Virus record (IMG/VR): IMGVR_UViG_3300028048_003170
Coordinates: 5,077-69,076 of that record
Strand: one strand, 5' to 3'
Length of the DNA stretch: 64,000 nucleotides
Source: a virus
Lineage: Duplodnaviria > Caudoviricetes
In this document: positions 1 through 64,000 of the stretch, one piece after another
How positions within the stretch are numbered: position 1 is the stretch's first letter
How the letters are laid out: the number at the start of each line of letters is the position of its first letter
Made by a program: the position numbers and the translations under genes
Notes under the pieces: generated by a model
Seen by the model: only the letters and a program-made list of their open reading frames with translations
What the model was told of the DNA's origin: nothing
The model's database searches: none

Positions 1-3000
1 TCTTGGTCAGGGCCTGGCCGCCGTCGCCGTTGAGCCAGTCGGCCAGGTCGTCGTTCATCTTCTGCAGGGCGTTGCGGTCATCGTCCGCCCCGAGCTGGTT
101 GTACTTCTTCTTCAGGGCGAGTTTAGCCTTTTCGTAGGCCTCCTCGATGCGGAGTTTCTCCTTGGCGTTGTCGCCAGCGGCTTTCAGTTCCGCCTGATAG
201 ACGGCATCGAGGTTGGCCGAAGCCTCGTTGTATTGGGCGAGGTTTTCTGCCGCATTGTTGCCGAAATACTCGTCCTTGAGTTTCTGCAACTCGGCCTGGT
301 GCTTCTTCTGCTGGGCCTCGTACTCCTTCTGCCGCTTCTGCTGGTCCTTGACCAGGGCGGCCAGGTAGGTGTCGTGGGCCTTGAGGTAGTCCTGCCATGC
401 CTTCTCATCGACGTTGGGCTTGGGCATGTCGAAGGTTTCACCCTGCTCCTCGGCCTGACGTTTCGCCTCCTCCCATGCCTTGATCGGGGCCTCTGCTTGT
501 TCTTTGTAGATGCGTTCCACGGTCTGCAGGTGCTGCATGTCGATGAGCTCCATGTTGGCGTTGTACTGCTCCATGGTGATCTTCCCGTCGATGTAGCGTT
601 GCTGCATCAGGGCCTTGATGTCCCGGTAGGATTCCTGCTCTTCCTCGATGGTGAACTTGTTGGCCTGTTCGGTCTGCTTGCACTGCGCCTCCAGATGCTG
701 TGCCTCGATGGTCAGGCGCTCCGTTGTCGTGAGGTCGGTGTGCTCCAGCCGTTTCTTCTCATACTCGGTGGCGATCTCCAGCATCCGTGTGGTGTAGGCC
801 TCGTAGTTCTTCTCGCCGGTGGCGTAGGCGATGCGGTTGATGGCCTCCTGTTGTTCCTTCCACTCCTTCTCGGCCTTGAACTTGTCCTCGGTCTTGGACT
901 TGCCCGTGCCGGTCTTCTTGTCGGTTGCCGTTGGCGTGGGAACGGGGGTGTTATCGGTCTCGGTCTCGGCTTCATCGATGATGACGAGATCCTCTTCCTT
1001 GGAGTATTCCATGAGTTTGTCGATGCGCTGCTTGATCAGTTTGCGCTTGGCCTTCTTGTCGTAGGCGATGCCGGGCAGCTGGGTCAGCTCGCCCTGCGGG
1101 TTCGTCGAGTAGCCGTAGGCGTGGGCCAGGGCCTCGCGCTGCTGGCGGGAGCCCTTGGTCTTGCGGTCGAAGGACTCCTTTTCGGCCTGCTCCTGGTCGT
1201 GGATCTCACGCTTGAGTTTCTCGTCCTCACGGATCAGGCGCTCGTATTCCTCGCGGTTGGCCTCAAGGCGTATCTTCTTCTCCAGCGAGAGCAGGTAGTC
1301 GTCGAGTGCCTGCTTGTTCTCCCGGTACTTGCCCGTCTCCGCGTCCAGGCTGGCGCAGTAGTTCGGGATCTGCGCGTTGAGGGCATCTATGGCCTCCTTG
1401 CGCTTCTGCTTGGAGACGGTCTCGTCCTTGGCGATGGCCACCAGGCGCTCGATTTTGCCTTTCTCGGCATCGAGCTTCTGCATGTGGTCTTCACGGGCCT
1501 TGGCCAGTTCGCGGTCCATGTCGGCCATCTCCTTCTCGGCCTTCGTGGCTTCCTTCGTCCGCTTGGCGAAGGCCACCAGGCCGACGATGACGGCGGCGAT
1601 GGCCGCTGCCGCCAGGCCCCAGGGGCTCATCTTCATCGTCGTGTTGAGCATCTTCTGGGCGGCGTCGGCACGTGTGATATTGCCCGTCAGACGGTTATAG
1701 GCCGCTGAGCAGGCCAGCGTTGCGACCTTGCCGATGGCCTGGGCCTTCTCCACCAGCACGAGCCATCCGTAGTGTATCTTCAGGGCGATGTTGCTGGCGT
1801 TGGCGGCCACCGTGTAGGCTGCCCATGTGGCGGCGAGCGTGATCAGGGCACCCTTGTACTTGATGACGAAATCGACGGCGATGGACATGCCCCGCATCAT
1901 GGCCGATGTGCTGCTGATGAAGTAGCGCATCACGGGCATGAGCTTTTGGCCGAGCGTCGCGGCCATCTCGGTGAAGCCCTTGCGGGCCTTGTCCAGCTGG
2001 GCCTGTACGGTGGTGTTCTGCACCTCGTACTCCTTGGTGACCGAGGTGGCCTCCTCGAAGGCCTTGGCGGCCTCCTTCTGCTGCCACTTCAGCGTGTCCA
2101 GGTTGCCCGCCAGGGCTGAGATCACCTGCGCGGCACGGGCCCCGTTCTCGCCCATGTCCTTGAACACGGGTGCCAGCACGTCGATGTTGCCCAGTTCCTT
2201 GAGGCGTTCGAGCAGCATGAGCAGTCCCTCGTTGGTGGAGCGTGTCAGGGCCTCCTTGAACTTCTTGGCATTGATGCCCGTGGCCTTGATCACCTTGTCC
2301 TGCTGCTTGAACATGTCCATGATCAGCTTCGAGACTGCCGTGGCCGACATCTCTGCGGCCTGGCCCTGGCTGTCGAGCACGGCGGCGAAGCTCATGATCT
2401 CGGGGATGGTCATGCGGGCCTGGGCGCCCACGCCGGCCATGCGCTTGGCGAAGTTGGCCAGGTAGGGGGCGGCTGCGGTACAGTTCTGCGACAGCTCGTT
2501 GATGACGGAGCCCACGGCAAGCAGGGACTGCTCCACTCCCAGTCGCTGCTTGTCGCCGAAGATGTCCGTGAGCTTGGAGAGGGTCAGCGTCGCTCCCTCT
2601 CCCAGGTCATCGAGGGCGACGTTGATCTGGTTGGCGGCCTTGACGAAGCCCAGCACGTCCTTCTCGGACGAGAGGCCCAGTCGGCCCGCCTCCTGGGCGA
2701 GTTTGTTGAGATCCTCGCGTGAGGTGCGGGTGTCGATCTTCTTGAACTGCTCGTTGAGGTGTTCCACCTCCTCGGCAGTCATGCCCGTGAACTTGCGGAC
2801 ACTGGCCATCTCTGCGTCTATCTCGGCATAGACCTGCACGGCGGCCTTGCCCGCCATCACCAGTCCCGTCATGGCGGCGGCAGCGCCCATCAGGGTCGTC
2901 TGCCAGTCGTTGACAGTGCGGTTGAAGCGCTGCCAGAAACTCTCCTGGGTCCTGAGCTCGGCGTTGACCTTAGAGAGTTCGGCCTTCACGGCCTGGATCT

Positions 3001-3343
3001 TGGCCACGTGCGAGTTCCAGGCCGCGCTGCCGCGCTCCATGTAGTCCAGCTGTCGGTTGAGGGTCTGCAAGGTCTTGTTCAGTTCCTTGGGCGTCGCCTT
3101 GTCCAGGCGGCGCATCACGGCCTCGACCTGCTGGGTCGAGGACTCTATTTCACGGATCTGCCGCTTGGTGTCGGCCAGTTCACGGCGTAGTTTCCTTAAC
3201 TCGATCTTGTTTCCGCTGGCGGCGGCTTTGGCGATGGCGTTCTCCAGTTCCATGGCCCGCTGCTTGAGTTGCTGCAGGACCTGCTGGGCCTGCACGCCGT
3301 TGACCGATAGGTTGACCGTTGCTGTGGTGTTGATGTCGCTCAT
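1..3343 (-). CDS. Phage tail tape measure protein (3' end runs off the window)
   Basis: Uninterrupted minus-strand frame from ATG 3343 (MSDINTTATVNLSVNG...) to the edge; TP901-like core (AEMASVRKFTGMT...SREDLNKLAQEAGRLG), hydrophobic mid segment, long coiled coils. Missing from the ORF track because there is no stop in the window. Confidence 0.9.
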   Translation of the reverse strand, partial: MSDINTTATVNLSVNGVQAQQVLQQLKQRAMELENAIAKAAASGNKIELRKLRRELADTKRQIREIESSTQQVEAVMRRLDKATPKELNKTLQTLNRQLDYMERGSAAWNSHVAKIQAVKAELSKVNAELRTQESFWQRFNRTVNDWQTTLMGAAAAMTGLVMAGKAAVQVYAEIDAEMASVRKFTGMTAEEVEHLNEQFKKIDTRTSREDLNKLAQEAGRLGLSSEKDVLGFVKAANQINVALDDLGEGATLTLSKLTDIFGDKQRLGVEQSLLAVGSVINELSQNCTAAAPYLANFAKRMAGVGAQARMTIPEIMSFAAVLDSQGQAAEMSATAVSKLIMDMFKQQDKVIKATGINAKKFKEALTRSTNEGLLMLLERLKELGNIDVLAPVFKDMGENGARAAQVISALAGNLDTLKWQQKEAAKAFEEATSVTKEYEVQNTTVQAQLDKARKGFTEMAATLGQKLMPVMRYFISSTSAMMRGMSIAVDFVIKYKGALITLAATWAAYTVAANASNIALKIHYGWLVLVEKAQAIGKVATLACSAAYNRLTGNITRADAAQKMLNTTMKMSPWGLAAAAIAAVIVGLVAFAKRTKEATKAEKEMADMDRELAKAREDHMQKLDAEKGKIERLVAIAKDETVSKQKRKEAIDALNAQIPNYCASLDAETGKYRENKQALDDYLLSLEKKIRLEANREEYERLIREDEKLKREIHDQEQAEKESFDRKTKGSRQQREALAHAYGYSTNPQGELTQLPGIAYDKKAKRKLIKQRIDKLMEYSKEEDLVIIDEAETETDNTPVPTPTATDKKTGTGKSKTEDKFKAEKEWKEQQEAINRIAYATGEKNYEAYTTRMLEIATEYEKKRLEHTDLTTTERLTIEAQHLEAQCKQTEQANKFTIEEEQESYRDIKALMQQRYIDGKITMEQYNANMELIDMQHLQTVERIYKEQAEAPIKAWEEAKRQAEEQGETFDMPKPNVDEKAWQDYLKAHDTYLAALVKDQQKRQKEYEAQQKKHQAELQKLKDEYFGNNAAENLAQYNEASANLDAVYQAELKAAGDNAKEKLRIEEAYEKAKLALKKKYNQLGADDDRNALQKMNDDLADWLNGDGGQALTK

Positions 3344-3361
3344 AGTATCGTGTTTTTGGTT

Positions 3362-3396
3362 CAAAGGTCGCCATAATGTGCGGATGGAGAAAAGAC
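3362..3396 (-). promoter_or_regulatory. Putative phage late promoter (GTCTTTT-N20-GACCTTTG) for tape measure
   Basis: Plus strand caaaggtc 3362-3369, 20 nt spacer, aaaagac 3390-3396; same geometry at four other operon starts. Confidence 0.65.
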
Positions 3397-3885
3397 AGCC
3401 CCGCTGTCGCCTGGAACGGTGCAAATCTGGCGGCTGTCGGCGGCGGATTTGCACGGCGATTTACGTGGATGTGTCAAGAAAATTAGACAAACTGCTGTAA
3501 CAGGCGTTAAAAATAAGCAAAAATCGCTAATTTATTGGCTTTCAACGGATTAACGAAAATATGCGTTTTGTCCAAAGTTCAAAAAGTTAAACGGTTGTTT
3601 TTCAACCGTTTGCGGGGTACGGGGCGGCAGCCTCCGTCTGCCTTTCAGGCTCCCCCAACCGCCCTGCGGAGACCGACCGCAAACCGACTGCTCTTTGAGC
3701 GGAATATGCAGGGCAATGTCCGCCGATGTGCGGTAAAATCGCCAATGTGTGACCGATGAACCGAAAGGCACTTTCGGTTTCATGGGGACACTTTGGCCTA
3801 CTGCTTTCCTATGTTCGACATTTGTCGAAGATGATTCGACAAAATTGCGGCGAAATCTCGATTTTGCGGCGATTTTGTGCTTAGG

Positions 3886-4360
3886 CGATGGCGACGGGCG
3901 GTGAAGCGCAGGCAAGGGAGCGCAGAATGGCGACAGAGGCTGGAGTGTGCCCAAGGCTCACAGCACCGATACCCCTGAGCGCAGCGAAAACAGCGGGGCG
4001 CGGAGGGAATGAAGTGGAGACACAAGATGAGTGGAGTCATCGTGAGTGCCAGGCGGGATGCAGGCGTTGCGGGGCAATCTCTGATTGAGCATCGTGCTTG
4101 CGGAACGTCAGGATCGGGTTGAGGGCGAAGGACGAGCCCGATACCAGTGCAGCGAGCTGGATGCGCCGCCGCAAACGCCGTCAGCAGACCGCCTGAAGCA
4201 CTGTCGATGACGGAGCGAAGCGCAGGGCGGAATGGTAGTGACCGAAGCAGCCGGCTGCGTGTGGTTTTGGCGCGGATAGTGAGCCTGACCAGGCACTCTA
4301 CAGCCGACCGGTCAGTCATTCAAGCTGGCGCAGCCGTAGCGGAAGTGCCCATCGCCATCG
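3886..4360. other. Structured non-coding element with nested long-range pairing (ssDNA or RNA)
   Basis: 3886-3899 pairs with 4347-4360; 3938-3951 with 4292-4305; 3954-3961 with 4279-4286; several GCGNAGC mini-hairpins; no credible ORF. Confidence 0.55.
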
Positions 4361-4403
4361 GGGGCCGGGGCGGGCATTTCGCGTGAGCGATGATAATTGA
4401 AGA

Positions 4404-4643
4404 TTAGAACCAGCCTCCAAATGGCTTTCCACCATGATCGAAAGGATTACCGGCTTTTAAAGCTATGGTAATACCAAGAACGATTGCACAAATGATTTGA
4501 CCTTCATCATTGTGCTTTACTGTGAAGATCACTGCCATGATTACAGTAACAATAATAATTATAAGCATGATATTATCCCACCAATCAATGGCTTTACCCC
4601 TTAAATCATCCCACTTGTCTTCCCTGTCGTCCTCTTCTCTCAT
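4404..4643 (-). CDS. Small AT-rich two-TM membrane protein (moron-like)
   Basis: 79 aa ORF with two hydrophobic stretches, AT-rich relative to flanks. Confidence 0.55.
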   Translation of the reverse strand: MREEDDREDKWDDLRGKAIDWWDNIMLIIIIVTVIMAVIFTVKHNDEGQIICAIVLGITIALKAGNPFDHGGKPFGGWF

Positions 4644-4869
4644 AATCGTGATGGATTTGAGTTACAAATATAGCCTTTATAAGATCATTCTGCAAATAAT
4701 AGGCCAAATGTAACGGATTTTTCTCTACTTTTGCACTGACCAAATAACCTTAAATCTAAGTTTTATTCATACTATTTTTCCTAGGGCACCTCGTTGCGAA
4801 ACGGAGTGCTTTTTTAATGGCGATTAGGCAACGGGAACCGAGCGAAGCGAGTTCCCATTGCCCAATCGG

Positions 4870-5433
4870 CTATTTCCTCAAAAGGTATCTCACCGTGAGC
4901 ACGAGTGCGAGCGCAGCGAGGATCATCAGCGGCCACCAGGTGACATCAGGGGGCTTGTAAACGGCCACGGTGTCACGGGCGTAATGGTCTGCCATGTCCA
5001 TCGTGCGGTGCGAAGCGACGCTGTCGACCTGGCGGGCGCACCGCGAAGCGTTGCGCTCGGACAAGTCGGCCTTTCCGATGGACGCGCGTTTGCCCTTCAA
5101 GACAACCATGTTTGCAGCATGCAGACGTGGTTGGCTTGTGGTAGGATCAGCAAACGCTGGCAGAGATGAAGCCGTGTCTGTGCCGAACGGCATGGGCATG
5201 AACAGCTCGAAGCTGTCGAGGTCGATGCTCAGGCTGCTCATCCACTGAGTCCGCGCAGCGGTCTCGGTGGTGGTACTGGCAGCCTTGGCAACCTCGACGT
5301 TCTCCGCCACTATGGTGGTGGCCTGCTTCTGGCTTCGACAGGAGTGGAACGTGATGGAGAGGCACAGCAGCACCACTACCAGCAGCAGGATGAACACGAT
5401 GCCCTTGAACAGGTTCTTAAATTGGTCATTCAT
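4870..5433 (-). CDS. Lysis-associated lipoprotein, candidate unimolecular spanin
   Basis: Signal peptide ending in lipobox-like FHSC, C-terminal TM helix (WWPLMILAALALVLTVRY), directly downstream of endolysin. Confidence 0.55.
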   Translation of the reverse strand: MNDQFKNLFKGIVFILLLVVVLLCLSITFHSCRSQKQATTIVAENVEVAKAASTTTETAARTQWMSSLSIDLDSFELFMPMPFGTDTASSLPAFADPTTSQPRLHAANMVVLKGKRASIGKADLSERNASRCARQVDSVASHRTMDMADHYARDTVAVYKPPDVTWWPLMILAALALVLTVRYLLRK

Positions 5434-5445
5434 TACTTTGGGATT

Positions 5446-5853
5446 TTAAATGTTTGAATACTCTTTCTTGGCATCAAAGCAGGGGCACGCTTTGGCGGCG
5501 AACTCACGATGGCCGTGGACCGTAGCACGCGGGAAGCGTTGCCTCAGTTCACGGATCAGCGACAGCAGCGCTGCCTTCTGGGCGGCGGTGCGGGTGTCTT
5601 TGGGCTTGCCGTTACGGTCAAGCCCGCCGACATAGCAGATGCCGATGGAATGGGCATTGTGGCCCTTGCAGTGGGCACCGGCTTTCTCGAGGGGTCGGCC
5701 CTTGTGGACCGTCCCGTCGAGGTAAACCACATAGTGGTAGCCGATGTCCGCGAACTTGCGCTGCAGATGCCACTGTCTGATTTGTTGGACGGTAACATGC
5801 TGCCCTTCCCGCGTTGCGGAGCAGTGGACAATGATTTGATCGATGCTTCGCAT
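5446..5853 (-). CDS. Endolysin, N-acetylmuramoyl-L-alanine amidase (T7 lysozyme-like)
   Basis: IIVHCSAT, DIGYHYVVYLDG, GAHCKGHNAHSIGICYVGG, GHREFAAKACPCF motifs. Confidence 0.93.
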   Translation of the reverse strand: MRSIDQIIVHCSATREGQHVTVQQIRQWHLQRKFADIGYHYVVYLDGTVHKGRPLEKAGAHCKGHNAHSIGICYVGGLDRNGKPKDTRTAAQKAALLSLIRELRQRFPRATVHGHREFAAKACPCFDAKKEYSNI

Positions 5854-5858
5854 GGCGG

Positions 5859-6524
5859 TCAGATTTTAGTGGCCGAGACGGGGGTGAGCACGCCCGCGTC
5901 GTAGGTCTGCTTGTTCTTGTCGATGACGCACAGGTGCTTCTCGACCATGGTGAACGAGAAGTGGAAGTCCATCCTGGTGATGTGGGCCACGAAGTACGCC
6001 CACAGCGCAGGGGTGATCTCGTCGGCGATGCTGTCGAGCGTGCGCTGGAAGAAAGCGATCAGCTCGGGCTTGGTGGCGCTGCTGCCGGCCAGGCTGATGT
6101 TGGCCTGCTCCACCTCCTGCTCGTCACTGACGAAGTGGATGATGCCTTGGTCGTCGATGGCGTAGTAGTGCGGGAACCGTCTCTGCGGAACGCCGATGAT
6201 GGGAGCATCAAAGCGGAACTCGCTCTGCTGGGAGTCGTTGCGCACGAACAGGTTGATTACCCGGATGTCCTTGACCTCGATGGCGTTGGGGAACGACGCC
6301 TGGAACACGGCTCGGGCCTCGGGATTTGTCAGTTCGGCGTCCATGGTCACGGAGTGCAGCTCGTCGATCTGGGTGATGAACATCTCCTTGACACGCTCGT
6401 TGTGTGTGACGGTGTGCGTGGGCAGCTCGTGCATGCGGCCGTCGCAGCCCTTGTAGCGGACGTAGTGCTCGTCGCCCTCGCAGATTTCCTGCGGCTTGAT
6501 GTTCAGAACTTTCTTAGTCTTCAT
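5859..6524 (-). CDS. Hypothetical protein between holin and endolysin
   Basis: 221 aa ORF overlapping the holin stop, co-oriented with lysis genes. Confidence 0.7.
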   Translation of the reverse strand: MKTKKVLNIKPQEICEGDEHYVRYKGCDGRMHELPTHTVTHNERVKEMFITQIDELHSVTMDAELTNPEARAVFQASFPNAIEVKDIRVINLFVRNDSQQSEFRFDAPIIGVPQRRFPHYYAIDDQGIIHFVSDEQEVEQANISLAGSSATKPELIAFFQRTLDSIADEITPALWAYFVAHITRMDFHFSFTMVEKHLCVIDKNKQTYDAGVLTPVSATKI

Positions 6525-7008
6525 AATCTTCGATTTGGTTAGTGTTAGTATATGGTTGATTGTTCTCTAATTGCTTCTTTCGTTCCATCAGTTCCATGGC
6601 CTGCATGACGATGGCGGCGATGTCGTCCTTGTTCTTGACGATGACGTTGAAGGTGTGCGCCTTGTCGCGCAGTTCCTGCTTGTCATGCGTCGATTCCAGG
6701 ACGGACTTCCATTCGCAGAAGATGTTGAAGCCGCCCATCAGGATCGTGAAGAACGGTGCTGGCAGGACGACCGATGTAATGATGTCGATGCATGACAGGC
6801 AGAGCATCGGCAGGAAGTATTTGGTGGCCTTCTCGGTGGTCATCTTGAAGCCGCGCGAGGTGGTGGCCACTCCTGCCTGATGTGCCTTGCGGACTCCGGC
6901 CACGAAGTCCACGGCCATGGCCAGCACCACGGCGATGTAGGTCAGCGCCAGCCATACGGCGGTGTCGTGCAGGGCGAGGTGTCTTATTATGTCAATTATG
7001 GTCTGCAT
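6514..7008 (-). CDS. Putative holin
   Basis: ATG 7008 (MQTIIDII); 2-3 TM helices, VDFVAGVRKA..TSRGFKMT pattern of toxin-secretion/phage holins, charged C-terminus; in lysis cassette. Confidence 0.75.
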   Translation of the reverse strand: MQTIIDIIRHLALHDTAVWLALTYIAVVLAMAVDFVAGVRKAHQAGVATTSRGFKMTTEKATKYFLPMLCLSCIDIITSVVLPAPFFTILMGGFNIFCEWKSVLESTHDKQELRDKAHTFNVIVKNKDDIAAIVMQAMELMERKKQLENNQPYTNTNQIEDYED

Positions 7009-7077
7009 TTTTCTCGTTTTTCTTTGGTTGTTAGGGATTTTCGGTGTATCTTTGTAGCTGTAAAGCAAGACTTCTGG

Positions 7078-7151
7078 TGTGCTTCGGCTCACTTGTTGCT
7101 ATTATGATGTGCTTCGGCTCATCGTCTGTTATTTGGGTGTGCTTCGGCTCA
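7078..7151. repeat. Three copies of TGTGCTTCGGCTCA at exact 30 bp period
   Basis: gcttcggctca begins at 7081, 7111 and 7141. Confidence 0.9.
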
Positions 7152-7171
7152 CCTTTTGCTTTTTGGGGGCA

Positions 7172-8650
7172 TCACCTCTCGAAGATCCACGTGTAGGAGC
7201 CCTCCTTGATGCGGGTGCTGACGTGGAATGGGATGACCGGCGTCACCAGGCTCGCCTTGTCCAGCAGTTTGCGGTTGTCGGCCTTGGCCGACGAGAAAGC
7301 GATGCCGTACTGGAGGCGCACCTTCCTGGGCACCATCACCTTGCCCTGTTTCTCCGAAACCGTGATCCTGATTTTGCCGAAGCTGGCGAGACGGCTGCCG
7401 TCCTTGTCTGCTGCGTCCTTGACGAAGTAGCGTGCCTCGTGGCGGTACTGCTGGTCGCCATCATAGGTGCGGTCGATCACGCTGGCATCGATGAGCACCT
7501 GCTCGTTGTCGCCGATGGAAACGGTGTCGGCCTTGCCCAGCACGTTCCAGCCCTTGCGGACGGGGCCGTGGCGCTTCACGTTGCCCACGTTGACGCGGTT
7601 GCGCTTCTTGGTGTAGCGGAACAAGTAGGGCGTGTATCCTGCGGCAACGAGCGTCTTGGCACCCCGCAGGTACAGGGCACCCGTGGCCTGGTTGATCTCG
7701 ATGCCGATGTTGTAGAAACTTCTTGTTTGTGCGGTGGAGCCTCCTCCGCCGCTGCCGAAGACGGCCTGGCGCAACTGGTTGAGCTGGGCGACCATGGCCG
7801 ATGTCATCAGACCCGCGCTCTGGGTGTCGGCACCCGAGAGCAGGATGCGCTTGAGGCTGACGTTCTGTTCACCCGTGGCCACGTTGTAGCCGACGACCTC
7901 GAAGCCGAGGCGGTCGGCCCCGGTGTAATATTGGCGTATGTCGTCCACGAGGGCCCCGCTGCCCTGCACCTTCTGCATGGCGGCCTTCAGGGCGCTGATG
8001 TCGGTCTTGGCGGCACTGAGGGCGATGACGTGCTGGGCAGTCATCACGCCGGCCTTCTGGTCGGTGGCCCCGTAGATGACCAGAGCGGCGTTCGCCATGC
8101 TGGCCGCCCCGTTGGCCAGGTTGTAGCGGCTCGCGCCGAACACGACCTTGCTGGCGTCGCTGCTGCCCTCGGTTAAGTACTGCAGCACGTTGCCTGCCTG
8201 GCCGATCATGTTGAGCCTGGACGTGTGCAGGTCAACGGTGTCCTGCAATTCCAGCACGGTGTCGGTCAGCTCGTCGTTGGTCTCGCCGATGCCCTGGATG
8301 CGGATGTAGTCCTCTGCGGTGAGCACGCCCGCGCGGTTGCGGGATGCGGGGCCGATGGCCAGCGTGAGCGTCGAGGTTGCCCCGTCGGCCATGCTTCGTG
8401 CCATGAGCGAGAGGATGACGTTGTTGTGGTCATCGACAGCCCGCTGCTGTATGTCATACAGGAAGCGGAACTGCTGGAGGGTCTCCTTCCATACACGGAT
8501 GATGTTGTACTCGTTCTCGCCGATGGCGGTGGCCAGCAGGTCGGTGATATCCTGGAGGATCTTGCCGACGGTCTCAGGCGAGATGGATTCTTTCTCGGTC
8601 TCGACGCGGAATGCGGAGATCAGGGCTGTGAGTTGTGAAATGTCGATCAT
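7172..8650 (-). CDS. Putative tail fibre / tail structural protein
   Basis: 492 aa; N-terminal ISPETVGKILQDI segment, three internal AG(V/L)(L/M)T(A/S) repeats, Gly linker; heads an operon with the late promoter motif. Confidence 0.55.
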   Translation of the reverse strand: MIDISQLTALISAFRVETEKESISPETVGKILQDITDLLATAIGENEYNIIRVWKETLQQFRFLYDIQQRAVDDHNNVILSLMARSMADGATSTLTLAIGPASRNRAGVLTAEDYIRIQGIGETNDELTDTVLELQDTVDLHTSRLNMIGQAGNVLQYLTEGSSDASKVVFGASRYNLANGAASMANAALVIYGATDQKAGVMTAQHVIALSAAKTDISALKAAMQKVQGSGALVDDIRQYYTGADRLGFEVVGYNVATGEQNVSLKRILLSGADTQSAGLMTSAMVAQLNQLRQAVFGSGGGGSTAQTRSFYNIGIEINQATGALYLRGAKTLVAAGYTPYLFRYTKKRNRVNVGNVKRHGPVRKGWNVLGKADTVSIGDNEQVLIDASVIDRTYDGDQQYRHEARYFVKDAADKDGSRLASFGKIRITVSEKQGKVMVPRKVRLQYGIAFSSAKADNRKLLDKASLVTPVIPFHVSTRIKEGSYTWIFER

Positions 8651-8676
8651 AGTCTTTTGCTGATTTCAGTTTTCAG

Positions 8677-8711
8677 CAAAAGTAGAATGATTGGGCGGTG
8701 CATCAAAAGAC
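8677..8711 (-). promoter_or_regulatory. Putative phage late promoter (GTCTTTT-N20-TACTTTTG)
   Basis: caaaagta 8677-8684, 20 nt spacer, aaaagac 8705-8711. Confidence 0.75.
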
Positions 8712-8812
8712 AAGGTTTTGAGTATGAAAAAAGCCACCCGAAGGAAAAATTAATAAATATTAACAGATTTCCGTTGAATTCTTTCTTTCAATGTTACCAT
8801 AAAGTGAGTGGG

Positions 8813-8820
8813 TAGTTTTG
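8813..8820 (+). promoter_or_regulatory. Bacteroidetes -7 promoter box for AAA-ATPase operon
   Basis: TAGTTTTG matches TAnnTTTG, 38 bp upstream of the ATG in an AT-rich intergenic region. Confidence 0.55.
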
Positions 8821-8858
8821 CCCATCGAAACATATAACAAATTTTTAATTCTAGTAAT

Positions 8859-10583
8859 ATGAGAAGAAAACGAGTACCCATCGCTCCTAGTCTAAAAATT
8901 GATTTGGACGGAAATCTGATTTCCGAGAAGAAAGAGAAAGACGTCAGTGAGTTGACGCTGTTGCAAACCATTGAGCGCGTGGTGGAATTGTCCAAGGACA
9001 GCGAGCTGGATGATGAATTCCTGGAGAGCGCTGAGCCTGAACTGACCCTATTGTCGTCACGACTTAGCGTGACCCCTGTGCAGGCTGTGCTGTTTTCTAT
9101 CTGCCTGAACTGCGGTCACTACCGCATCAATTATGACGACCTGGCTTCTCATCTTGATATTAGCAATGTGCGGGTGCTGAGTTACGGAAAGGACCTTGAC
9201 GCGCTGGTTCGACGCCGCCTGCTCCGCTACCGCGATGTAATGGAGGGGGATAGTGTCGGCGTCCCCCGTGATGTGCTCAAGGCCTTGAAAAATGACGAGG
9301 TTCCCGAGTTGCCCAAAATCAAGGGGCTCGATGTGTTTGAATTCTTCGAGGCGGTGAACCGCATCTTCAACGACCTGACTGATGATGCCGCCACCTTCTA
9401 TGAGGCGCGGCAGGAACTCGAGGACCTTGTCGCCGCCAATCCCAAGTTGGAGTTTGTCAAGCGTCTTCGCGCACTCAAGCTCAGAGGATTCAACTGGATG
9501 ATTCTTTTCTTCTTCATCCACCTCTGTGTCAATAAGGACTATAACCGCATCCGCAGCGGCGAACTGAGCCTGCTCTTCACACGACAGAGCCAATTCAGCG
9601 AGACGCGCAGTGCGTTGCAGAGCGGTAACCATCCATTGATGGAGAAGAAACTCATTGAACACTTCTGTGAAGACGGCATCGCCGACCCCACAACCTACTG
9701 CCTCACCAGTTCGGCCAAGAGCAACCTGTTATGCGAGCTCAATCTCAAGACCAGCGATGTCAGAATCGCCGATTTGCGCAATCCTGCCGACCTCACTCCC
9801 AAGGAGATGTTCTATCCTGCCGAAGTCGGGAAGCAGGTGGTGGAACTCTCGTCGTTCCTCTCGCAGGAGAAATACGGCGAGATTCACGAGCGGATGCAGC
9901 AGCAGGGTTTCCGCCAGGGCTTTGCGTGCCTGTTCTACGGCGGCCCCGGCACGGGCAAGACCGAGACCGTCTATCAGTTGGCGCGCCGCACGGGTCGCCC
10001 CATTATGACGGTCGATGTGCCGCAAATCAAGAGCAAGTGGGTGGGCGAAAGCGAAAAGAACCTCAAGGCGTTGTTTGAACGCTACCGTGGCGCGGTGAAC
10101 CGCTGCGAGGTGGCGCCCATCCTGTTCTTCAACGAGGCCGATGCCATCATCGGCAAGCGCAAGAGCGGTGCCGAGTATGCGGTGGACAAGATGGAGAACA
10201 CCCTCCAGAACATCCTGCTGCAGGAGATGGAGAACCTAGACGGCATCCTCATCGCCACGACCAACCTCGAGGGTAATCTTGACAGCGCATTCGAGCGCCG
10301 CTTCCTCTACAAGATTAAGTTCGAGACGCCCGATGCCACTGTCCGTGCCAAGATTTGGCAAGAGATGATAAAAGACCTTACCGAGGCCGAGGCCGGGCAT
10401 CTGGCCAAGGTCTTCGACTTCAGCGGAGGGCAGATTGAGAACGTCGCCCGTAAGTATGCCATTAGCAGCATCCTCTATGGTGCGGGTGCCAAGCCCCGTC
10501 TGGAGCAGTTGGTGGACTACTGCAAGAGCGAGCAGTTGGCGAGCAAGACGGTTGCCAAGTCAGTCGGTTTTCACACCGCCTGA
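8859..10583 (+). CDS. AAA+ ATPase with extended N-terminal helical region (cargo)
   Basis: Walker A FYGGPGTGKTE, Walker B-like FFNEADAI, sensor IATTN, SRH LDSAFERRF. Confidence 0.9.
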   Translation: MRRKRVPIAPSLKIDLDGNLISEKKEKDVSELTLLQTIERVVELSKDSELDDEFLESAEPELTLLSSRLSVTPVQAVLFSICLNCGHYRINYDDLASHLDISNVRVLSYGKDLDALVRRRLLRYRDVMEGDSVGVPRDVLKALKNDEVPELPKIKGLDVFEFFEAVNRIFNDLTDDAATFYEARQELEDLVAANPKLEFVKRLRALKLRGFNWMILFFFIHLCVNKDYNRIRSGELSLLFTRQSQFSETRSALQSGNHPLMEKKLIEHFCEDGIADPTTYCLTSSAKSNLLCELNLKTSDVRIADLRNPADLTPKEMFYPAEVGKQVVELSSFLSQEKYGEIHERMQQQGFRQGFACLFYGGPGTGKTETVYQLARRTGRPIMTVDVPQIKSKWVGESEKNLKALFERYRGAVNRCEVAPILFFNEADAIIGKRKSGAEYAVDKMENTLQNILLQEMENLDGILIATTNLEGNLDSAFERRFLYKIKFETPDATVRAKIWQEMIKDLTEAEAGHLAKVFDFSGGQIENVARKYAISSILYGAGAKPRLEQLVDYCKSEQLASKTVAKSVGFHTA

Positions 10584-10634
10584 TACATAAATCAAGTGAA
10601 TGTTCAACCCTTAAAACGGAGCTCATATCTTGAG
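10581..10634 (+). repeat. Direct repeat copy 1 (intergenic)
   Basis: caagtgaatgttcaacccttaaaacggag (10593-10621) is identical to 11369-11397; flanks also similar. Confidence 0.9.
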
Positions 10635-10636
10635 AT

Positions 10637-11359
10637 TTGGTTATGGAACGAAAATATAAATACAAACAAGAGAACATTGACGTTGACGGGATGTTGCCGT
10701 TTGAGGACTTTTCGTCAGCATTTACAGAAAGCTACTCCGAAAAATACGGGTGTATGGTAAAGGAGTATGCTGACTCTGCGAACAACAACATCATTTTGGA
10801 GGGGTCGTTCAATCGCCTGCTCCAGCAGATGGATAGCAAGGATTTCGCAATCATCTCCGCTTACCGCAAAGAGAAAACCAAGAAAGAGAACATCTTGCGC
10901 AACCGCAAGCTGCGTGGGATTCTCAACGACAAGAAGATGGGTGTTCATCAGTTGGTCGGTCATTGGCAGGAAGCTCCCGAAGGGGTCAACTACAAGAACG
11001 CAAAGAAAAGTGAACTCACGGAAGTTGTTGAGCGTTCCTATTTCATTGCCCGCCCCGCAGATATGTCATACAGTGAATTCAGGCACATCATCATTGACCT
11101 GCTTACCATTGACGGCTTGGCGCAGGACTGCGGCATCATTCACAACAACGGTGGCGACTACAATGTAATCTACCCAAGCGGAACGGTTGAGAAAATCGGC
11201 AGCAACATCACTATGGACAAGGTGGGGCAGGCTTATTCACATTATGTGAAGAAAAGCGATAGACCATTTGTGTTTGAGGGTGTTGAGTCCCCTTCTTCAA
11301 TCAGCGGTATGCGAATGTTTGCCGACAACGGGTTGGAATACCCCCGCATTAACGACTGA
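10637..11359 (+). CDS. Hypothetical protein, DUF3293-like (FAIISAYR...EN..RN..L motif)
   Basis: 240 aa; motif resembles a family common in large phages (recognised by eye). Confidence 0.55.
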   Translation: MVMERKYKYKQENIDVDGMLPFEDFSSAFTESYSEKYGCMVKEYADSANNNIILEGSFNRLLQQMDSKDFAIISAYRKEKTKKENILRNRKLRGILNDKKMGVHQLVGHWQEAPEGVNYKNAKKSELTEVVERSYFIARPADMSYSEFRHIIIDLLTIDGLAQDCGIIHNNGGDYNVIYPSGTVEKIGSNITMDKVGQAYSHYVKKSDRPFVFEGVESPSSISGMRMFADNGLEYPRIND

Positions 11360-11410
11360 TACGCAAACCAAGTGAATGTTCAACCCTTAAAACGGAGTTC
11401 ATATGTTGAG
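11357..11410 (+). repeat. Direct repeat copy 2 (intergenic)
   Basis: Starts at the TGA of the preceding gene, as does copy 1. Confidence 0.9.
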
Positions 11411-11732
11411 ATTAATTGCGCCAAGCAGGGCCGAAAACCTGTTGCTGAAAGCCAAACTGCGTGATGAAGCCTATGCCAAGTGGCTCAATAGCGATGCAGG
11501 GCAGGAAATGCAGGGCCGAGTGGCACGCTGGTTTGAAAACAATATGTGCGGATGTACCAGTAACCAAGGAGCCAGATACACCTATGGTGAAATGCTCGAC
11601 GTGCAGTTGGGCGGGCGGTTTGACATCGTGTATGTAATGCTCAAAGAGTCGGACATCGCCGATCCGTATGACCGGCTGTTTGCCGCCCACAGGCTGCTTG
11701 AAATGATTAAACAGTATGATGAATCACATTAA
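11403..11732 (+). CDS. Hypothetical protein (paralogue A)
   Basis: 109 aa; clearly similar to the next ORF (D.AYA.W..S..GQEM.GRV..W...N..GC; DPYDR). Confidence 0.75.
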   Translation: MLRLIAPSRAENLLLKAKLRDEAYAKWLNSDAGQEMQGRVARWFENNMCGCTSNQGARYTYGEMLDVQLGGRFDIVYVMLKESDIADPYDRLFAAHRLLEMIKQYDESH

Positions 11733-12066
11733 CGGAAGGAGGCAAGTTATGGAAACGTTAGGAAGCGTTTGGAACAGTTATCTGGAAAAGAAACTGTGGG
11801 ATGATGCCTATGCCCAGTGGATTGCAAGCGAGTCCGGGCAGGAGATGGAAGGCCGCGTGAGGCGTTGGTGCCGTGACAATCTGGAGGGTTGTTGCTTCGA
11901 TGATACAAGAATCTCCTATGGCGAAATGCTTAACACCACTTCTGGCAACCGCTATGACATCGTTTATCTTTTCCTGAACGAGACAGGCATCACCGATCCC
12001 TATGACCGATGTTTCGTTGTGCGCACACTTTTGGAAGAAATGGAAAAATACGACACCATTGATTGA
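11716..12066 (+). CDS. Hypothetical protein (paralogue B)
   Basis: 116 aa; paralogue of 11403-11732; start may be 11749. Confidence 0.75.
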   Translation: MMNHINGRRQVMETLGSVWNSYLEKKLWDDAYAQWIASESGQEMEGRVRRWCRDNLEGCCFDDTRISYGEMLNTTSGNRYDIVYLFLNETGITDPYDRCFVVRTLLEEMEKYDTID

Positions 12067-12121
12067 TGCAATGGAGAATCTTCTCCATAGTGTTATTCTC
12101 TGAGGAACAAATATTTAAAAA

Positions 12122-12149
12122 AGCAGGCGGCGCTCACGCGTGGTCTGCT
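12122..12149. terminator. Probable terminator between convergent operons
   Basis: agcaggc..cgctcacgcg..gtctgct stem next to an A-run. Confidence 0.5.
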
Positions 12150-12189
12150 CTCCAATGTTTAATTCTAATATTATAATTCCAATAAAGAT

Positions 12190-12624
12190 TCAGTGATTTT
12201 GTCTAAAATCCTTCGACAAAGCCGATGATAATATCCCGCAGAACGTCCTGCCTACGTTCTCCTCGTAGAACTCCTTCAGTCGCATGACTGAGGCGTAATA
12301 CTTGCGGGAGAACCAGCGGCGGCGCTGGCGTTTCTTGGCTCTGCCAAGATCACCGGAGTTGCCACGGGGCGTCTCGCGGCCCGTGCCGTAGTCCTGCCAC
12401 AGGCCGTATTCGAGGAAGGACTGGGACAATCCGACCTCGAAGAAGCGGCCATCGGCACGCACCGGCAACGACTTTGGCGATGCCAGCAGTGCGCCCGTGT
12501 CTATGACTCCGAGCAGCGTGATCTGCTCCTGCCAGATGCGCAGCATCGTGTCGTTGAAGGCCGTCACGAACTTCTCGCGCTCCTGCTGGGCCTGTTGTTC
12601 GGTAGTCGGCTTATTCCCATTCAT
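12190..12624 (-). CDS. Putative neck/tail-completion protein
   Basis: 144 aa; DTGALLAS and EYG..QDYGTG motifs resemble HK97 gp10-like proteins. Confidence 0.5.
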   Translation of the reverse strand: MNGNKPTTEQQAQQEREKFVTAFNDTMLRIWQEQITLLGVIDTGALLASPKSLPVRADGRFFEVGLSQSFLEYGLWQDYGTGRETPRGNSGDLGRAKKRQRRRWFSRKYYASVMRLKEFYEENVGRTFCGILSSALSKDFRQNH

Positions 12625-13111
12625 CGGCGTTGTATCTCAAATCGGTATAGACATCGACGGCTACCTGGAAGTAGGCGCAGGCGCAGCCTGAAAAGAAATA
12701 GCGGTCGATCTCGTTGAACGATATCCTCGGGTCAAGGTAGATGCAGTGCTGCTCCAGCTTGGTCTTCTCCAGGATCAGCAGCGACATGAACTGGCGGAAC
12801 AGCTCGCGCAGGGTCTCCATGCAGCGGTTGCGTGCCGCCATGTCGTCGATCTTGTGGCGCATGGCCAGGAACACGGTCTTCACCCGCCGGGTGTGGGGCG
12901 TGTTGTTCAACTCGGTGTAGCCGTTGGCGATGTCCGAGACGCAGATGAAGGCGGTTGTCCGCTGCATGTGCGCCAGCGCCTCCTCGAAACCGTCCAGACC
13001 GCTGACACGGCAAAAGGCAAATCCTTTGGCCTTTGCCAAGCGGTTGGTGGCGGCCAGGTGGCCGAAGTATTCGGTGGCATCCCAGATGCCTTTGGGATAT
13101 TGCTCTGTCAT
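12611..13111 (-). CDS. Phage hypothetical (probable tail/neck) protein
   Basis: 166 aa, overlapping neighbours in morphogenesis operon. Confidence 0.6.
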   Translation of the reverse strand: MTEQYPKGIWDATEYFGHLAATNRLAKAKGFAFCRVSGLDGFEEALAHMQRTTAFICVSDIANGYTELNNTPHTRRVKTVFLAMRHKIDDMAARNRCMETLRELFRQFMSLLILEKTKLEQHCIYLDPRISFNEIDRYFFSGCACAYFQVAVDVYTDLRYNADEWE

Positions 13112-13884
13112 TTCTGTGGGTATTTACGGTTAAAGTCCTCGTACTCTTTGGCGAGTGCATCCAGTTCTGTGAGGGCCCGCCAGGTGTCTATGGCGAGCAC
13201 CTCCTTCTCTTTGGTCACGTCGCCCTTGGTAAGGGCGCGGATCTGCGAGTTGACTGCCTCGTACAGGATCTCATACTGGGATTTGGTCTGTTCAAACATG
13301 TTGCCGTCAGCATCGCCTGCGTTGCTGATGGGCTTGAAGAAGTGTTTGAACTGACGGGCGAACATCTCCTTGAGTGAGGCGAACCAGTAGAACACGCCGA
13401 TGCGTTCCGCCTCGGTGGGATTCACCTTGGAGGACTTATAGAGCTGCCTGGCGAGGTCGTCAAGCAGCGCGTCCTCCTTGGCTGAGAGATAACCCTGGTA
13501 GAGGTTGTCGCAGATGATGAACGTCTCGAAGGGCACTTCCTGGAAGTCTGCAGTCAATGCACGGTGTTTGCCGATTCTTGAGATGCACACGGGCTTTGAG
13601 GGAAGCGAGTCAATCCAGTCGAGCGCAGCGATGGCCGCATTGACCTGCTCGGCCATGATGACGAATTCGTCGTCAGCGAATTTGCACCACCACCCTCGGC
13701 CGTATTTGTGCATGACCTGCATGCCTGTCCATCGGAAAAGGCAGTAGGTCTTGACCTGCGGCGAAGGGAAGCCCTGTGCCATCAGGCCGAACACGTAGCG
13801 CAGCTGGTTGTCGGCCAGCTTGTCCCATCCAGTGGGAACAGTCAGGTTGACGTTGATTGTAGGATTGTCTTTGACTTGTTGCAT
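13108..13884 (-). CDS. Phage hypothetical protein (possible tail assembly chaperone)
   Basis: Likely start ATG 13884 (MQQVKDNP) just downstream of the promoter motif; C-terminal WRALTELDALAKE. Confidence 0.6.
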   Translation of the reverse strand: MQQVKDNPTINVNLTVPTGWDKLADNQLRYVFGLMAQGFPSPQVKTYCLFRWTGMQVMHKYGRGWWCKFADDEFVIMAEQVNAAIAALDWIDSLPSKPVCISRIGKHRALTADFQEVPFETFIICDNLYQGYLSAKEDALLDDLARQLYKSSKVNPTEAERIGVFYWFASLKEMFARQFKHFFKPISNAGDADGNMFEQTKSQYEILYEAVNSQIRALTKGDVTKEKEVLAIDTWRALTELDALAKEYEDFNRKYPQK

Positions 13885-13906
13885 AATAAAAGCGGTTATC
13901 GTACTG

Positions 13907-13941
13907 CGAAGGTACGGTAACCGCCTTGGTACTGAAAAGAC
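13907..13941 (-). promoter_or_regulatory. Putative phage late promoter (GTCTTTT-N20-TACCTTCG)
   Basis: cgaaggta 13907-13914, 20 nt spacer, aaaagac 13935-13941. Confidence 0.65.
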
Positions 13942-13964
13942 AAGATACGTATTAATTAAAAGAT

Positions 13965-14888
13965 TCAATCGGCACCCTTAAAATCTATTTCACCCTCTAT
14001 GGCAATCCCGTTTTTCTTGCCGAAAGGAGATAAACTCGACGTTGATATAGAATACTTTGCTAGGCGACTTTCGATCATTTTCATTCTTTCTTCATAATTT
14101 GGGAGAAGCGCAGCTGTAAATGGAAAATTATAATGCAGATGAAGTTGTACAAGCATATATGATTTGCAATAAAAATCGCAAAGACTATTTTTGAACGATT
14201 CATCAGTAGATGCTTTTTTGTCTGCTTTATCAGCAGACTTTTCCCCTGAAAGGGGGTTATCACCAAAATCTTCTACAAATTTGTCCATAAATGACAGTGT
14301 TTTCAAAATTCCTTCTTGAGTTTGGTGAGTCTCATTTAAGGATATACATGTATTTAGCCAAGCATCATCGATTTCGTTATCAACAAAGTTAGGATCAAAA
14401 TCACCAAGAAATAGTGCGTTCTCAACACCATGATAAACTGTAAATTCGTGTTTAGGAGTTGGTAATACAATGTGAAATGCATTACCTTTTTTAAAGAGAT
14501 ATCTATTAAAGACATCTTCTGCAATCATTTCAGGCTTGCCTAAGACCCTTTCAGCATATCTTTCTAAACAATGATTTGTGAAGACAAGAACAACTCCATT
14601 AGGATAAAAACAAGCAAAACATCTTCTTTTGTTCCAGAGGAATTGAGTCTTGAAATATACTTCATAGCCGATAGCTGAAGAAAAGACCTTGTACTTAAAT
14701 ACGGTCCGATTCTTTGTGGTCACTTCTTCCCATGGTGAAGTAATTATTCCTTTATTTCTCTGAGCCTTAGCCCTTAGTGATGCTTTATATTTAGGAATCC
14801 TTTTTTCAAAATAAGGATACACCTCATTATCAAATTCCTTGCGCAATGAGCGCATTACTTCACTCTTTGTCATTGTGTCGAGTATCAT
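13965..14888 (-). CDS. AT-rich hypothetical protein (moron)
   Basis: 307 aa ORF, sharply AT-rich, interrupts the morphogenesis genes. Confidence 0.75.
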   Translation of the reverse strand: MILDTMTKSEVMRSLRKEFDNEVYPYFEKRIPKYKASLRAKAQRNKGIITSPWEEVTTKNRTVFKYKVFSSAIGYEVYFKTQFLWNKRRCFACFYPNGVVLVFTNHCLERYAERVLGKPEMIAEDVFNRYLFKKGNAFHIVLPTPKHEFTVYHGVENALFLGDFDPNFVDNEIDDAWLNTCISLNETHQTQEGILKTLSFMDKFVEDFGDNPLSGEKSADKADKKASTDESFKNSLCDFYCKSYMLVQLHLHYNFPFTAALLPNYEERMKMIESRLAKYSISTSSLSPFGKKNGIAIEGEIDFKGAD

Positions 14889-15214
14889 AGCGTTGCATTC
14901 AATTTCTTAATACGTTTTCTATTTTCTTCCTCGATCTCGTTGTTGTTAAAATCAAAGGGATAAGGCGAACGATAAGCCTTCAATGACTGGAAAAAGTTAC
15001 CAGTTTTCATGGGTGGTTTTTCCCAATTGTCTTTAAATCCCTTTGTTAATCTCTTTAATTCAGAATAACATTTTTCGGAAAAGACTACTCGCTCATCTTT
15101 TACGAACAAATCTTTAAGGTAACCAGAGTCATAACGGATAATTTGACGTATGGTTTCACCTTCATGCCTTTTTGAAAAAGGAATAACATCATCTATTTCA
15201 AAAAAATTACTCAT
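14885..15214 (-). CDS. AT-rich hypothetical protein (moron)
   Basis: Likely start 15214 (MSNFFEIDD); 4 bp overlap with the next gene. Confidence 0.6.
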   Translation of the reverse strand: MSNFFEIDDVIPFSKRHEGETIRQIIRYDSGYLKDLFVKDERVVFSEKCYSELKRLTKGFKDNWEKPPMKTGNFFQSLKAYRSPYPFDFNNNEIEEENRKRIKKLNATL

Positions 15215-15303
15215 AACTAATTGTGTATCTTTGTTACAAGTACAAAGATACACAATTTTTGCGATAATAACTCATCTATTCAATAAAGTATTTCTCTCAC
15301 CTG

Positions 15304-16158
15304 TCAGAACCAGTATCCATTTGCCTGCTTTTTGTTCTCGAACACGGGCGGCTCGAAGAGTTTGTAGGTGGCTGAGTTGCGGAAATGCGGGAACGAGGCC
15401 TCGTTCTTGCGCATGAAGTCAACGATGTCACGCAGCGACTGCACGGGCACCTGGCCTCCCTGCAGCACGGTGACTACGGCGTGCCGTAGTTGCTCGATGA
15501 CGCGGAAGTGGTGAGAGGTGGCCACGGTCAGGTCGCTGAGCATGGTCATCACCTCGCTGCGGAACACGGCGAGCTGCTCGGGCGAGATGTATTCCTCGGC
15601 GAGGCGCTGTTCCACGTCGATCGCCTTGGAGCGCAGGCCCAGGTAATTGGCCCAGCGGTGGTCGGTGAAGCCGCACAGGTTGGCCAGGTCAATGTTCGGG
15701 AACAGCGTGGCGTTGAACCACTGGCGCATGGGGCTGTCCGTCCACGTGCTGTTGAGGAACAGGTTGTGGATCAACTGCTCGATGGCGATGTCCCGGCTCG
15801 TCTCCAGCGAGCCGAGGAGCCTGGCCACACGGTGGGGACTTGCGGGAGCGACATTCTGGTTGCTCACGATGCCGAACCCGTTCGGCGTGAGCACCAGGTC
15901 AAGCGAGGGAACGGCCCGCAAGAAGGCCTCGTGGACGGTGACGAGGTTGGCGCACGTGCGCAGCGGCTCGGTCTCGGGCATGGCGGTGAGTTCGGGGGCG
16001 AGGTCGCTCCCGATGAACTGGGTCATCACCCATCGCTCAGCTTGGTCGAGCCACGGCAGAATCTTCTCATAGAAGGGCGTTTCGCCCTCCACGGTGTCGA
16101 AAGCGTTGGGCAGGTATCTGCGCAACTGCTGGTCATTGGTTATCAGTCTCGTTTCCAT
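15304..16158 (-). CDS. Phage structural protein downstream of portal (possible head-tail adaptor)
   Basis: 284 aa, overlaps portal 3' end; VLTPNGFGIVSN..APAS motif. Confidence 0.55.
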   Translation of the reverse strand: METRLITNDQQLRRYLPNAFDTVEGETPFYEKILPWLDQAERWVMTQFIGSDLAPELTAMPETEPLRTCANLVTVHEAFLRAVPSLDLVLTPNGFGIVSNQNVAPASPHRVARLLGSLETSRDIAIEQLIHNLFLNSTWTDSPMRQWFNATLFPNIDLANLCGFTDHRWANYLGLRSKAIDVEQRLAEEYISPEQLAVFRSEVMTMLSDLTVATSHHFRVIEQLRHAVVTVLQGGQVPVQSLRDIVDFMRKNEASFPHFRNSATYKLFEPPVFENKKQANGYWF

Positions 16159-17494
16159 TGGTGTTCTTTTTGAGTGTTACTTCTTTGGCATCCTGGTGTT
16201 CGTCCAGCGTTGTGAGCTGGATGAAGGGGCAGTCGGGATAGGCACCCGTCCAGCCGTTGAAGCGTATCACGATCTGGTGGACCGTGAACAGCAGGTCGTG
16301 ATAGGGCTTCTGCAGGGCCTGGGCGATGGTGTACAATTCGCGCTTGTCGCTGCCCGAGTTGTTGCTCTGCGACTTCCCGGGCACGCTGCCCACCAGGTTG
16401 CTGTGCACGCGCATGGTGAAACATATCATGTTCACCGCCTCCTGGATGTCCGTTGACCAGTCGCCGCCCTCCTTGTCGGAGTCAATCTTGTTGATGACGA
16501 CCTCGTGCTGCACCTCGCCTGTGGGAGCCACGTAGAACGTGGAGAACCACACCTTGCCGGCGTTCTCGACGCCCGTGAGGAAGTCGAGGATCTGCTGCTT
16601 CTCCTTGACGATGCGCTTCTGCTGCTCCTGGCGGTCGGTGATGCCTTCGCTCTTGAAGATGCTGTCCCAGTACTTGTTGGAGATCTCGATCTGGTACTTG
16701 ATCGGGGCGATGTTCTTCAGCTTGGCCTCCTTGGCCAGGCCGATGAGCTGCTTGATGTTGTACCACTTGCCCCGGAACAGGGCCCCATAGTACGGGATCG
16801 GATAATAGGTGCTGTCGGGGGTGGGTACCCTTGTCAGCACGGCAAATTTCCTCGCCTTGGTGCGGACACGACGTTTGCCGTCGTCCCCGGCGATGCGCCC
16901 CATGCGTATGGCCAGGTCGCGCCATGGCGAGTTGATGTCGAGCAGGTCAATCACCTCGATGTCCTCACGGTTGGCCACGGGCTGGCGCCAGTTGGCGTAG
17001 AGCAATTGGCGGATGCTGCCGTCTCGCTCCGCAGGGGTGAGCCGGCAGTAACAGGCCTCCTTGCGGATGAGGCGCACGATCTTGGTTCCGTCGGCATTGA
17101 GGATGATGACGGACACGGCGAAGGCGAAGTGCTTGAAGTCCTGGCACACGCCGAGGAAGTACGAGGGCATGGCATTGTCGAGCAGGAAGTCCTCGACCTC
17201 CTGTTTGACATTGCCAGTGCACGAGTCTGTGTTGTACTGCAGGCCGCTGCCGTAGCAGACCTCGGCATTGAACATCTGGCAGGTGGCGAGGGTCTCGTCA
17301 CTCTCGATGAGGTCAATGATGTGATACGGCATGCTGTTGTCCGCTCCCCAGGGTATATAGGACAACGACTTGTCGATGATGGTGGGCACGATGTCCACGT
17401 CCTCTTTGAACACCTTGCCGCTGTCGGTCTTGAAAGCGGCCGATGCGTTGAGCACCGGGATGGTTTCCACTGAGTTGAATTGAAGTTCTTCCAT
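16133..17494 (-). CDS. Phage portal protein
   Basis: 453 aa; size, YIPWGADN motif, C-terminal SNNSGSDKRE..IAQAL pattern and context. Confidence 0.7.
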   Translation of the reverse strand: MEELQFNSVETIPVLNASAAFKTDSGKVFKEDVDIVPTIIDKSLSYIPWGADNSMPYHIIDLIESDETLATCQMFNAEVCYGSGLQYNTDSCTGNVKQEVEDFLLDNAMPSYFLGVCQDFKHFAFAVSVIILNADGTKIVRLIRKEACYCRLTPAERDGSIRQLLYANWRQPVANREDIEVIDLLDINSPWRDLAIRMGRIAGDDGKRRVRTKARKFAVLTRVPTPDSTYYPIPYYGALFRGKWYNIKQLIGLAKEAKLKNIAPIKYQIEISNKYWDSIFKSEGITDRQEQQKRIVKEKQQILDFLTGVENAGKVWFSTFYVAPTGEVQHEVVINKIDSDKEGGDWSTDIQEAVNMICFTMRVHSNLVGSVPGKSQSNNSGSDKRELYTIAQALQKPYHDLLFTVHQIVIRFNGWTGAYPDCPFIQLTTLDEHQDAKEVTLKKNTNGNETDNQ

Positions 17495-17505
17495 AATCTG
17501 AATGG

Positions 17506-18024
17506 TTATTTATCACTTGGTTGCCAGTTGCTGCAGCCCTCGTCATCGTCGTGTTCCATGCCATACTCATACATGGCCACATCATAATCCGCGTCGAGGA
17601 TGCAATGGGCATTATTTTTTTCGTCTCTCGCATAGCTCGCCAGCATATCCTCCGATGCTGACGGGTATTTCTTCCTGAGGTCATATATCAGTTCCTCGTC
17701 TGTCATGTTGAGCATTGTGAGGGCATCTATATGCTCGGGCACCAGATTCGAAAACTGTTCACTGACCATCTTCCTGACATCTTCCCTACTCCTGTAATAT
17801 ACTTCGGGAAGGTTTTCCCTTGCGAATTGATTTATCTCATCGGTCACCTTAATTAGGTAGTCTATAATCCCAATTCCCATCTCCATTATTAAGATGGTTT
17901 TCATTACGACGTGAACCCGTTCTTTGCCCCATTCCAGATTTGTGTCAATATGTACCCCAACGCCCTCTTTGTCGTTCCAAAGAATAACAATGCTTTCGTT
18001 TCTTTCTACTCTGATTTTTTCCAT
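17506..18024 (-). CDS. AT-rich acidic hypothetical protein (moron)
   Basis: 172 aa ORF inserted directly upstream of portal. Confidence 0.65.
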   Translation of the reverse strand: MEKIRVERNESIVILWNDKEGVGVHIDTNLEWGKERVHVVMKTILIMEMGIGIIDYLIKVTDEINQFARENLPEVYYRSREDVRKMVSEQFSNLVPEHIDALTMLNMTDEELIYDLRKKYPSASEDMLASYARDEKNNAHCILDADYDVAMYEYGMEHDDDEGCSNWQPSDK

Positions 18025-18048
18025 GTTTCTAGTGATTAATGGTTTATA

Positions 18049-18282
18049 TTATAAGAACACTTCCAGGCCGTTGATCTCGAAGATGCAACAGATGCGGGCC
18101 TGGCGTATCTGATGCGAGTCCAGCAGCTTGAACTGCTGGGTGCCCTGGTAGAAGTTGTAGCGCAGGGGGATGCAGTTGCGCCAGCACTGGATCTCCCCGC
18201 TCTTGGTCCAGAGCTTCAGGTCAACCGGGTCGCCGGCCTTCAGCATTCGGCGCAGTGTGCTGATGTGGATGGATTGTGCCAT
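18049..18282 (-). CDS. Small phage hypothetical protein
   Basis: Likely start 18282 (MAQSIHIST), 77 aa. Confidence 0.7.
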   Translation of the reverse strand: MAQSIHISTLRRMLKAGDPVDLKLWTKSGEIQCWRNCIPLRYNFYQGTQQFKLLDSHQIRQARICCIFEINGLEVFL

Positions 18283-18286
18283 AGTC

Positions 18287-19396
18287 TTATTGGAATGAGG
18301 GGTCAAACTGTTCGGTGAAGATGCGGTCGTGATCTACCGACAGGTAATCTGTCGGCAGGTACGTCCGGCGGTCCTGGTACTGGTAGGTGAACTTCACGGT
18401 GTTGAGTTCACCGTCCGCGTCATTGATCTCGCAGTCGCAGTCCGTGATCAGGATGATGGGCATGCCCAGCGGATTGTAGCCCTGCGAGAAGTCGGTGCGC
18501 TTGGTCGCCATGCGCACGTCATGGCTGTAGAACAGCTGCTCGATCCACCGGGCCTGCTCCATGGTCAGGCCCGAGGTCTCCACCTGGTACTGTTTCTCGT
18601 TCTGCTGGTTGTAGAACGTGGAGATGCGGTTGGTCACGGCCACCTGGCGCTCCACCTTGGGTTTGTGGGTGGTCACGGCAAACAGCTCGCAGCACTCGAA
18701 GCAGTTGAACGCGTTGCGGAAATACAGCGTGAGGTTCGGTTCGGCCTCCTGGACGTAGTACGTGAAGGCCCGTGCGCCCACCTGCACACTGCAGGCCAGT
18801 ACCTTGATGTGGTCACGGTTCCATCCGTTGGCCTCCACGGCATCAAGCATCTTGTTGTGGGTGATTTCCACCCGGGCCACTGTGTCGATGGTGCTCTGGG
18901 CCTGCTGGACGATCTGTTGGAACACCCGTGGCTCCTCGTCATAGACGCTGGCCACGACACGCAGGCGGACGCTCTCCTTGGAGAAGGCCGGCTTGTGGTA
19001 ATACAGGAACTCCGTCGCCCCGGGCGACGTGAGTTTCCCTTCCATCGTGGTGAGGAAATTGTTGCGCAGGAACTCGTCGATGTCACCCGTGAAGTGCTGC
19101 TCCAGATAGATCGCCTGGAAGGTGGCCAGCGACTGGAAGGCTCCGTTATGCTTGACGCGAAGTTCGAAGCCTCGCAGGGCATGGTTGCCCTGGCGCATGT
19201 AATACTCGATGACGGATCGGATGTCATGGACGGTGATGCTCTTGGCAAACGGGATATGGGTGGCCGAGAAGATCGAGGTTCCACCCGAGACAATCATCAC
19301 GACGGCCTCGTTGTCGTCGCTCGTTGTGAGGTCGATGTCCGGGATCTGTGATGTGAACATCAGGCTCCCGAGTTGTGTATTCAAAACTACTGACAT
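18287..19396 (-). CDS. Phage hypothetical (probable virion) protein, first gene of portal operon
   Basis: 369 aa, beta-rich, downstream of late promoter motif. Confidence 0.7.
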   Translation of the reverse strand: MSVVLNTQLGSLMFTSQIPDIDLTTSDDNEAVVMIVSGGTSIFSATHIPFAKSITVHDIRSVIEYYMRQGNHALRGFELRVKHNGAFQSLATFQAIYLEQHFTGDIDEFLRNNFLTTMEGKLTSPGATEFLYYHKPAFSKESVRLRVVASVYDEEPRVFQQIVQQAQSTIDTVARVEITHNKMLDAVEANGWNRDHIKVLACSVQVGARAFTYYVQEAEPNLTLYFRNAFNCFECCELFAVTTHKPKVERQVAVTNRISTFYNQQNEKQYQVETSGLTMEQARWIEQLFYSHDVRMATKRTDFSQGYNPLGMPIILITDCDCEINDADGELNTVKFTYQYQDRRTYLPTDYLSVDHDRIFTEQFDPSFQ

Positions 19397-19419
19397 ATTC
19401 TATCGATTTTTGTTTGTGG

Positions 19420-19454
19420 CAAAGGTATGTTTGTGTCGTGGGATGGCAAAAGAC
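19420..19454 (-). promoter_or_regulatory. Putative phage late promoter (GTCTTTT-N20-TACCTTTG)
   Basis: caaaggta 19420-19427, 20 nt spacer, aaaagac 19448-19454. Confidence 0.75.
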
Positions 19455-19462
19455 AAAGAAAA

Positions 19463-19497
19463 AGCCGGGCGTTCCCCATTGAGGGGGGCGTCCGGCG
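19463..19497 (-). terminator. Rho-independent terminator for the MutS-I operon
   Basis: gccgggcgttcccc-attga-ggggggcgtccggc stem with adjacent A-run on the plus strand. Confidence 0.6.
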
Positions 19498-19547
19498 CCG
19501 GTTCCGATCGGTGGGCGATCTTCTCGCCCACCTGCGGAACGGGAGGC

Positions 19548-19823
19548 TTAAACCTCGTGCTCGATGTACTCGCTCAGCTCCTTGAGGATGCCTTCGATGT
19601 CCTCGGCCGTGCTGTCATCGGCAAACGTCCATGACCTGCAGGCCTTGGCGGGCGGCTCGCCTTGGTGGGCGAACACCGTCCACCATGTCATCACCTCACC
19701 ATCGCATCGCACCAGCGTGTTGGTGTGGATGCTCATCGAGTGGCAAATGCCCACCTTGTTGTTATACACTGCGTCCTGTACTCGGCGAATGCGGGTAACC
19801 GCCTTTTTCACTTCTCGTGTCAT
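19548..19823 (-). CDS. Small hypothetical protein
   Basis: Likely start 19823 (MTREVKK) or 19877; in operon with the MutS-I gene. Confidence 0.55.
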   Translation of the reverse strand: MTREVKKAVTRIRRVQDAVYNNKVGICHSMSIHTNTLVRCDGEVMTWWTVFAHQGEPPAKACRSWTFADDSTAEDIEGILKELSEYIEHEV

Positions 19824-19881
19824 AGCTCTTGATTTTTGCGGTGGGCGGGGGCTGGCCTCGCCCACCTTGTTAAACATTATC

Positions 19882-20484
19882 TTACTTGTTCTCGGCCTTC
19901 TTGGTGCTGCGCTTGCGGCTCTTCTTCTCGGGCTGCGGCTCGGGCAGGCCATCACAGATGGCTACACGCTTGCCTGCTCTAACCAGACGCGGCAAATAGC
20001 TGTCGAGGGCGTGGGCGGGGAATGCGGCCTGACGCTCGGTGATGTCCTTCGCCTGCGTGCGGGTGAGCACTATGCCCAAAATCTCGCTCACGGCTACCGC
20101 ATCATCGCCAAACGACTCGTAAAAATCGCCCACACGGAACAGCAAAATCGCATCGGGGTGCTTGGCCTTCATCTCGACCCACTGACGGGCCAGCGGCGAG
20201 GCCTCGCCCACCACCTCGGCGGTGGGCTGGCTCTCCTGCTCGGGCGCTGCGCTCGGCTCCTGCTGCGGCTGGCTCGCCTTCACCTCGGCCATCAGCTTGT
20301 TATAGATGGCCTTCGGGATCACTGCGCCAGTGCGCTTGCGCAGGATGAACGCATACCTCAACGCCTTCAGCGGCTCCGAAAAGTAGAACTCGCCACTCTT
20401 TACACTGTCCTCACTGCGGTACACATGCCACATCATTGCACCACTCTTTACCTCTCGCTTGCTTGCTAAAATCAGATTTGCCAT
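19882..20484 (-). CDS. Stand-alone MutS domain I (mismatch-recognition) protein
   Basis: WVEMKAKHPDAILLFRVGDFYESFGDDA...AAFPAHALDSYLPRLVRAGKRVAICD; no MutS ATPase domain. Confidence 0.88.
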   Translation of the reverse strand: MANLILASKREVKSGAMMWHVYRSEDSVKSGEFYFSEPLKALRYAFILRKRTGAVIPKAIYNKLMAEVKASQPQQEPSAAPEQESQPTAEVVGEASPLARQWVEMKAKHPDAILLFRVGDFYESFGDDAVAVSEILGIVLTRTQAKDITERQAAFPAHALDSYLPRLVRAGKRVAICDGLPEPQPEKKSRKRSTKKAENK

Positions 20485-20518
20485 AATCGTAAAATTTTGA
20501 AAATGAATATATAAGGAA

Positions 20519-20773
20519 TTAAAAACTATCTACATACAGGTAAACATTGCAGTAACTCACCTGCAGACCTGTGGCCATGGCCATGTCTGCGGCCTGCTCG
20601 CTGGCCTCGGCCTCGCTGCGGGCATCCACCTCGAAGGTGTGGCTCTCATTGTCGAAGTCCACCACCTCGACCATGTAATTATTGTACTTGGATGAGCGGT
20701 AACCCTTTTTACTCGCACGGCTCTCAGCTTGTTCGGGAGAACCCAGGAATGATATGTTATAAGAAGTAGTCAT
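20519..20773 (-). CDS. Small acidic hypothetical protein
   Basis: 84 aa, first gene after the hairpin promoter. Confidence 0.7.
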   Translation of the reverse strand: MTTSYNISFLGSPEQAESRASKKGYRSSKYNNYMVEVVDFDNESHTFEVDARSEAEASEQAADMAMATGLQVSYCNVYLYVDSF

Positions 20774-20805
20774 AATGATGAAATTTTTAAAATGTTAATA
20801 ATCAT

Positions 20806-21030
20806 TGTCCATGTTGTCGCGTATAACCTTTTTACACTGCTTTAAGAGCGAGGGCTGTTAGTGATACGCCTGTCAAGGCTTGACCGAAAAAATCCATCCT
20901 GAAAGGGCTGGCCAAATTTTATGCGCAGCGTCAAATTTTGTGGATTATTTCGAGGCAACTGTGCATGGCCTTGCAGTATCACGATGCCCGCTAGCTTTGC
21001 GGTGTAAAAGGTGGTAGCGACAGGACAATG
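20806..21030 (-). promoter_or_regulatory. Frpo-like single-stranded-DNA hairpin promoter
   Basis: Arms 20827-20879 and 20969-21012 pair; consensus TAGCTTTG (20993-21000) is present only in the distal arm; homologous to 52111-52303. Confidence 0.65.
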
Positions 21031-21108
21031 TCAACATTTTGTTTCATCAATGCGGCTTCACGGTATCATGACTCTCCCGTCAAGCAGAGGGCCGTGCATA
21101 AAGACAGC

Positions 21109-21146
21109 AAAGGAGGGATCGCCCATCACGGGCGTTTCCCTCCTTT
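21109..21146 (-). terminator. Terminator-like hairpin at the end of the BREX operon
   Basis: aaaggaggga-tcgccc-atcac-gggcg-tttccctccttt stem; second hairpin at ~21161-21188. Confidence 0.55.
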
Positions 21147-21207
21147 ACCAATAAAAATGACCCCGGAACGCTATCGCGTTTCCGAGGCTGACATTTACTG
21201 TTTGTGA

Positions 21208-21774
21208 TTATGTGCCGAATAGTTGTTGTAGGTATTTACCAGATATGGCAAGTCTATTATCATAAAGTTTATTCATTATAACTTTAGATTTGACTGTTGA
21301 GAATAATGACTGACTGTTAGTTTTTGCATAGTTCAATATCCCGAGATATAAAATACTGATCAAATTATATTTCCGTAAGCATGTATCAAAAATAATTCCT
21401 CTATCGCTATCGAAAACTGACAGTATCATCAATGGATTATTATTGATCTGAATTGGATCAAAGAACATAATTTGTTGTCCGAATTGATCATTACTTAAAC
21501 ATATGGTTGCACCAATATTATTATAATCTAATAAGTATTCTAAGGTATTAAAGATCAATAACAGTTCATCTTCTCCCCCATCCATTATATTTACAGGGAT
21601 TGTAGTTCCATTATTTTTTGTAAAATGAAGAGCTAAATAATACTGTGCATAGTCAAATTCATCGCAGTCTAATTCTGAAGACACAATGAATTCTAGCTCA
21701 TCAACACAATTATGAGTTGAATCTCCATATCTTGATAAAATAATTGCTCTTTCAGTTAAAAAATTAACAACCAT
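21208..21774 (-). CDS. Very AT-rich hypothetical protein, last gene of BREX-associated operon
   Basis: 188 aa ORF, 13 bp after the preceding frame. Confidence 0.65.
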   Translation of the reverse strand: MVVNFLTERAIILSRYGDSTHNCVDELEFIVSSELDCDEFDYAQYYLALHFTKNNGTTIPVNIMDGGEDELLLIFNTLEYLLDYNNIGATICLSNDQFGQQIMFFDPIQINNNPLMILSVFDSDRGIIFDTCLRKYNLISILYLGILNYAKTNSQSLFSTVKSKVIMNKLYDNRLAISGKYLQQLFGT

Positions 21775-21787
21775 ACAAATTAGTAAA

Positions 21788-23209
21788 CTATGAGATACTT
21801 ATACAAATGATTGCCGTAATGATTGCCGTGACAATGATGGCTGCTATGATGGCTACGATGTTGGTGCCGCCGCCTTTGGATTTGAGCTCGGAGAGCTGCT
21901 GCTCCAGACTCCGGGCGTGGTCTTTGGCGGTGTTGAGGTCTTTGGCGGCCTGAGTGTTCTGGGCGGTCAAAGCGGCGAGCTAGCGCTGGAGTTCGCCGTT
22001 TGACTGCTGCATCTTCTGAATGCTCGCATTCAGCTCCTTGGAACGCTCATCAGCGGCCTGCTGCTGCTTTTTGAGCTGTTCCTGAAGGGCGGTTTGCGCC
22101 TGGTTCTGTTTCTGCTGTTGTTCGGTGTTGGCTTTCTGGATGGCGGTGAGCCGTTCCTGGAGTTCCTTGTTCTGCTTCTGTGCTGCCAGCACCTGCTCGC
22201 CGTGCTGCTTTGCAGCCTCCTGCTGGTTCTTTGTGAGGGCGGCGAGCCGCTCCTGGAGCTCCTTGTTCTGCTTCTGGCCTGCTTCGAGCTGGTCTTTGAA
22301 CTGTTTCTTGATCTGCTCGGTCAGGGCGACGCGTGAGCGGGTCTTCTTCTCGCTGACCTCCTCGACCATGTTGGAGAAGTATTGTCCCAGACCATTGGGT
22401 GTCGGAGCCTCCTTGTCGGCGATCTGCTTGATGAATAGTTTCTCGTCGACATGGCCAATGGCGGCGATGAGCGGTGTCTGCAGGTCGGCCACGGTCTGCA
22501 GCACGTCAAGGTCATCGAGGTTTTCAATGCCGCCGCCACCTCCCCTGACGAGGGCGAGCACGTCGAAGTGCTGCCCGTCGATGGCTTTCAGCCGCTGGCA
22601 AAGTTCGGCGGAGTTGGCGAAGTTCACGCGTTGCTCAACGAATTCTATAGCTGCCTTGGCGGCCTGGATGCCGGCGTTGAAGTCGGACATGGTGATCGAG
22701 GTCGAGGCGAAGATGAGGGCGACCTTGGGGCGTTTATCAGTGAAGAGAAGTTGCTCCAGGATCGCATCGACGTTACGGAAGCCCTTTGTGGCTTTCGCAC
22801 GGCGGATCTCCATGCGTTTTATCTCGTCCTGGTCGATAGCCTGGTCTTGAATGACCTCGATACGGCTGACCACAAGTTGTATCTGAATGCGCCCGTCGTT
22901 CTGCATCTTGCGGCCCAACATGCCGCCGACGGTCACCAGGCTGCCGTCCTTCATCTCGTCGCCCAGCTTGTGCGGTATCTGAAGGGTGATCTCGGACTGG
23001 GTGTTCTCGTCGCGCAGCACGTCGTAGCGGTATGCCCAGGCGGGGTTGTTCTTCGGGTTCTTCCAGTAGATGCCCTTCAGGTAGATGACGTGCTTGTTCA
23101 CGTCCTGCTGAGAGAAGTAGGACGCGATGATGCCCAACAGCTCCGACGGGTTATAGACGATCGAGGGAGTGTTAGGCTCGTGACTGGTTATCTGAGGCTG
23201 GTTTGGCAT
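21788..23209 (-). pseudogene. Exonuclease VII large subunit-like protein with coiled coil and C-terminal TM anchor, interrupted by one in-frame TAG (21980-21982)
   Basis: LVRGGGGGIENLDD, AAIGHVDE and DKEAPTPNG match XseA catalytic-domain motifs; the frame continues past TAG into 21788-21970 (LAALTAQN...IVAIIAAIIVTAIITAIIC). Confidence 0.75.
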
Positions 23210-23217
23210 ATTGGATT

Positions 23218-24123
23218 CTATTCTATGATTGAAACACGAAGCTTTATGCCTAACTGTTTAGCAATAGATTCAATAAGATTTTTCTTGTCATTTGTATTAT
23301 TATATGTCATGACGTACAAACCGTTTCCAATTGGTTTTTGTGCTAAGGCATAAGCGGGATTATCTGATTTGACATCTGTCACCAAAGGAACTCCGCATAT
23401 ATGTATATCGAGATCACGGACTTTTTCCGGGTCCATAGCAATGATGGCTTTGCAGAAGGATTCAAAAGAGCGTTTCTCACTTATAACCGTACCATCATCA
23501 AAAGCGATGAAAAGACCGCGATTTCGCCCTCTAGGCTTAATCAATGGCCTTTGATCAGTGAAGTTCTGCTTCTGGCCTCTTTTCTCCAGATATGTTACAT
23601 AGTTAGTAAGTACTGAACGTAGTCTATTCGCGGCTTCATAATCATCCTTAGAAAGCAGATTAATCATTGCATAAATGATATTAAAATCTGTTACATCTTC
23701 AAGATTATCTGTGTGAGCGTATTTTTGAAGAAGATTCCGGATCAAATCTCCATTCAATAATTTTAAATATCTACGTTTAGTATTATCCGTGACATTCAGA
23801 TTGTTTATGTATTTTGTAAAACTTGAATCAGACGAATAATCAATGGATGTCGCAGGAAATCGATATTGCCGATCCTTCTTGGTATGTGCTTTTTCGCCAA
23901 ATGAGATTGAAACGCCTGAATGAGGATTATACATGAGCTTCACCTCCAAAGGAGAACTGATGCCGCTGAACAGTTTATCTGCTTCTTGAACGAATCTGTT
24001 GAATCGTTCTTTGATGATTTTCTGTTCTAACAGACGAATACGCTGCTGAAGGTCATCACTAACACCCTGTTCGGTTGTGGCAAGGATGTCTCTAGCCTGG
24101 TATAGCTTCTGAAGTTCTTCCAT
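23218..24123 (-). CDS. AT-rich multi-domain hypothetical protein (RM-associated-type C-terminal domain)
   Basis: 301 aa; C-terminal IAFDDGTVISEK...GVPLV...GNGLYVMT..NTNDKK pattern resembles domains I associate with restriction-linked proteins. Confidence 0.65.
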   Translation of the reverse strand: MEELQKLYQARDILATTEQGVSDDLQQRIRLLEQKIIKERFNRFVQEADKLFSGISSPLEVKLMYNPHSGVSISFGEKAHTKKDRQYRFPATSIDYSSDSSFTKYINNLNVTDNTKRRYLKLLNGDLIRNLLQKYAHTDNLEDVTDFNIIYAMINLLSKDDYEAANRLRSVLTNYVTYLEKRGQKQNFTDQRPLIKPRGRNRGLFIAFDDGTVISEKRSFESFCKAIIAMDPEKVRDLDIHICGVPLVTDVKSDNPAYALAQKPIGNGLYVMTYNNTNDKKNLIESIAKQLGIKLRVSIIE

Positions 24124-24147
24124 ATCATGAAGTCTTAGATTGATTAG

Positions 24148-26214
24148 TTACTGTTTTTGTTGGATGAAGGTGATGGTGCATTCTTTGCAGCGACGGACTT
24201 CTTGGCGGTTTCGAGCAAGCGAGAACCGCTCATATTTTTCAAATATGTCTAGTCCGCGCCCTAAGGTAATGCGCCATCCATTATTAAGATCTATCATACG
24301 GTCATGCGTTGCATTGAAATCGTGAGTAAACTCGACTCCAAGGGGAGCCAGTTCATCGGCAAGATCCGTGAACGTGTCAATCAATTCAGCGACTTTTTCA
24401 TCATCTGGATTACTGGTGCTCAAGTGGATTTTCAGTTCCTCGGGATTATTGCAGCAATCACGACAGGTTTGAATGAAATCCACGAGATTATCCACTTGGA
24501 ATGGATAACGGATGAATGGATCAATAATCTTGATTTCTGTAGCTGTACGCAAATAATCTCCAAAGAGAGAAGCGTAGGTAACACCTTTTTGATTTAATCG
24601 AAGGTCAATTGATTTGTTCGTTAGTCTGACAATCTTGGGACGAGACTTTGCCTCGGACGAAGGATTTGATTCGTCAGACATATCAGCTGGTGCGTTACCG
24701 TCAGTAGGCTCATCGACATCGATGTCCGTTTCTTGTTCAATACCATTCTCTAGGCATTCGAGAGTGACAATTTTCTTTTGTTGCCCAGTTGAGGGTATTG
24801 TGTAGACGAACTTTGCAGGCTCAGCCTTGAAGGTTTCGTCAATGATATAAAGCTGGTCCTTTACGCGCTTTCTGCATTCGGCGGCAAAGTCAATTATCTC
24901 ATAAACTTCTTCCTCGGTTACGTTGCCATCAGGATAGAGAAGTTTCATCATGCCTGAAAAAGTCTTGCGGATAGCAAGGTGGTCTCGCTCAGATAGCGAA
25001 CCGTCAAAAATTGCATAGTCGTTCAGATTGCCTGTGAGATCGATGTTGCGAAGCTCATGCAAGACTGCAGCGATGTAGTCTGTAATCAAACCATAGCCCT
25101 TCGAGAAGCTGTTCTTCTTAAGCATCCTGATTTCCCATCCTGGGTTATAAAGATGAATACGATCCAAAAAGGCACCCTTAATAAACGATGTTGGAATGCT
25201 CTCAAACAGATGAGACTGGTTCAGCATAAATGGCACAGTATGCTTGGTGTTGCCGACAAAGACCATTGAGGCGCTTGCCTCATGTGGGGATCCACCGCGG
25301 TTAAAACTCTTGTTGGCAAGATAATTCTGCATCGTGTCGATGAGCACAGCATCGACGCTTCGGCCCTTTTGTTGCTCAAACTCGTCCCAAGCCACGACAT
25401 CCCAATAGCAGACAAGTCCAAGATTTTCCCTGTTGCCGGTCATCTTGACAAATAGGCGTGCGCTGGTTACGTCGCCGCCACTCACCAGTACGCCGTAAGG
25501 CGACAGTTCCTGGAACACATGACTCTTGCCGGTTCCCTTTGGTCCGAGTTCAACGAAGTTGAAATTATTCTCCACCAGAGGGATGAGACGTGCCAAAGTG
25601 ATGAACTTTTCACGGCGATTAAGTAATGATGGTTCCAGTCCCACGGTGTGAATGAGGAAATCAATCCATTCATCGGTAGTGAATTTGCTACGTTGTGCCT
25701 TGTAATCATTAATGTCGATGTTGGAGATTTGCACAGGTTTCAGCGACTGGATGTCCCAACGAACCCTTACTTCTCCAAGAAGGTATTTTATTCTGACAAT
25801 GCACCACACGCCATTGCCACTCAATAGCTTGGGATTTTCATTAACTATATTATTCGCCAGCGGGATTTTTCGCAGGTCTAGATTTGCAAAACTGGCCTCG
25901 AAGAGGTCGGCACGGTCATTAAGTGTTACATTAATTTTATCGATGACGGTGAATGTGCTTAACTCTTTTATTTTGCCTTTTATTTCTTCGGCTTCAGCAC
26001 GGTTCACATAGTTGTTTCGGATGATTTCCTTAACCTGCTCGATGCCCTGTGCTATCTGCTGTTCGTCGCTAGTAGCACAGTATTGCGCCAGCAAGTACTC
26101 CAGCACATACGTAGGGACAGGCAATCCACCCTTTACTTGGAAGGCTAGGTCTTTCCTAACTACTAAGCCCTCAAAGGCGTTTAAAATCTTTTCTTGTAGA
26201 TTATCCATAATCAT
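24148..26214 (-). CDS. brxL: BREX BrxL ATPase, with C-terminal MIT_C/PLD-like domain
   Basis: VPTYVLEYLLAQYC, ELGPKGTGKSH, AFLDRIH; C-terminal DPFIR...HDR....NGW.I.LGRGLDIF. Confidence 0.9.
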   Translation of the reverse strand: MIMDNLQEKILNAFEGLVVRKDLAFQVKGGLPVPTYVLEYLLAQYCATSDEQQIAQGIEQVKEIIRNNYVNRAEAEEIKGKIKELSTFTVIDKINVTLNDRADLFEASFANLDLRKIPLANNIVNENPKLLSGNGVWCIVRIKYLLGEVRVRWDIQSLKPVQISNIDINDYKAQRSKFTTDEWIDFLIHTVGLEPSLLNRREKFITLARLIPLVENNFNFVELGPKGTGKSHVFQELSPYGVLVSGGDVTSARLFVKMTGNRENLGLVCYWDVVAWDEFEQQKGRSVDAVLIDTMQNYLANKSFNRGGSPHEASASMVFVGNTKHTVPFMLNQSHLFESIPTSFIKGAFLDRIHLYNPGWEIRMLKKNSFSKGYGLITDYIAAVLHELRNIDLTGNLNDYAIFDGSLSERDHLAIRKTFSGMMKLLYPDGNVTEEEVYEIIDFAAECRKRVKDQLYIIDETFKAEPAKFVYTIPSTGQQKKIVTLECLENGIEQETDIDVDEPTDGNAPADMSDESNPSSEAKSRPKIVRLTNKSIDLRLNQKGVTYASLFGDYLRTATEIKIIDPFIRYPFQVDNLVDFIQTCRDCCNNPEELKIHLSTSNPDDEKVAELIDTFTDLADELAPLGVEFTHDFNATHDRMIDLNNGWRITLGRGLDIFEKYERFSLARNRQEVRRCKECTITFIQQKQ

Positions 26215-28757
26215 TAAAATATATCTCGGTCAACAATAGTTTTGTTCATTACATGTGTTCGCAACAGCGGATTTAGGTTCTCTTTATCACTTTCGTCATA
26301 GATGCGAAGTTCGATCAATGAGGCTGAACTGTCTTTCAGAGTGAGTGTCACATTGAATACGCGGTGCAGCAGTTCGGGCTCAATGCTGTTGATCTCCACG
26401 CTTTTCTCGTCCGATACCATCTTGTCCTTGTCCCACAAGGCGCATTTAACTGTACGGGGTTTGACATCGGCCGAAACAGCCTGCTTCTGGATTAACGTAA
26501 AGTGCAGCATGCTCGACACAATGGAAAAGTTCGTTCCTACGAACTCTATATCCACACGCGGTAGTGTTTCTATAGACTCCTCACGAATATGGCTTTCAAT
26601 GATCGGTATTACCATCTCCTGCAATGATGCGCCTCCATGTGCATAGTTGTAACGCCCGTTCGAAGACAACCTGTTGGTACCGAAGGGTACAGCCACCCAA
26701 ATAGATTCATCAGCTTCTATCGCACTTACTTTGTTCAGCGGGAACTTCGTAATGTGTGTTTCTTGAGCTTCTCTATGAGTGAGATAGTATCGGCTGGTGC
26801 GCTCAATACACTCATCGTTGATTTTCTGCAGGTCTTTCTCCTCAAACTTGTGGTCGTTGAAGAGGAAACCATGGTCAGAGGTGATAAAGACTTTTGTCAC
26901 GTTGAATGACACATGAATGCTCTTCACAAGTTTGGCAATCTCAGTGACGGCGTCGCTGCATGCTTTGGTGACCGCCCTCGACGAGTCATACTTGTGTCCG
27001 CTCTCATCAATGTTGTCATAGAACACATACACAAGCCTCGATTTGAATCGTTGCCGGTTCGTGTCCCGTTGCGCGTTGCTCACATCTTTAAAAGTGAAGC
27101 AGTTTGCATCGGGCACATATTTGCGTACCTGCTGTTGGCGTTGCTCGGTTGATACGAGCACCTTGCCATCCACCTCCATTTTGTCTACTACGAGTTTAAG
27201 ATGCTCATGCGGAAGTAAAGCTGTTTTGCAATATTTCGTCTCTGTTGGCAGCATGGCCACAGCGGGGCGGATGTTCACATCGTGTTTTTCCTCAAACAGG
27301 CGACGCATGATTTCCATGCCCACCTCATAGCGAAGTCCGTCTACCACAACCACTGCAGTTTTGACGGTTTCCGGCTTGATGCACTGGTTATAGAAGTCAT
27401 TTTGATGGAGTACCTCTACACCGCCATCACGCAGCAGTGTGTTCATCCATTTCTGGTTGAAGTCGTTACACAGCTGTGCGTATTCCCGGTTCATCTCTTC
27501 TCTTGCAAGCAGAAGCGATTCGCGCACAGACAGGGCATTGTCCTGCTCTGTGAGAACAGCGGCTTCGATGGCCTTACGATAAGCGAAGTCCACCTTCTGG
27601 AATTCGTTGGCATAGAATTTCACATACTCGTTAGCTGTGCTGGGCAGCGACAGCGCCGACACGGCATCAGCAGCCAGATAGAAGCGAGCGATAAGCCGCA
27701 TCATGTTGATGGCATGGGCCACATCGTCACCGATGAGGGGCATCCACCGCTGCTCTGGAGTGAACCTTACTACCGCCTCCGGTTTCTTTTTCAGTTGTCC
27801 CTCAATGATATGTTTCATCATCGGCAGGCACATGCGGGCAGTGACATAGTTAAAGTTGGCACTTGTACCATAGCAGGCAAAGATTTTCTCCTCATCGATC
27901 TCCTCGCTCAAAGCGGTAAAGGCTGTAGCAAAGTCTTTACCATATTTGGCGTGCCGCAGTCCATGCTCCAGCAGTGTCAGCATGGTTTTGTTTGCCAGTA
28001 CGCTGTGTACCTTGAAACGGCGGTAGTCATCCTTATCTGATTCCAGCAGATGCACAGTGAGTACATTGTACTTGATACTCTGTGCTACCTTGCGCATGCG
28101 CAACAGGTCATTGTCATCATAGCACTGGCCAGTGTTGCTCTGTAACCATGAGTTCAAGCCTGCCTTGGCAGGGAGGCAGCGCTTCAAGCCAGAGAACACC
28201 CGATTGCGTTGTGACTCCTTGCCATCGATTGCCATGGCGATTAGAGCGATAGCGACATCTTCCCACGAGAGCATCTCGCTGCTGTTCAGATAGAATGAGA
28301 TGATTGCCCGTTGAGCCAGATCTTCACTGAACTGGCGCTCGGCGAGAAAGGGTGCGATGATTCTCCCTACGCCACCTATGTTGAGCATCGGGATATAGGT
28401 CTCTACTGTTGACCTGTGTTCTTCGGCCAGGCCGTGTTCTTGCATGTATTCTGCGGCATCGTCGAGTTGGAGCACAGCGTTGGCCATCATCTCTCCCATG
28501 AGCGGGAAAGCCTCACGTGATTCAGCGTTTCTTGGCTCTGAGCAGGTGAGGTAGAGAATAATCTTCTTGTCTTTCCATTGGTGCTGAATGTCATATTTCA
28601 CACGGAACGATGGTTCGCAGGCGATAACCAACTGATAGCCTTCGCGCCAAGCAATCTGCTGTAGGTCACTCTCCAGCTGGTGCATGGCATCGAACACGAA
28701 GAGCACCCTCAGCCGATGGTTGCGCTCGAAATAGCGGTATATTTTGTCTTCGATCAT
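26214..28757 (-). CDS. pglZ: BREX PglZ alkaline-phosphatase-family protein
   Basis: AVVVVDGLRYE, LPTETKYCKTALLP, ITSDHGFL, YAHGGASLQEMVIP. Confidence 0.93.
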   Translation of the reverse strand: MIEDKIYRYFERNHRLRVLFVFDAMHQLESDLQQIAWREGYQLVIACEPSFRVKYDIQHQWKDKKIILYLTCSEPRNAESREAFPLMGEMMANAVLQLDDAAEYMQEHGLAEEHRSTVETYIPMLNIGGVGRIIAPFLAERQFSEDLAQRAIISFYLNSSEMLSWEDVAIALIAMAIDGKESQRNRVFSGLKRCLPAKAGLNSWLQSNTGQCYDDNDLLRMRKVAQSIKYNVLTVHLLESDKDDYRRFKVHSVLANKTMLTLLEHGLRHAKYGKDFATAFTALSEEIDEEKIFACYGTSANFNYVTARMCLPMMKHIIEGQLKKKPEAVVRFTPEQRWMPLIGDDVAHAINMMRLIARFYLAADAVSALSLPSTANEYVKFYANEFQKVDFAYRKAIEAAVLTEQDNALSVRESLLLAREEMNREYAQLCNDFNQKWMNTLLRDGGVEVLHQNDFYNQCIKPETVKTAVVVVDGLRYEVGMEIMRRLFEEKHDVNIRPAVAMLPTETKYCKTALLPHEHLKLVVDKMEVDGKVLVSTEQRQQQVRKYVPDANCFTFKDVSNAQRDTNRQRFKSRLVYVFYDNIDESGHKYDSSRAVTKACSDAVTEIAKLVKSIHVSFNVTKVFITSDHGFLFNDHKFEEKDLQKINDECIERTSRYYLTHREAQETHITKFPLNKVSAIEADESIWVAVPFGTNRLSSNGRYNYAHGGASLQEMVIPIIESHIREESIETLPRVDIEFVGTNFSIVSSMLHFTLIQKQAVSADVKPRTVKCALWDKDKMVSDEKSVEINSIEPELLHRVFNVTLTLKDSSASLIELRIYDESDKENLNPLLRTHVMNKTIVDRDIF

Positions 28758-28768
28758 AATTATTTTTA

Positions 28769-31700
28769 TTAGATTTTTGCTAAAACGTCACCAAAAAGGA
28801 CATAGTTCTTGGCCACACCATCGTCGAGGTCGAAGGCAATCTGCCGGTCGGCAACGACCTTGAGACGCTCCTGATATTCCTCGCACTCGTCTATGGCCTT
28901 GCGCAGTTTGTCGGCTGTACTCTGCTTACGGTCATCAAGGGCCTGCTGTAAGCGGTTACGCAGGTTGTCGATGTATGGCAGCAGGTACTTGTGGCGTACC
29001 TGGTCGGCAGTCCATTGCGTCATGCGGTGCATATAGACGACGCACTGGAAGGCGCCTCGCTTGCTGCGGAACAGCCAGTAGATAGGTCGGTTCTGGTAGC
29101 GACTCTTGTGGTCTTTCCAGAAGTCCTTAATCAAGTACTGCTCCAGTGTCTTGCCCAGGCATTGCTCCACAAAGTTGAGGTTCAGGCTCAGCGTCTCGTT
29201 GCCAAAGACGGTTTTCAGGAAGTCGATGATGCGGGCACGTGCGTTGTCGGGGAAGCCACAGTCGGCAGGAAGCAACGGTATGATGCCGTCATCATCGACC
29301 TCGAAGCGGGAGTTGGGCACCTGAGCCTCATACTCCTTCAATCCGTCTCCCTGATTGGCGAGAATCAGCCCGGGCTTGTCGATGCTGTAGCGGCCCATCA
29401 TGCAGCCCACAGCATAGCTGATGAACTGCTTCATGATAACGTCATCATGCCAGACGATTTCATTATTCTCAATCGAGATCTCACCCTGTTGCAGGATGGT
29501 GACCTCGTTCATCGGAACGTCAGGTGTTAGCTCATCCTGCAGCCCATAGATGTCAATGAACTGTCGGTTGAGTTCTTCCTCGTTGGCATGGAGACGCTCG
29601 AAACATTCTTCCCAATGATTCTTGTAGTACTCTAAGAGAACATCGATATGATGCAATGCTTTTTGATCACCGCTCAATTCGGTTTCCTCCCTAAATGTTC
29701 TCAACAGCTCATTTTCCTTGAAGTCCCACGACGTTTCATGAGCGTCCCAATCCTCACGAGAAATCGAAATGTTCTGATTTGTCCTATTCAATATCTCTGA
29801 GTAATCTTTAATTGGTTTATATGGAAGTTTACCTATCATTCCAGCAGTTAGATTAATTGTAGGCGCCAGCATATCGAAAAAGGTCTTTGCGACTTTTGTA
29901 TTAAGATAGCCCATACAGACCTGCAGTTTTTCAATATCTGAGCAAAACATCGAATCTCCAGCTTGATCAAAGAAACAGCCTTGTGGGAATGCTCTAAGAG
30001 TTATACCTCTTGATGCTATTCGATTCCATGTAATACCTGGTTTTTTATAAAATTGCTGATTTCTCAGTACAGAGCTCTTACAGTTTTTGATTTCTTGTCC
30101 ATCATTATACCAATAGATAAAATCATTAAAATTGCCATACCACTTGCGATAATCGCCACCATTAACGAGAGGGAACCATTTAATATTCCTATCTCTTAAT
30201 GATGTTTCAAACCATGCTCTTATATATTTTGCATTGTTACCAGTTTGAAGCCCAGTTGCAGGAATAAACTCTTGGGAAATACAATTTTTATTAATTGTAT
30301 CAATTATTTCATCTGAGAAAGAATAACAAAATGGACAATTGACTATTCCTTTAAATCTATCTTGAGAACACACGAAATGAATTTTTTTCGCGTCGTTTTG
30401 ATGTTCACACTTAAACGAATTGGAACTATATGATGAAAAATTGTATCTAAAATCTGAATTATTTTTTGACGTCAAAAACAACTCACTTATATGTTCAGGT
30501 TCAATTCTATAAAAAGTTCTTTCGTATAATTTAAAGAAATGTGATAAACCTTTGGAATTTTTTTTACTAAGAGTAAAAGAAATTGATCCCCAATCATTTC
30601 CAAAGTTTCCACGCCCCATATGTAACAATGAGTCAATATGAAAGTTATCTAATATGTCTTGACGTAATTCACCAAAAGAGGAATTTACAAGCCATGTCGG
30701 TTGCACAATCATTGAAAGCATTCCATTCTTATCGATACCATTCATGGCCACATTCATGAATGTTGAATACATATCAAAACAAGAAGATTCATAATACTTT
30801 TCAACATATCCCTTTAAATAATCATTCATATTTGTGGCCTTCATATACGGTGGATTCATCACTAGCACCGAATACCGTTCGGTAAGGGCGAGTATGATTT
30901 CAAAGCCATGGAACAAGTTGGCAAAGTTTTCCTCGAACTGATGTTGGATGGATTGTTGATGCAAGCATTCTTTGATGAAATCTCGCGTTTCAGGTGAAAC
31001 ATCGAACTTCATGATTGAGCCCAGGTTATGGGCTTGCTCCATCAACTTGAATGCTTCAACAAGCTCCTGATTGACTTTGTCCGATGGCAATTGTGCTTTC
31101 AGTGCACACATCATGTGGGCACCCAGGTCTTTCCATGTATAGCAATCAACATCAGGCATGTCGAGTACTTGAGGCATGACATGTGCATCGGCAAAGGCTC
31201 GGTCGCGCTGGCATGCTTTAAGCATTAATGCGAAAGTAGCGAGCTGCTTGGCTCGTGTGTCGATATCGATGCCCGTGAGGTTGTGGGTGAAGATGTTCTC
31301 CACTGCCTCGCGCGTGCTGTAGTCCTCATAGTCATAGAGGTCAAACAGCAAATCGAAGCATTCGGTGAGGATGTGGCCTGAACCGCAGGCGAGGTCAGCC
31401 AGTGAAAGTTCAGGCAGTTCCTTGAACTTGTACGTGGCTTCACCGGGACTGGGTTGTGCTGGATCCACGAGGTACTTCCAACGGGGCTTGAAATGCTCTG
31501 TTGCCTCGGGATGGTTGTCCAGGTAAATGCGCCCCACTGTGTTCTGCACCATGTATTTCACAATCCAGTTGGGCGTGAAAATCTGTGTAGCGGCAGGAAT
31601 GTCGCTTGCCTCAGCCTTTACACCTTTCTTGAATGCTGCAAACACCTCACTCTTGCGATCGCTGATGTAGAACTGATAGAGCCATCCGATAAGTTCCGGC

Positions 31701-32326
31701 GAGCGGTAATCGTCGTCATTGATGGCTTCTGCATTGTTGAGCATATCGACGAACTCACCTTTTGCGAGGATATTGTCAGGCAGGAGGAGTTCACTGTAGT
31801 CCTGCATGCCTCCGAAGCAACGGTAAATGATGGGATTGCTGTGGCAATAGGCAGTGATGAGCAGCAGGAACTGGGCATCACGCTCGGCAGCATTGCCAGC
31901 GACATGGCTCCAGCGCAGCTTGTCGTAATCGCTCATGGGCGGAATGTTCATGCCGCGCCGCGCGTCGGCGACAATCTGCGGGATGCGCATTTCATAATCA
32001 GCGTACTCGATGACCGGGTCAATGAGGCCGTTCTTGGCGAGGATGCGGATGGCAGCCAGTCGGTTAAACCAGGTGTAGGCCACGCGCTCGCACACCTCTC
32101 GCACACCGTAGCGTTCTATGTCGCCCTTGAGCGACTGCCAACGGTAATAGAAGCTCTCGTCGCTGATGGGCCGGCCACGGAACATTGTTCCTCCCTGGAG
32201 AAGCACAGGCTCATCGGTGATGTTGCCCCTTGTGTCAAATCCCGTCTGCTGCAGCTTAAGCAGTACGCCCTGTGTGAGTTTAAGCCTTGCGGTGGTGGCA
32301 AAATTTTTTATCTTTGTTGTTTCCAT
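28769..32326 (-). CDS. pglX: BREX adenine DNA methyltransferase PglX, copy 2
   Basis: PAATQIFTPNWIVKYMV, DLACGSGHIL, MNPPY, C-terminal RPIYW and DLDDGVAKNY. Confidence 0.95.
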   Translation of the reverse strand: METTKIKNFATTARLKLTQGVLLKLQQTGFDTRGNITDEPVLLQGGTMFRGRPISDESFYYRWQSLKGDIERYGVREVCERVAYTWFNRLAAIRILAKNGLIDPVIEYADYEMRIPQIVADARRGMNIPPMSDYDKLRWSHVAGNAAERDAQFLLLITAYCHSNPIIYRCFGGMQDYSELLLPDNILAKGEFVDMLNNAEAINDDDYRSPELIGWLYQFYISDRKSEVFAAFKKGVKAEASDIPAATQIFTPNWIVKYMVQNTVGRIYLDNHPEATEHFKPRWKYLVDPAQPSPGEATYKFKELPELSLADLACGSGHILTECFDLLFDLYDYEDYSTREAVENIFTHNLTGIDIDTRAKQLATFALMLKACQRDRAFADAHVMPQVLDMPDVDCYTWKDLGAHMMCALKAQLPSDKVNQELVEAFKLMEQAHNLGSIMKFDVSPETRDFIKECLHQQSIQHQFEENFANLFHGFEIILALTERYSVLVMNPPYMKATNMNDYLKGYVEKYYESSCFDMYSTFMNVAMNGIDKNGMLSMIVQPTWLVNSSFGELRQDILDNFHIDSLLHMGRGNFGNDWGSISFTLSKKNSKGLSHFFKLYERTFYRIEPEHISELFLTSKNNSDFRYNFSSYSSNSFKCEHQNDAKKIHFVCSQDRFKGIVNCPFCYSFSDEIIDTINKNCISQEFIPATGLQTGNNAKYIRAWFETSLRDRNIKWFPLVNGGDYRKWYGNFNDFIYWYNDGQEIKNCKSSVLRNQQFYKKPGITWNRIASRGITLRAFPQGCFFDQAGDSMFCSDIEKLQVCMGYLNTKVAKTFFDMLAPTINLTAGMIGKLPYKPIKDYSEILNRTNQNISISREDWDAHETSWDFKENELLRTFREETELSGDQKALHHIDVLLEYYKNHWEECFERLHANEEELNRQFIDIYGLQDELTPDVPMNEVTILQQGEISIENNEIVWHDDVIMKQFISYAVGCMMGRYSIDKPGLILANQGDGLKEYEAQVPNSRFEVDDDGIIPLLPADCGFPDNARARIIDFLKTVFGNETLSLNLNFVEQCLGKTLEQYLIKDFWKDHKSRYQNRPIYWLFRSKRGAFQCVVYMHRMTQWTADQVRHKYLLPYIDNLRNRLQQALDDRKQSTADKLRKAIDECEEYQERLKVVADRQIAFDLDDGVAKNYVLFGDVLAKI

Positions 32327-32350
32327 TGATCAGCTTGGTTATTGAAGTTT

Positions 32351-32364
32351 ATGGTCTTGTTCTG
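32351..32364 (-). repeat. Remnant of brxC 3' end in the pglX1-pglX2 spacer
   Basis: atggtcttgttctg is identical to 36006-36019; tgatcagc is also shared (32327 vs 35981). Confidence 0.7.
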
Positions 32365-32380
32365 ATAGAAACTCTAATTG

Positions 32381-35300
32381 CTATATTTTTGCTAAAACGT
32401 CGCCAAAAAGGACATAGTTCTTGGCCACACCATCGTCGAGGTCGAAGGCAATCTGCCGGTCGGCCACGACCTTGAGACGCTCCTGATATTCCTCGCACTC
32501 GTCAATGGCCTTGCGAAGTTTGTCGGCTGTACTCTGCTTACGGTCATCAAGGGCCTGCTGTAAGCGGTTACGCAGGTTGTCGATGTATGGCAGCAGGTAC
32601 TTGTGGCGTACCTGGTCGGCAGTCCATTGCGTCATGCGATGCATATAGACCACACACTGGAAGGCGCCTCGCTTGCTGCGGAACAGCCAGTAGATAGGTC
32701 GGTTCTGGTAGCGACTCTTATGGTCTTTCCAGAAGTCCTTAATCAAGTACTGCTCCAGTGTCTTGCCCAGGCATTGCTCTACAAAGTTGAGGTTCTGGCT
32801 TAGCGTCTCGTTGCCAAAGACGGTTTTCAGGAAATCGATGATGCGGGCTCGTGCGTTGTCGGGGAAGCCACAGTCGGCAGGAAGCAACGGTATGATGCCG
32901 TCATCATCGACCTCGAAGCGGGAGTTGGGCACCTGTGCCTCATACTCCTTCAAGCCGTCTCCCTGATTAGCGAGAATCAGCCCAGGCTTGTCAATACTGT
33001 AACGGCCCATCATACAGCCCACAGCATAGCTGATGAACTGCTTCATGATCACGTCATCATGCCAAACGATTTCATTATTCTCAATCGAGATCTCACCCTG
33101 TTGAAGGATGGTTACTTCGTTCATCGGAACGTCGGACGTTAGCTCATCCTGTAGCCCATAGATGTCAATGAACTGGCGGTTGAGTTCCTCCTCGTTGGCA
33201 TGAATCAGTTTGAACTTTTCGATCCATTTAGCTTTATATTCTTCATAGAGTAAATTCAGGTACGCACTAGATGAAGGATTTGATCCTCCCCATGAAGTAG
33301 TGATAGTACCTAATCCACGTTTTAATAAAGAAATCAGTTCATTGGTTTTGAAGTCCCAAGATGTTTCATGTGCGTCCCAATCCTCCTTGCTTATGGCTAT
33401 ATTTTCTTTAACCTTACTAGTAATATCTGATTCTGGTAAGAAAAAAGGAACAGATTCAAAATTTCCGATTTTGAAATGAATTCCCGGGTTGAGTGTTTCT
33501 GCAAAGAAATCTCCCAATTTAGTATTTAGTAGTCCTAATATCTCATATTTACGGTTGCCATCAATAAACGCAGAATTAGCAGACGCGTCAAATATATAGT
33601 CTATGGGATAATATCTGAATGAAGTTCCATTTGACTTTATATCGCTCCATGAAATGCACTCTTTAAAATAAAAGGATTCATTTCTGATTGATGCTAGTTT
33701 TTTACCTTTTGAATCTTTATATGATTTTAGTTCAGAACCATTTTCAAACCAATTAATCAGATATTCAAGATTTCCATACCATCTTCTCTTTCCACCTCCT
33801 TTATTGTATTTATACCATTTTTGAGATCCATTTTGTTTTGCAATAGTTGACCTTGAAATAGAAATTTCAAACCAAAGTTTCAGGAAATAATCATTATTCG
33901 CGGTCGTAATACCATTTTTAGCGGTAGCGAAATCACCAATTTGATGAATGAATAATGAAATTGCCTTTTTGCTTAGCCAATACCCCGTAATGCGATAGCT
34001 AGGAATGGATTTAAATTGGCTCTGACTAACATCAGGATAATAAATTCCTTTGGTGTGGTTTTTGAGCGCATCGAGGAACATCCGTTCTTTGCTGGCGCAG
34101 TCTTTGCCATCAACGACACGGAAATAGTTTGCAGTACGGCTGCAAACAGCTTGGCAACTTGGAATTTCTGGATGGTTGGGGTCTGAAAAATGGCCTGTAT
34201 AAGTCGGATTAACCTTTGTGATGACGAAGGCAGAGTTTTGCACTACTTCACCACTGAGTTCGTCGAAAGTGCGTGTGCCAAGATGCAGGAGCGAGTCGAT
34301 GGTTTGCTCTTCAAGTATCATTATACGCAGGTTCTCAAACGTCGATAGGAACATCCACGAGTGCATATTGATCATTCCGTACTTGCCTTTGTCGACTAGG
34401 CGATTAATGGCCACTTGCATGAACACGGCAAACAGGTCGGCTTTAGCATCCTCATAATTATCCTTGACATACTTTGACAGTGTTGCATCAAAGTGTGCGC
34501 TGCCCATATAGGGAGGATTCATGATTATCGCTGCATACTTTTCACTGAGCGCCAAGATGATTTCAAAACCTTTGAACATTTCGCCAAATTCTTCCTCATA
34601 CTTTGGCGAAGTTTTTTGCTTATCAATGCATTGCAGAATGAAGTCTCGCGTTTCTTGTGAGATGTCAAACTTTATGATAGAGCCCAGTGTGTCGGCATGC
34701 TCCAGCAGCTTGAAGGCCTCCAGCAGTTCCTGGTTCACTTTTTCGGATGTCCAGTTCACCTTATGTGCGTTCATCATGCGGCCACGCAGATCTTCCCAAG
34801 TGTGTCGGTCAACATTGGGCATGTCAAGTACGCGTGGCATGACATGCGCATCGGCAAAGGCTCGGTCGCGCTGGCATGCTTTGAGCATCAGTGCGAAAGT
34901 AGCGAGCTGCTTGGCTCGAGTGTCGATATCGATGCCCGTGAGGTTGTGGGTAAAGATGTTCTCCACTGCCTCGCGCGTGCTGTAATCCTCATAGTCATAG
35001 AGGTCAAACAGCAAATCGAAGCATTCGGTGAGGATGTGGCCCGATCCGCTAGCGAAATCAGCCAGTGAAAGTTCAGGCAGTTCCTTGAACTTGTACGTGG
35101 CTTCATCGGGAGTGGGCTGTGCTGGCTCCACGAGATACTTCCAACGGGGCTTGAAATGCTCTGTGGCCTCGGGATGGTTGTCCAGGTAGATGCGCCCCAC
35201 AGTGTTCTGCACCATGTATTTCACGATCCAGTTGGGAGTGAAAATCTGTGTAGCGGCAGGAATCTCATCGGCTTTATATTGGCCTTTCTTGTCCATCACT

Positions 35301-35980
35301 TCGCTCTTACGATCGCTGATGTAAAACTGATAGAGCCATCCGATGAGTTCCGGCGAGCGGTAGTCCTCGTCGCTGATGGCATCTTTATCGTTGAGCATAT
35401 CAACGAACTCGCCCTGTGCAAGGATGTTGTCAGGCAAGAGGAGTTCACTGTAGTCCTGCATGCGTCCGAAGCAACGGTAAATGATGGGATTGCTATGGCA
35501 ATAGGCAGTGATGAGCAACAGGAACTGGGCATCACGCTCGGCAGCATTGCCAGCGACATGGCTCCAGCGCAGCTTGTCGTAATCGCTCATGGGCGGAATG
35601 TTCATGCCGCGCCGCGCGTCGGCGACAATCTGCGGGATGCGCATTTCATGATCAGCGTACTCGATGACCGGGTCAATGAGGCCGTTTTTGGCGAGGATGC
35701 GGATGGCAGCCAATCGGTTAAACCAGGTATAGGCCACGCGCTCGCATACCTCGCGCACGCCGTAGCGCTCTATGTCGCCTTTGAGCGACTGCCAACGGTA
35801 ATAGAAGCTCTCGTCACTAATAGGCCGGCCACGGAACATCGTTCCGCCCTGCAGCAGTACGGGCTCATCGGTGATATTGCCCCGTGTGTCAAATCCCGTC
35901 TGCTGCAGCTTAAGCAGTACGCCCTGTGTGAGTTTGAGCCTTGCGGTGGTCGCAAAACGCTTTATCTTTGCCGTTTCCAT
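32381..35980 (-). CDS. pglX: BREX adenine DNA methyltransferase PglX, copy 1
   Basis: Same motifs (DFASGSGHIL, MNPPY); N- and C-termini near-identical to copy 2, central TRD region divergent. Confidence 0.95.
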   Translation of the reverse strand: METAKIKRFATTARLKLTQGVLLKLQQTGFDTRGNITDEPVLLQGGTMFRGRPISDESFYYRWQSLKGDIERYGVREVCERVAYTWFNRLAAIRILAKNGLIDPVIEYADHEMRIPQIVADARRGMNIPPMSDYDKLRWSHVAGNAAERDAQFLLLITAYCHSNPIIYRCFGRMQDYSELLLPDNILAQGEFVDMLNDKDAISDEDYRSPELIGWLYQFYISDRKSEVMDKKGQYKADEIPAATQIFTPNWIVKYMVQNTVGRIYLDNHPEATEHFKPRWKYLVEPAQPTPDEATYKFKELPELSLADFASGSGHILTECFDLLFDLYDYEDYSTREAVENIFTHNLTGIDIDTRAKQLATFALMLKACQRDRAFADAHVMPRVLDMPNVDRHTWEDLRGRMMNAHKVNWTSEKVNQELLEAFKLLEHADTLGSIIKFDISQETRDFILQCIDKQKTSPKYEEEFGEMFKGFEIILALSEKYAAIIMNPPYMGSAHFDATLSKYVKDNYEDAKADLFAVFMQVAINRLVDKGKYGMINMHSWMFLSTFENLRIMILEEQTIDSLLHLGTRTFDELSGEVVQNSAFVITKVNPTYTGHFSDPNHPEIPSCQAVCSRTANYFRVVDGKDCASKERMFLDALKNHTKGIYYPDVSQSQFKSIPSYRITGYWLSKKAISLFIHQIGDFATAKNGITTANNDYFLKLWFEISISRSTIAKQNGSQKWYKYNKGGGKRRWYGNLEYLINWFENGSELKSYKDSKGKKLASIRNESFYFKECISWSDIKSNGTSFRYYPIDYIFDASANSAFIDGNRKYEILGLLNTKLGDFFAETLNPGIHFKIGNFESVPFFLPESDITSKVKENIAISKEDWDAHETSWDFKTNELISLLKRGLGTITTSWGGSNPSSSAYLNLLYEEYKAKWIEKFKLIHANEEELNRQFIDIYGLQDELTSDVPMNEVTILQQGEISIENNEIVWHDDVIMKQFISYAVGCMMGRYSIDKPGLILANQGDGLKEYEAQVPNSRFEVDDDGIIPLLPADCGFPDNARARIIDFLKTVFGNETLSQNLNFVEQCLGKTLEQYLIKDFWKDHKSRYQNRPIYWLFRSKRGAFQCVVYMHRMTQWTADQVRHKYLLPYIDNLRNRLQQALDDRKQSTADKLRKAIDECEEYQERLKVVADRQIAFDLDDGVAKNYVLFGDVLAKI

Positions 35981-35992
35981 TGATCAGCGTTA

Positions 35993-38900
35993 TTATTGGA
36001 TGATGATGGTCTTGTTCTGCTCGATTATCTTCATCATGGCAGAGCGTAACTCGGCCAAATAATTGTCCACCTGCTCGGTGGTAGAGATGACGCGGTTCAC
36101 TGGTAAGTGCAACACTTCGGGTTCACTGACTTCAGGTTTTTCTTTTTCGCCTTTGCCTCCGTTCACGTCCTTCTTAACGACCGGTTTGCTGGCGGCTTTT
36201 ACGATGGCCACCGTCTGCTTACTGATAAATGCGCTCACCGCTCCCACATGTAGTTTGAGCACGGCAATGCTGTCGCCCTGCGATTGCACATGGATGGTTG
36301 CGTCCTCATCGGGCAGTACTGACGTCTTCAGTCCGCGGCGCTCCTCTTCCTGCCGTAGTTGTGTAAACGCAGCATGGTAGGCCTCTTCGATTTCTTTCTT
36401 CACTGCTTTCTTCTCTTCATCGATGGCTTTAGTAAGAGTCACGACGGCATTTTTATAGGAGCGGATGTTATCCCAGGGATGTTCGTCCGTAAGAATGTTT
36501 CTGAGCGCTTCTACATCAGACCTGGTTGTATCGGGGAGGAAGGTGAAATTCTCCTCATTCTTCTTGAAGAAGTCCCTGCACGACAGATAATATGGTTCAG
36601 CGTTATCGCCCGAGATATAACGTTGGTAGAATTCGCTGATGCGCTTCACGTCGTCCATCAAGTTTTTGGCATGCCTGCGCTGATCCACCACAATTTGGAA
36701 GAATTCCTTTGCTCCAGTCTGCTGTTCCCAGGATTCGAGCATCGTTAGAGCCTGCTTCATAGGCTCTGCAAAGATGTAACTATTAATCCGTTGTAGGATG
36801 CGGCGGCAAGCGCGAAGCCACTTCAGCATTTCACTGCTCTGGTCTTTAGCGCATTCGTTATAAAGTATGTCGGCATCCGTAGTGAATGAACCAGTAATAA
36901 TAAAGATGTCTTTCCAGGCGCTAATGAAGTCATTGACCAGCACTGTATCCACCACTTTGGCGGGCACAAGGGTGAACTTGCTGCTGTTTTTGACAATGTT
37001 ACGCCTTTCATTATCGGTAATCTCGCGGTCGTTCCCACAGGTTAAATCCCAGAACCTGCGGCGCACGAGCTCGTTGACTATAAAGATAGTGAACTCATTG
37101 CTCCAGCCGTAGGGTACACCGCCAAAATCACGGCAGATTTTCTCGAGGTTAAGCGAACCGACATGCGGTTTTTGCAGATATTCGTTCACCTCAATCTCTG
37201 GCCTACTGAGTGGCTTGAGTTTATATTCATTTGGGTCGCGAGGCTGTGTTAGGCGTTTCTGCAAATCAAAATCGGTGTCAGCGTAGGTGGCGTAGGGATA
37301 GAGCTGCTTCAGGTGCAGGTCGAGGGCTGAGAGATAGCGGTTTGGGCCCTCGTTGGTGATGCCTTTGAGCACTTGGTTATAACTGATGACTGTCGCCTTG
37401 TTGAACAATTTTTTCAGCCAAGGCTCGATGCGTTCGGTCTTCGTTTGGTTGACCCGAGAAGAAATATCTTCGATGGCTTTCTTGTAATCGTCGTTGGCAG
37501 CGGGATGGGTTGACCTGTAAATGTTGACCTTGCAAAACCAGATGAAATCATCATATTCATCGCTCGAAGCGAATTCTGAAGTCATGAGGAAGATTAGTTT
37601 GTTTCGCATGTTGCCGTAGGCGATATCATCTGCTGATCTGTCGTCGGCCAACTCGATGTCCACCCACACATCAGGGTTGTTAGTGGTTAGATAAGGACGC
37701 TCGCCGATGTGCCATCCTACGGTTGCGTCGCGTGAGTAAAAGCGACGCTTGTTGGAGGGGATGATGTAAGATTTGTATTCGTTCCACAGTGTCTCCGAAA
37801 TTGTCAAGCCATCAACATCAATACTACTGATGATATTAACAAGTTCGCGCTCTGCCGCAGTGTAAAATTCATAGTAATCGCTCTTGCCTGTGGAATGAAT
37901 GACTCGAATGATGTTGCTCTTTACCAAGTAGGTCAGCACCTTCTCGGTGCGTTCCTTGATGCTCCGTTTGTCTTCATCCACATTGCCGATAAGCAGCGTA
38001 ACGATGTTGTCTACAGTGGCAGCGAAGACGGTGCGCGTGCTCTCGTCGAGGTTACATATCATGAACAGTACATGAAGCACACGCTGTGCGAAATTCTTGT
38101 CTTCGCTGTAGGCATCAGCCACATTGGCAGCATTGCGTATAGCATTGAGGCCAGTGGCTGTAAGGCCGCCATCAAACACCGCGTTATAGAACTGATCGAA
38201 AGAGGCCAAGCGACCTAATTCCTCTTGCTGTGTATTTTTAGCGGTGGTGTGCGTCATCTTAATGATGCTACGCTCGGTACCTTTCTTCTCTTTGTCGATA
38301 TATCCCAGACTTACCATATTGTTCAGCACCTGCATGATCAGGGTGAACTGATAGGGCACAAACGGATAGATGTCGATAAATTCGCGGCGGTCCTTGAAAC
38401 TGTCATAGCCTGTGGGCAGATGGAATTGAGATTCTAGCGTCACTTTGTTTTCGTCGAAGATTTTGCCCAGCGTTTGATCGGCAGCGGGTGTCTTCTCCAG
38501 CAGACGCACTTTGGTGATATATTCGGGCTTGGTGCCTTGCAACGACACACGTACTTCAAAGCGTCCCATAATCTTGCCGTAGTCGTCCTCTGTTTGTTTG
38601 ACATGGCTGGAGCGCACTACTTCGCTTAGGTCCTGTTGGGCGGTGCAGGCCATCCAAACCTTGTTGCCACACACTTCGTCAAATTTAGTGATCAAGCCTT
38701 GCAACTGTAGCAGCAGTTCGCGCTTATTGTCGATAAACTGGCTCACCTCATCCACGCAGAATACTAAGCGGTAGTCATCGCCCTTGCTCTTGATGTAGTC
38801 CTCCAGCTCACTGCAGAAACTCTCGATGCCTACCTCCATAGTGCGGTTTTTGATGTCGTTACGGACCACGTCGTAACTCTTGCCTGGCATCAGCTCCTTG

Positions 38901-39547
38901 GCAATGTCAAGGATGCGGTCTAAATCAAGTTTGAGCGCACGCTCCAACTTACCCATGTTGGCTTCAGCCAGTCGGCGGCGGAATTCTTCTAACTTACCCA
39001 CTTTATCAAGAGGCTGCTCGATGTATTCAGCAAAAGGCAGGTTAATGGTGTTATATCCGCGCAGGCGGTTAAGCTCCGTCCAGAGGATACCGGGGAACGA
39101 CTGCTTTAGCTGGTCAGTGTCTTTCACATAGTTCTCAAGGCTGAACAACACAACCTCGGCTTTTGTGCGATTTAACCAGCGCTTGAGTTCCCTCACTTCG
39201 AGTGGGGTGACATCAAGCATGATTTCCGGGTCAGCCTTCATTTCATCAACTGTTGCCAGCAAACGGTCCATTGCCCGTTCGCTGTAGATTGGATCCAGGC
39301 AGTAGCAAACATATTTAAGGAAGTGAGATTTACCACTTCCGTAGTAGCCGTTAATCCAGATGCCATTGTGGCTGCCCTGCTTTGTTCGAATGCCATTTAA
39401 CACATCGTAGATTCCTTTGATGATTTCTTTAGTAAAAACATACTCATCAATTTCGATTTTCACAGTCTCTTCATCTCGCTTGTCAGCATAGACGGCAGGG
39501 TTGACCTCTCTATTGATGTCTTTAAGATAAATTTCGTTGAGTCTCAT
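35993..39547 (-). CDS. brxC: BREX P-loop ATPase BrxC
   Basis: GIWINGYYGSGKSHFLK, CVDEVSQFI, YPFVPYQF; 1184 aa. Confidence 0.93.
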   Translation of the reverse strand: MRLNEIYLKDINREVNPAVYADKRDEETVKIEIDEYVFTKEIIKGIYDVLNGIRTKQGSHNGIWINGYYGSGKSHFLKYVCYCLDPIYSERAMDRLLATVDEMKADPEIMLDVTPLEVRELKRWLNRTKAEVVLFSLENYVKDTDQLKQSFPGILWTELNRLRGYNTINLPFAEYIEQPLDKVGKLEEFRRRLAEANMGKLERALKLDLDRILDIAKELMPGKSYDVVRNDIKNRTMEVGIESFCSELEDYIKSKGDDYRLVFCVDEVSQFIDNKRELLLQLQGLITKFDEVCGNKVWMACTAQQDLSEVVRSSHVKQTEDDYGKIMGRFEVRVSLQGTKPEYITKVRLLEKTPAADQTLGKIFDENKVTLESQFHLPTGYDSFKDRREFIDIYPFVPYQFTLIMQVLNNMVSLGYIDKEKKGTERSIIKMTHTTAKNTQQEELGRLASFDQFYNAVFDGGLTATGLNAIRNAANVADAYSEDKNFAQRVLHVLFMICNLDESTRTVFAATVDNIVTLLIGNVDEDKRSIKERTEKVLTYLVKSNIIRVIHSTGKSDYYEFYTAAERELVNIISSIDVDGLTISETLWNEYKSYIIPSNKRRFYSRDATVGWHIGERPYLTTNNPDVWVDIELADDRSADDIAYGNMRNKLIFLMTSEFASSDEYDDFIWFCKVNIYRSTHPAANDDYKKAIEDISSRVNQTKTERIEPWLKKLFNKATVISYNQVLKGITNEGPNRYLSALDLHLKQLYPYATYADTDFDLQKRLTQPRDPNEYKLKPLSRPEIEVNEYLQKPHVGSLNLEKICRDFGGVPYGWSNEFTIFIVNELVRRRFWDLTCGNDREITDNERRNIVKNSSKFTLVPAKVVDTVLVNDFISAWKDIFIITGSFTTDADILYNECAKDQSSEMLKWLRACRRILQRINSYIFAEPMKQALTMLESWEQQTGAKEFFQIVVDQRRHAKNLMDDVKRISEFYQRYISGDNAEPYYLSCRDFFKKNEENFTFLPDTTRSDVEALRNILTDEHPWDNIRSYKNAVVTLTKAIDEEKKAVKKEIEEAYHAAFTQLRQEEERRGLKTSVLPDEDATIHVQSQGDSIAVLKLHVGAVSAFISKQTVAIVKAASKPVVKKDVNGGKGEKEKPEVSEPEVLHLPVNRVISTTEQVDNYLAELRSAMMKIIEQNKTIIIQ

Positions 39548-39565
39548 ATTATTATTCTGTTTTAT

Positions 39566-40174
39566 TTATTCATTAATTAAGTAAGAAGCCCTGTAGAAGT
39601 GCGCATCGTCAAGAAGGTTGAAAAGCGAATAAGAATTACCTACACGCTCACCAGGGTAGAATACAATGATTTTGTATCGCCCCACCTTGTTGAATTCCTC
39701 ATAGAGAGTGAGGAAGGCATTGGTGCGCAGGTATGGGAATATGCGGTCGATGCCATAAAGGAATACATAAGGCCGACGCAATCCGTCGCCCTCACGCTCC
39801 ACATGATCGATGATACGCTGATGGATATAGGCCAAAAAATCGTGACTTCTCGCCTCATCACAGAGGAGGTCATTGATGTCATCGTTATCAAGGCCGCGTT
39901 CATTGTCGTAGAGCAGCTTCAACATTGAGCTATAATCTCCATAACTGCTTTGGTCAAGGTAATTGCAGAATTCCTCGAAAATATCAAGGGATAGCACGTC
40001 TATGAAGTTATTTGGACGGCTCAGTGCATCCTTGAATTTGACGAGTTCTTCCTCAAGTTCATATTCATCCTCAATGCGGTAGGCATAGAGGAAATAATTA
40101 TAAAAAATATCACCGTTGGCCGGGTCTTGGAATCTCGGGTCGGAGAGTTTCTCGAGTAATGGTTGTAGGTTCAT
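39566..40174 (-). CDS. brxB: BREX protein BrxB (DUF1788)
   Basis: ATG overlaps brxA stop (ATGA); VFLYGIDRIFPYLR, IVFYPG, HFYRA motifs. Confidence 0.88.
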   Translation of the reverse strand: MNLQPLLEKLSDPRFQDPANGDIFYNYFLYAYRIEDEYELEEELVKFKDALSRPNNFIDVLSLDIFEEFCNYLDQSSYGDYSSMLKLLYDNERGLDNDDINDLLCDEARSHDFLAYIHQRIIDHVEREGDGLRRPYVFLYGIDRIFPYLRTNAFLTLYEEFNKVGRYKIIVFYPGERVGNSYSLFNLLDDAHFYRASYLINE

Positions 40175-40809
40175 GACAAAGCTTTTATAATGTTTTCTTT
40201 TTCGTAAGGCAGTAACAGGCAAGCATCGAGGTACCAGTCTTCGCCATTAATAATGTAATATCGATAATCCTGCGGATCCAACAGGAGAGGCTGAAGTTGG
40301 CCATTTGCATCGAGAATTCCTGCCTGCCTTAGAATGGTAAGGTAGGCACTTGTGATTTTACCTCGCGTTTTCTCGGACCAGGAATCCACGAACTGGTCTT
40401 GTGAAGCAATCTGATAATACTCCATCATGACATCGTTTTTGCTAAGTGAGTGGTCTGTAGAGTTCCATCGACGCATAGTGAGGTTAACATGGAAGTCAAA
40501 GATGAGACGGTAGCATTTCAGGATGCAGTAGAACAGGGCAGCCCGCTGGCCTTTCTCAGAGAGCTGCTCATACCATTTCCAAAAATCCAATGAGACTGCG
40601 TCAAATCGTTTACGGAATTCCGCGATGATTCTTTTCGCGCCAATCTCACTGTTTACTTGAATGAGCCCTCGATCCTTAATTTCCTTCTTCAAGAGTACGT
40701 CTGCTTCTGGCGACAGTAATAAGGGAAGCACCCTATTGAATTCGTAAAACATGAACGAGCATCCAGTGAAGGAAGCGCTGTAGGGACTAGAATTGCGATC
40801 AGTTGCCAT
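40171..40809 (-). CDS. brxA: BREX protein BrxA (DUF1819)
   Basis: Start MATDRNSSPYSASFTG; WSEKT..KI.SAYLTILRQAGIL pattern; first gene of the operon. Confidence 0.88.
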   Translation of the reverse strand: MATDRNSSPYSASFTGCSFMFYEFNRVLPLLLSPEADVLLKKEIKDRGLIQVNSEIGAKRIIAEFRKRFDAVSLDFWKWYEQLSEKGQRAALFYCILKCYRLIFDFHVNLTMRRWNSTDHSLSKNDVMMEYYQIASQDQFVDSWSEKTRGKITSAYLTILRQAGILDANGQLQPLLLDPQDYRYYIINGEDWYLDACLLLPYEKENIIKALS

Positions 40810-40954
40810 ACTATTATATTTATAATTAAAACAAACTCCAATGCAGTCCCTGCAGGCCGACCAAAGCCTATATAACCGCAAAGGAGTTTGTGAAATTTTC
40901 GTTTTCTCGGTCTGTTGCAGGTATAGATCCCGTTATGGTGGAAAATCGTAAGTG

Positions 40955-40962
40955 CAAAAATA
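40955..40962 (-). promoter_or_regulatory. Bacteroidetes -7 box upstream of brxA
   Basis: Minus-strand TATTTTTG fits TAnnTTTG in an AT-rich intergenic region. Confidence 0.45.
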
Positions 40963-41078
40963 CAACAAAATCTTTGATTTTGGGTACAAATTTTAGTTTT
41001 ATTTTTGAACAAAACAGCAAAAATAAAACACTAGGGTCCAACTGTTGGGACTACAAACCGGAAAAATGATGGAGAGTC

Positions 41079-41420
41079 TTAGTTTTCTGAAATAGGTGGA
41101 GGTGTTTGGTTGTACTGTTGGCGATACTGGTCTTCCACTTGCATACGAATCTCCGCTTCACGCCTGATACGCGCTTCTCTTTGCTTTTCAGTTTCGCCAC
41201 CAACTATAGCTGCTATAATGAATCCAATGAGAGGATTAAAGAAAAAGCTCAAGAGGAAGAATCCCCAGAAACTGCGGCTGTGCTTCTTGGCATAGCGGCC
41301 AACAAGCACACACAGCAAAATATAGAATGCTAGAATTCCAAAGAAGATTAGAGGAATGATCCAATCTTCACTTCCTGTCTCAACGCTATTGTAGGGCTCT
41401 GTCAGTTGTAGCAAAAACAT
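41079..41420 (-). CDS. Small membrane protein
   Basis: 113 aa, two or three TM helices, charged C-terminal tail. Confidence 0.75.
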   Translation of the reverse strand: MFLLQLTEPYNSVETGSEDWIIPLIFFGILAFYILLCVLVGRYAKKHSRSFWGFFLLSFFFNPLIGFIIAAIVGGETEKQREARIRREAEIRMQVEDQYRQQYNQTPPPISEN

Positions 41421-41442
41421 ATTCAGTCTGATTCAAATTATC

Positions 41443-41650
41443 AAAAAGGCGCGAGCCGTATACATCTCACTGGATGGTATAGGACTACCAAAACTAGCTA
41501 TGTATAAGCGACTCACGCCCATAAGCGAGAGTCACTATACAACCCTGCTAGTTTAATTGAAACGTCCTATTTTTCCAATGAACAGGTGTATAATGGCATT
41601 TTCGTTCCACAATGTCTTGTCAAGCCTTTCGGTTCGACGTGGCAAATTTA
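41443..41650 (-). promoter_or_regulatory. Promoter plus attenuator-like structured leader
   Basis: TAAATTTG at 41643-41650; 41501-41519 can pair with 41525-41541 or with 41448-41465, the latter followed by a U-run. Confidence 0.5.
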
Positions 41651-41689
41651 CTAATTATTGGCCAATAATTGAAAATTTGTCCAAAAAAG

Positions 41690-42418
41690 TTACAGCTGGT
41701 TCAGCAGGTTGAACTGGTAGTAAGTCCTTACCTCGGTCTTGTTTGACACGATCGAGAAGTAACGTTTATTCCTACCCTTCTCGTCCTGGGCGAGGAAGAA
41801 GTCATTCTCGGGTTCAAACACGAATTTCTTGTAGCAGTGGTCATGCATGATGACCAATTCCTCAAGAATGTCTCCAGGGACGCGCCCGTATATGACCTCA
41901 GCAAAGGCGGTGGTCATCGGAGCCTGAAAACGATACCCTTCCCTGGCTTCTTCAAAGACCCTGTGATTCACGGGAATCATTGCGGTTTTGTCAATCCTGA
42001 GTGGTCTCAACCCAAAGGCTTTGCATGTGCTTGGAAGGTCTTGCTCATTTTTGATCGAGGTTCTCAGTGGCTTAACAAACATTCTCGCATCGGTCAGCAA
42101 ATAGAGCGTGTTGCGTTTCCCGCCATACGCCCATACGCTGTCAAGTTCGGTACATAACTTGCTGGCCTTGACAATACCAATGACGCAATCGAACGGCATT
42201 TCCTCATAGAGTGGTATCATGCCCAATAATAGCGCTTCGCTCAAGGCCTGCACCCACTCGAGAGGGAGGTTTTTACGGTTATCATACTTCTGCCATGGGG
42301 CAGCAACAATTAATACGTGGCACTGTTTCGCGCCCAGATCGACACCCAAATCAAAGATGTCGATTAACCCGGCGGCAATCATGCTCGCCCACGGTTGAGG
42401 GATTACAATTATCCTCAT
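41690..42418 (-). CDS. ASCH-domain-like protein
   Basis: N-terminal IPQPWASMIAAG and later VIGIV...VWA...LYLLTDARMF resemble ASCH motifs. Confidence 0.55.
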   Translation of the reverse strand: MRIIVIPQPWASMIAAGLIDIFDLGVDLGAKQCHVLIVAAPWQKYDNRKNLPLEWVQALSEALLLGMIPLYEEMPFDCVIGIVKASKLCTELDSVWAYGGKRNTLYLLTDARMFVKPLRTSIKNEQDLPSTCKAFGLRPLRIDKTAMIPVNHRVFEEAREGYRFQAPMTTAFAEVIYGRVPGDILEELVIMHDHCYKKFVFEPENDFFLAQDEKGRNKRYFSIVSNKTEVRTYYQFNLLNQL

Positions 42419-42713
42419 TGTGATGTAGGTTTTTGATGGTTAATACTCACTGCCCTTACTCTTATATTGGCAGTCAGTTTAAACCAAACTGCAAAATAAC
42501 CTACGGCCAGTGCAAAATCCTGGCACTATCGGATTAAATAATCTTAACCAAAATGAATTTTTTTGAACCCTCGTAAAAACTGGGCCGTTTAGGGCGATTT
42601 CCTGAACAGGTCTACGATTATTTTCATCGTTCACCTAAACTTGGTTTACAGTTTTTGAGAAATCTTTACCGTTTCTGGGCTATTAAATTTAATAGGCAAA
42701 AACTGTGCCAAAA

Positions 42714-44345
42714 TCAGAGAACGCCGCCTGTGTTGAAGCCGAAAGTATCATGGAACGGGAACTTCTCGCAGCCGATATAGAGGGTGTCGAAAGCGTCCGT
42801 GCCGTCGGTGCGGTGCTGGAGCAGATCTTCTTCAGTCTCAGCGAGTTTCTCGCCGCCCTTGTCCTTGCGGAAGCCGTTGCGCCCACGCACCACGCCTGCC
42901 GTCTGGATGGCCAGGATGAGGTCATCGTTGTTTTGGCGGTTAAACATCGGCATGAGCCGTTGTTTGCCGGCAAAACCCTGGTTGATGAGCAGGTACTTCT
43001 CATCATGGCGCATGGGGTTGCCCAGGTTGATGTCCTCGACCTGCCAGCCGTGCCGCTCGAACTCGTGGCACACCACCCAGTGGAAGTCCTGTTCGTTCAC
43101 GGCATAGTTGCCGCCCAGGGCGGTACTGTCGTAATAATAGACGACTATCTTGGTCTCGTGGTGGGCATAGTAGCGGCAGAAGTCGTCAATGAGCGCGGGG
43201 ATCTTGCGCTCGAACTTCGTGTAGAAGCTCTTGATGACGTTCAGGCGGCGACCTGTGGGCTGGCCCGCCACGATCCAGTTGATGTTGGCGTTATAGTCCA
43301 TGCCGATGCAGATGGGGGCGTAGGGGTTCACGTCCTTGTCTGCCCTACTGTCCAACTGGTTTTCATTGAAGTCAAAGCCCAGGCTGTCGAGATACTCGAA
43401 GTCGCTGGCGTTGTACTTGTGACCCTCACGCATGGACGAATAGAATCCGTCTTTGGCAATGCCGATGCGTTGGCAAAGAATCGAGGTCTGGAACGTCTTC
43501 GGCGTGAGGTCACGCTTCATCTGCTTGATGTAAGATTCACCCAACAGCTGCAGGTTCTCGATGCTGCTGTACTCCTTGTAGTACACGGCCACGGATCTCA
43601 TCTTGTTGAGGTTCGTGTCCAGGCGGCGCAGATAGGTCTTGAGGTAGCGGGGCACCTTGATGCCTCGGTCCCTCAAAGAACGGATGCGCTGCTTCAGGTG
43701 CCATATCTCATAGACAGTGCCCTTGATTGTCTCGATGAGGTCAACGTCCATCTTGTCCTGATAGTGCAGGAACCAGGAGCCCTTCTGGGTCTGCGGCATA
43801 TCGCTGAGGATCATCACCGAGTGGTTGAACGAATGATGACCAAAGTAGGACTTGATGCCGCCATTGGCAGGCAGCGTCTCGTCCTTGAGTCGCTCGTAAT
43901 CGATGAACTTGGCCTCATCGATCAGGAGCCACGAGAGGGTCAACGAGTTGCTGCTGCCTGGCCTATCCTGCGAGATGATGATGGCACAGGAGCCGTTGTA
44001 GAACGTGATGACGTGCTCATATTCGGCAGGCTCGATGATGGGCTTGCCGAATGACCTGGGCGGTTTGCGCCCGATGACATAGTGGATGCCGTTGATGTAG
44101 CCCCAGCGCTTCCAGGCGGCCAGCAAGCCCGGGATGGTGTTGGTCAGGCCGTGCTTGTAGGTGGGCACGACGATGCCGCCCGTGCTTCCCGCCATGCGCT
44201 GCATGTTGCGCAGCACGAATGGCGAGGCGATCGAATCGGTCTTGCCGGTTCGACGGCCCGCCACGATGACGGTGGTATTGGCACCGATGAGCTGGGTGAG
44301 GCGCTGCGGGGCGTTAAAGTATATTCTTTTCTCGGGCTGCTTCAT
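42714..44345 (-). CDS. Terminase large subunit
   Basis: Walker A VAGRRTGKT, Walker B LLIDEAKF, RNase-H-like IGMDYN and TDAFD. Confidence 0.85.
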   Translation of the reverse strand: MKQPEKRIYFNAPQRLTQLIGANTTVIVAGRRTGKTDSIASPFVLRNMQRMAGSTGGIVVPTYKHGLTNTIPGLLAAWKRWGYINGIHYVIGRKPPRSFGKPIIEPAEYEHVITFYNGSCAIIISQDRPGSSNSLTLSWLLIDEAKFIDYERLKDETLPANGGIKSYFGHHSFNHSVMILSDMPQTQKGSWFLHYQDKMDVDLIETIKGTVYEIWHLKQRIRSLRDRGIKVPRYLKTYLRRLDTNLNKMRSVAVYYKEYSSIENLQLLGESYIKQMKRDLTPKTFQTSILCQRIGIAKDGFYSSMREGHKYNASDFEYLDSLGFDFNENQLDSRADKDVNPYAPICIGMDYNANINWIVAGQPTGRRLNVIKSFYTKFERKIPALIDDFCRYYAHHETKIVVYYYDSTALGGNYAVNEQDFHWVVCHEFERHGWQVEDINLGNPMRHDEKYLLINQGFAGKQRLMPMFNRQNNDDLILAIQTAGVVRGRNGFRKDKGGEKLAETEEDLLQHRTDGTDAFDTLYIGCEKFPFHDTFGFNTGGVL

Positions 44346-44952
44346 CTTGGTTTTTCTGTGGGAAGAGTGTGCGTTCCTCTATATCGGCCTCCTCATACTC
44401 GATGTCCTCGACATCGATGTTCTCTGCCTGGTACTTCTTCAGCAGGGCATGTATGCGCTCGTTGATGTGCGGAATGGGCTTGATGCCGAGCACCGACGGG
44501 TCGTCGGTGGCGGTGAAAGGCTGCACCACGATAAGGTCATAGGGCACGGCCTGCTCGTCCTCCAGATCGACACGGTTGTATTTGGCATAGGATGAGGCGG
44601 CCTTCTCCATCGTCTTGGTGTCCTTGCGTTTCTTAGCCATTTGGAAGGTTTCCAGGATCATCTCATTGAAGCGGTAGCGGTGAAAGTCACGGCTGGCCTG
44701 CGCCAGGTGCGGCAGTAGCGACTTGACGATAACCAGATCTGAATATGCTTGGGCCCGACAGACGCCATGCCGGGAGACCGCGGTCTCCACAAACTGGCGG
44801 TCTTTAGCGTCAGGGTTGGAGAGGAACCAGTTATATTCATCACGGATACGCAGGATGCGCTCGACAACGCTTTCTGCATAGCGTTGCCGAAGCTCGTCCT
44901 GCGCCGTGAACAGGTCGATGCGGCATATTTCAAGCGTGTCTGGGTTAGGCAT
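44314..44952 (-). CDS. Probable terminase small subunit / packaging-associated protein
   Basis: 212 aa helical protein overlapping the terminase large start. Confidence 0.5.
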   Translation of the reverse strand: MPNPDTLEICRIDLFTAQDELRQRYAESVVERILRIRDEYNWFLSNPDAKDRQFVETAVSRHGVCRAQAYSDLVIVKSLLPHLAQASRDFHRYRFNEMILETFQMAKKRKDTKTMEKAASSYAKYNRVDLEDEQAVPYDLIVVQPFTATDDPSVLGIKPIPHINERIHALLKKYQAENIDVEDIEYEEADIEERTLFPQKNQDEAAREKNIL

Positions 44953-45227
44953 TACTCATCGTCCTCCATGTCGAGCAGATTGCGGTGGGCATTCTCGATG
45001 GCCAGCGGCGAGCCTACCTGTGCCAGCATCATCTCCTGATGGTGCAGTTTCACCTTCGACGCCGCTTTGCCACGGAGGTAGCGCTGGCTGACCTCGGTGG
45101 TGCGGTCGGCGATGTCCGAGCGGAGAACTTCGGCAGGTATGCCGAGGATCACCGCCATGTCACTAATCTTCAGGTAGATCGAGGCGTATTGCTCAATCTG
45201 CTGCAATTCTTCTTCTGAATAGGTCAT
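44952..45227 (-). CDS. Small phage protein (HTH-like)
   Basis: 91 aa, ISDMAVILGIP; TAATG coupling to the next gene. Confidence 0.6.
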   Translation of the reverse strand: MTYSEEELQQIEQYASIYLKISDMAVILGIPAEVLRSDIADRTTEVSQRYLRGKAASKVKLHHQEMMLAQVGSPLAIENAHRNLLDMEDDE

Positions 45228-45714
45228 TGAGCGGTACTGAGTGGTTTGTGATCAAGTCTTCAATCTGTGCGTGCAGCGTGCGGAAGATATCGAGGTCGGT
45301 GGTGACGAAGGCACTCTCCGATCGGTTGCCTCGCGTGAGGTTCTGCGAGGTGACGATACTGACGACCTCACCCTTGAGGCTGCGCACGAGCAGGATCTTG
45401 CTGTGGTTGTCGGCAAGATAGGTGGTATTGATGACCTGGGTGATGAACGCCCAGAGCTTGAGGGTCTTGTTGGTGGCCTTGTGGTCGAGCACCAGGTTGA
45501 AACGGGTGACGAGACCCGACTTCTCGATGAAGAACAGCCTTCGGATGAACTCTTCGGAGATCGAGAAGGAAGTCTGCCACACCTCGGACTTGCCGAGCTG
45601 TTGCAGCGTCCATTCGAGCACGTCGGCCACCTGCAGGGCGTTAGAGAGATAAGCCTGGTAAGGTTTATCTCTCAACGGCTGCAAAAAATCCGATATGTCG
45701 GCTGTGCGTTTCAT
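45193..45714 (-). CDS. PLD/nuclease-fold protein
   Basis: NHSKILLV (HxK) followed by TSQNLT. Confidence 0.65.
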   Translation of the reverse strand: MKRTADISDFLQPLRDKPYQAYLSNALQVADVLEWTLQQLGKSEVWQTSFSISEEFIRRLFFIEKSGLVTRFNLVLDHKATNKTLKLWAFITQVINTTYLADNHSKILLVRSLKGEVVSIVTSQNLTRGNRSESAFVTTDLDIFRTLHAQIEDLITNHSVPLNDLFRRRIAAD

Positions 45715-45759
45715 TTCTTAAAGCGGCGTTGCCGCTGCATAATGGAGAATGGTTAAGGG

Positions 45760-46488
45760 TTAAAGAATCCCCAACTCCTTCAGGTCATTAGTCAGCTTGT
45801 CGGTCGGGCTGATGATCTTGCCGTACCAGTCGAGGATCTGTTTCCTCAGTTCCTCGGTGGGCTTCTTGGCGTAGCGGCCCTTGGCCAGGTTGATCATGCG
45901 CACGGCCTTCTTGCTCTCCTCACGGACATCGGCGGTGAGCTGCTGCTCGCCGTCCATGCTGGTGTAGTGGTCGTAGCGCTCCCAGTTGGAGTGCAGCTTC
46001 TTGTCCATGGCGATCAGTTCCTTCAGGAACGGAAAGCGCTCACTATCGGGACACGTGGCGTTCTCCAGCGAGAGCGAGCGCAGTTTCAGATGCAGCTCGC
46101 GCATGCGCTGTACGATACCCAGGTTCTCGACATAGAGCGCCTGGATCTCGTCGGGCAACTGGTCGTGGTCAGCCCGCTTGCCGGCCTTGAACTCGTTGGC
46201 AGGTTGCTGCTGCTCGACTTCAAGGTTGCGCTTGACCACGATCTTGTTGACCTCAGCCTGCATCGCCTCGACCTGCTCATGGGTGACCTGCTGCAGGCGG
46301 AACGAGAGCCGCTTCTTCAGCTGGTACTCGATGAACGGGGCCTTACCGCGAGGGTTGGCCATCAGGTTGCGGTACATGATCTGGTTGCCAGTCAACTGGA
46401 GCAACAGCATGGCACCCTCGGCATAGTCGCGCTCGGTGGCATCCTGCGCCAGCCATGCCTGTACTTTATCGTTAAACTTCTGGTTCAT
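45760..46488 (-). CDS. Phage hypothetical helical protein
   Basis: 242 aa ORF in head/packaging operon. Confidence 0.75.
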   Translation of the reverse strand: MNQKFNDKVQAWLAQDATERDYAEGAMLLLQLTGNQIMYRNLMANPRGKAPFIEYQLKKRLSFRLQQVTHEQVEAMQAEVNKIVVKRNLEVEQQQPANEFKAGKRADHDQLPDEIQALYVENLGIVQRMRELHLKLRSLSLENATCPDSERFPFLKELIAMDKKLHSNWERYDHYTSMDGEQQLTADVREESKKAVRMINLAKGRYAKKPTEELRKQILDWYGKIISPTDKLTNDLKELGIL

Positions 46489-46502
46489 AATCTATTTACA
46501 AT

Positions 46503-47177
46503 CTATAATTTATTGTTTACGTTTGTAAACCAGCAAAGGTTTTTGCCCAGCGGCTGGAGGAGTTTCCTCATGGCCGCGAGTGTCTGCCCGGTTGTCACAA
46601 AATCATCATAGACGATGATGTTGGGCTCTTTGGGCAGCACGTTGAGTTCAAAAACCGCGTTTACTCGCTGCTTGGTATGGCAAAATGCCACATCTTCGTA
46701 GAACGGAATCTCCAGCATCTGACCTAAACGCTCGCTGATGAGCGTGGCGAAGTTCTTCACCTTGTGGCGCCGTTTCGGCGAGGTGCAGATGCACCATCCA
46801 CCCAGGTTGAGGCTGTAGCCCAGCATTTCCTTGATCACAGGGCAGATGCTGTCGGCAAAGAACGCCACCATATCGGGGTCGCCCTTGATGTCGGTGAGCG
46901 TCCGTCCATAGACGGTCTTCTGCCAGATGGAGATGAAGTTGATATCCGAACGGCGTGTGAGGCGCAGGCGGTAGGAGAAATCACAACGGGCCTCGGTGGA
47001 CTTGTCCCATGACTTGCGCTTCTGCACCGCGAACAGGTCTTTCTGCCCTGGAACGGTGCCGCTGTCGGGTAAAGAGACATCGAGAGAACCCGGGTCGGCA
47101 ATCGGAAAGGTGATGTCGTTCAAGACCCCTTTCATGTCGACCGATGTTCTCCCGATGTCATCATCATTATTGACCAT
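46503..47177 (-). CDS. Phosphoribosyltransferase-fold protein (ComF-like); start uncertain
   Basis: PRPP-binding motif IIVYDDFVTTGQTL. Confidence 0.75.
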   Translation of the reverse strand: MVNNDDDIGRTSVDMKGVLNDITFPIADPGSLDVSLPDSGTVPGQKDLFAVQKRKSWDKSTEARCDFSYRLRLTRRSDINFISIWQKTVYGRTLTDIKGDPDMVAFFADSICPVIKEMLGYSLNLGGWCICTSPKRRHKVKNFATLISERLGQMLEIPFYEDVAFCHTKQRVNAVFELNVLPKEPNIIVYDDFVTTGQTLAAMRKLLQPLGKNLCWFTNVNNKL

Positions 47178-47184
47178 CAGGGTT

Positions 47185-47967
47185 TTATCTCAGGTTCATT
47201 TGGGGCTCCTCTTCGGGGTTCTCCTGCTCGGGATTCTCCTCGTTGGGATCCTCCTCGCCGCCACCGCTGTTATCACCACCAGACGGGTTGATGATTTTGC
47301 TGTTGATGGTGCCGTCAAACGGCTTGACGGTACCGCCTCCAGTGCCGGGGAGGATTTGGCCGCCGCCTGTGCCGCTGCCGCCTCCAGAGTCGTCACCGCC
47401 GGTGTCCTCGTTGATCACGCCGTCTTCGGTGACGATCTCACCGTAGTAGAACGGAGCGGGGCACTCGTCGGTGGCCTCCACGTTGAGGGTGGTGCTGGTG
47501 GTGCCCGTCGCGCCCTGACCGAGGTCCTGGGCCACGGTGGACTTCACCTGCCACTTGTCGCTGCCCACAACACGGAACTGGCCGCGCACGGTCTCGACAA
47601 GGTAAACGCAGTCGTTGTTGTTCACGTAGGCGGACAGGGCCGAAGCCTCAAGGCCTACGCTGGGATGCACGGCAACGAGCTTGTTGAGCTGCGTCTGGCT
47701 GGGGAACTCGCCCTGCGGGTCGCTGGTGAGCTGCGACTTGTCGGGCAGGATGTCGATGAACTTCCAGGTCGCGTCGGCGGCCAGCACGAAGCTGCCCGAG
47801 TAGGCCGCGCTGGTCAGTCGCCCGAGGGAATCATAGGTGAGCACGGGCCACGACACGATCTGGTCTTTGCTGATGTAGTAGATGCGACGCTTGATGCCGG
47901 GGAGCTCGGGAGTTCCCTGGCACCAGGCGAGCGACTGCTGTATGGTTGAACAAACGGTTCTTGCCAT
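47185..47967 (-). CDS. Probable major tail / structural protein with Gly- and Glu-rich tail
   Basis: 260 aa directly after capsid; low-complexity C-terminal extension. Confidence 0.55.
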   Translation of the reverse strand: MARTVCSTIQQSLAWCQGTPELPGIKRRIYYISKDQIVSWPVLTYDSLGRLTSAAYSGSFVLAADATWKFIDILPDKSQLTSDPQGEFPSQTQLNKLVAVHPSVGLEASALSAYVNNNDCVYLVETVRGQFRVVGSDKWQVKSTVAQDLGQGATGTTSTTLNVEATDECPAPFYYGEIVTEDGVINEDTGGDDSGGGSGTGGGQILPGTGGGTVKPFDGTINSKIINPSGGDNSGGGEEDPNEENPEQENPEEEPQMNLR

Positions 47968-48027
47968 GATGTTAACTTCGTGGTTAATGGTTAAAGTTTA
48001 ATGGATAATGAACATGATTGTCAGTGC

Positions 48028-48990
48028 TTAGGCCGCTAGCTCGACGACCTTCATGCGGCGGTAGTCGATCGACTCGAACTGGGCACCGAAGAACATTGTG
48101 GCGATGTACGAGAGGATAAACGGCTCGTACTCCTTCACCAGGATGGACTCCACGTCGCTCATCTGGTCGTAACCGACGAGCATGTTGCTCTTGGCGGTGA
48201 CGTGGATGAACTTGCTGTCCATCTTGTTGTACAGCGGAACGATCTTCAGGCGGCCGTTGCTGCCCTCCACCGTGGTCTGGTCGTACTTGTTGTTGTACAC
48301 GATGCCGCCGTGCGTGAGCAGGTAGGCCTCGTTGTACTTGTCGGCGAAGTCCTGCGAGCAGTACATGATCAGATCCTGGGCACGCAGTCGCGGGTCGAGC
48401 GAGAAGAGGATCTCCTTGGCGATGTCAACGGCGTTGGCCGTGGTGATCTCCTCGGTGAGCTTCATGTAATTCTTCTTGGCGGCAGAGATATTGCCAGCGT
48501 TGATCTCCATCGAGGTGATGGTGTCGAAGCCGTCGAACAGGTCGGCGGTCGTGTCGCCAGCGGCGTTGCGCCTGCCGTTCCAGATGGCATCGTTCAGATG
48601 CGAGGACAGGCCCTTAGCGATCAGAGCGAGCACATGCAGCGCCGTTGGAGTGCGCATCTGCCCGTCGCCCTTGGTCGCGCCGGTCGCGCCGAGGATGGTC
48701 GATACGGCCGAGTTGGGCTCGAACTTGGCGACCACCGAGCCGAAGAAGGTCTCAAGGGTGCGGTAGTCGACGTTGAGGTTGAAGTCGGTGCTGCGCGAGG
48801 GCTTGTAGGGCGCGAACTGCGCGTCACCGCTGATGGCGCCCACGTTCTCCTTGTAGCGGATGCCCGGGCGGCCCGTCATGTACTGCAGCGTCTCGTTGCA
48901 GCCGATGATGGGCAGCATGAGCAGCTCTCTGCGGTACTTCGTCGCCGCTTCCTGGAATTCCTGCGGCGTAAAGATGAGTTTTCCTGCCAT
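48028..48990 (-). CDS. Major capsid protein
   Basis: 320 aa after protease/scaffold gene; IWNG...DLFDGF motif typical of HK97-fold capsids. Confidence 0.75.
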   Translation of the reverse strand: MAGKLIFTPQEFQEAATKYRRELLMLPIIGCNETLQYMTGRPGIRYKENVGAISGDAQFAPYKPSRSTDFNLNVDYRTLETFFGSVVAKFEPNSAVSTILGATGATKGDGQMRTPTALHVLALIAKGLSSHLNDAIWNGRRNAAGDTTADLFDGFDTITSMEINAGNISAAKKNYMKLTEEITTANAVDIAKEILFSLDPRLRAQDLIMYCSQDFADKYNEAYLLTHGGIVYNNKYDQTTVEGSNGRLKIVPLYNKMDSKFIHVTAKSNMLVGYDQMSDVESILVKEYEPFILSYIATMFFGAQFESIDYRRMKVVELAA

Positions 48991-49024
48991 GATGTTTTTT
49001 CTTTAGGATTAGGATAGGGAATGG

Positions 49025-50110
49025 TTAGGGAACAAGGTTGTACAAGGACTGAGCCTGGTTGCAGGTCTCGACATACTGCTGCACCTCGTCCTGGGGCTGG
49101 TGCTTGTCGGACGTGCCTTCGTTGATGACGGCGGTGGAGCTGTCGGCGGGCGACTTCCTCACCGCTGCGAGTTCATCGGCGAGTTCGGCGTTGCGCTTGT
49201 CGCGCTCGCCAAGGGACTGCTCGACGCTCTTGAGCTGGTCAAGGGTGAGCGTGCAGCCCTCCTCGCCCACGGCAAAGCCCTCGATGTTGAGGACTTTGCC
49301 CAGGAGCGGAAGAATCTGGTTCATAGGATCGGATTGTGCTTGAGTTGTGGTTTGTGTGGATTTATGACTAACTTCTTGTGTCTTTTTCTCGGTAGCGGGC
49401 GCCGTTTCGGCTGCCGCCTGGGGTTCCTCGTTGGCCTTCACCGTCTTGAACAGCGAGGCGATCGAGGCAAGGAACCGCGCGAAGAGCGTTTCCCTGTTCT
49501 CGGTCGGCACGTTGGGAATGGGCAGGCCAGCCTCGGCAAGGGCTGAGGCCACGGCATCGGTGAGCACCGGCTTGGTCTCGCCCAGGTCGGTGATCTCATC
49601 GACGAAGCCCCATTCCAGGGCCTCCTTGGCATTGAGCCAGCCGCCCTCTCGCATCAGGTCGAGCAGGTCGGCATGGGGCTTGCTGGTCTTGGAGGCGTAC
49701 ATCGAGGCGACATTGTTGTCGAGTTTGTTCAGGTCGCGGATCGCCGCCTCGCAGTTGTCACGGACGGCTGCGAGCTGGTCGGCGTTGAGGTTGCCCCACT
49801 CGAAGAACTCGGCGCTGCACTTGTGCACCAGGTACATGGCGGACGCGTCCATCGTGATGCGCCTGGCGCCGAGCGAGGCGATGGTGGCGGCACTGGCGTT
49901 CATGCCCACGAAGTGGACCGTCACGTCGCCGTGGTTCTTGAATGAAGAGGCAATCGACAGGGCCGTGGCGAGCGAGCCGCCCAGGCTGTCGATCAGCACG
50001 TTGACGGGCTTGCCCTCATTGCGGGCGAGCACGTAGTCAACATAGTTTCTATCGAAGTCGTAACCTCCCACGTACCCCTTGAGGTGGAGGTGGTATTGTG
50101 TCTGTGCCAT
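49025..50110 (-). CDS. ClpP-like head maturation protease with scaffold C-terminus
   Basis: IDSLGGS, NASAAT, MYLVH, WLNAKEALEWGFVDEI. Confidence 0.9.
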   Translation of the reverse strand: MAQTQYHLHLKGYVGGYDFDRNYVDYVLARNEGKPVNVLIDSLGGSLATALSIASSFKNHGDVTVHFVGMNASAATIASLGARRITMDASAMYLVHKCSAEFFEWGNLNADQLAAVRDNCEAAIRDLNKLDNNVASMYASKTSKPHADLLDLMREGGWLNAKEALEWGFVDEITDLGETKPVLTDAVASALAEAGLPIPNVPTENRETLFARFLASIASLFKTVKANEEPQAAAETAPATEKKTQEVSHKSTQTTTQAQSDPMNQILPLLGKVLNIEGFAVGEEGCTLTLDQLKSVEQSLGERDKRNAELADELAAVRKSPADSSTAVINEGTSDKHQPQDEVQQYVETCNQAQSLYNLVP

Positions 50111-50142
50111 AGTAATGATCGGATAGGATTAGATTGCTGGCA

Positions 50143-50177
50143 CAAAGTTACCTTATAACCAAGGGGTGTCAAAAGAC
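50143..50177 (-). promoter_or_regulatory. Putative phage late promoter (GTCTTTT-N20-TAACTTTG)
   Basis: caaagtta 50143-50150, 20 nt spacer, aaaagac 50171-50177. Confidence 0.75.
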
Positions 50178-50180
50178 GGC

Positions 50181-50603
50181 TTAGCCCAATGGAATCAGGG
50201 CTTTGAGGGCCACGAAGGCCACTTCATAGCTGGTCACGGCAGGATCGCCGCCGGGCGTTCCTGTCGTGCGCGTGCGTTTGATGACGGGATAAGGGGCCTC
50301 ACGGAGGCCGACGAGATACCGCTGGCGGTTCACGTCGGTCACGATGAAGGCCACCGGGCGGGTTGTGGGGATGTCATCGAGCGTGCGGAAGCGCAGCGTG
50401 GTCTTCTCGGTGCGACCGTTGTTGTCATACTGCGAGACGGTCTCGCAGGTGGCTTCGCCCTTCAGGGCAATGGGCGTGGGGGCGGTGAATACCTCCACCG
50501 GGACACGGGAGAGGCATTTCAGGTCGCTGTGCCGCTGAAGGCGTTCAACGGGCACATAGGCGACCTGCATGATGCCGGGCAGGGATTGGGATGAGGTTTT
50601 CAT
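50181..50603 (-). CDS. Phage hypothetical protein
   Basis: Likely start 50603 (MKTSSQSLPG). Confidence 0.7.
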   Translation of the reverse strand: MKTSSQSLPGIMQVAYVPVERLQRHSDLKCLSRVPVEVFTAPTPIALKGEATCETVSQYDNNGRTEKTTLRFRTLDDIPTTRPVAFIVTDVNRQRYLVGLREAPYPVIKRTRTTGTPGGDPAVTSYEVAFVALKALIPLG

Positions 50604-50681
50604 ATCGTGGCGGGTTGAGCGGGTTGGTTGATGTAGAATCTGGCGATGCGGCTTTTCCAGCATTTGCGGCAATTCCGACAA

Positions 50682-51209
50682 TTACGGCTTTTCCGACAGT
50701 TCCTGCATCGTGGACAAAGGGGCATCATTTTTCGGGCATTTTTTTTGCGATTTTTTCTCTCTTCTTCTGTAGATGTCACGCTTGCGCTGGTAGCGCTTGG
50801 TCACGGCGCACCAGTTCGTGTCGTTGAACTCGATGCCGTGGCTTACCATCCAGGCTTCAACGAGATCCTTGAGCATGTTGGAACGGGGATGCACCTTGTG
50901 CAGATCCTGCCACAGTTGCACGTCGAAGCGGGAGCGGATGCACTTGTGCAGGCAGTGGACGGCTGACGTGTCCAGGTAGTTGTAGGTCTCGGCCTCCTTC
51001 TCCTTGAAGGCGGGGATGACGATCGCCAGGTTGGCGTCCTTGCCCGTGTCAACAGGAACATCGTCGGGACGCTTGGCAAGGAACAGGCGCAGTATATCTG
51101 CCTCGACCGAGCCGCGTGGCAGTTCCACCGGCGAGGTTCCGCCCATCTCATGGAGGAACCACTGGGAGAGATAGGGCTCAAATCTGAAATATAAGACGTA
51201 TTTGTTCAT
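50682..51209 (-). CDS. Phage hypothetical protein, candidate late-gene activator
   Basis: 175 aa, basic helical C-terminus; preceded by a standard host-type promoter. Confidence 0.55.
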   Translation of the reverse strand: MNKYVLYFRFEPYLSQWFLHEMGGTSPVELPRGSVEADILRLFLAKRPDDVPVDTGKDANLAIVIPAFKEKEAETYNYLDTSAVHCLHKCIRSRFDVQLWQDLHKVHPRSNMLKDLVEAWMVSHGIEFNDTNWCAVTKRYQRKRDIYRRREKKSQKKCPKNDAPLSTMQELSEKP

Positions 51210-51238
51210 ATCCTTAATGGTAGTGTTCGTTTATACCG

Positions 51239-51270
51239 CAAATTTACATAATCATCTTTATATCAGCAAA
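51239..51270 (-). promoter_or_regulatory. Standard Bacteroidetes promoter TTTG-N20-TAAATTTG
   Basis: caaattta 51239-51246 and caaa 51267-51270. Confidence 0.6.
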
Positions 51271-51355
51271 TTGCGTTCAAATTTTGAACTAACTTTGTGT
51301 CGATTCAGCCCTGGGTCTCCTCGGAGCACCGGGGCAGGTTTCGATGGGGCACGAA

Positions 51356-51380
51356 AAAAGCCGCTCTCGGCGGCTTTCTT
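51356..51380. terminator. Terminator after ardA
   Basis: aaaagccgc-tctcg-gcggctttctt. Confidence 0.65.
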
Positions 51381-51400
51381 GTTAGGTGCTGCGCTATCGG

Positions 51401-52072
51401 TCAGCAGGTGCGGAACACATGACCGCCATCGCCCATGTCATAGTCAGACATAAAGAGCTCACGGGCGAAGGCCTTGAAGTCAAAAAAGCGGGTGATGCTC
51501 TCGGGAACATTGTCGAACATGCAAAGCTCATCGGCGAGGTGCTGCGCGAACTCCTCCTCGCTGTCCCATCGGCCGCAGTAACGCTCACGGAAATCGGAGA
51601 AATCCGCATCGCTGTCGCTCGTGACATCCAGAAACGCCCTGAAGGCCTCCTGCTCGTCATCATCGAGGTCAGCGTACTCGAGAATGCGCTCGAATGTGTC
51701 CTCATCGAGGCCGCTCTCACTGTACCACTCATCGGGGTAATTCTCATAATCGAGGTAGGCAAACTCGGGATCCTGCTCATCACGGTGCAGCCATCGGCAG
51801 GCGGCCACAAAATCCTCGTAGCAGCTGAAGGTGTACAGGTCAAGCCACATGCCAGCCAGCGGCCTCCCTTCATTGTACTTGTGATAGGTGCAGCAGAACA
51901 CGGCAGGATGGCCGCTGCGGTAATCGTACTTGTGGAAATCCAAATCGACCTCCTCAAGCTCATCAACGATATTGAAATTGGATGAGCTGAGCGAGCCTTT
52001 TACAACCTGCTCTTGAACACTGGTGCTGTCAGCACCGCTTGCGGGATTGAAAGAATTGAAATTGTTGTCCAT
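51401..52072 (-). CDS. ardA: Antirestriction protein ArdA (DNA mimic)
   Basis: TYHKYNEG...GMWLDL, DPEFAYLDYENYP, YCGRWDSEEEFA, FFDFKAFARELFMSDY; highly acidic; likely start 52072. Confidence 0.9.
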   Translation of the reverse strand: MDNNFNSFNPASGADSTSVQEQVVKGSLSSSNFNIVDELEEVDLDFHKYDYRSGHPAVFCCTYHKYNEGRPLAGMWLDLYTFSCYEDFVAACRWLHRDEQDPEFAYLDYENYPDEWYSESGLDEDTFERILEYADLDDDEQEAFRAFLDVTSDSDADFSDFRERYCGRWDSEEEFAQHLADELCMFDNVPESITRFFDFKAFARELFMSDYDMGDGGHVFRTC

Positions 52073-52110
52073 AACGAAAAATATTAAAAAGTTAAACATA
52101 CGATTTTGAA

Positions 52111-52303
52111 CTTGTTGTCGCTTTCGCTTCGCCTTTACGATGCCTGCAAAGTGCGGCTGGAGCACACTAAAGCAAGGCTTGCCCGGAAATTACTACCCCG
52201 CAGGGGCTGGAGAATTTCCGAAGGCAACTTGCCTTGGCCTTGCGTGTGGGTAGGCCGCAATACCTTTGCAGCGTAAAGGCAAGGGAGGCGACAAGGGAAC
52301 AAG
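52111..52303 (-). promoter_or_regulatory. Frpo-like single-stranded-DNA hairpin promoter upstream of ardA
   Basis: Arms 52111-52178 and 52237-52303 pair; consensus TACCTTTG (52261-52268) only in the distal arm. Confidence 0.7.
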
Positions 52304-52458
52304 TGAAAGTGTGTTTGGCTTTGTTTTTCGTGGGCAACATGAAAGATTCTTCCCGCAAGCGGTTGCGCCCGACAGCACCCTGAGCAAGAGCTGAAAAGAG
52401 AGGAACACTCCATTTTTTACGATTCGAGAAATGGGACACACTTTTGAGCGTTTACCGT

Positions 52459-52802
52459 TTCTACAAGTTCTACAAATCCGCAAAAAATATAATTATCAAG
52501 GTCTTGAACAGGGCATGTAAAGGTCACTTTTGTAGAAAGTGTAGAAAATTCGATCCTCATTTTTAAACCAAACAAAAAAGGCTGCACTTAATCGTCTGAT
52601 TTCTAATATTGTAGAACTTTGTAGAAAGTAGTAGAAATAGATTATAGAACCAACATACTCGTTTCCAGACTGGTAGAACGTGTTGCAACTGTTGTTTCGG
52701 GAGGGGCAAACAAATTTTGCGGCCCAAAAGGGTCCAAATAGAGCCGACTACTTTCACAAGCCGTCGGCTCAGGCTATAATATAAAAACGGGTTAGTTCTA
52801 CA
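52459..52802. repeat. TGTAGAA/TTCTACA iteron-like cluster, putative replication origin
   Basis: Exact copies at 52459, 52468, 52531, 52540, 52610, 52620 and 52796, plus degenerate ones, directly downstream of primase. Confidence 0.6.
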
Positions 52803-52812
52803 GAGCTTGCTA

Positions 52813-55800
52813 CTATGAAGTGTATTCCTCCAGGTTCAAGCCGTACTGTTCCTCAAGCAGGTCATAGTCAAACACCATGGCCTGATCCACCGCTTTCACA
52901 GGGAGGAACAGTTTCTCTCCCCTTTCGTCAACTTCCTTTCTGGTCTGTACTCCGTTGACGATGTTCTTGAAGCGCACTGACCGTTTCCTGCCGATGTAGG
53001 CATCTGAGTTTTCGAGATAGTGCTGCAATGAGGCTGGTGGCAGTAACGCCTCATTGACGTATCTGCCATGCATCTTGTATAGCTGGAAGATGCGTGTGTG
53101 ACGCAGGTAGAGTATCCTCTTGGCCTTCGGGAACTCCATCTCATAACGGTGGTTGGTGCATTTGATCCTGTTCTCCAGTTCTATGCGGTAGTCGGCACCC
53201 AACCATATCTTTCCCTCCTGACGGAGGAAAGAAACGATGTCCCAGAAGATGGTCAGTTCGTTATTGGAGACCGTCTCGCTGTTCTGCGATATGATGCCGT
53301 TGATGCAGACCTGCAGCAGGTCGTTGTAGGTGAAGGGCAGCTTGAGTGCGCCTTGCAGCGTCCTGACTGCAGCAAGGGGGACGAGCCAGTTGCGCATGAT
53401 GCGGTCTTCGATATTGGATTTCTCAAGGGCCTTGGAGACATCCTCGAAGGTCGCCTTATAATTCGCGCTGAACTCCGCCTCGAACAATGCCCGGCATTGG
53501 AGGATCTCGAGCACGAGGTGTGAACAGCCCAGCTTGCGGATACCAGCCATCTGCGTGAAGCGGGCTTTGGCCTCCTGCGAGAACTGGCTCTTGGAGTACG
53601 ACAGGAAGATGAAGCGTGAGAACAGGGCGATGTCGGCGGTCGCCATCTCCTGGCCGCTGATGATGACCCCGCAGGACACCTTGGTCACCTCACGTTTCCT
53701 GTCCCTGTCCATGTTCATGCGGTTACGGCCGGTTCCGTCCCATAGTCCCTTCAGGAACTCACGCTTGTCGATGTCGATGTTGTTCTTGAACTCATCGAGA
53801 TGGACAAGGGCATTGGAGCACTGGGCGACGGCATCAGCGAGTGCAGGCAATGTGGAGTTGCTGATATTGGGCGGTATATTGTCGATGATGAAGAATGCCA
53901 TCAGCGAATGGCCTAGTTCGGACTTGCCCGATCCCTTGGGACCGAAAAGGTTGAGAATCGGGAAACTCCTGGTGTACGAGACGACGACATCGCGGAACAG
54001 GGTGGCAAGCAGGAAGGCGATGCCCACCTTGCCGTTGTCGCCGAACACGTCAACCAGTATCTTGCAGTAGTCATACAACGGGATCTTGTTCAGGCCAAGG
54101 TGCGTGAACCTGCGTTCAAACTGGAAGAACTGGGTGTCATCACGATACACCGTTGAGAACGCGGGCAGGTAATAGTTGCCGAGTTCCCCGAGGCGGACGA
54201 TGCCCAGGTCATCGACGGGGTGCCACTCGCTGGTGTAGATACCGTTGCCGAAGGCGAAAAAGCCCTTGGGTTGCCAACCAAGCTGAGTGATCTGCTCAGC
54301 GGTCTCGGTGGTGGCATAGAGGTACTGCTTGAGCGTGGTGAGCTGTTCCTCCTTGGCCTTCCAGATGAAGTTGCCCTGGCTCTCTACCCGCTGCCTGAAC
54401 TTGGTCAGCGAGACGAGTTCCTCCTGCTTCATCTCCACCGTGGCCTCCACGCCGTTGACGTTGGTCAGCTTGTACAGGCGCAGGGCCATCACGTTGTCCC
54501 TGATGTGGAACAGCGGTTTCATCGTGAAGTTCGACCACTGGCGGCGTTTCCCGTCCTCGCCGACGGAGAAGTAGCAGTGATGCTGTTCCTGAAAGCCGTA
54601 CTGCTCTATCATGTCGAGAGAGATGCTCTCCTTCTTGAGTTTATCCTCGGCAAGCCGCTTTTTGGCGGTCTTCACGGCGTTTTTCCACAAAGAGCGTCCG
54701 GGCATGGTTTTGACCAGCGTGTCGATGTACATGGACTGCTTCACCTCGTCTTCGATCCTGGCGACGAGCGAGGAGATGGTGATGACCATCTGGCTCTTCT
54801 GCTCCTGGGAGGTGCTCACCAAATGCAGTTTCTTGGCGTACCAGATGATGAAGTCTTCTTCCTCCAGCTTTTCGAGGATGGCTTTGCTCTTGCAGTAGCT
54901 GTCAGGGTCATTCTTGGTGTTCCCCGGTCCCAGGGGAATCTCCTTCACAGTGACACTGAAGCCCTGTTCAAGGGCCTTGAGGGCGTTCTTGATGACGGCC
55001 TTGATTCCCGTCCCGAAGTGCTCCCCGTCCTTGGGCGGGTCGGCATCGGGCAGGAAGCAGAGGTTCGGCGAGAAACGCTTGATCTGGTTGAACTGTTTCT
55101 CGGTCCATTCTGATCCGAGCGAGGCGATGGTGTTGTTCACACCGAGCTGCTGGAGGCGCAGCACGTCAGGAGCCCCTTCCACGAGGTAGAACTTGTTCTC
55201 TCTCGCGGCGGTGCGCAGCGCCAGGTTGATGCCGAAGATGGAGTTCTCCTTGCTGTAGAGCAACGAGGTGACGGAATTGAGGTACTTGGCAGTCTCCTCG
55301 TTCTCGCCGATGTACCTTGCCGTGTAGCCGATGATGCGCCCGAAACGGTCGCGGATGGGTATCATGATGCGCTCACGGAAGAAGGAGTACAGCTGGCCTG
55401 TCCGCTCCGAGGTGCGAAGCACGCCCAGGTCCAGCAGCACATCCTCGGGGATGGTGCTGGCCTTGGCGAACTTCACGAGCAGGCTCCCGTTGCGGGGAGC
55501 GTACCCTATGCCGCACTCGCTGATGAACTCCTGCGACCACCTCCTGGTGGCGTAGGTGCGGGCATAGTCCCCTTCTTCTGACCCGCTCTTGAGCTGGGCG
55601 ACGAAGAAAGGCTGGAGGGCCTCGTAGGCAAAGAACATGGCCTCACGGCGCTTGCCGTTGTTGATCTGCTCGGCAGTCTGTTCTTTGCTGTCGGTCTCCT
55701 CGATCGTCACGCCGTACATGCGTCCCAATTCCTTGACGGCTTCTGGAAAGGACATGTTGCACTGGCGCATGACGAACTTGATGGCGTCGCCGCCTTCTTG

Positions 55801-55986
55801 GCACGAACCGAAGCAGTGCCAAGTATTGCGGCCCGGGTTTACGGTGAACGATGGGGTGCGCTCGTTGTGGAACGGGCAGCAGGCAACGTAATTCGCGCCT
55901 TTGCGCTTGAGATCCACATAACGGCTCACCAGATCGACGATATCGATGCGGTTGAGCAGGTTTTCTATGCTCCTGTCGCTGATCAT
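52813..55986 (-). CDS. DNA primase-helicase (CHC2 zinc finger + Toprim + P-loop domain)
   Basis: CCPFHNERTPSF, WHCFGSC, LVEGAPD, DADPP, LFGPKGSGKSEL; 1057 aa. Confidence 0.93.
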   Translation of the reverse strand: MISDRSIENLLNRIDIVDLVSRYVDLKRKGANYVACCPFHNERTPSFTVNPGRNTWHCFGSCQEGGDAIKFVMRQCNMSFPEAVKELGRMYGVTIEETDSKEQTAEQINNGKRREAMFFAYEALQPFFVAQLKSGSEEGDYARTYATRRWSQEFISECGIGYAPRNGSLLVKFAKASTIPEDVLLDLGVLRTSERTGQLYSFFRERIMIPIRDRFGRIIGYTARYIGENEETAKYLNSVTSLLYSKENSIFGINLALRTAARENKFYLVEGAPDVLRLQQLGVNNTIASLGSEWTEKQFNQIKRFSPNLCFLPDADPPKDGEHFGTGIKAVIKNALKALEQGFSVTVKEIPLGPGNTKNDPDSYCKSKAILEKLEEEDFIIWYAKKLHLVSTSQEQKSQMVITISSLVARIEDEVKQSMYIDTLVKTMPGRSLWKNAVKTAKKRLAEDKLKKESISLDMIEQYGFQEQHHCYFSVGEDGKRRQWSNFTMKPLFHIRDNVMALRLYKLTNVNGVEATVEMKQEELVSLTKFRQRVESQGNFIWKAKEEQLTTLKQYLYATTETAEQITQLGWQPKGFFAFGNGIYTSEWHPVDDLGIVRLGELGNYYLPAFSTVYRDDTQFFQFERRFTHLGLNKIPLYDYCKILVDVFGDNGKVGIAFLLATLFRDVVVSYTRSFPILNLFGPKGSGKSELGHSLMAFFIIDNIPPNISNSTLPALADAVAQCSNALVHLDEFKNNIDIDKREFLKGLWDGTGRNRMNMDRDRKREVTKVSCGVIISGQEMATADIALFSRFIFLSYSKSQFSQEAKARFTQMAGIRKLGCSHLVLEILQCRALFEAEFSANYKATFEDVSKALEKSNIEDRIMRNWLVPLAAVRTLQGALKLPFTYNDLLQVCINGIISQNSETVSNNELTIFWDIVSFLRQEGKIWLGADYRIELENRIKCTNHRYEMEFPKAKRILYLRHTRIFQLYKMHGRYVNEALLPPASLQHYLENSDAYIGRKRSVRFKNIVNGVQTRKEVDERGEKLFLPVKAVDQAMVFDYDLLEEQYGLNLEEYTS

Positions 55987-56231
55987 AGGAAGTAGAGGTC
56001 ATATTCAGGCAGCCTGTGTTTACCGTTATAGCACAACCCGTCGTGATGCCAGGTGACGTAGCGGTTCAGCGGCTGGTCACCGTTCATGCCTATTCTCACA
56101 ATGCCTGTGGCGTGGTCGAGCACCTTCTTGCCGGGAACGAAGTACACGGCATAGAGCTCGGCGCGTCCGTCGCGTTCGACAGCGGCCTCCCACTCGCTGA
56201 CGCTGTGGTGGTCATTAAACAATCCGTACAT
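55983..56231 (-). CDS. Small early phage protein
   Basis: 82 aa, 4 bp overlap with primase. Confidence 0.7.
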   Translation of the reverse strand: MYGLFNDHHSVSEWEAAVERDGRAELYAVYFVPGKKVLDHATGIVRIGMNGDQPLNRYVTWHHDGLCYNGKHRLPEYDLYFL

Positions 56232-56248
56232 GATTCCAGTTTCTGTAT

Positions 56249-56455
56249 TTATTGGTATGAGAGTATGATTTCTTTGATGGCCTTCCTCTCCAGCCTGGAA
56301 AGGTTGTTGTGGCTGAGCTTATAATAGAATGTGCCGTATGACCAGCCGCACACCCTATTGACCTTTTCCCTGAAACTCGGTTTCTTCCTTCGTGGTAGTC
56401 CGTAGTAAAAATTGGATATACTCATAATTTCATCAAAATAATTTTGCCAGTTCAA
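56249..56455 (-). CDS. Cro-like small DNA-binding protein
   Basis: 68 aa basic helical protein (FREKV...CGWSYGTFYYKL), divergent from the repressor. Confidence 0.65.
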   Translation of the reverse strand: MNWQNYFDEIMSISNFYYGLPRRKKPSFREKVNRVCGWSYGTFYYKLSHNNLSRLERKAIKEIILSYQ

Positions 56456-56465
56456 TATTTAGTTG

Positions 56466-56520
56466 TAATTTTGTGCAAAGGTAAAGAAATATTTTCAAAC
56501 TCATGGCAATAAACTGCCAT
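56466..56520. promoter_or_regulatory. Lysis/lysogeny switch: opposing -7 boxes and candidate operator
   Basis: TAATTTTG (+, 56466-56473), TACCTTTG (-, 56476-56483), palindrome ATGGCA-N6-TGCCAT (56503-56520). Confidence 0.55.
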
Positions 56521-56557
56521 AAATTTTGCAAAATATTTAGGCTATAATATTAAAACT

Positions 56558-56935
56558 ATGTATAACGGAAAGAGAATTAAAGAGTTATTAGAAGAGCGTG
56601 GGCAGAACAATTCGGCCTTGCTCTCCGCCTTGGGGCTTGACCCGAAAAAGAATTCCCTCAAGACCGTAATAAATGGCAACCCTACAGCCAACCGCCTGGA
56701 ACAGGTGGCTGACTTCTTCGGCGTGGCTATCGACGAGTTCTTCATCAGGGAAAACCGATCTGTTCCCTCACCGGTTGACACTGGCATTTCAAGACTTAAA
56801 GAGCTCGAACTGGAAGTGTCACAGCGTGACAAAGTCCTCCTTCTCAAGGATGAAATCATCAAAGAAAAAGAGGAAAGAATCAAGCTGCTGGAAGCGTTAA
56901 ATTCTGTATATTCCAGCCAGTTAAGTGGCAATTAA
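56558..56935 (+). CDS. XRE-family HTH repressor (cI-like)
   Basis: RIKELLEERG...INGNPTANRLEQVADFFGVAIDEFF plus C-terminal coiled coil. Confidence 0.85.
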   Translation: MYNGKRIKELLEERGQNNSALLSALGLDPKKNSLKTVINGNPTANRLEQVADFFGVAIDEFFIRENRSVPSPVDTGISRLKELELEVSQRDKVLLLKDEIIKEKEERIKLLEALNSVYSSQLSGN

Positions 56936-56938
56936 TTT

Positions 56939-57054
56939 CGGACGATTTTCGGACGGTAAATGTAAAATTTAGCACCTTTCGTGATTCCTAACTAACTGAT
57001 TATCAAGGGTCGTTTCCGAGCAATTTTTGGGTGGAGAATCCCTCCCTTTCCGCA
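56939..57054 (+). repeat. attR1: arm-type region plus tRNA-Ser-like 3'-end core
   Basis: cggacgattttcggacg...ctgattatcaa...AATCCCTCCCTTTCCGCA; repeated at 60229-60344. Confidence 0.8.
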
Positions 57055-57327
57055 CAAATTCAATGAACGATTAAGATGCAAGTCTTAATCGTTTCATTTT
57101 TTTGTGCGAGGGCTTGAGCTTGCTCAAAGCACTGGTACAAAGAAATGAAACAATAGACACGTCAGTGTCGTTCATTGAATTTGTTGCGCCCCGCCGGGGC
57201 GCAGAGGGATGCACGAAGTGAATCCCGACCGCCCTTGATGTTGCCACCAAGCCATCAATTCAATGGGTTCGCCATCGACCTTCAGGTCGCTTTCGAAGCA
57301 CAGAGTAGAAAGAATCACTCCCTTTCC
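57053..57327. repeat. Palindromic REP/MITE-like element following the tRNA fragment
   Basis: 17 bp inverted repeat (57053-57069 / 57168-57184), multiple hairpins, 31 bp shared with 60417-60447, ends in near-copy gaatcactccctttcc. Confidence 0.55.
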
Positions 57328-57428
57328 AGTATGCTATAGGGACGAAAAATCACTAAATCATAATAACAAGCGGTTGATTCTCCTTAAAGGTAAATCAACC
57401 GCCTAAGCCCTGAAAAAACGCTGCTAAA

Positions 57429-59231
57429 CTAATTCTGCGGGACACACACAGCGCGGACGGGAAATCCGAGGCTGCGATCGTTGCAGCTCCTGCCCGAGTT
57501 ATCCGAATTGAAGTACAGACAGTAGGCGACTTCGGAGAGTTCCAGATTGAGCGAACGCGACCAATTGATGCCGTCGCTGTCCTCGCCCACTCCGAGGAGC
57601 ATCTCGCGCCAGCGGTAGCCGGCAGCGGGCAAAAAGATGCTGTTCCCGTTAGGGCCTGTCACTAAACAGCCATTCACGCCGTTCAGCGTTGTCCAAGTCC
57701 ATGTGCAATGCTCTCGCAACTCGTCTTGCTGAGCTTTGGTCGGCATGCGCCACGAAGGCCCCCATTGTACGTATGCAACATCGTCTTCTGGTTCCAGCTC
57801 GCTTTTAAAATCAATAAAGTTAATGTTATAGGAACCATAACTGTACTTGGTTATGCCATCCATACTACCGTTGCACCACTTGTAGGTCGTCCAGTCATAA
57901 TAATCCTTGGAAAAGGTCTCGCCCCAGGCGAAGTAGTCACCATACTCCTCGGGGCTGTTGGCACCAACATTGCAAGTTGCCCACAACGTTCCGCTGGGCA
58001 GCCCCAGATCCACCCATTCTTTGGTGTTGACAGCCGGTTGCCCTTTCAAGATGATGTCGATGATGACATTGATGTCGGCGATATTGACCTCGCCATCGCT
58101 GTTCACATCAGCTCGGGAGTGAACATAATCACTAACGTCACTGCCAAGAATAATGTCGATTACGGAATTGATATCAGCAATATTGACCTCACGATCTCCG
58201 TTGATATCACCCCGAATGGGGAAAGATTTCACTTTAATCACATGGGAGTTGCCGTAGGCATTGCAGGAACCATCTTCATTGGTGACCATATAGCGCATAT
58301 AATAAGTTCCCGCATCCATGAAGGTATAATCCACCTCATCTTGGTTGAACCGCTTGATGACGTTCTCAAATTCAGCATCGGTGGCCATTTCCCAGGCACG
58401 ATAAACGACAGCGTCGGTAGGATAACCTGAGAACACGATATGGCATGGCGCCCAGCCGCCCAAGTCATCACTATAATCATACACACTATAATCCTGTTCG
58501 GCAGTTGAGCGGCAATCCACAGCCTGTGTTTGGTAATACTCGCTCTCAATGGCATTCTCAAGCCCCCACGCTTGAAGGAAACGGTCACCCGTTAGAGCGA
58601 AGACGGTGTTACACAACGGCGGTTCGATGGCAAGGACATCGTCAAGGCACTCGAAACTTTCAATCACCTCAAATTCATACCACTGTGCATCACATTCATC
58701 CCACACTAGCGTGTGGTAAGCCAAATTGATTTCCCGATCCAACACTTGAGTTTGTCCATTAATGGATGTGTAAGGTATCTTGGGCCCGTAACCATCCACC
58801 CTGAAACTAATCAACGAGCACGGCTCATCATTACTGATGAACATATCATTGAGTTCCAAATAATAGTCAGCATAGTTGACCACCCAACAACAATAGCGCT
58901 CGTTGCCATCCACGATGATATAGCCAGAGTTGGGCAAAACCTGACTGAGTGAAGTGACTGAGCTATCACAGCTAATGCAAGTAATCTCCTCGGCATAGTC
59001 GGCACCTCGTGAATCATAACTATACCATATAACCCGCTCACCCGATGTCGAGTGATAGGTCATCCCAACCCCATTGGTGTTATGGACTACATATATCTTG
59101 TCTAACCCCGTGCCCGTCGCTGGTGTAACCTCAATAACAGGGTACGCCCCTACGCCGGTAAACGTCACTTGGCCATTTACCGTCAACAACGAAATAATAG
59201 CCACAAAAATTGAGAAGATTCCGTTCTTCAC
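57429..59231 (-). CDS. Secreted protein with PKD-like, dockerin-like and C-terminal VDLGLPSGTLWA domains
   Basis: Signal peptide; duplicated GDINGDREVNIADIN / ADVNSDGEVNIADIN; GTG start. Confidence 0.85.
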   Translation of the reverse strand: MKNGIFSIFVAIISLLTVNGQVTFTGVGAYPVIEVTPATGTGLDKIYVVHNTNGVGMTYHSTSGERVIWYSYDSRGADYAEEITCISCDSSVTSLSQVLPNSGYIIVDGNERYCCWVVNYADYYLELNDMFISNDEPCSLISFRVDGYGPKIPYTSINGQTQVLDREINLAYHTLVWDECDAQWYEFEVIESFECLDDVLAIEPPLCNTVFALTGDRFLQAWGLENAIESEYYQTQAVDCRSTAEQDYSVYDYSDDLGGWAPCHIVFSGYPTDAVVYRAWEMATDAEFENVIKRFNQDEVDYTFMDAGTYYMRYMVTNEDGSCNAYGNSHVIKVKSFPIRGDINGDREVNIADINSVIDIILGSDVSDYVHSRADVNSDGEVNIADINVIIDIILKGQPAVNTKEWVDLGLPSGTLWATCNVGANSPEEYGDYFAWGETFSKDYYDWTTYKWCNGSMDGITKYSYGSYNINFIDFKSELEPEDDVAYVQWGPSWRMPTKAQQDELREHCTWTWTTLNGVNGCLVTGPNGNSIFLPAAGYRWREMLLGVGEDSDGINWSRSLNLELSEVAYCLYFNSDNSGRSCNDRSLGFPVRAVCVPQN

Positions 59232-59481
59232 GATTATATGTTTTATTCAGTTAATACATTTACATTTAGCAAATATAGGTTAAACAAGAACACCGTACAA
59301 GAAAAACAAGAGTTATTTGAGCCAATGATGCATTTTTCACCAAAAAGTGTCCAAAATATTTACGTTTTCTCTGCCAATATCTGTCGTTAAACACGCAATC
59401 AATCTGCTTTTTCGGAGATTTTGACAATATTGTTGTATAATATTTAGTTAGCAACTATTTTTCAGTTACATTTGCAGCATT

Positions 59482-59763
59482 ATGAATACATTGAGTTATA
59501 AGGGCTATTTAGGCTCAGTCGCTTTTAGTGAACAGGACGGTGTTTTCTACGGCAAGGTGGAGGGCATCAACGGTTTGGTGAACTTTGAGGGCGAGAGCGT
59601 CAAGAAACTGACCGAGGCATTTCATGAGGCCGTGGATGATTACCTCGCTTATTGCGCCGATGAGGGCATTGAACCAGACAACTTGTGGGGACGATATGAT
59701 TCGGGCAGTTTGCCACTGGCTTCAAGTAAACGAATTGCCGTCTTGAGCAGTTCCATGTCGTAA
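59482..59763 (+). pseudogene. hicB: HicB-family antitoxin, C-terminally truncated and fused to foreign sequence
   Basis: LSYKGYLGSV...FEGESV..L..AFHEAVDDYL..C...GIEP, then reads into antisense yafQ; no hicA. Confidence 0.75.
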
Positions 59764-59825
59764 CCGCGTTTGCGGCAACGTTCCGTGTCCTTGCGGAACG
59801 TCTTGGTCATCAGAATCTTATACAT
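59649..59825 (-). pseudogene. yafQ: YafQ/RelE-family toxin, truncated after HKLSG
   Basis: Manual translation MYKILMTKTFRKDTERCRKRGYDMELLKTAIRLLEASGKLPESYRPHKLSG, then SMPSSAQ* from antisense hicB. Confidence 0.75.
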
Positions 59826-59827
59826 AC

Positions 59828-60031
59828 CTAGATTCCTAATGACTCAAACATCTCCTCGGACGAATCGAATGATTCTATGCGGCCAGCCTTCTTGTCTTCT
59901 TGAGAACGAATATAGCTGCTCTTGGATTTTGAGGGGACACGTTGCACAATCACTCCTAATGCATGGAGATAGTTCATGAGAGCTTTACCCCATGATGAAC
60001 GCTCATTCACTGTAATAGTATAGGTTGCCAT
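59828..60031 (-). CDS. Antitoxin partner of YafQ-like toxin
   Basis: 67 aa directly upstream of the toxin; C-terminal GRIESFDSSEEMFESL. Confidence 0.7.
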   Translation of the reverse strand: MATYTITVNERSSWGKALMNYLHALGVIVQRVPSKSKSSYIRSQEDKKAGRIESFDSSEEMFESLGI

Positions 60032-60228
60032 TGTCTTTTTGTTTATTTGATTATTAGTGCAAAGTTAAATAATATTCTGAAATAATCGCAAGTCGCATGC
60101 CACAATTTTGAAAACAGACCTAAAAATACTACTTTTGCAAACAGAATTATCTGAGAAATGTAGGAAATAAAGACTACTTGAGGTGTTAAAATACATTTAT
60201 CCTCATGTAGTTAAGTGGTAATTAAAGT

Positions 60229-60344
60229 CGGACGATTTTCGGACGATAGTAGTTAAATTCAGCACCTTTTCAAAATGCTAACTCGCTGATTATCAATAGC
60301 CGTTACCGAACAATTTTAGGGTATTTAATCCCTCCCTTTCCGCA
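60229..60344 (+). repeat. attR2: second arm + tRNA-Ser-like core copy
   Basis: Colinear with 56939-57054 (offset 3290 at both ends); followed by a terminator-like hairpin. Confidence 0.8.
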
Positions 60345-60381
60345 AAATGAAGAAGAAGTCCCTTGTGGGCTTCTTTTTTCA
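60345..60381 (+). terminator. Terminator hairpin after attR2
   Basis: aaatgaagaagaagtccc-ttgt-gggcttcttttttcatttt. Confidence 0.65.
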
Positions 60382-60522
60382 TTTTACGAGACAGGCGCTG
60401 CAGATTCGAACACACAGGGTTCGCCATCGACCTTCAGGTCGCTTTCGCAGCGACAGCGGAACCCCTTTTGAAAAAGATGTCGCCCGGGCCCACGTCTTTG
60501 CGGGTGATCATGCCGAAAAAAA

Positions 60523-61020
60523 CTATTTACTTCTAGTTTTATAATAATCATTACTAAATATGGAGAGTTCATTGATACACATTGATTTTCCAAGTTCATC
60601 AAACTCCATATGCGGATATAGTATAAATGTTCGTTTTGTATCTTTCCAAGCGTAGCATTTATTTGTTTCTTTACTTTGCCCAAACTGTGACGTCAAATAA
60701 TCAAAAACTTTTTTTGACATCTGCTGTTGCAAGTTTCCGTCATCAGTTGTGTAAATAAAATGCACCTTAACCAATTTGTTGTTTTGGAAAACCAAGATAG
60801 CATCATCAAATGCGCAATCAGCAAAATCATTGTACTTGCATTGATAGGCTATCATGCCGTCTTCTAAAATTTGATGTAATCCGGTGCAATAACCATTTGC
60901 CTGTACGTCATCCAAAGACATACCAAAAACCATATCTTTGTAGGCAGTGGTATCACCAGAGTCACAACTTGATAACATCGTAAAAGTTGCTAACAATAAT
61001 AACAAAACTGTATTCTTCAT
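60523..61020 (-). CDS. Lipoprotein, hypothetical
   Basis: Signal with LSSC lipobox, 165 aa. Confidence 0.8.
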   Translation of the reverse strand: MKNTVLLLLLATFTMLSSCDSGDTTAYKDMVFGMSLDDVQANGYCTGLHQILEDGMIAYQCKYNDFADCAFDDAILVFQNNKLVKVHFIYTTDDGNLQQQMSKKVFDYLTSQFGQSKETNKCYAWKDTKRTFILYPHMEFDELGKSMCINELSIFSNDYYKTRSK

Positions 61021-61168
61021 TCTTAAATCAGGTTTGGTTAATAGTCCACAAATTCACATAGAAAAAACTGTTATCTCCTCTTTTCAAGTGATATATTGCA
61101 GCAAGAGGCGCTGGTACTCGTAATTGGCATAAGTTGTTTACCGCCCGATGACCAGAAAAGAGGTTGTG

Positions 61169-61720
61169 CTACTTCATGTCGATGAGATCCTCCAGTTCCA
61201 CGACCGCCTCTTCTTCCTTGTAACTCATCTTTTCGGGTTTGAACACATGAAATGCGCACAAAAAGAACACAATAACAAGAACCAATACCCAAAGAGAATG
61301 GAACAAGTCGGTTCGGAAAGTGTAGAGCCTGAATCTATCGTAAAAATTGCATGCTATCACGACAAGCATGGGTACAATAAAACATACCTTTTCAAATCGA
61401 TTTCTCTTCTTTAACAGGCACAACAACTGGTCTGGAGTGTCAATGCTATCGATTTTCTTGATATACAGATAATCGTAGGGGATCGACGATACCAACGCAC
61501 AACCGATAACGGTAAAACTTATCAAGAAGCAAATGACATCTTCCTCGTCGCAATAAGGACGTTCCGGATGATATTTCAAGATGAAAATGATGACCCCAAC
61601 CGTAAGAATCAAGAAGAGCAGTCCAATGCAGATTGAGACTACGCCTCTCGATTTACATTTGCGAGCGAGCATCTCAAACATCTCGTATCGGTTGATATTT
61701 CCATTTTCTACCGGTTTCAT
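61169..61720 (-). CDS. Four-TM membrane protein
   Basis: 183 aa with four hydrophobic helices. Confidence 0.75.
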   Translation of the reverse strand: MKPVENGNINRYEMFEMLARKCKSRGVVSICIGLLFLILTVGVIIFILKYHPERPYCDEEDVICFLISFTVIGCALVSSIPYDYLYIKKIDSIDTPDQLLCLLKKRNRFEKVCFIVPMLVVIACNFYDRFRLYTFRTDLFHSLWVLVLVIVFFLCAFHVFKPEKMSYKEEEAVVELEDLIDMK

Positions 61721-61912
61721 GACTTCTCATTTTTATTGGTTAATATTCCTACTCATTAGACACGCAGGAATAGCAGAAGTTTAGAACCAAACGGCGATTA
61801 TTTCGCCCGGTAGGCTCCATTTTATCTTCGAGATTTCGGTGATTTTGCCGCGTAGTTTGAATAACGACATGGACGCAACCCGTTATGGAAAAAGTGGGTG
61901 TGTCAAGGACGT

Positions 61913-62341
61913 TTAGTACAGGCGATTCCTTTGCAAGAAGTGCATGTAGTAGGCCATGTTTCCAGCAGTGAATCCGATATCAAACACACGAGGTTCGTCC
62001 TCAGTCGTAGGGCTGAACGTGATGGTCACTTTCTTTTTCTTACATTGCACACTGCTCCACACCCCCTCGATGTAGTGACTGGGGCCTGGTATCTCATACG
62101 AAACATGGGGGCCTCTCTCGTAGAGTGATTCAACCTTGGGCTCACAGTTCTCGCAGATGAATGTGAACGAGCCACCTGACAAGGGGACTTGATAGACACC
62201 TTCCAGCACTTGGACAAGATCGGTGGGCGCCTTCCATTGCATCTTGTCGGACGTTCCGTCTGGCTCATCTTTGCCGCACGATGTGGCTGTAACGAGGACT
62301 AACAGCAACAACGGCAGCAGCGTCTTTGTAATCTCTTTCAT
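61913..62341 (-). CDS. Lipoprotein, hypothetical
   Basis: Likely start 62341 (MKEITKTLL...ATSC). Confidence 0.75.
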   Translation of the reverse strand: MKEITKTLLPLLLLVLVTATSCGKDEPDGTSDKMQWKAPTDLVQVLEGVYQVPLSGGSFTFICENCEPKVESLYERGPHVSYEIPGPSHYIEGVWSSVQCKKKKVTITFSPTTEDEPRVFDIGFTAGNMAYYMHFLQRNRLY

Positions 62342-62482
62342 TGGTCTTAAATTTATATTCAACGTTGAAACTCCGCTTTTACTTCTGTGGCAGTTTGGCA
62401 AGTCGCTATGCACAAACCGTGAGAGAATTTTGCGCTTGTTAATCGGTGATTTGAATCAAACGATCGAAGCCGGGTACTATGC

Positions 62483-63913
62483 TTAAGAGACACGCACGGC
62501 ACGGATAGCGAGTCCTGCAGCACGGGGAAACGGGCTGCTCCAATGCTTGCCCTCCCCATTGAAAATCATGCATGCGGCACAGTTAGAGTTAGGCGCACTA
62601 GGGATGAGCGTGCACGTCCAATAATATCCCCACAAATCCGACCCGTCAGGAATGGTTTGCCAGCAGCATCCCGATGCGGGTAAGAACATGGTGTTGCCGT
62701 TGGGACCGGTAAACAGCAAACCGTCCACGCCGTTCAGTGACGTCCAAAGCCAGGTGCAAGCGCTGAACAACTCGTTGCGCTGCTCGCCGGTGGGCATGCG
62801 CCAAGATGGGCCCCAGTTCACATAGGCGGCATCATCCTCAGCATCCAGTTCCGTCTTGCCATCAACCGCACCCAATTCGCCATCAGTGCAGTACTTCGTG
62901 ATCGAGTTACTCGTGCCGTTGCACCACTTGTAAGTCTCCCATGAGTAGACGCCCTTGGGAGTGACCTCGCCCCAGGCGAAGTAGTCGCCGCACTGCTCGG
63001 GACTATTGGCTCCGATATTGCACGTGGCCCAGAGCGTGCCGCTGGGCAGACCCAGATCAACGTATTGGTGATCATCATGCGACGGGCCACCGCCCATGAT
63101 GATGCCAATGACGGCACTGACGTCGGCGATGTTGATCTCGCCGTCGCAGTTGACATCAGCACGTGAATTGCTGCCACCGCCAAGTATCACACCGATAATG
63201 GCATTGACATCGGCGATGTTGACCTCGCCGTCAGCGTTCACATCCCCTATGATGTTGCTCCCCCGAGAGATGATGATGTGATCAGGGTAATCATTGTTGC
63301 TACACATGATAGCATAGCCGTAGCCCTCGGTAAATCCGATGTAGGCATCAGCGGGATAAGTGATGGAGCAGTTAGTAAAGGTGATACCCTCGGCGATTCT
63401 TTGTACCGACCCTTTAAGATTGGCCTGCAGATGATCAAATGCCAGGGCAACCCCCACACCGTCGCCATTGTCACCAATACCATTGACCGTCTCCAGGTAA
63501 ATGTCCTTGACGGTGAGGTGTGTCGCTTTGATAAACAGGTCAATCCAGGTGCTGGAAGTGCACAGGCTACCATCGCCTTGAATGGTAACCTGCTTGGCAT
63601 TATAACTGTCAAACGAAATCGCGACATAACCGTTGGTAGTCAATCTACACGCTCCATGGACGATGATTGTGGCCTCATCCTCGGTAATCAGGATAGGATG
63701 AATGTTATCGTAGAGGTTGTCGGTATTGTATTCAATAACAGCGTTGTCCAGAGTGAGCGTGCGGTTCGTCTCATCCCAGGTGATGCTGCCGCTCTTGATG
63801 TATGGGCAGTTGAAATGGCCGTTATCATCAGGATCAATGCCGCAAACCGCTATTGATGCGTTAACGCTAAAGGCCGCCAGAAGTGACAGGAATAATAAGG
63901 TAAATTTCTTCAT
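62483..63913 (-). CDS. Secreted protein with beta-solenoid-like, dockerin-like and VDLGLPSGTLWA domains
   Basis: Start MKKFTLLF at 63913; GDVNADGEVNIADVN x2; C-terminal domain paralogous to 57429-59231. Confidence 0.85.
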   Translation of the reverse strand: MKKFTLLFLSLLAAFSVNASIAVCGIDPDDNGHFNCPYIKSGSITWDETNRTLTLDNAVIEYNTDNLYDNIHPILITEDEATIIVHGACRLTTNGYVAISFDSYNAKQVTIQGDGSLCTSSTWIDLFIKATHLTVKDIYLETVNGIGDNGDGVGVALAFDHLQANLKGSVQRIAEGITFTNCSITYPADAYIGFTEGYGYAIMCSNNDYPDHIIISRGSNIIGDVNADGEVNIADVNAIIGVILGGGSNSRADVNCDGEINIADVSAVIGIIMGGGPSHDDHQYVDLGLPSGTLWATCNIGANSPEQCGDYFAWGEVTPKGVYSWETYKWCNGTSNSITKYCTDGELGAVDGKTELDAEDDAAYVNWGPSWRMPTGEQRNELFSACTWLWTSLNGVDGLLFTGPNGNTMFLPASGCCWQTIPDGSDLWGYYWTCTLIPSAPNSNCAACMIFNGEGKHWSSPFPRAAGLAIRAVRVS

Positions 63914-64000
63914 ATCGTTAGGTATTAATTGGTTAATCGACGTTTTAAGACACAACCCGATAGATTCAAGGCAAAATAATTGATTGTGCAAAAATAGCAC

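What the first reader, a model, noticed from the sequence alone, without database searches (positions are those of the whole stretch)
3886..52303. All ssDNA-type signals point to the same (plus) strand: a prophage with a single-stranded phase?
Seen: both hairpin promoters need the plus strand as folded template. The GNA-triloop hairpins (gcgcagc 20923, cct-gaa-agg ~20898, cccc-gca-gggg ~52196, GCGAAGC 4215 and 4842) also read on the plus strand. No relaxase is in the window. Inference: the plus strand is exposed as ssDNA at some stage, such as strand-displacement replication by the primase-helicase or mobilisation by a co-resident conjugative element, and the phage uses this as a regulatory cue. 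The alternative is passive capture of ICE cassettes.
Basis: inference. Interest (0 to 1): 0.75.

Follow-up and report, generated by a model that had tools for sequence, protein, structure and literature searches.

The report
Single-strand hairpin promoters in a prophage
Two conserved DNA hairpins in this rumen Bacteroidales prophage carry a host promoter on the "wrong" strand, a device known from conjugative plasmids, but their shared strand simply follows gene direction, so a single-stranded stage of the phage remains a good question and not a finding.

Summary
The window is a tailed, integrase-bearing prophage of a rumen Bacteroidales bacterium. Nearly all of its genes are on the minus strand.

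**What holds up.** The two "hairpin promoters" (20798-21054 and 52099-52320) are real and are two copies of one element family.
- Each is a 150-220 nt imperfect hairpin.
- The arm distal to the gene carries TTG, 18 nt, then TAnCTTTG, which are the Bacteroides -33 and -7 boxes, on the strand antisense to the gene.
- The box is present on that strand in 73 of 73 copies and on the gene-sense strand in 1 of 73.
- 43 of 47 base pairs show compensatory changes.
- The family lies before ardA in about 75 related prophages. It also lies before ardA, radC and pcfJ genes in CTnDOT-like conjugative elements.

**What does not hold up.**
- The GNA-triloop hairpins are near chance (z about 2), and two of the five are parts of the two big hairpins.
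- "Same strand" follows from gene orientation.
- The GC skew reflects codon usage.

**Verdict.** These are Frpo-like single-strand promoters. Passive recent capture is unlikely. A single-stranded phase of the phage is plausible but has no direct evidence, and contigs from RNA libraries span the whole ardA hairpin. The scan had already noted this device on other DNA.

The parts
52099..52320 (+). Hairpin B, a single-strand promoter element before ardA. Core is 52133-52284. The 5' (template) arm CTTTACGATGC is at 52133-52143. The -33 TTG is at 52240-52242, followed by an 18-nt spacer. The -7 box TACCTTTG is at 52261-52268. The 3' arm GCAGCGTAAAG is at 52268-52278. The apical loop is at 52196-52206.
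   Evidence: Sequence. Model R1 scores 164.6 bits on plus against 31.9 bits on minus. Covariation.
51401..52099 (-). ardA anti-restriction gene. The start is probably MFNF at 52099, at the foot of the hairpin, or MDNNF at 52072.
   Evidence: Pfam ArdA, E 9e-25. Start inferred from relatives.
20798..21054 (+). Hairpin A, second copy of the element. Core is 20830-21015. The 5' arm TTTTACACTGC is at 20830-20840. The -33 TTG is at 20971-20973, followed by an 18-nt spacer. The -7 box TAGCTTTG is at 20992-20999. An extra apical side arm holds gcgcagc at 20923.
   Evidence: Sequence. Alignment to B. R1 scores 50.5 bits, E 3.5e-9.
19548..20773 (-). Three-gene cassette driven by hairpin A: an 84-aa protein (20519-20773), a MutS-domain-I protein (19882-20484) and a 135-aa protein (19548-19955).
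   Evidence: Pfam MutS_I, E 7.5e-27. The same cassette lies behind the same hairpin type in L021, L005, L042, L093 and L074.
52459..52802 (.). Array of TGTAGAA / TTCTACA repeats between the primase stop codon and hairpin B. Candidate replication origin or operator array.
   Evidence: 7 of the window's 17 copies lie here, against 5.05 expected for the whole window.
52813..55986 (-). DnaG-type primase fused to a long C-terminal domain. This is the phage replication protein.
   Evidence: Pfam Zn_ribbon_DnaG, DNAG_N and Toprim. PHROG DNA primase. Conserved upstream of the ardA hairpin in relatives.
4215..4221 (+). GCGAAGC mini-hairpin motif inside the 3886-4360 non-coding element.
   Evidence: Near-chance motif count.
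4833..4856 (.). Hairpin gggaac..GCGAAGC..gttccc just past the stop codon of gene 4870-5433. Terminator-like by eye.
   Evidence: Sequence and ORF table.
3886..4360 (.). GC-rich conserved non-coding element with a long nested fold. Function unknown. Not shown to be related to the hairpin promoters.
   Evidence: 88% identical to L061 and L062, with mismatches spread 14/10/14 over codon positions and 12 gaps. Fold z -4.1 on plus and -3.8 on minus. No Rfam family.

Best explanation
**What the signals are.** The "ssDNA-type signals" reduce to two copies of one element: a Bacteroidales version of the Frpo/ssi single-strand promoter.

**How the element would work.**
- Each element is a 150-220 nt imperfect hairpin.
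- Its 3' arm, distal to the gene, carries the host -33 (TTG) and -7 (TAnnTTTG) boxes reading away from the gene.
- Its 5' arm is the template strand, which runs on into the gene.
- In duplex DNA the boxes point the wrong way.
- When the plus strand is single-stranded and folds, the two arms rebuild a duplex promoter. The -7 box sits in an internal loop. The promoter is aimed at ardA (hairpin B) or at the 84-aa/MutS-I cassette (hairpin A).

**Shown here:** the fold, its conservation and covariation, the invariant boxes and their strand, and its presence in both ICEs and a large prophage family.

**Inferred:** that RNA polymerase uses it on single-stranded DNA.

**Why both lie on the plus strand.** Their genes, like almost all genes of this phage, are on the minus strand. 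This is not extra evidence.

**Why the phage keeps them (my inference).** Most likely the plus strand is transiently single-stranded genome-wide during phage DNA replication, as the displaced or lagging-template strand of rolling-circle or recombination-driven replication. Entry as a conjugative T-strand is less likely. Cassette positions differ among relatives (next to the origin here, between head and tail genes elsewhere), so origin-local melting alone cannot be the cue.
For: **Geometry**
- The invariant 'CCTTG ..18 nt.. TAnCTTTGC' lies on the strand antisense to the gene.
- TAnnTTTG is on that strand in 73 of 73 cores and on the sense strand in 1 of 73.
- Only 11 of 73 loci have a sense-strand box within 400 nt upstream, against about 7 expected by chance.

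**Fold**
- 91.5% of cells paired against 34-46% when partners are slid; 15 pairs with double changes.
- On 82 distinct rows, 43 of 47 pairs are compensatory; covariation score 0.37 against 0.05-0.08.

**Strand**
- G:T 170 against A:C 71.
- The plus-sense fold is more stable in 61 of 74 copies.
- The model scores 164.6 bits on plus against 31.9 bits on minus.

**Kinship with conjugative elements**
- Model hits lie before ardA and before a JAB/RadC gene in a B. ovatus CTnDOT-like element.
- The best-scoring copies in Leyella stercorea and Prevotella merdae lie beside traK-traO and drive a PcfJ/DUF3873 operon.
- Two or three co-oriented copies occur per ICE locus.

**Stable phage feature**
- The hairpin lies directly before ardA in about 75 of 80 ArdA loci.
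- About 45 of these share primase, protease, capsid and terminase with the window.
- There is no blastn similarity between the window and the ICE loci.

The promoter consensus TTTG/TAnnTTTG is established knowledge (Bayley, Rocha and Smith 2000, recalled from memory).
Against: - Nothing in the sequence shows single-stranded DNA of either strand.
- No relaxase or conjugation gene is in the record.
- The plus-strand GC skew is explained by codon usage.
- Tailed phages inject double-stranded DNA, and anti-restriction is needed at entry, before replication.
- Contigs from RNA libraries bridge from ardA into the hairpin (51967-52205), cover the distal arm (52253) and run on to 52321-52397. If these are RNA, many ardA transcripts start upstream of the hairpin on ordinary duplex DNA.
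- The alignment used for most covariation counts was fitted to the model, and the G:T excess may partly reflect that.
- Copies are related by descent, so the counts are not independent events.
Confidence: 0.5

Rival explanations
1. The cassettes evolved in conjugative elements, where the transferred strand is single-stranded. In the phage they persist without any single-stranded stage. The phage expresses ardA and the MutS-I cassette from duplex DNA, by an upstream promoter or read-through. The hairpin is kept by linkage, by repeated exchange with ICEs, or for a secondary role such as a structured leader.
For: - The family is present in ICEs, with typical establishment genes behind it.
- Cassettes sit at different places in different phages, so they move as modules.
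- RNA-library contigs span the whole ardA hairpin and beyond.
- The phage has no conjugation genes.
Against: - The hairpin is kept before ardA over ArdA divergence down to about 40% identity within the prophage family, with compensatory pair changes.
- There is no nucleotide similarity to the sampled ICE copies.
- In the ArdA tree the two ICE proteins are a single long branch among deep phage diversity.
- No conserved canonical sense-strand promoter box lies upstream.
Confidence: 0.27
2. The hairpin works in duplex DNA. Negative supercoiling, or melting by the nearby origin or helicase, extrudes it as a cruciform, as with the hairpin promoters of phage N4. The promoter is then rebuilt locally without a genome-wide single-stranded phase.
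For: - Hairpin B lies 150-500 nt from an iteron array and the primase gene.
- This order is conserved in about 45 relatives.
- N4 is a precedent for hairpin promoters in a tailed phage (recalled knowledge).
Against: - The arms are imperfect and are separated by a 60-110 nt apical domain, which disfavours extrusion.
- Hairpin A is 31 kb from the iterons.
- In L005, L042 and L093 both cassettes lie between head and tail genes.
- No virion RNA polymerase was seen.
Confidence: 0.1
3. It is not a single-strand promoter. The boxes are an ordinary duplex promoter for a rightward antisense or small RNA, or the fold acts as RNA in a long ardA leader, for example a processing or translation-control hairpin ending at the start codon.
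For: - In duplex DNA the boxes are a perfect rightward promoter.
- RNA-library contigs cover 52263-52513 and the whole hairpin.
- The foot of the hairpin abuts the start codon.
Against: - A rightward transcript would start 3' of the -7 box and would contain neither the 5' arm nor the apical domain, so the covarying fold would be unexplained.
- There is no conserved ORF or terminator to the right.
- In the sense RNA the 170 G:T pairs become A:C mismatches.
- An RNA role does not explain an invariant -7 consensus with correct spacing on the other strand.
Confidence: 0.1

Closest known systems
Frpo / ssi single-stranded-DNA promoters of conjugative plasmids (F Frpo, ColIb-P9 ssi; Masai and Arai 1997; surveyed in PMC11541004)
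   Same: - A long imperfect hairpin of the template strand.
- Promoter boxes on the arm distal to the gene, so that only the folded single strand aims them at the gene.
- Unpaired bases at the downstream box.
- Several co-oriented copies in front of establishment and anti-defence genes such as ardA.
   Different: - The boxes are the Bacteroidota -33 TTG / -7 TAnnTTTG, not sigma-70 -35/-10.
- No sequence match: no Rfam family reached threshold and blastn found nothing in plasmids.
- Here it sits in a tailed prophage without relaxase or T4SS.
- The survey paper contains no word beginning 'Bacteroid'.
ssDNA promoters of establishment genes on Gram-positive plasmid pLS20 (PMC6294495, PMC8708921; seen only in search listings, not read)
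   Same: Going by the titles and abstract openings listed, these papers deal with regulation of establishment genes of conjugative plasmids, and the term 'ssDNA promoter' occurs in their text.
   Different: Different phylum and promoter consensus. They are in a conjugative plasmid, not a phage. I did not read these papers beyond title, abstract opening and term counts.
Hairpin early promoters of phage N4
   Same: A tailed dsDNA phage that uses a DNA hairpin as a promoter.
   Different: N4 hairpins are 5-7 bp stems with 3-nt loops, read by a virion RNA polymerase on extruded DNA (recalled knowledge). Here the hairpins are 150-220 nt and carry host-type boxes. No such polymerase gene was seen.
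Integron attC sites
   Same: Imperfect hairpins that act as a folded single strand, are strand-specific, and lie one per gene cassette.
   Different: attC lies 3' of the cassette gene and is a recombination site for an IntI integrase. Here the element lies 5' of the gene, ends at the start codon and carries invariant promoter boxes. No integron integrase is nearby.

Membership tests
Frpo/ssi-type single-strand promoters | One strand folds into a long imperfect hairpin that is conserved as a structure | tested here: met
   91.5% of cells paired against 34-46% in slid controls. 43 of 47 pairs compensatory on 82 distinct rows.
Frpo/ssi-type single-strand promoters | Both promoter boxes lie on the arm distal to the gene, antisense to it, so that only folding points them at the gene | tested here: met
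   TAnnTTTG is on the element strand in 73 of 73 cores and on the sense strand in 1 of 73. TTG lies 18 nt upstream in both window copies.
Frpo/ssi-type single-strand promoters | Mismatches or a bubble at the downstream (-10-equivalent) box | tested here: met
   The -7 box columns lie between helices 1 and 2 of the consensus structure, and no pair is assigned to them.
Frpo/ssi-type single-strand promoters | Sequence homology to F or ColIb Frpo/ssi, with sigma-70 -35/-10 boxes | tested here: not met
   No Rfam family reached threshold. No blastn hit in 72,556 plasmids. The boxes are of the Bacteroidota type. A direct alignment to F Frpo was not made, because no reference sequence was at hand.
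Frpo/ssi-type single-strand promoters | Located in the leading region of a conjugative element, on the transferred strand | tested here: not met
   The window is a tailed prophage with terminase, portal, protease and tape measure. It has no relaxase. ICE-borne relatives lie beside tra genes, but which strand is transferred is not known to me.
Frpo/ssi-type single-strand promoters | RNA polymerase starts on the folded single strand | not testable with these tools
   Needs in vitro transcription or 5'-end mapping.
N4-type hairpin promoters | Short 5-7 bp stem with a 3-nt loop, read by a virion RNA polymerase | tested here: not met
   The elements are 150-220 nt and carry host boxes. No large virion RNA polymerase appeared among the ORFs scanned.
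Integron attC | Lies 3' of the cassette gene, next to an IntI integrase and attI | tested here: not met
   The element lies 5' of the gene and ends at the start codon. The only integrase is a phage-type tyrosine recombinase 50-70 kb away, at the start of the record.

The most novel reading that the evidence does not exclude
Tailed temperate phages of gut and rumen Bacteroidales pass through a strand-specific single-stranded stage that they use as a switch. One route would be transfer of the excised phage genome as a T-strand by a co-resident CTnDOT-like element. The other would be a stage at or soon after entry, or in rolling-circle replication, that exposes the plus strand. The hairpin promoters would then be the phage's establishment programme. 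This would blur the line between phage and conjugative element.
Probability: 0.2. Interest if true: 0.9.

Novelty: new variant of a known kind. Interest (0 to 1): 0.6.

Why it matters
Single-strand promoters explain how conjugative plasmids switch on anti-defence genes before the incoming strand is copied. My searches found them described for enterobacterial plasmids, and listed two pLS20 papers that I did not read.

This work shows three things:
- A structurally analogous device is built on the Bacteroidota promoter consensus.
- It is present in 21 of 151 sampled Bacteroidales genomes.
- It is kept as a stable part of a large family of tailed prophages, in front of ardA.

A duplex-injecting phage has no obvious use for such a promoter. 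Either these phages expose one strand in a regulated way, or the device works in a way not yet understood.

Cultured hosts carry family members: Leyella stercorea DSM 18206 and Prevotella merdae Marseille-P4119. The question is therefore directly testable.

The specific claim of this finding, that many signals converge on one strand, does not add evidence beyond the two hairpins themselves.

Tried and rejected
- **Rfam.** No family at gathering threshold over the whole window. Only sub-threshold miRNA-model noise in 3500-5000.
- **blastn of hairpin B.** No match in GenBank phages or PLSDB plasmids.
- **RNAalifold on the plain MAFFT alignment of 78 copies.** It recovered only the -33 stem, because the apical insertions misalign. 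This was replaced by a hand-drawn structure on 30 copies and a covariance model.
- **GC skew as a sign of a single-stranded plus strand.** Rejected. GC3 skew on the coding strand is -0.17, -0.11, -0.15 and -0.15 for phage minus-strand genes, phage plus-strand genes, BREX genes and flank genes.
- **GNA triloops as ssDNA signals.** Rejected as near chance and not conserved.
- **Intrinsic terminators around both hairpins.** None by the pattern scan.
- **Canonical sense-strand -7 box upstream of ardA.** The TATTTTTTG near 52482 has a 3-nt spacer instead of a 2-nt one. The only sigma-70-like match is on minus at 52521-52492.
- **RNA libraries.** Only assembled contigs were available, so there is no strand, start or level information. 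Depth differences between ardA and its neighbours are not used as evidence. Parts without cover are not interpreted.
- **Model R1 on the first 16 kb of a Porphyromonas gingivalis phage with a related primase, and on the P. distasonis CTn locus.** No hit, although the latter shows a TACCTTTG box by eye.
- **The opposite-strand copy in L068 (6027-6134).** It is only the distal half of an element at a rearrangement, so it is not a counter-example.
- **ArdA tree.** This is the quick tree only, unrooted, with just two ICE sequences. It gives no direction of transfer.
- **A paper with many 'Frpo' hits (PMC13532299).** It is about a phage named fRPOT1 and is irrelevant.


Full report
**What the window is.** The window is bases 5077-69076 of a 69,076-base IMG/VR provirus record. 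Gene content marks it as a tailed temperate phage:
- tape measure (2-3454), amidase and a weak holin-like match (E 0.004, below the Pfam cut-off)
- portal-like protein 16133-17494
- large terminase 42714-44345 and prohead protease 49025-50110
- DnaG-type primase fusion 52813-55986
- a tyrosine integrase at the start of the record

A complete BREX-1 cassette with two pglX genes fills 24148-40881. Nearly every gene is on the minus strand. Relatives place the host among rumen and gut Bacteroidales: Prevotellaceae, Muribaculaceae and Bacteroidaceae.

**The observation.** The motifs are of very unequal weight.

*The two large hairpins.*
- They are homologous to each other.
- An alignment with copies from viral contigs shows an invariant 'CCTTG', about 18 nt, then 'TAnCTTTGC' on the window's plus strand, which is antisense to the downstream gene.
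- These are the Bacteroides -33 and -7 promoter boxes (TTTG / TAnnTTTG; Bayley, Rocha and Smith 2000, from memory).
- The segment just 3' of the -7 box pairs with 'TTTTACnnTGC' on the gene-proximal side. The -33 box pairs with 'GCAAGGC'. The stem runs down to the start codon.
- So the non-template boxes are on the distal arm, and the template strand runs from the proximal arm into the gene. This is the geometry of Frpo-type single-strand promoters.

*Statistical support.*
- With a hand-drawn structure on 30 copies, 91.5% of cells pair, against 34-46% when partners are slid, and 15 pairs show double changes.
- A covariance model found 83 matches in the loci held. On their alignment 43 of 47 pairs show compensatory changes. 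The covariation score is 0.37, against 0.05-0.08 for slid controls. That alignment is fitted to the model.
- The strand is supported by G:T 170 against A:C 71, by a more stable plus-sense fold in 61 of 74 copies, and by model scores of 164.6 bits on plus against 31.9 on minus for hairpin B.
- TAnnTTTG is on the element strand in 73 of 73 cores and on the gene-sense strand in 1 of 73.
- A sense-strand box within 400 nt upstream is no more frequent than chance: 11 of 73 loci.

*The small GNA hairpins.*
- GCGNAGC occurs 29 times on plus and 13 on minus, against 19.6 +/- 4.3 expected.
- Four-pair stems with a GNA loop occur 23 and 18 times, against 14.4 +/- 4.0 expected.
- Those near 20898 and 52196 are the apical loops of the two big hairpins, and 20923 lies in a side arm of hairpin A. 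In relatives the apical loop reads GCA, GGA, GA, GC, AC or TC, so GNA is not conserved.
- The hairpin at 4833-4856 follows the stop codon of gene 4870-5433 and looks like a terminator.

The positive GC skew of the plus strand is not a replication or exposure signature. At third codon positions C exceeds G on the coding strand for minus-strand phage genes (-0.17), plus-strand phage genes (-0.11), BREX genes (-0.15) and flanking genes (-0.15).

The "convergence on one strand" therefore comes down to two copies of one element. Each must lie antisense to its gene, and the genes lie on the minus strand like almost everything else.

**Where else the element occurs.**

*In prophages.*
- An ArdA-profile scan of one genome per species returned 80 Bacteroidales loci.
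- The hairpin lies directly before ardA, always antisense, in about 75 of them.
- About 45 share primase, protease, capsid and terminase with the window.
- Six more distant loci that I inspected have the same layout of gene sizes and order.
- ArdA identity within this set falls to about 40%, yet the fold is kept.
- The second cassette type (hairpin, 84-aa gene, MutS-domain-I gene) recurs in L021, L005, L042, L093 and L074. In L005, L042 and L093 it lies immediately upstream of the ardA cassette, and L093 also shows head-gene and tail-gene matches on either side. So these cassettes are not tied to the origin region.

*In conjugative elements.*
- In a Bacteroides ovatus CTnDOT-like element the model hits before ardA (E 3.5e-7) and before a JAB/RadC gene (E 1.5e-3). 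By eye the same apical motif and an antisense TACCTTTG are present.
- In Leyella stercorea and Prevotella merdae the best copies lie beside traK-traO and head an operon with PcfJ and DUF3873 genes. Other loci carry two or three co-oriented copies.
- Genes found behind such hairpins include ArdA, RadC, a J-domain protein, DUF6943 and PcfJ.

*Prevalence and literature.*
- 21 of 151 sampled Bacteroidales genomes have a hit at E <= 1e-4.
- The window has no blastn similarity to the ICE loci.
- The literature searches found single-strand promoters described for enterobacterial plasmids and listed two pLS20 papers that I did not open. The survey paper I checked contains no word beginning 'Bacteroid', and I found no report for tailed phages.
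- The scan's own notes record the same device on other DNA, both in ICEs and before phage ardA.

**What this means for the finding.**
- The reading "hairpin promoters that need the plus strand" is well supported.
- The reading "passive capture of ICE cassettes" is half right. The device is shared with ICEs, but in the phages it is old, stable and still under selection for its fold.
- The reading "the prophage has a single-stranded phase" is a reasonable inference from that conservation. Nothing in the sequence tests it.

No relaxase was found. An iteron-like array of TGTAGAA repeats lies between the primase stop codon and hairpin B. This suggests a nearby origin. However, hairpin A is 31 kb away, and cassette positions vary among relatives. 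So if single-stranded DNA is the cue, it must be available genome-wide.

For the plus strand to be the displaced or lagging-template strand, forks would have to move rightward, head-on to transcription. That is possible in rolling-circle replication but is not shown.

In RNA libraries from animal gut samples, assembled contigs bridge from ardA into the hairpin, cover the distal arm and run on upstream. Only contigs were available, with no strand or start information, and DNA carry-over cannot be excluded. If they are RNA, ardA is also transcribed from duplex DNA upstream of the hairpin. That argues against restriction of ardA to a single-stranded phase.

**Verdict.**

| Reading | Probability |
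|---|---|
| Elements are Frpo-like single-strand promoters by design | about 0.75 |
| They work as such in the phage and need plus-strand ssDNA | about 0.45-0.5 |
| Retained ICE-type cassette expressed from duplex DNA | 0.27 |
| Local extrusion from duplex DNA | 0.1 |
| RNA-level or antisense-promoter role | 0.1 |

The finding's own addition, strand convergence, is not evidence. The puzzle it points to is real and testable in cultured lysogens.

Noticed in passing
window 3886-4360: GC-rich conserved non-coding element. It is 88% identical to stretches in L061 and L062, and in L061 the stretch lies about 900 nt downstream of ardA. Mismatches spread 14/10/14 over codon positions with 12 gaps, so the 173-aa ORF over it is not a gene. 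The long nested fold has z -4.1 on plus and -3.8 on minus. No Rfam match. Function unknown.
   Followed up: partly
window 52459-52802: Seven TGTAGAA/TTCTACA repeats in both orientations lie between the primase stop codon and the ardA hairpin. Candidate origin iterons or operators.
   Followed up: partly
window 28769-35980: Two full-length tandem pglX methyltransferase genes (1185 and 1199 aa) lie inside the BREX-1 cassette carried by the prophage.
   Followed up: no
window 21980-23209: A protein like the exonuclease VII large subunit lies just downstream of brxL in the same orientation.
   Followed up: no
L068:6027-6140: A truncated copy of the ardA-type hairpin in the opposite orientation. 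Only the distal arm with the promoter boxes and its right flank remain. It lies at what looks like a rearrangement junction. As duplex DNA it would be a plain promoter.
   Followed up: partly
G034:C1 at 1040078, 1677342, 2093223 and 3287245: Four hairpin copies with identical model score (59.2 bits) are spread over one Bacteroidales chromosome. This suggests a multi-copy mobile element that carries the device.
   Followed up: no
L187 (Porphyromonas phage BK068099.1) 3967-12250: P. gingivalis prophages with a related primase have an orphan methyltransferase where this family has ardA. Model R1 gave no hit in the first 16 kb.
   Followed up: partly
L160, L179, L185 (genome G116): Three high-scoring hairpins (67-77 bits) each precede a 158-aa protein with a J-domain-like N-terminus (Pfam DnaJ 25.8 bits, just under the 27.8 cut-off). 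This is an unusual cargo for an establishment cassette.
   Followed up: partly
window 8859-12066: A counter-oriented plus-strand cargo operon (AAA+ ATPase, SAM-lyase-like protein and two small genes) has no hairpin element. In this window hairpins occur only on the strand antisense to the main gene direction.
   Followed up: no

What the first reader, a model, noticed from the sequence alone, without database searches (positions are those of the whole stretch)
28769..35980. Two full-length tandem PglX methyltransferases with different specificity regions: dual-specificity or recombination-switchable BREX
Seen: direct tandem copies (1199 and 1185 aa), both with intact motif I and NPPY. The N-terminal ~390 aa and C-terminal ~260 aa are near-identical at DNA level. 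The post-NPPY region is divergent and AT-rich, and a short loop differs (VFAAFKKGVKAEASD vs VMDKKGQYKADE). No recombinase is nearby. Established: PglX determines BREX site specificity; described phase variation uses inverted partial pglX copies and a recombinase. Inference: one BREX machine reads two motifs at once. Homologous recombination in the N-terminal repeats would leave TRD2 only, in the C-terminal repeats TRD1 only, giving a heterogeneous population and new hybrids.
Basis: partly seen in the sequence, partly recalled or inferred. Interest (0 to 1): 0.86.

Follow-up and report, generated by a model that had tools for sequence, protein, structure and literature searches.

The report
Two stacked PglX genes in BREX
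A phage-defence (BREX) operon carried by a prophage holds two complete copies, side by side, of the enzyme that chooses which DNA motif is marked as 'self'; they share their partner-facing ends but differ in the DNA-reading middle, so the system probably guards two motifs at once, a layout that recurs in a few percent of related gut and rumen Bacteroidales loci.

Summary
Observation confirmed. A minus-strand type 1 BREX operon (brxA-brxB-brxC-pglX1-pglX2-pglZ-brxL) holds two intact tandem pglX genes (1199 and 1185 aa). Both align end to end with solved BrxX/PglX and keep motif I and NPPY. The ends are 94-99% identical in protein. The middle (aa ~380-930) is 20-40% identical and AT-rich; it holds every known specificity determinant.

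It is not an assembly artefact. The 54-nt spacer is a decayed brxC 3' end. An independent metagenome contig (L087) carries the same junction with a different TRD in its upstream copy. Six other Bacteroidales loci show the same layout.

The shared ends are not a recent duplication: dS is 0.20-0.29 and omega 0.016-0.08, so these are old alleles under strong purifying selection. No recombinase, inverted repeat or slippage tract lies nearby.

Best reading (~0.6): both enzymes use the same BrxB/BrxC/PglZ machine, giving two-motif defence, as shown experimentally for the two BrxX of Haloarcula type V BREX.

This scan has already noted two-PglX BREX loci on other DNA. Novelty: a new variant of a known kind.

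The parts
40171..40881 (-). brxA (start codon uncertain)
   Evidence: Pfam BrxA, E 1e-31
39566..40222 (-). brxB
   Evidence: Pfam BrxB, E 3e-19
35993..39547 (-). brxC (1184 aa). Its last ~35 nt are the model for the fossil in the pglX1-pglX2 spacer.
   Evidence: Pfam BREX_BrxC_helical. 93% identical to BrxC of the sister locus L086.
32381..35980 (-). pglX1 (1199 aa), upstream full-length methyltransferase/specificity subunit
34850..35980 (-). pglX1 constant 5' block: NTD plus the motif-I half of the methyltransferase domain
   Evidence: 91.7% DNA and ~94% protein identity to the same block of pglX2; dS 0.23-0.29, omega 0.07-0.08
33198..34849 (-). pglX1 variable cassette: NPPY half of the methyltransferase domain, TRD and spacer helices. 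AT-rich.
   Evidence: 20-40% protein identity to pglX2; GC 0.29-0.45. Domain map from E. coli BrxX (PMC11842806).
32381..33197 (-). pglX1 constant 3' block (C-terminal globular part of the CTD)
   Evidence: 95.8% DNA and 99% protein identity to pglX2; 30 synonymous against 2 nonsynonymous differences, omega 0.016
32327..32380 (-). 54-nt spacer holding a decayed copy of the brxC 3' end and the conserved GCTGATCA-ATG start context
   Evidence: The same spacer, with 1 change, is in the independent contig L087.
28769..32326 (-). pglX2 (1185 aa), downstream full-length methyltransferase/specificity subunit
29586..31186 (-). pglX2 variable cassette, from a distinct long-branch clade of middles with NPPYMKAT. 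AT-rich.
   Evidence: Tree of middles; closest other middles 68% identical; GC 0.29-0.45
26214..28757 (-). pglZ
   Evidence: Pfam PglZ, E 4e-35
24148..26214 (-). brxL
   Evidence: Pfam BrxL_N, BrxL_ATPase

Best explanation
The locus is a type 1 BREX operon in which two old alleles of the specificity subunit pglX have been stacked head to tail.

Inferred mechanism: both genes are transcribed with brxABC and pglZ-brxL. Each PglX docks through the shared N-terminal domain and the shared C-terminal part of the CTD onto the same BrxB/BrxC/PglZ machinery. Each reads its own 6-bp motif with its own cassette (methyltransferase-domain loop plus TRD). The lysogen is therefore methylated at two motifs, and incoming DNA is checked at both. 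That widens the set of phages carrying target sites and makes escape by site loss or by a single adventitious methylation harder.

Shown here: the anatomy, the intact catalytic motifs, the recurrence of the layout, the inherited junction and the pattern of selection. Not shown: expression of both genes, two methylated motifs, and use of both in restriction.

The tandem probably arose when a pglX allele arrived together with the tail of its own brxC. Homologous recombination and gene conversion in the constant blocks then reshuffle or delete cassettes as a side effect, not as a programmed switch.
For: 1. Both ORFs are intact, align full length to solved BrxX/PglX, and keep motif I, NPPY and the SAM-contact residues that can be read from the alignment.

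2. The operon is complete. No terminator-like site lies on the coding strand between pglX1, pglX2 and pglZ. pglX2 keeps the same GCTGATCA-ATG start context as pglX1 and as the single-copy sister locus L086.

3. The variable cassette (aa ~380-930) contains the methyltransferase-domain loop and the TRD residues that read the motif in E. coli BrxX. The metal site and the rest of the C-terminal domain lie in the constant part (PMC11842806).

4. The constant blocks differ at synonymous sites (dS 0.20-0.29) but hardly in protein (omega 0.016-0.08). Both alleles have therefore been kept under strong purifying selection.

5. In all six two-pglX loci where both copies were aligned (the window, L008, L010, L018, L099, L150), the two C-terminal regions are 93-99% identical within a locus and 55-87% between loci. 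All middles differ (31-52% identity). Every copy keeps the catalytic motifs.

6. An independent contig (L087) has the same junction, with 1 change in 54 nt, but a different TRD in its upstream copy. The tandem is therefore inherited and its cassettes turn over.

7. The exact PglX1 and the exact PglX2 are each recorded on 4 contigs from JGI/IMG and ENA.

8. Precedent: the two BrxX of Haloarcula hispanica type V BREX methylate separate motifs, and both are needed for defence (bioRxiv 10.64898/2026.04.28.721311).
Against: - There are no methylome, RNA or protein data.
- The selection signal in point 4 may have built up while the alleles lived in separate genomes, so it does not prove that both work in the tandem state.
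- No tandem pair was found conserved as an orthologous pair across distant genomes, so the state may be short-lived.
- In an even sample of 400 Bacteroidales genomes, none of the 13 other PglX-bearing genomes had a tandem.
- In Lacticaseibacillus paracasei Zhang, the second BREX methyltransferase is not needed for 6mA (PMC10164179).
- How PglX contacts its partners is not structurally known (PMC13326643).
Confidence: 0.6

Rival explanations
1. Transient allele stacking. The tandem is an intermediate of allele replacement. Only one PglX is used; the other is a spare, or is on its way to loss by deletion between the direct repeats. It could also have a non-catalytic or regulatory role, like the 'second methyltransferase' of L. 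paracasei Zhang.
For: - Tandems are rare: about 4 of 90 related loci that span brxC to pglZ, and none among 13 other PglX-bearing genomes in an even sample.
- The pairs are not orthologous between distant loci, and the order of cassette types is reversed in L018.
- The sister locus L086 has a single mosaic pglX.
- 6mA in L. paracasei Zhang depends on pglX only (PMC10164179).
Against: - Both 3.6-kb ORFs are intact in the window and in five other directly adjacent pairs, with catalytic motifs kept.
- The junction is shared by two lineages whose upstream copies differ by a whole TRD. The tandem has therefore outlived at least one cassette exchange.
- The start context of pglX2 is preserved.
Confidence: 0.25
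2. Recombination-driven diversity generator. The array is selected because crossovers and gene conversion in the constant blocks make single-cassette or chimeric derivatives. This would give a population that is mixed in BREX specificity.
For: - The direct-repeat geometry is right. Identical runs reach 131 nt (5' block) and 122 nt (3' block).
- The 5' block of L086 and L087 is a fine mosaic of pglX1-type and pglX2-type sites.
- Left breakpoints of cassettes differ among alleles: aa ~390, ~480 and ~640.
- A variant of PglX2 carries a different N-terminal domain (P0121).
Against: - Deletion is irreversible, so it is not a switch.
- The repeats are 4-8% diverged with dS 0.2-0.3, so they are not being homogenised. 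From general knowledge of RecA and mismatch repair, that divergence lowers recombination.
- There is no recombinase, inverted repeat or slippage tract.
- No within-population variant could be examined.
Confidence: 0.12
3. Assembly artefact that merges two strain alleles into a false tandem.
For: The record comes from a sequence collection with many metagenome assemblies. Related strains do carry different alleles with similar flanks.
Against: - The junction is a unique, decayed brxC tail that an assembler cannot invent.
- The same junction is in an independent contig from another sample.
- The two copies differ by 4-8% even in their 'shared' blocks, so they are easy to tell apart.
- Both exact proteins are on 4 contigs from two sources.
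- The same layout occurs in other assemblies, one of them titled as a strain, not a MAG (Prevotella sp. B2-R-102, L018).
Confidence: 0.03

Closest known systems
Type V BREX of Haloarcula hispanica with BrxX1 and BrxX2 (bioRxiv 10.64898/2026.04.28.721311)
   Same: One BREX locus holds two full-length PglX/BrxX methyltransferases. There it was shown that each modifies its own motif (GTAYCCG and GACCCC) and that both are needed for protection.
   Different: The Haloarcula system is archaeal type V, with two BrxC and BrxHII in place of BrxL. Its two brxX genes are separated by brxZ, are 53% identical throughout, and make m4C. Here the system is bacterial type 1 with a single brxC. The genes are directly adjacent and mosaic, with ends 94-99% and middle 20-40% identical. 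No function was tested here.
Phase-variable pglX (Lacticaseibacillus rhamnosus GG, Brevibacterium casei; PMC9881135; also Goldfarb et al. 2015, recalled from memory, paper not held)
   Same: The N- and C-termini of PglX stay constant while a middle part varies. The variable part is the specificity region.
   Different: The known cases use inverted, partly promoterless copies and an adjacent recombinase, and express one variant at a time. Here both copies are complete and in direct orientation, with no inverted repeats or nearby recombinase.
Canonical single-pglX type 1 BREX (E. coli HS, Salmonella, Acinetobacter); closest natural relative is locus L086
   Same: Same six genes in the same order. 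L086 has BrxC 93% identical, and PglZ 92% identical overall to the window's (94-99% per 100-aa block over the part of pglZ its contig holds). Its pglX has the same constant ends.
   Different: Those loci have one pglX. L086 carries a third, different middle cassette.
'Second methyltransferase' of the L. paracasei Zhang BREX (PMC10164179; Hui et al. 2022, cited there)
   Same: Two methyltransferase genes annotated within one BREX cassette.
   Different: There 6mA depends on pglX alone and the second gene is described as regulatory. Its layout relative to pglX was not examined here.

Membership tests
Type 1 BREX | brxA, brxB, brxC, pglX, pglZ and brxL together in one co-oriented cluster | tested here: met
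   All six families were found in order on the minus strand, 24148-40881.
PglX/BrxX methyltransferase (both copies) | Full-length four-domain architecture (NTD, MTD, TRD, CTD) | tested here: met
   Alignment over residues 1-1198 (pglX1) and 1-1184 (pglX2) to 8C45 and 9EWZ. PADLOC PglX model matched 1-1170 of 1174 positions.
PglX/BrxX methyltransferase (both copies) | SAM motif I (GxG) and catalytic motif IV (NPPY) | tested here: met
   GSGHIL at aa 308 and 311; NPPY at aa 488 and 491.
PglX/BrxX methyltransferase (both copies) | m6A methylation of a non-palindromic motif that depends on BrxB, BrxC and PglZ | not testable with these tools
   Needs a methylome of wild type and single-gene deletions.
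Invertible (shufflon-type) phase-variable pglX | Inverted repeats or inverted partial pglX copies | tested here: not met
   No inverted repeat of 25 nt or more involving pglX in 20000-43000. Both copies are direct and full length.
Invertible (shufflon-type) phase-variable pglX | Site-specific recombinase next to pglX | tested here: not met
   No resolvase/invertase. The only tyrosine integrase is at record position 667-1104, about 33 kb away.
Two-methyltransferase BREX as in H. hispanica type V | Two complete brxX/pglX genes in one locus | tested here: met
Two-methyltransferase BREX as in H. hispanica type V | Type V gene set (two brxC, brxHII helicase) | tested here: not met
   The Pfam scans of the operon's ORFs found one brxC and brxL, and no second brxC or helicase gene. 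No dedicated search for BrxHII was run.
Two-methyltransferase BREX as in H. hispanica type V | Two independently methylated motifs, both required for defence | not testable with these tools
   Experimental.

The most novel reading that the evidence does not exclude
Stacked pglX alleles form a natural, recombination-fed specificity array. Both enzymes would be active on one BREX machine. Exchange in the strictly conserved docking ends (NTD and C-terminal CTD) would continually create new cassette combinations, including chimeras of one copy's methyltransferase-domain loop with another TRD. In that case Bacteroidales BREX would evolve its targets the way Type I hsdS does, but without any dedicated recombinase. 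The constant blocks would also mark the still unknown PglX-partner interfaces.
Probability: 0.3. Interest if true: 0.75.

Novelty: new variant of a known kind. Interest (0 to 1): 0.55.

Why it matters
BREX specificity is set by one protein, and how that protein docks on the rest of the machine is unknown.

Natural tandems whose two copies are forced to share one set of partners act as a ready-made domain-swap experiment. They separate what must stay constant from what can be exchanged as a unit:
- Constant: NTD plus the motif-I half of the methyltransferase domain, and the last ~265 aa.
- Exchangeable: the NPPY half of the methyltransferase domain, the TRD and the spacer helices.

If both copies are active, type 1 BREX can be multiplexed. 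That matters for phage host-range prediction in gut and rumen Bacteroidales and for engineering BREX with several targets.

The system also rides on a prophage, so a two-motif epigenetic barrier may move between strains in one step.

Tried and rejected
- Megablast of the 7.2-kb pair against E. coli genomes, plasmids and phages found nothing.
As a result I could not inspect the 4 contigs with the exact proteins, the 190-kb contig of the PglX2 variant P0121, or the candidate pairs P0002/P0148, P0076/P0153, P0083/P0139 and P0045/P0191.
- A scan of IMG/VR for the exact junction found nothing. The IMG/VR protein scan gave only two distant single-copy loci.
- The idea that the pair is an anciently conserved A/B paralogue pair was rejected. 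Cassette types and their order differ among tandem loci.
- The idea of a recent duplication with homogenised ends was rejected because of dS 0.2-0.3.
- The spacer looked more conserved than the flanking synonymous sites between the window and L087 (1 of 54 against 3 synonymous changes in roughly 35 sites, counted by hand from the alignment). The numbers are too small to claim constraint.
- Goldfarb et al. 2015 is not held. What it says about duplicated pglX is recalled from memory only.
- No structure or complex prediction was run. Full-length sequence homology to solved structures already settles the fold, and a docking job would not separate the rivals.
Full report
**What is there.** The window is part of a 69-kb IMG/VR provirus record. 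It is a real tailed prophage, with a tape measure gene at 2-3454, a portal-like gene at 16133-17494, a large terminase at 42714-44345, a head protease at 49025-50110 and a primase at 52813-55986. A complete type 1 BREX operon lies on the minus strand between the terminase and the portal-side genes: brxA, brxB, brxC, pglX1 (32381-35980, 1199 aa), pglX2 (28769-32326, 1185 aa), pglZ and brxL. The operon has lower GC (0.44-0.49) than the phage flanks (0.52-0.55). The closest relatives of its PglX are from Bacteroidales, mostly rumen and gut MAGs, at about 50% identity.

**Checking the observation.** Both PglX proteins align over their whole length with Salmonella PglX (8C45) and E. coli BrxX (9EWZ). 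Both match the PADLOC PglX model end to end. Both keep motif I (D-x-A-x-GSGHIL) and NPPY.

- Protein identity is 94% over aa 1-385, 35% over aa 480-880 and 99% over the last 265 aa.
- DNA identity is 91.7% in the 5' block, 45% in the centre and 95.8% in the 3' block.
- The centres are AT-rich in both copies (GC 0.29-0.35). The same dip is present in every relative examined, so it is a property of the family's exchangeable cassette, not of this locus.
- I found no resolvase, and the only integrase is about 33 kb away. There are no inverted repeats and no slippage-prone tract apart from an A8 run in pglX2. No terminator-like site lies on the coding strand between pglX1, pglX2 and pglZ.

**Where the boundaries fall.** E. 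coli BrxX has an NTD (1-210), an MTD (211-650), a TRD (651-837) and a CTD (838-1205). Bases 1-4 of its motif are read by the TRD and base 6 by MTD loop 587-601. The metal site is at residues 997-1113 (PMC11842806). The variable cassette here runs from aa ~380 to ~930. It therefore holds the NPPY half of the MTD, the TRD and the two spacer helices, which is every known specificity determinant. The constant parts are the NTD, the motif-I half of the MTD and the globular end of the CTD. Published work suspects these regions of contacting other BREX proteins (PMC12839542, PMC13326643).

**It is not an artefact, and it is not new.**

- The 54-nt spacer contains a decayed copy of the last ~35 nt of brxC followed by the same GCTGATCA-ATG start context as pglX1. 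pglX2 therefore arrived with the tail of a brxC.
- Contig L087, from a different metagenome, ends with the same pglX stop, the same spacer (1 change in 54 nt) and the first 95 nt of a pglX2-like gene.
- The upstream gene of L087 is pglX1-like up to aa ~640 and then carries a different TRD. The tandem has therefore been inherited, and a TRD was exchanged inside it.
- The exact PglX1 and the exact PglX2 are each recorded on four contigs from two sources.
- Contig L086 is a sister BREX locus. Its BrxC is 93% identical, and its PglZ is 92% identical overall (94-99% per 100-aa block over the part its contig holds). It has a single pglX with the same ends and a third cassette.
- Across the window, L086 and L087 there are four different TRDs. 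The left breakpoints fall at aa ~390, ~480 and ~640, and the right boundary is common near aa 930.
- Within the 5' block, L086 and L087 are fine mosaics of pglX1-type and pglX2-type sites.

**The shared ends are old.** Between pglX1 and pglX2 the constant blocks have dS 0.20-0.29 and omega 0.016-0.08. The 3' block has 30 synonymous and 2 nonsynonymous differences. This rules out a recent duplication and rules out ongoing homogenisation. The ends are alike because selection keeps the protein the same. The same dS range separates these genes from the L086 and L087 alleles, so pglX1 and pglX2 are two members of an old allele pool. The 4-8% DNA divergence should also slow deletion between the repeats; that step rests on general knowledge of RecA and mismatch repair, not on a test here. 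The longest identical runs are 131 and 122 nt.

**Recurrence.** Pairs of full-length pglX also occur in six other loci besides L087:

- L008, L010 and L018 (L018 is titled Prevotella sp. B2-R-102)
- L099 and L150
- L032, with accessory defence genes between and inside the copies

In every pair where both copies were aligned, the C-terminal regions are 93-99% identical within the locus and 55-87% between loci. The middles are 31-52% identical, and all catalytic motifs are kept. The spacers differ in sequence, so these are separate origins. The cassette types and their order are not conserved; the L018 pair has the pglX2-like cassette upstream.

The frequency is low. About 4 of 90 related loci that span brxC to pglZ have two full-length copies. 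In an even sample of 400 Bacteroidales genomes, 14 had a PglX match, and only the genome used as the centre had a tandem.

**Reading.** The best-supported explanation is that both enzymes work on one BREX machine and give two-motif discrimination. The supporting points are the intact genes, the single operon, the preserved start context, docking ends held constant by selection, cassettes that cover all specificity determinants, an inherited junction with cassette turnover, and the experimental precedent in Haloarcula hispanica type V BREX. In that system BrxX1 and BrxX2 modify separate motifs and both are required (bioRxiv 10.64898/2026.04.28.721311).

The main rival is that the tandem is a short-lived stacking state with one idle copy. 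That fits the rarity and the lack of orthologous pairs. It also fits the L. paracasei Zhang case, where the second BREX methyltransferase is not needed for 6mA (PMC10164179).

The geometry is right and the flanks do recombine over evolutionary time, but nothing shows within-population variation, and the tools that could have shown it were unavailable.

**Novelty.** I found no paper in the searchable library that describes directly adjacent full-length pglX pairs in type 1 BREX. Known pglX variation uses inversion with a recombinase (PMC9881135). The two-methyltransferase principle itself is now published for type V. Earlier notes of this scan already report two-PglX BREX loci in other genomes, and the fossil spacer in this window. 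I therefore class this as a new variant of a known kind, of moderate interest.

Noticed in passing
window 21208-42418 within prophage genes (TerL 42714-44345, portal-like 16133-17494): The whole ~20-kb BREX island sits inside a tailed prophage, between the terminase and portal-side genes, with GC about 5-10 points below the phage flanks. That is a very large cargo for a 69-kb provirus.
   Followed up: partly
P0121 (1181 aa, ENA contig of 190,481 bp): A variant of PglX2 is 100% identical from aa ~240 to the end but only 38-58% identical in the first ~230 aa. The N-terminal domain can therefore also be exchanged. Its genomic context could not be fetched.
   Followed up: partly
L069:10001-15001 (uncultured Clostridia MAG): A pglX whose TRD-like segment (query aa 651-883) is followed by two further direct copies of the same segment before the C-terminal part. 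This may be an in-line array of TRD cassettes.
   Followed up: no
L032:168-21943 (uncultured Prevotellaceae RUG216): A heavily decorated BREX locus. The order is brxC, two GmrSD-like genes, pglX, a SIR2-like gene, a second pglX cut at aa ~969 by a Schlafen/AlbA_2 ATPase gene, its detached C-terminal piece, a DUF1016/YhcG nuclease and pglZ.
   Followed up: partly
all pglX genes examined (window, L008, L010, L018, L086, L087, L099, L150): GC drops by 10-25 points, to 0.29-0.36, over the TRD region in every gene, whatever the GC of the ends. This suggests a shared AT-rich cassette pool.
   Followed up: partly
L097:10001-13666 and 21202-23646: A second pglX-like gene starts about 7.5 kb downstream of the first on the same strand and is cut by the end of the fetched locus. 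It may be another spaced two-pglX layout or a second system.
   Followed up: no
window 30558-30565: A T8 run (A8 on the coding strand) inside the AT-rich cassette of pglX2. It is the only homopolymer of 8 or more in the pair and is probably too short for phase variation.
   Followed up: no
related loci, interval from the end of brxC to the start of pglZ: The distance ranges from 3.5 to 16.6 kb across 90 loci. Most Bacteroidales BREX loci therefore carry extra genes around pglX. Earlier scan notes describe a cargo slot that splits pglX.
   Followed up: no
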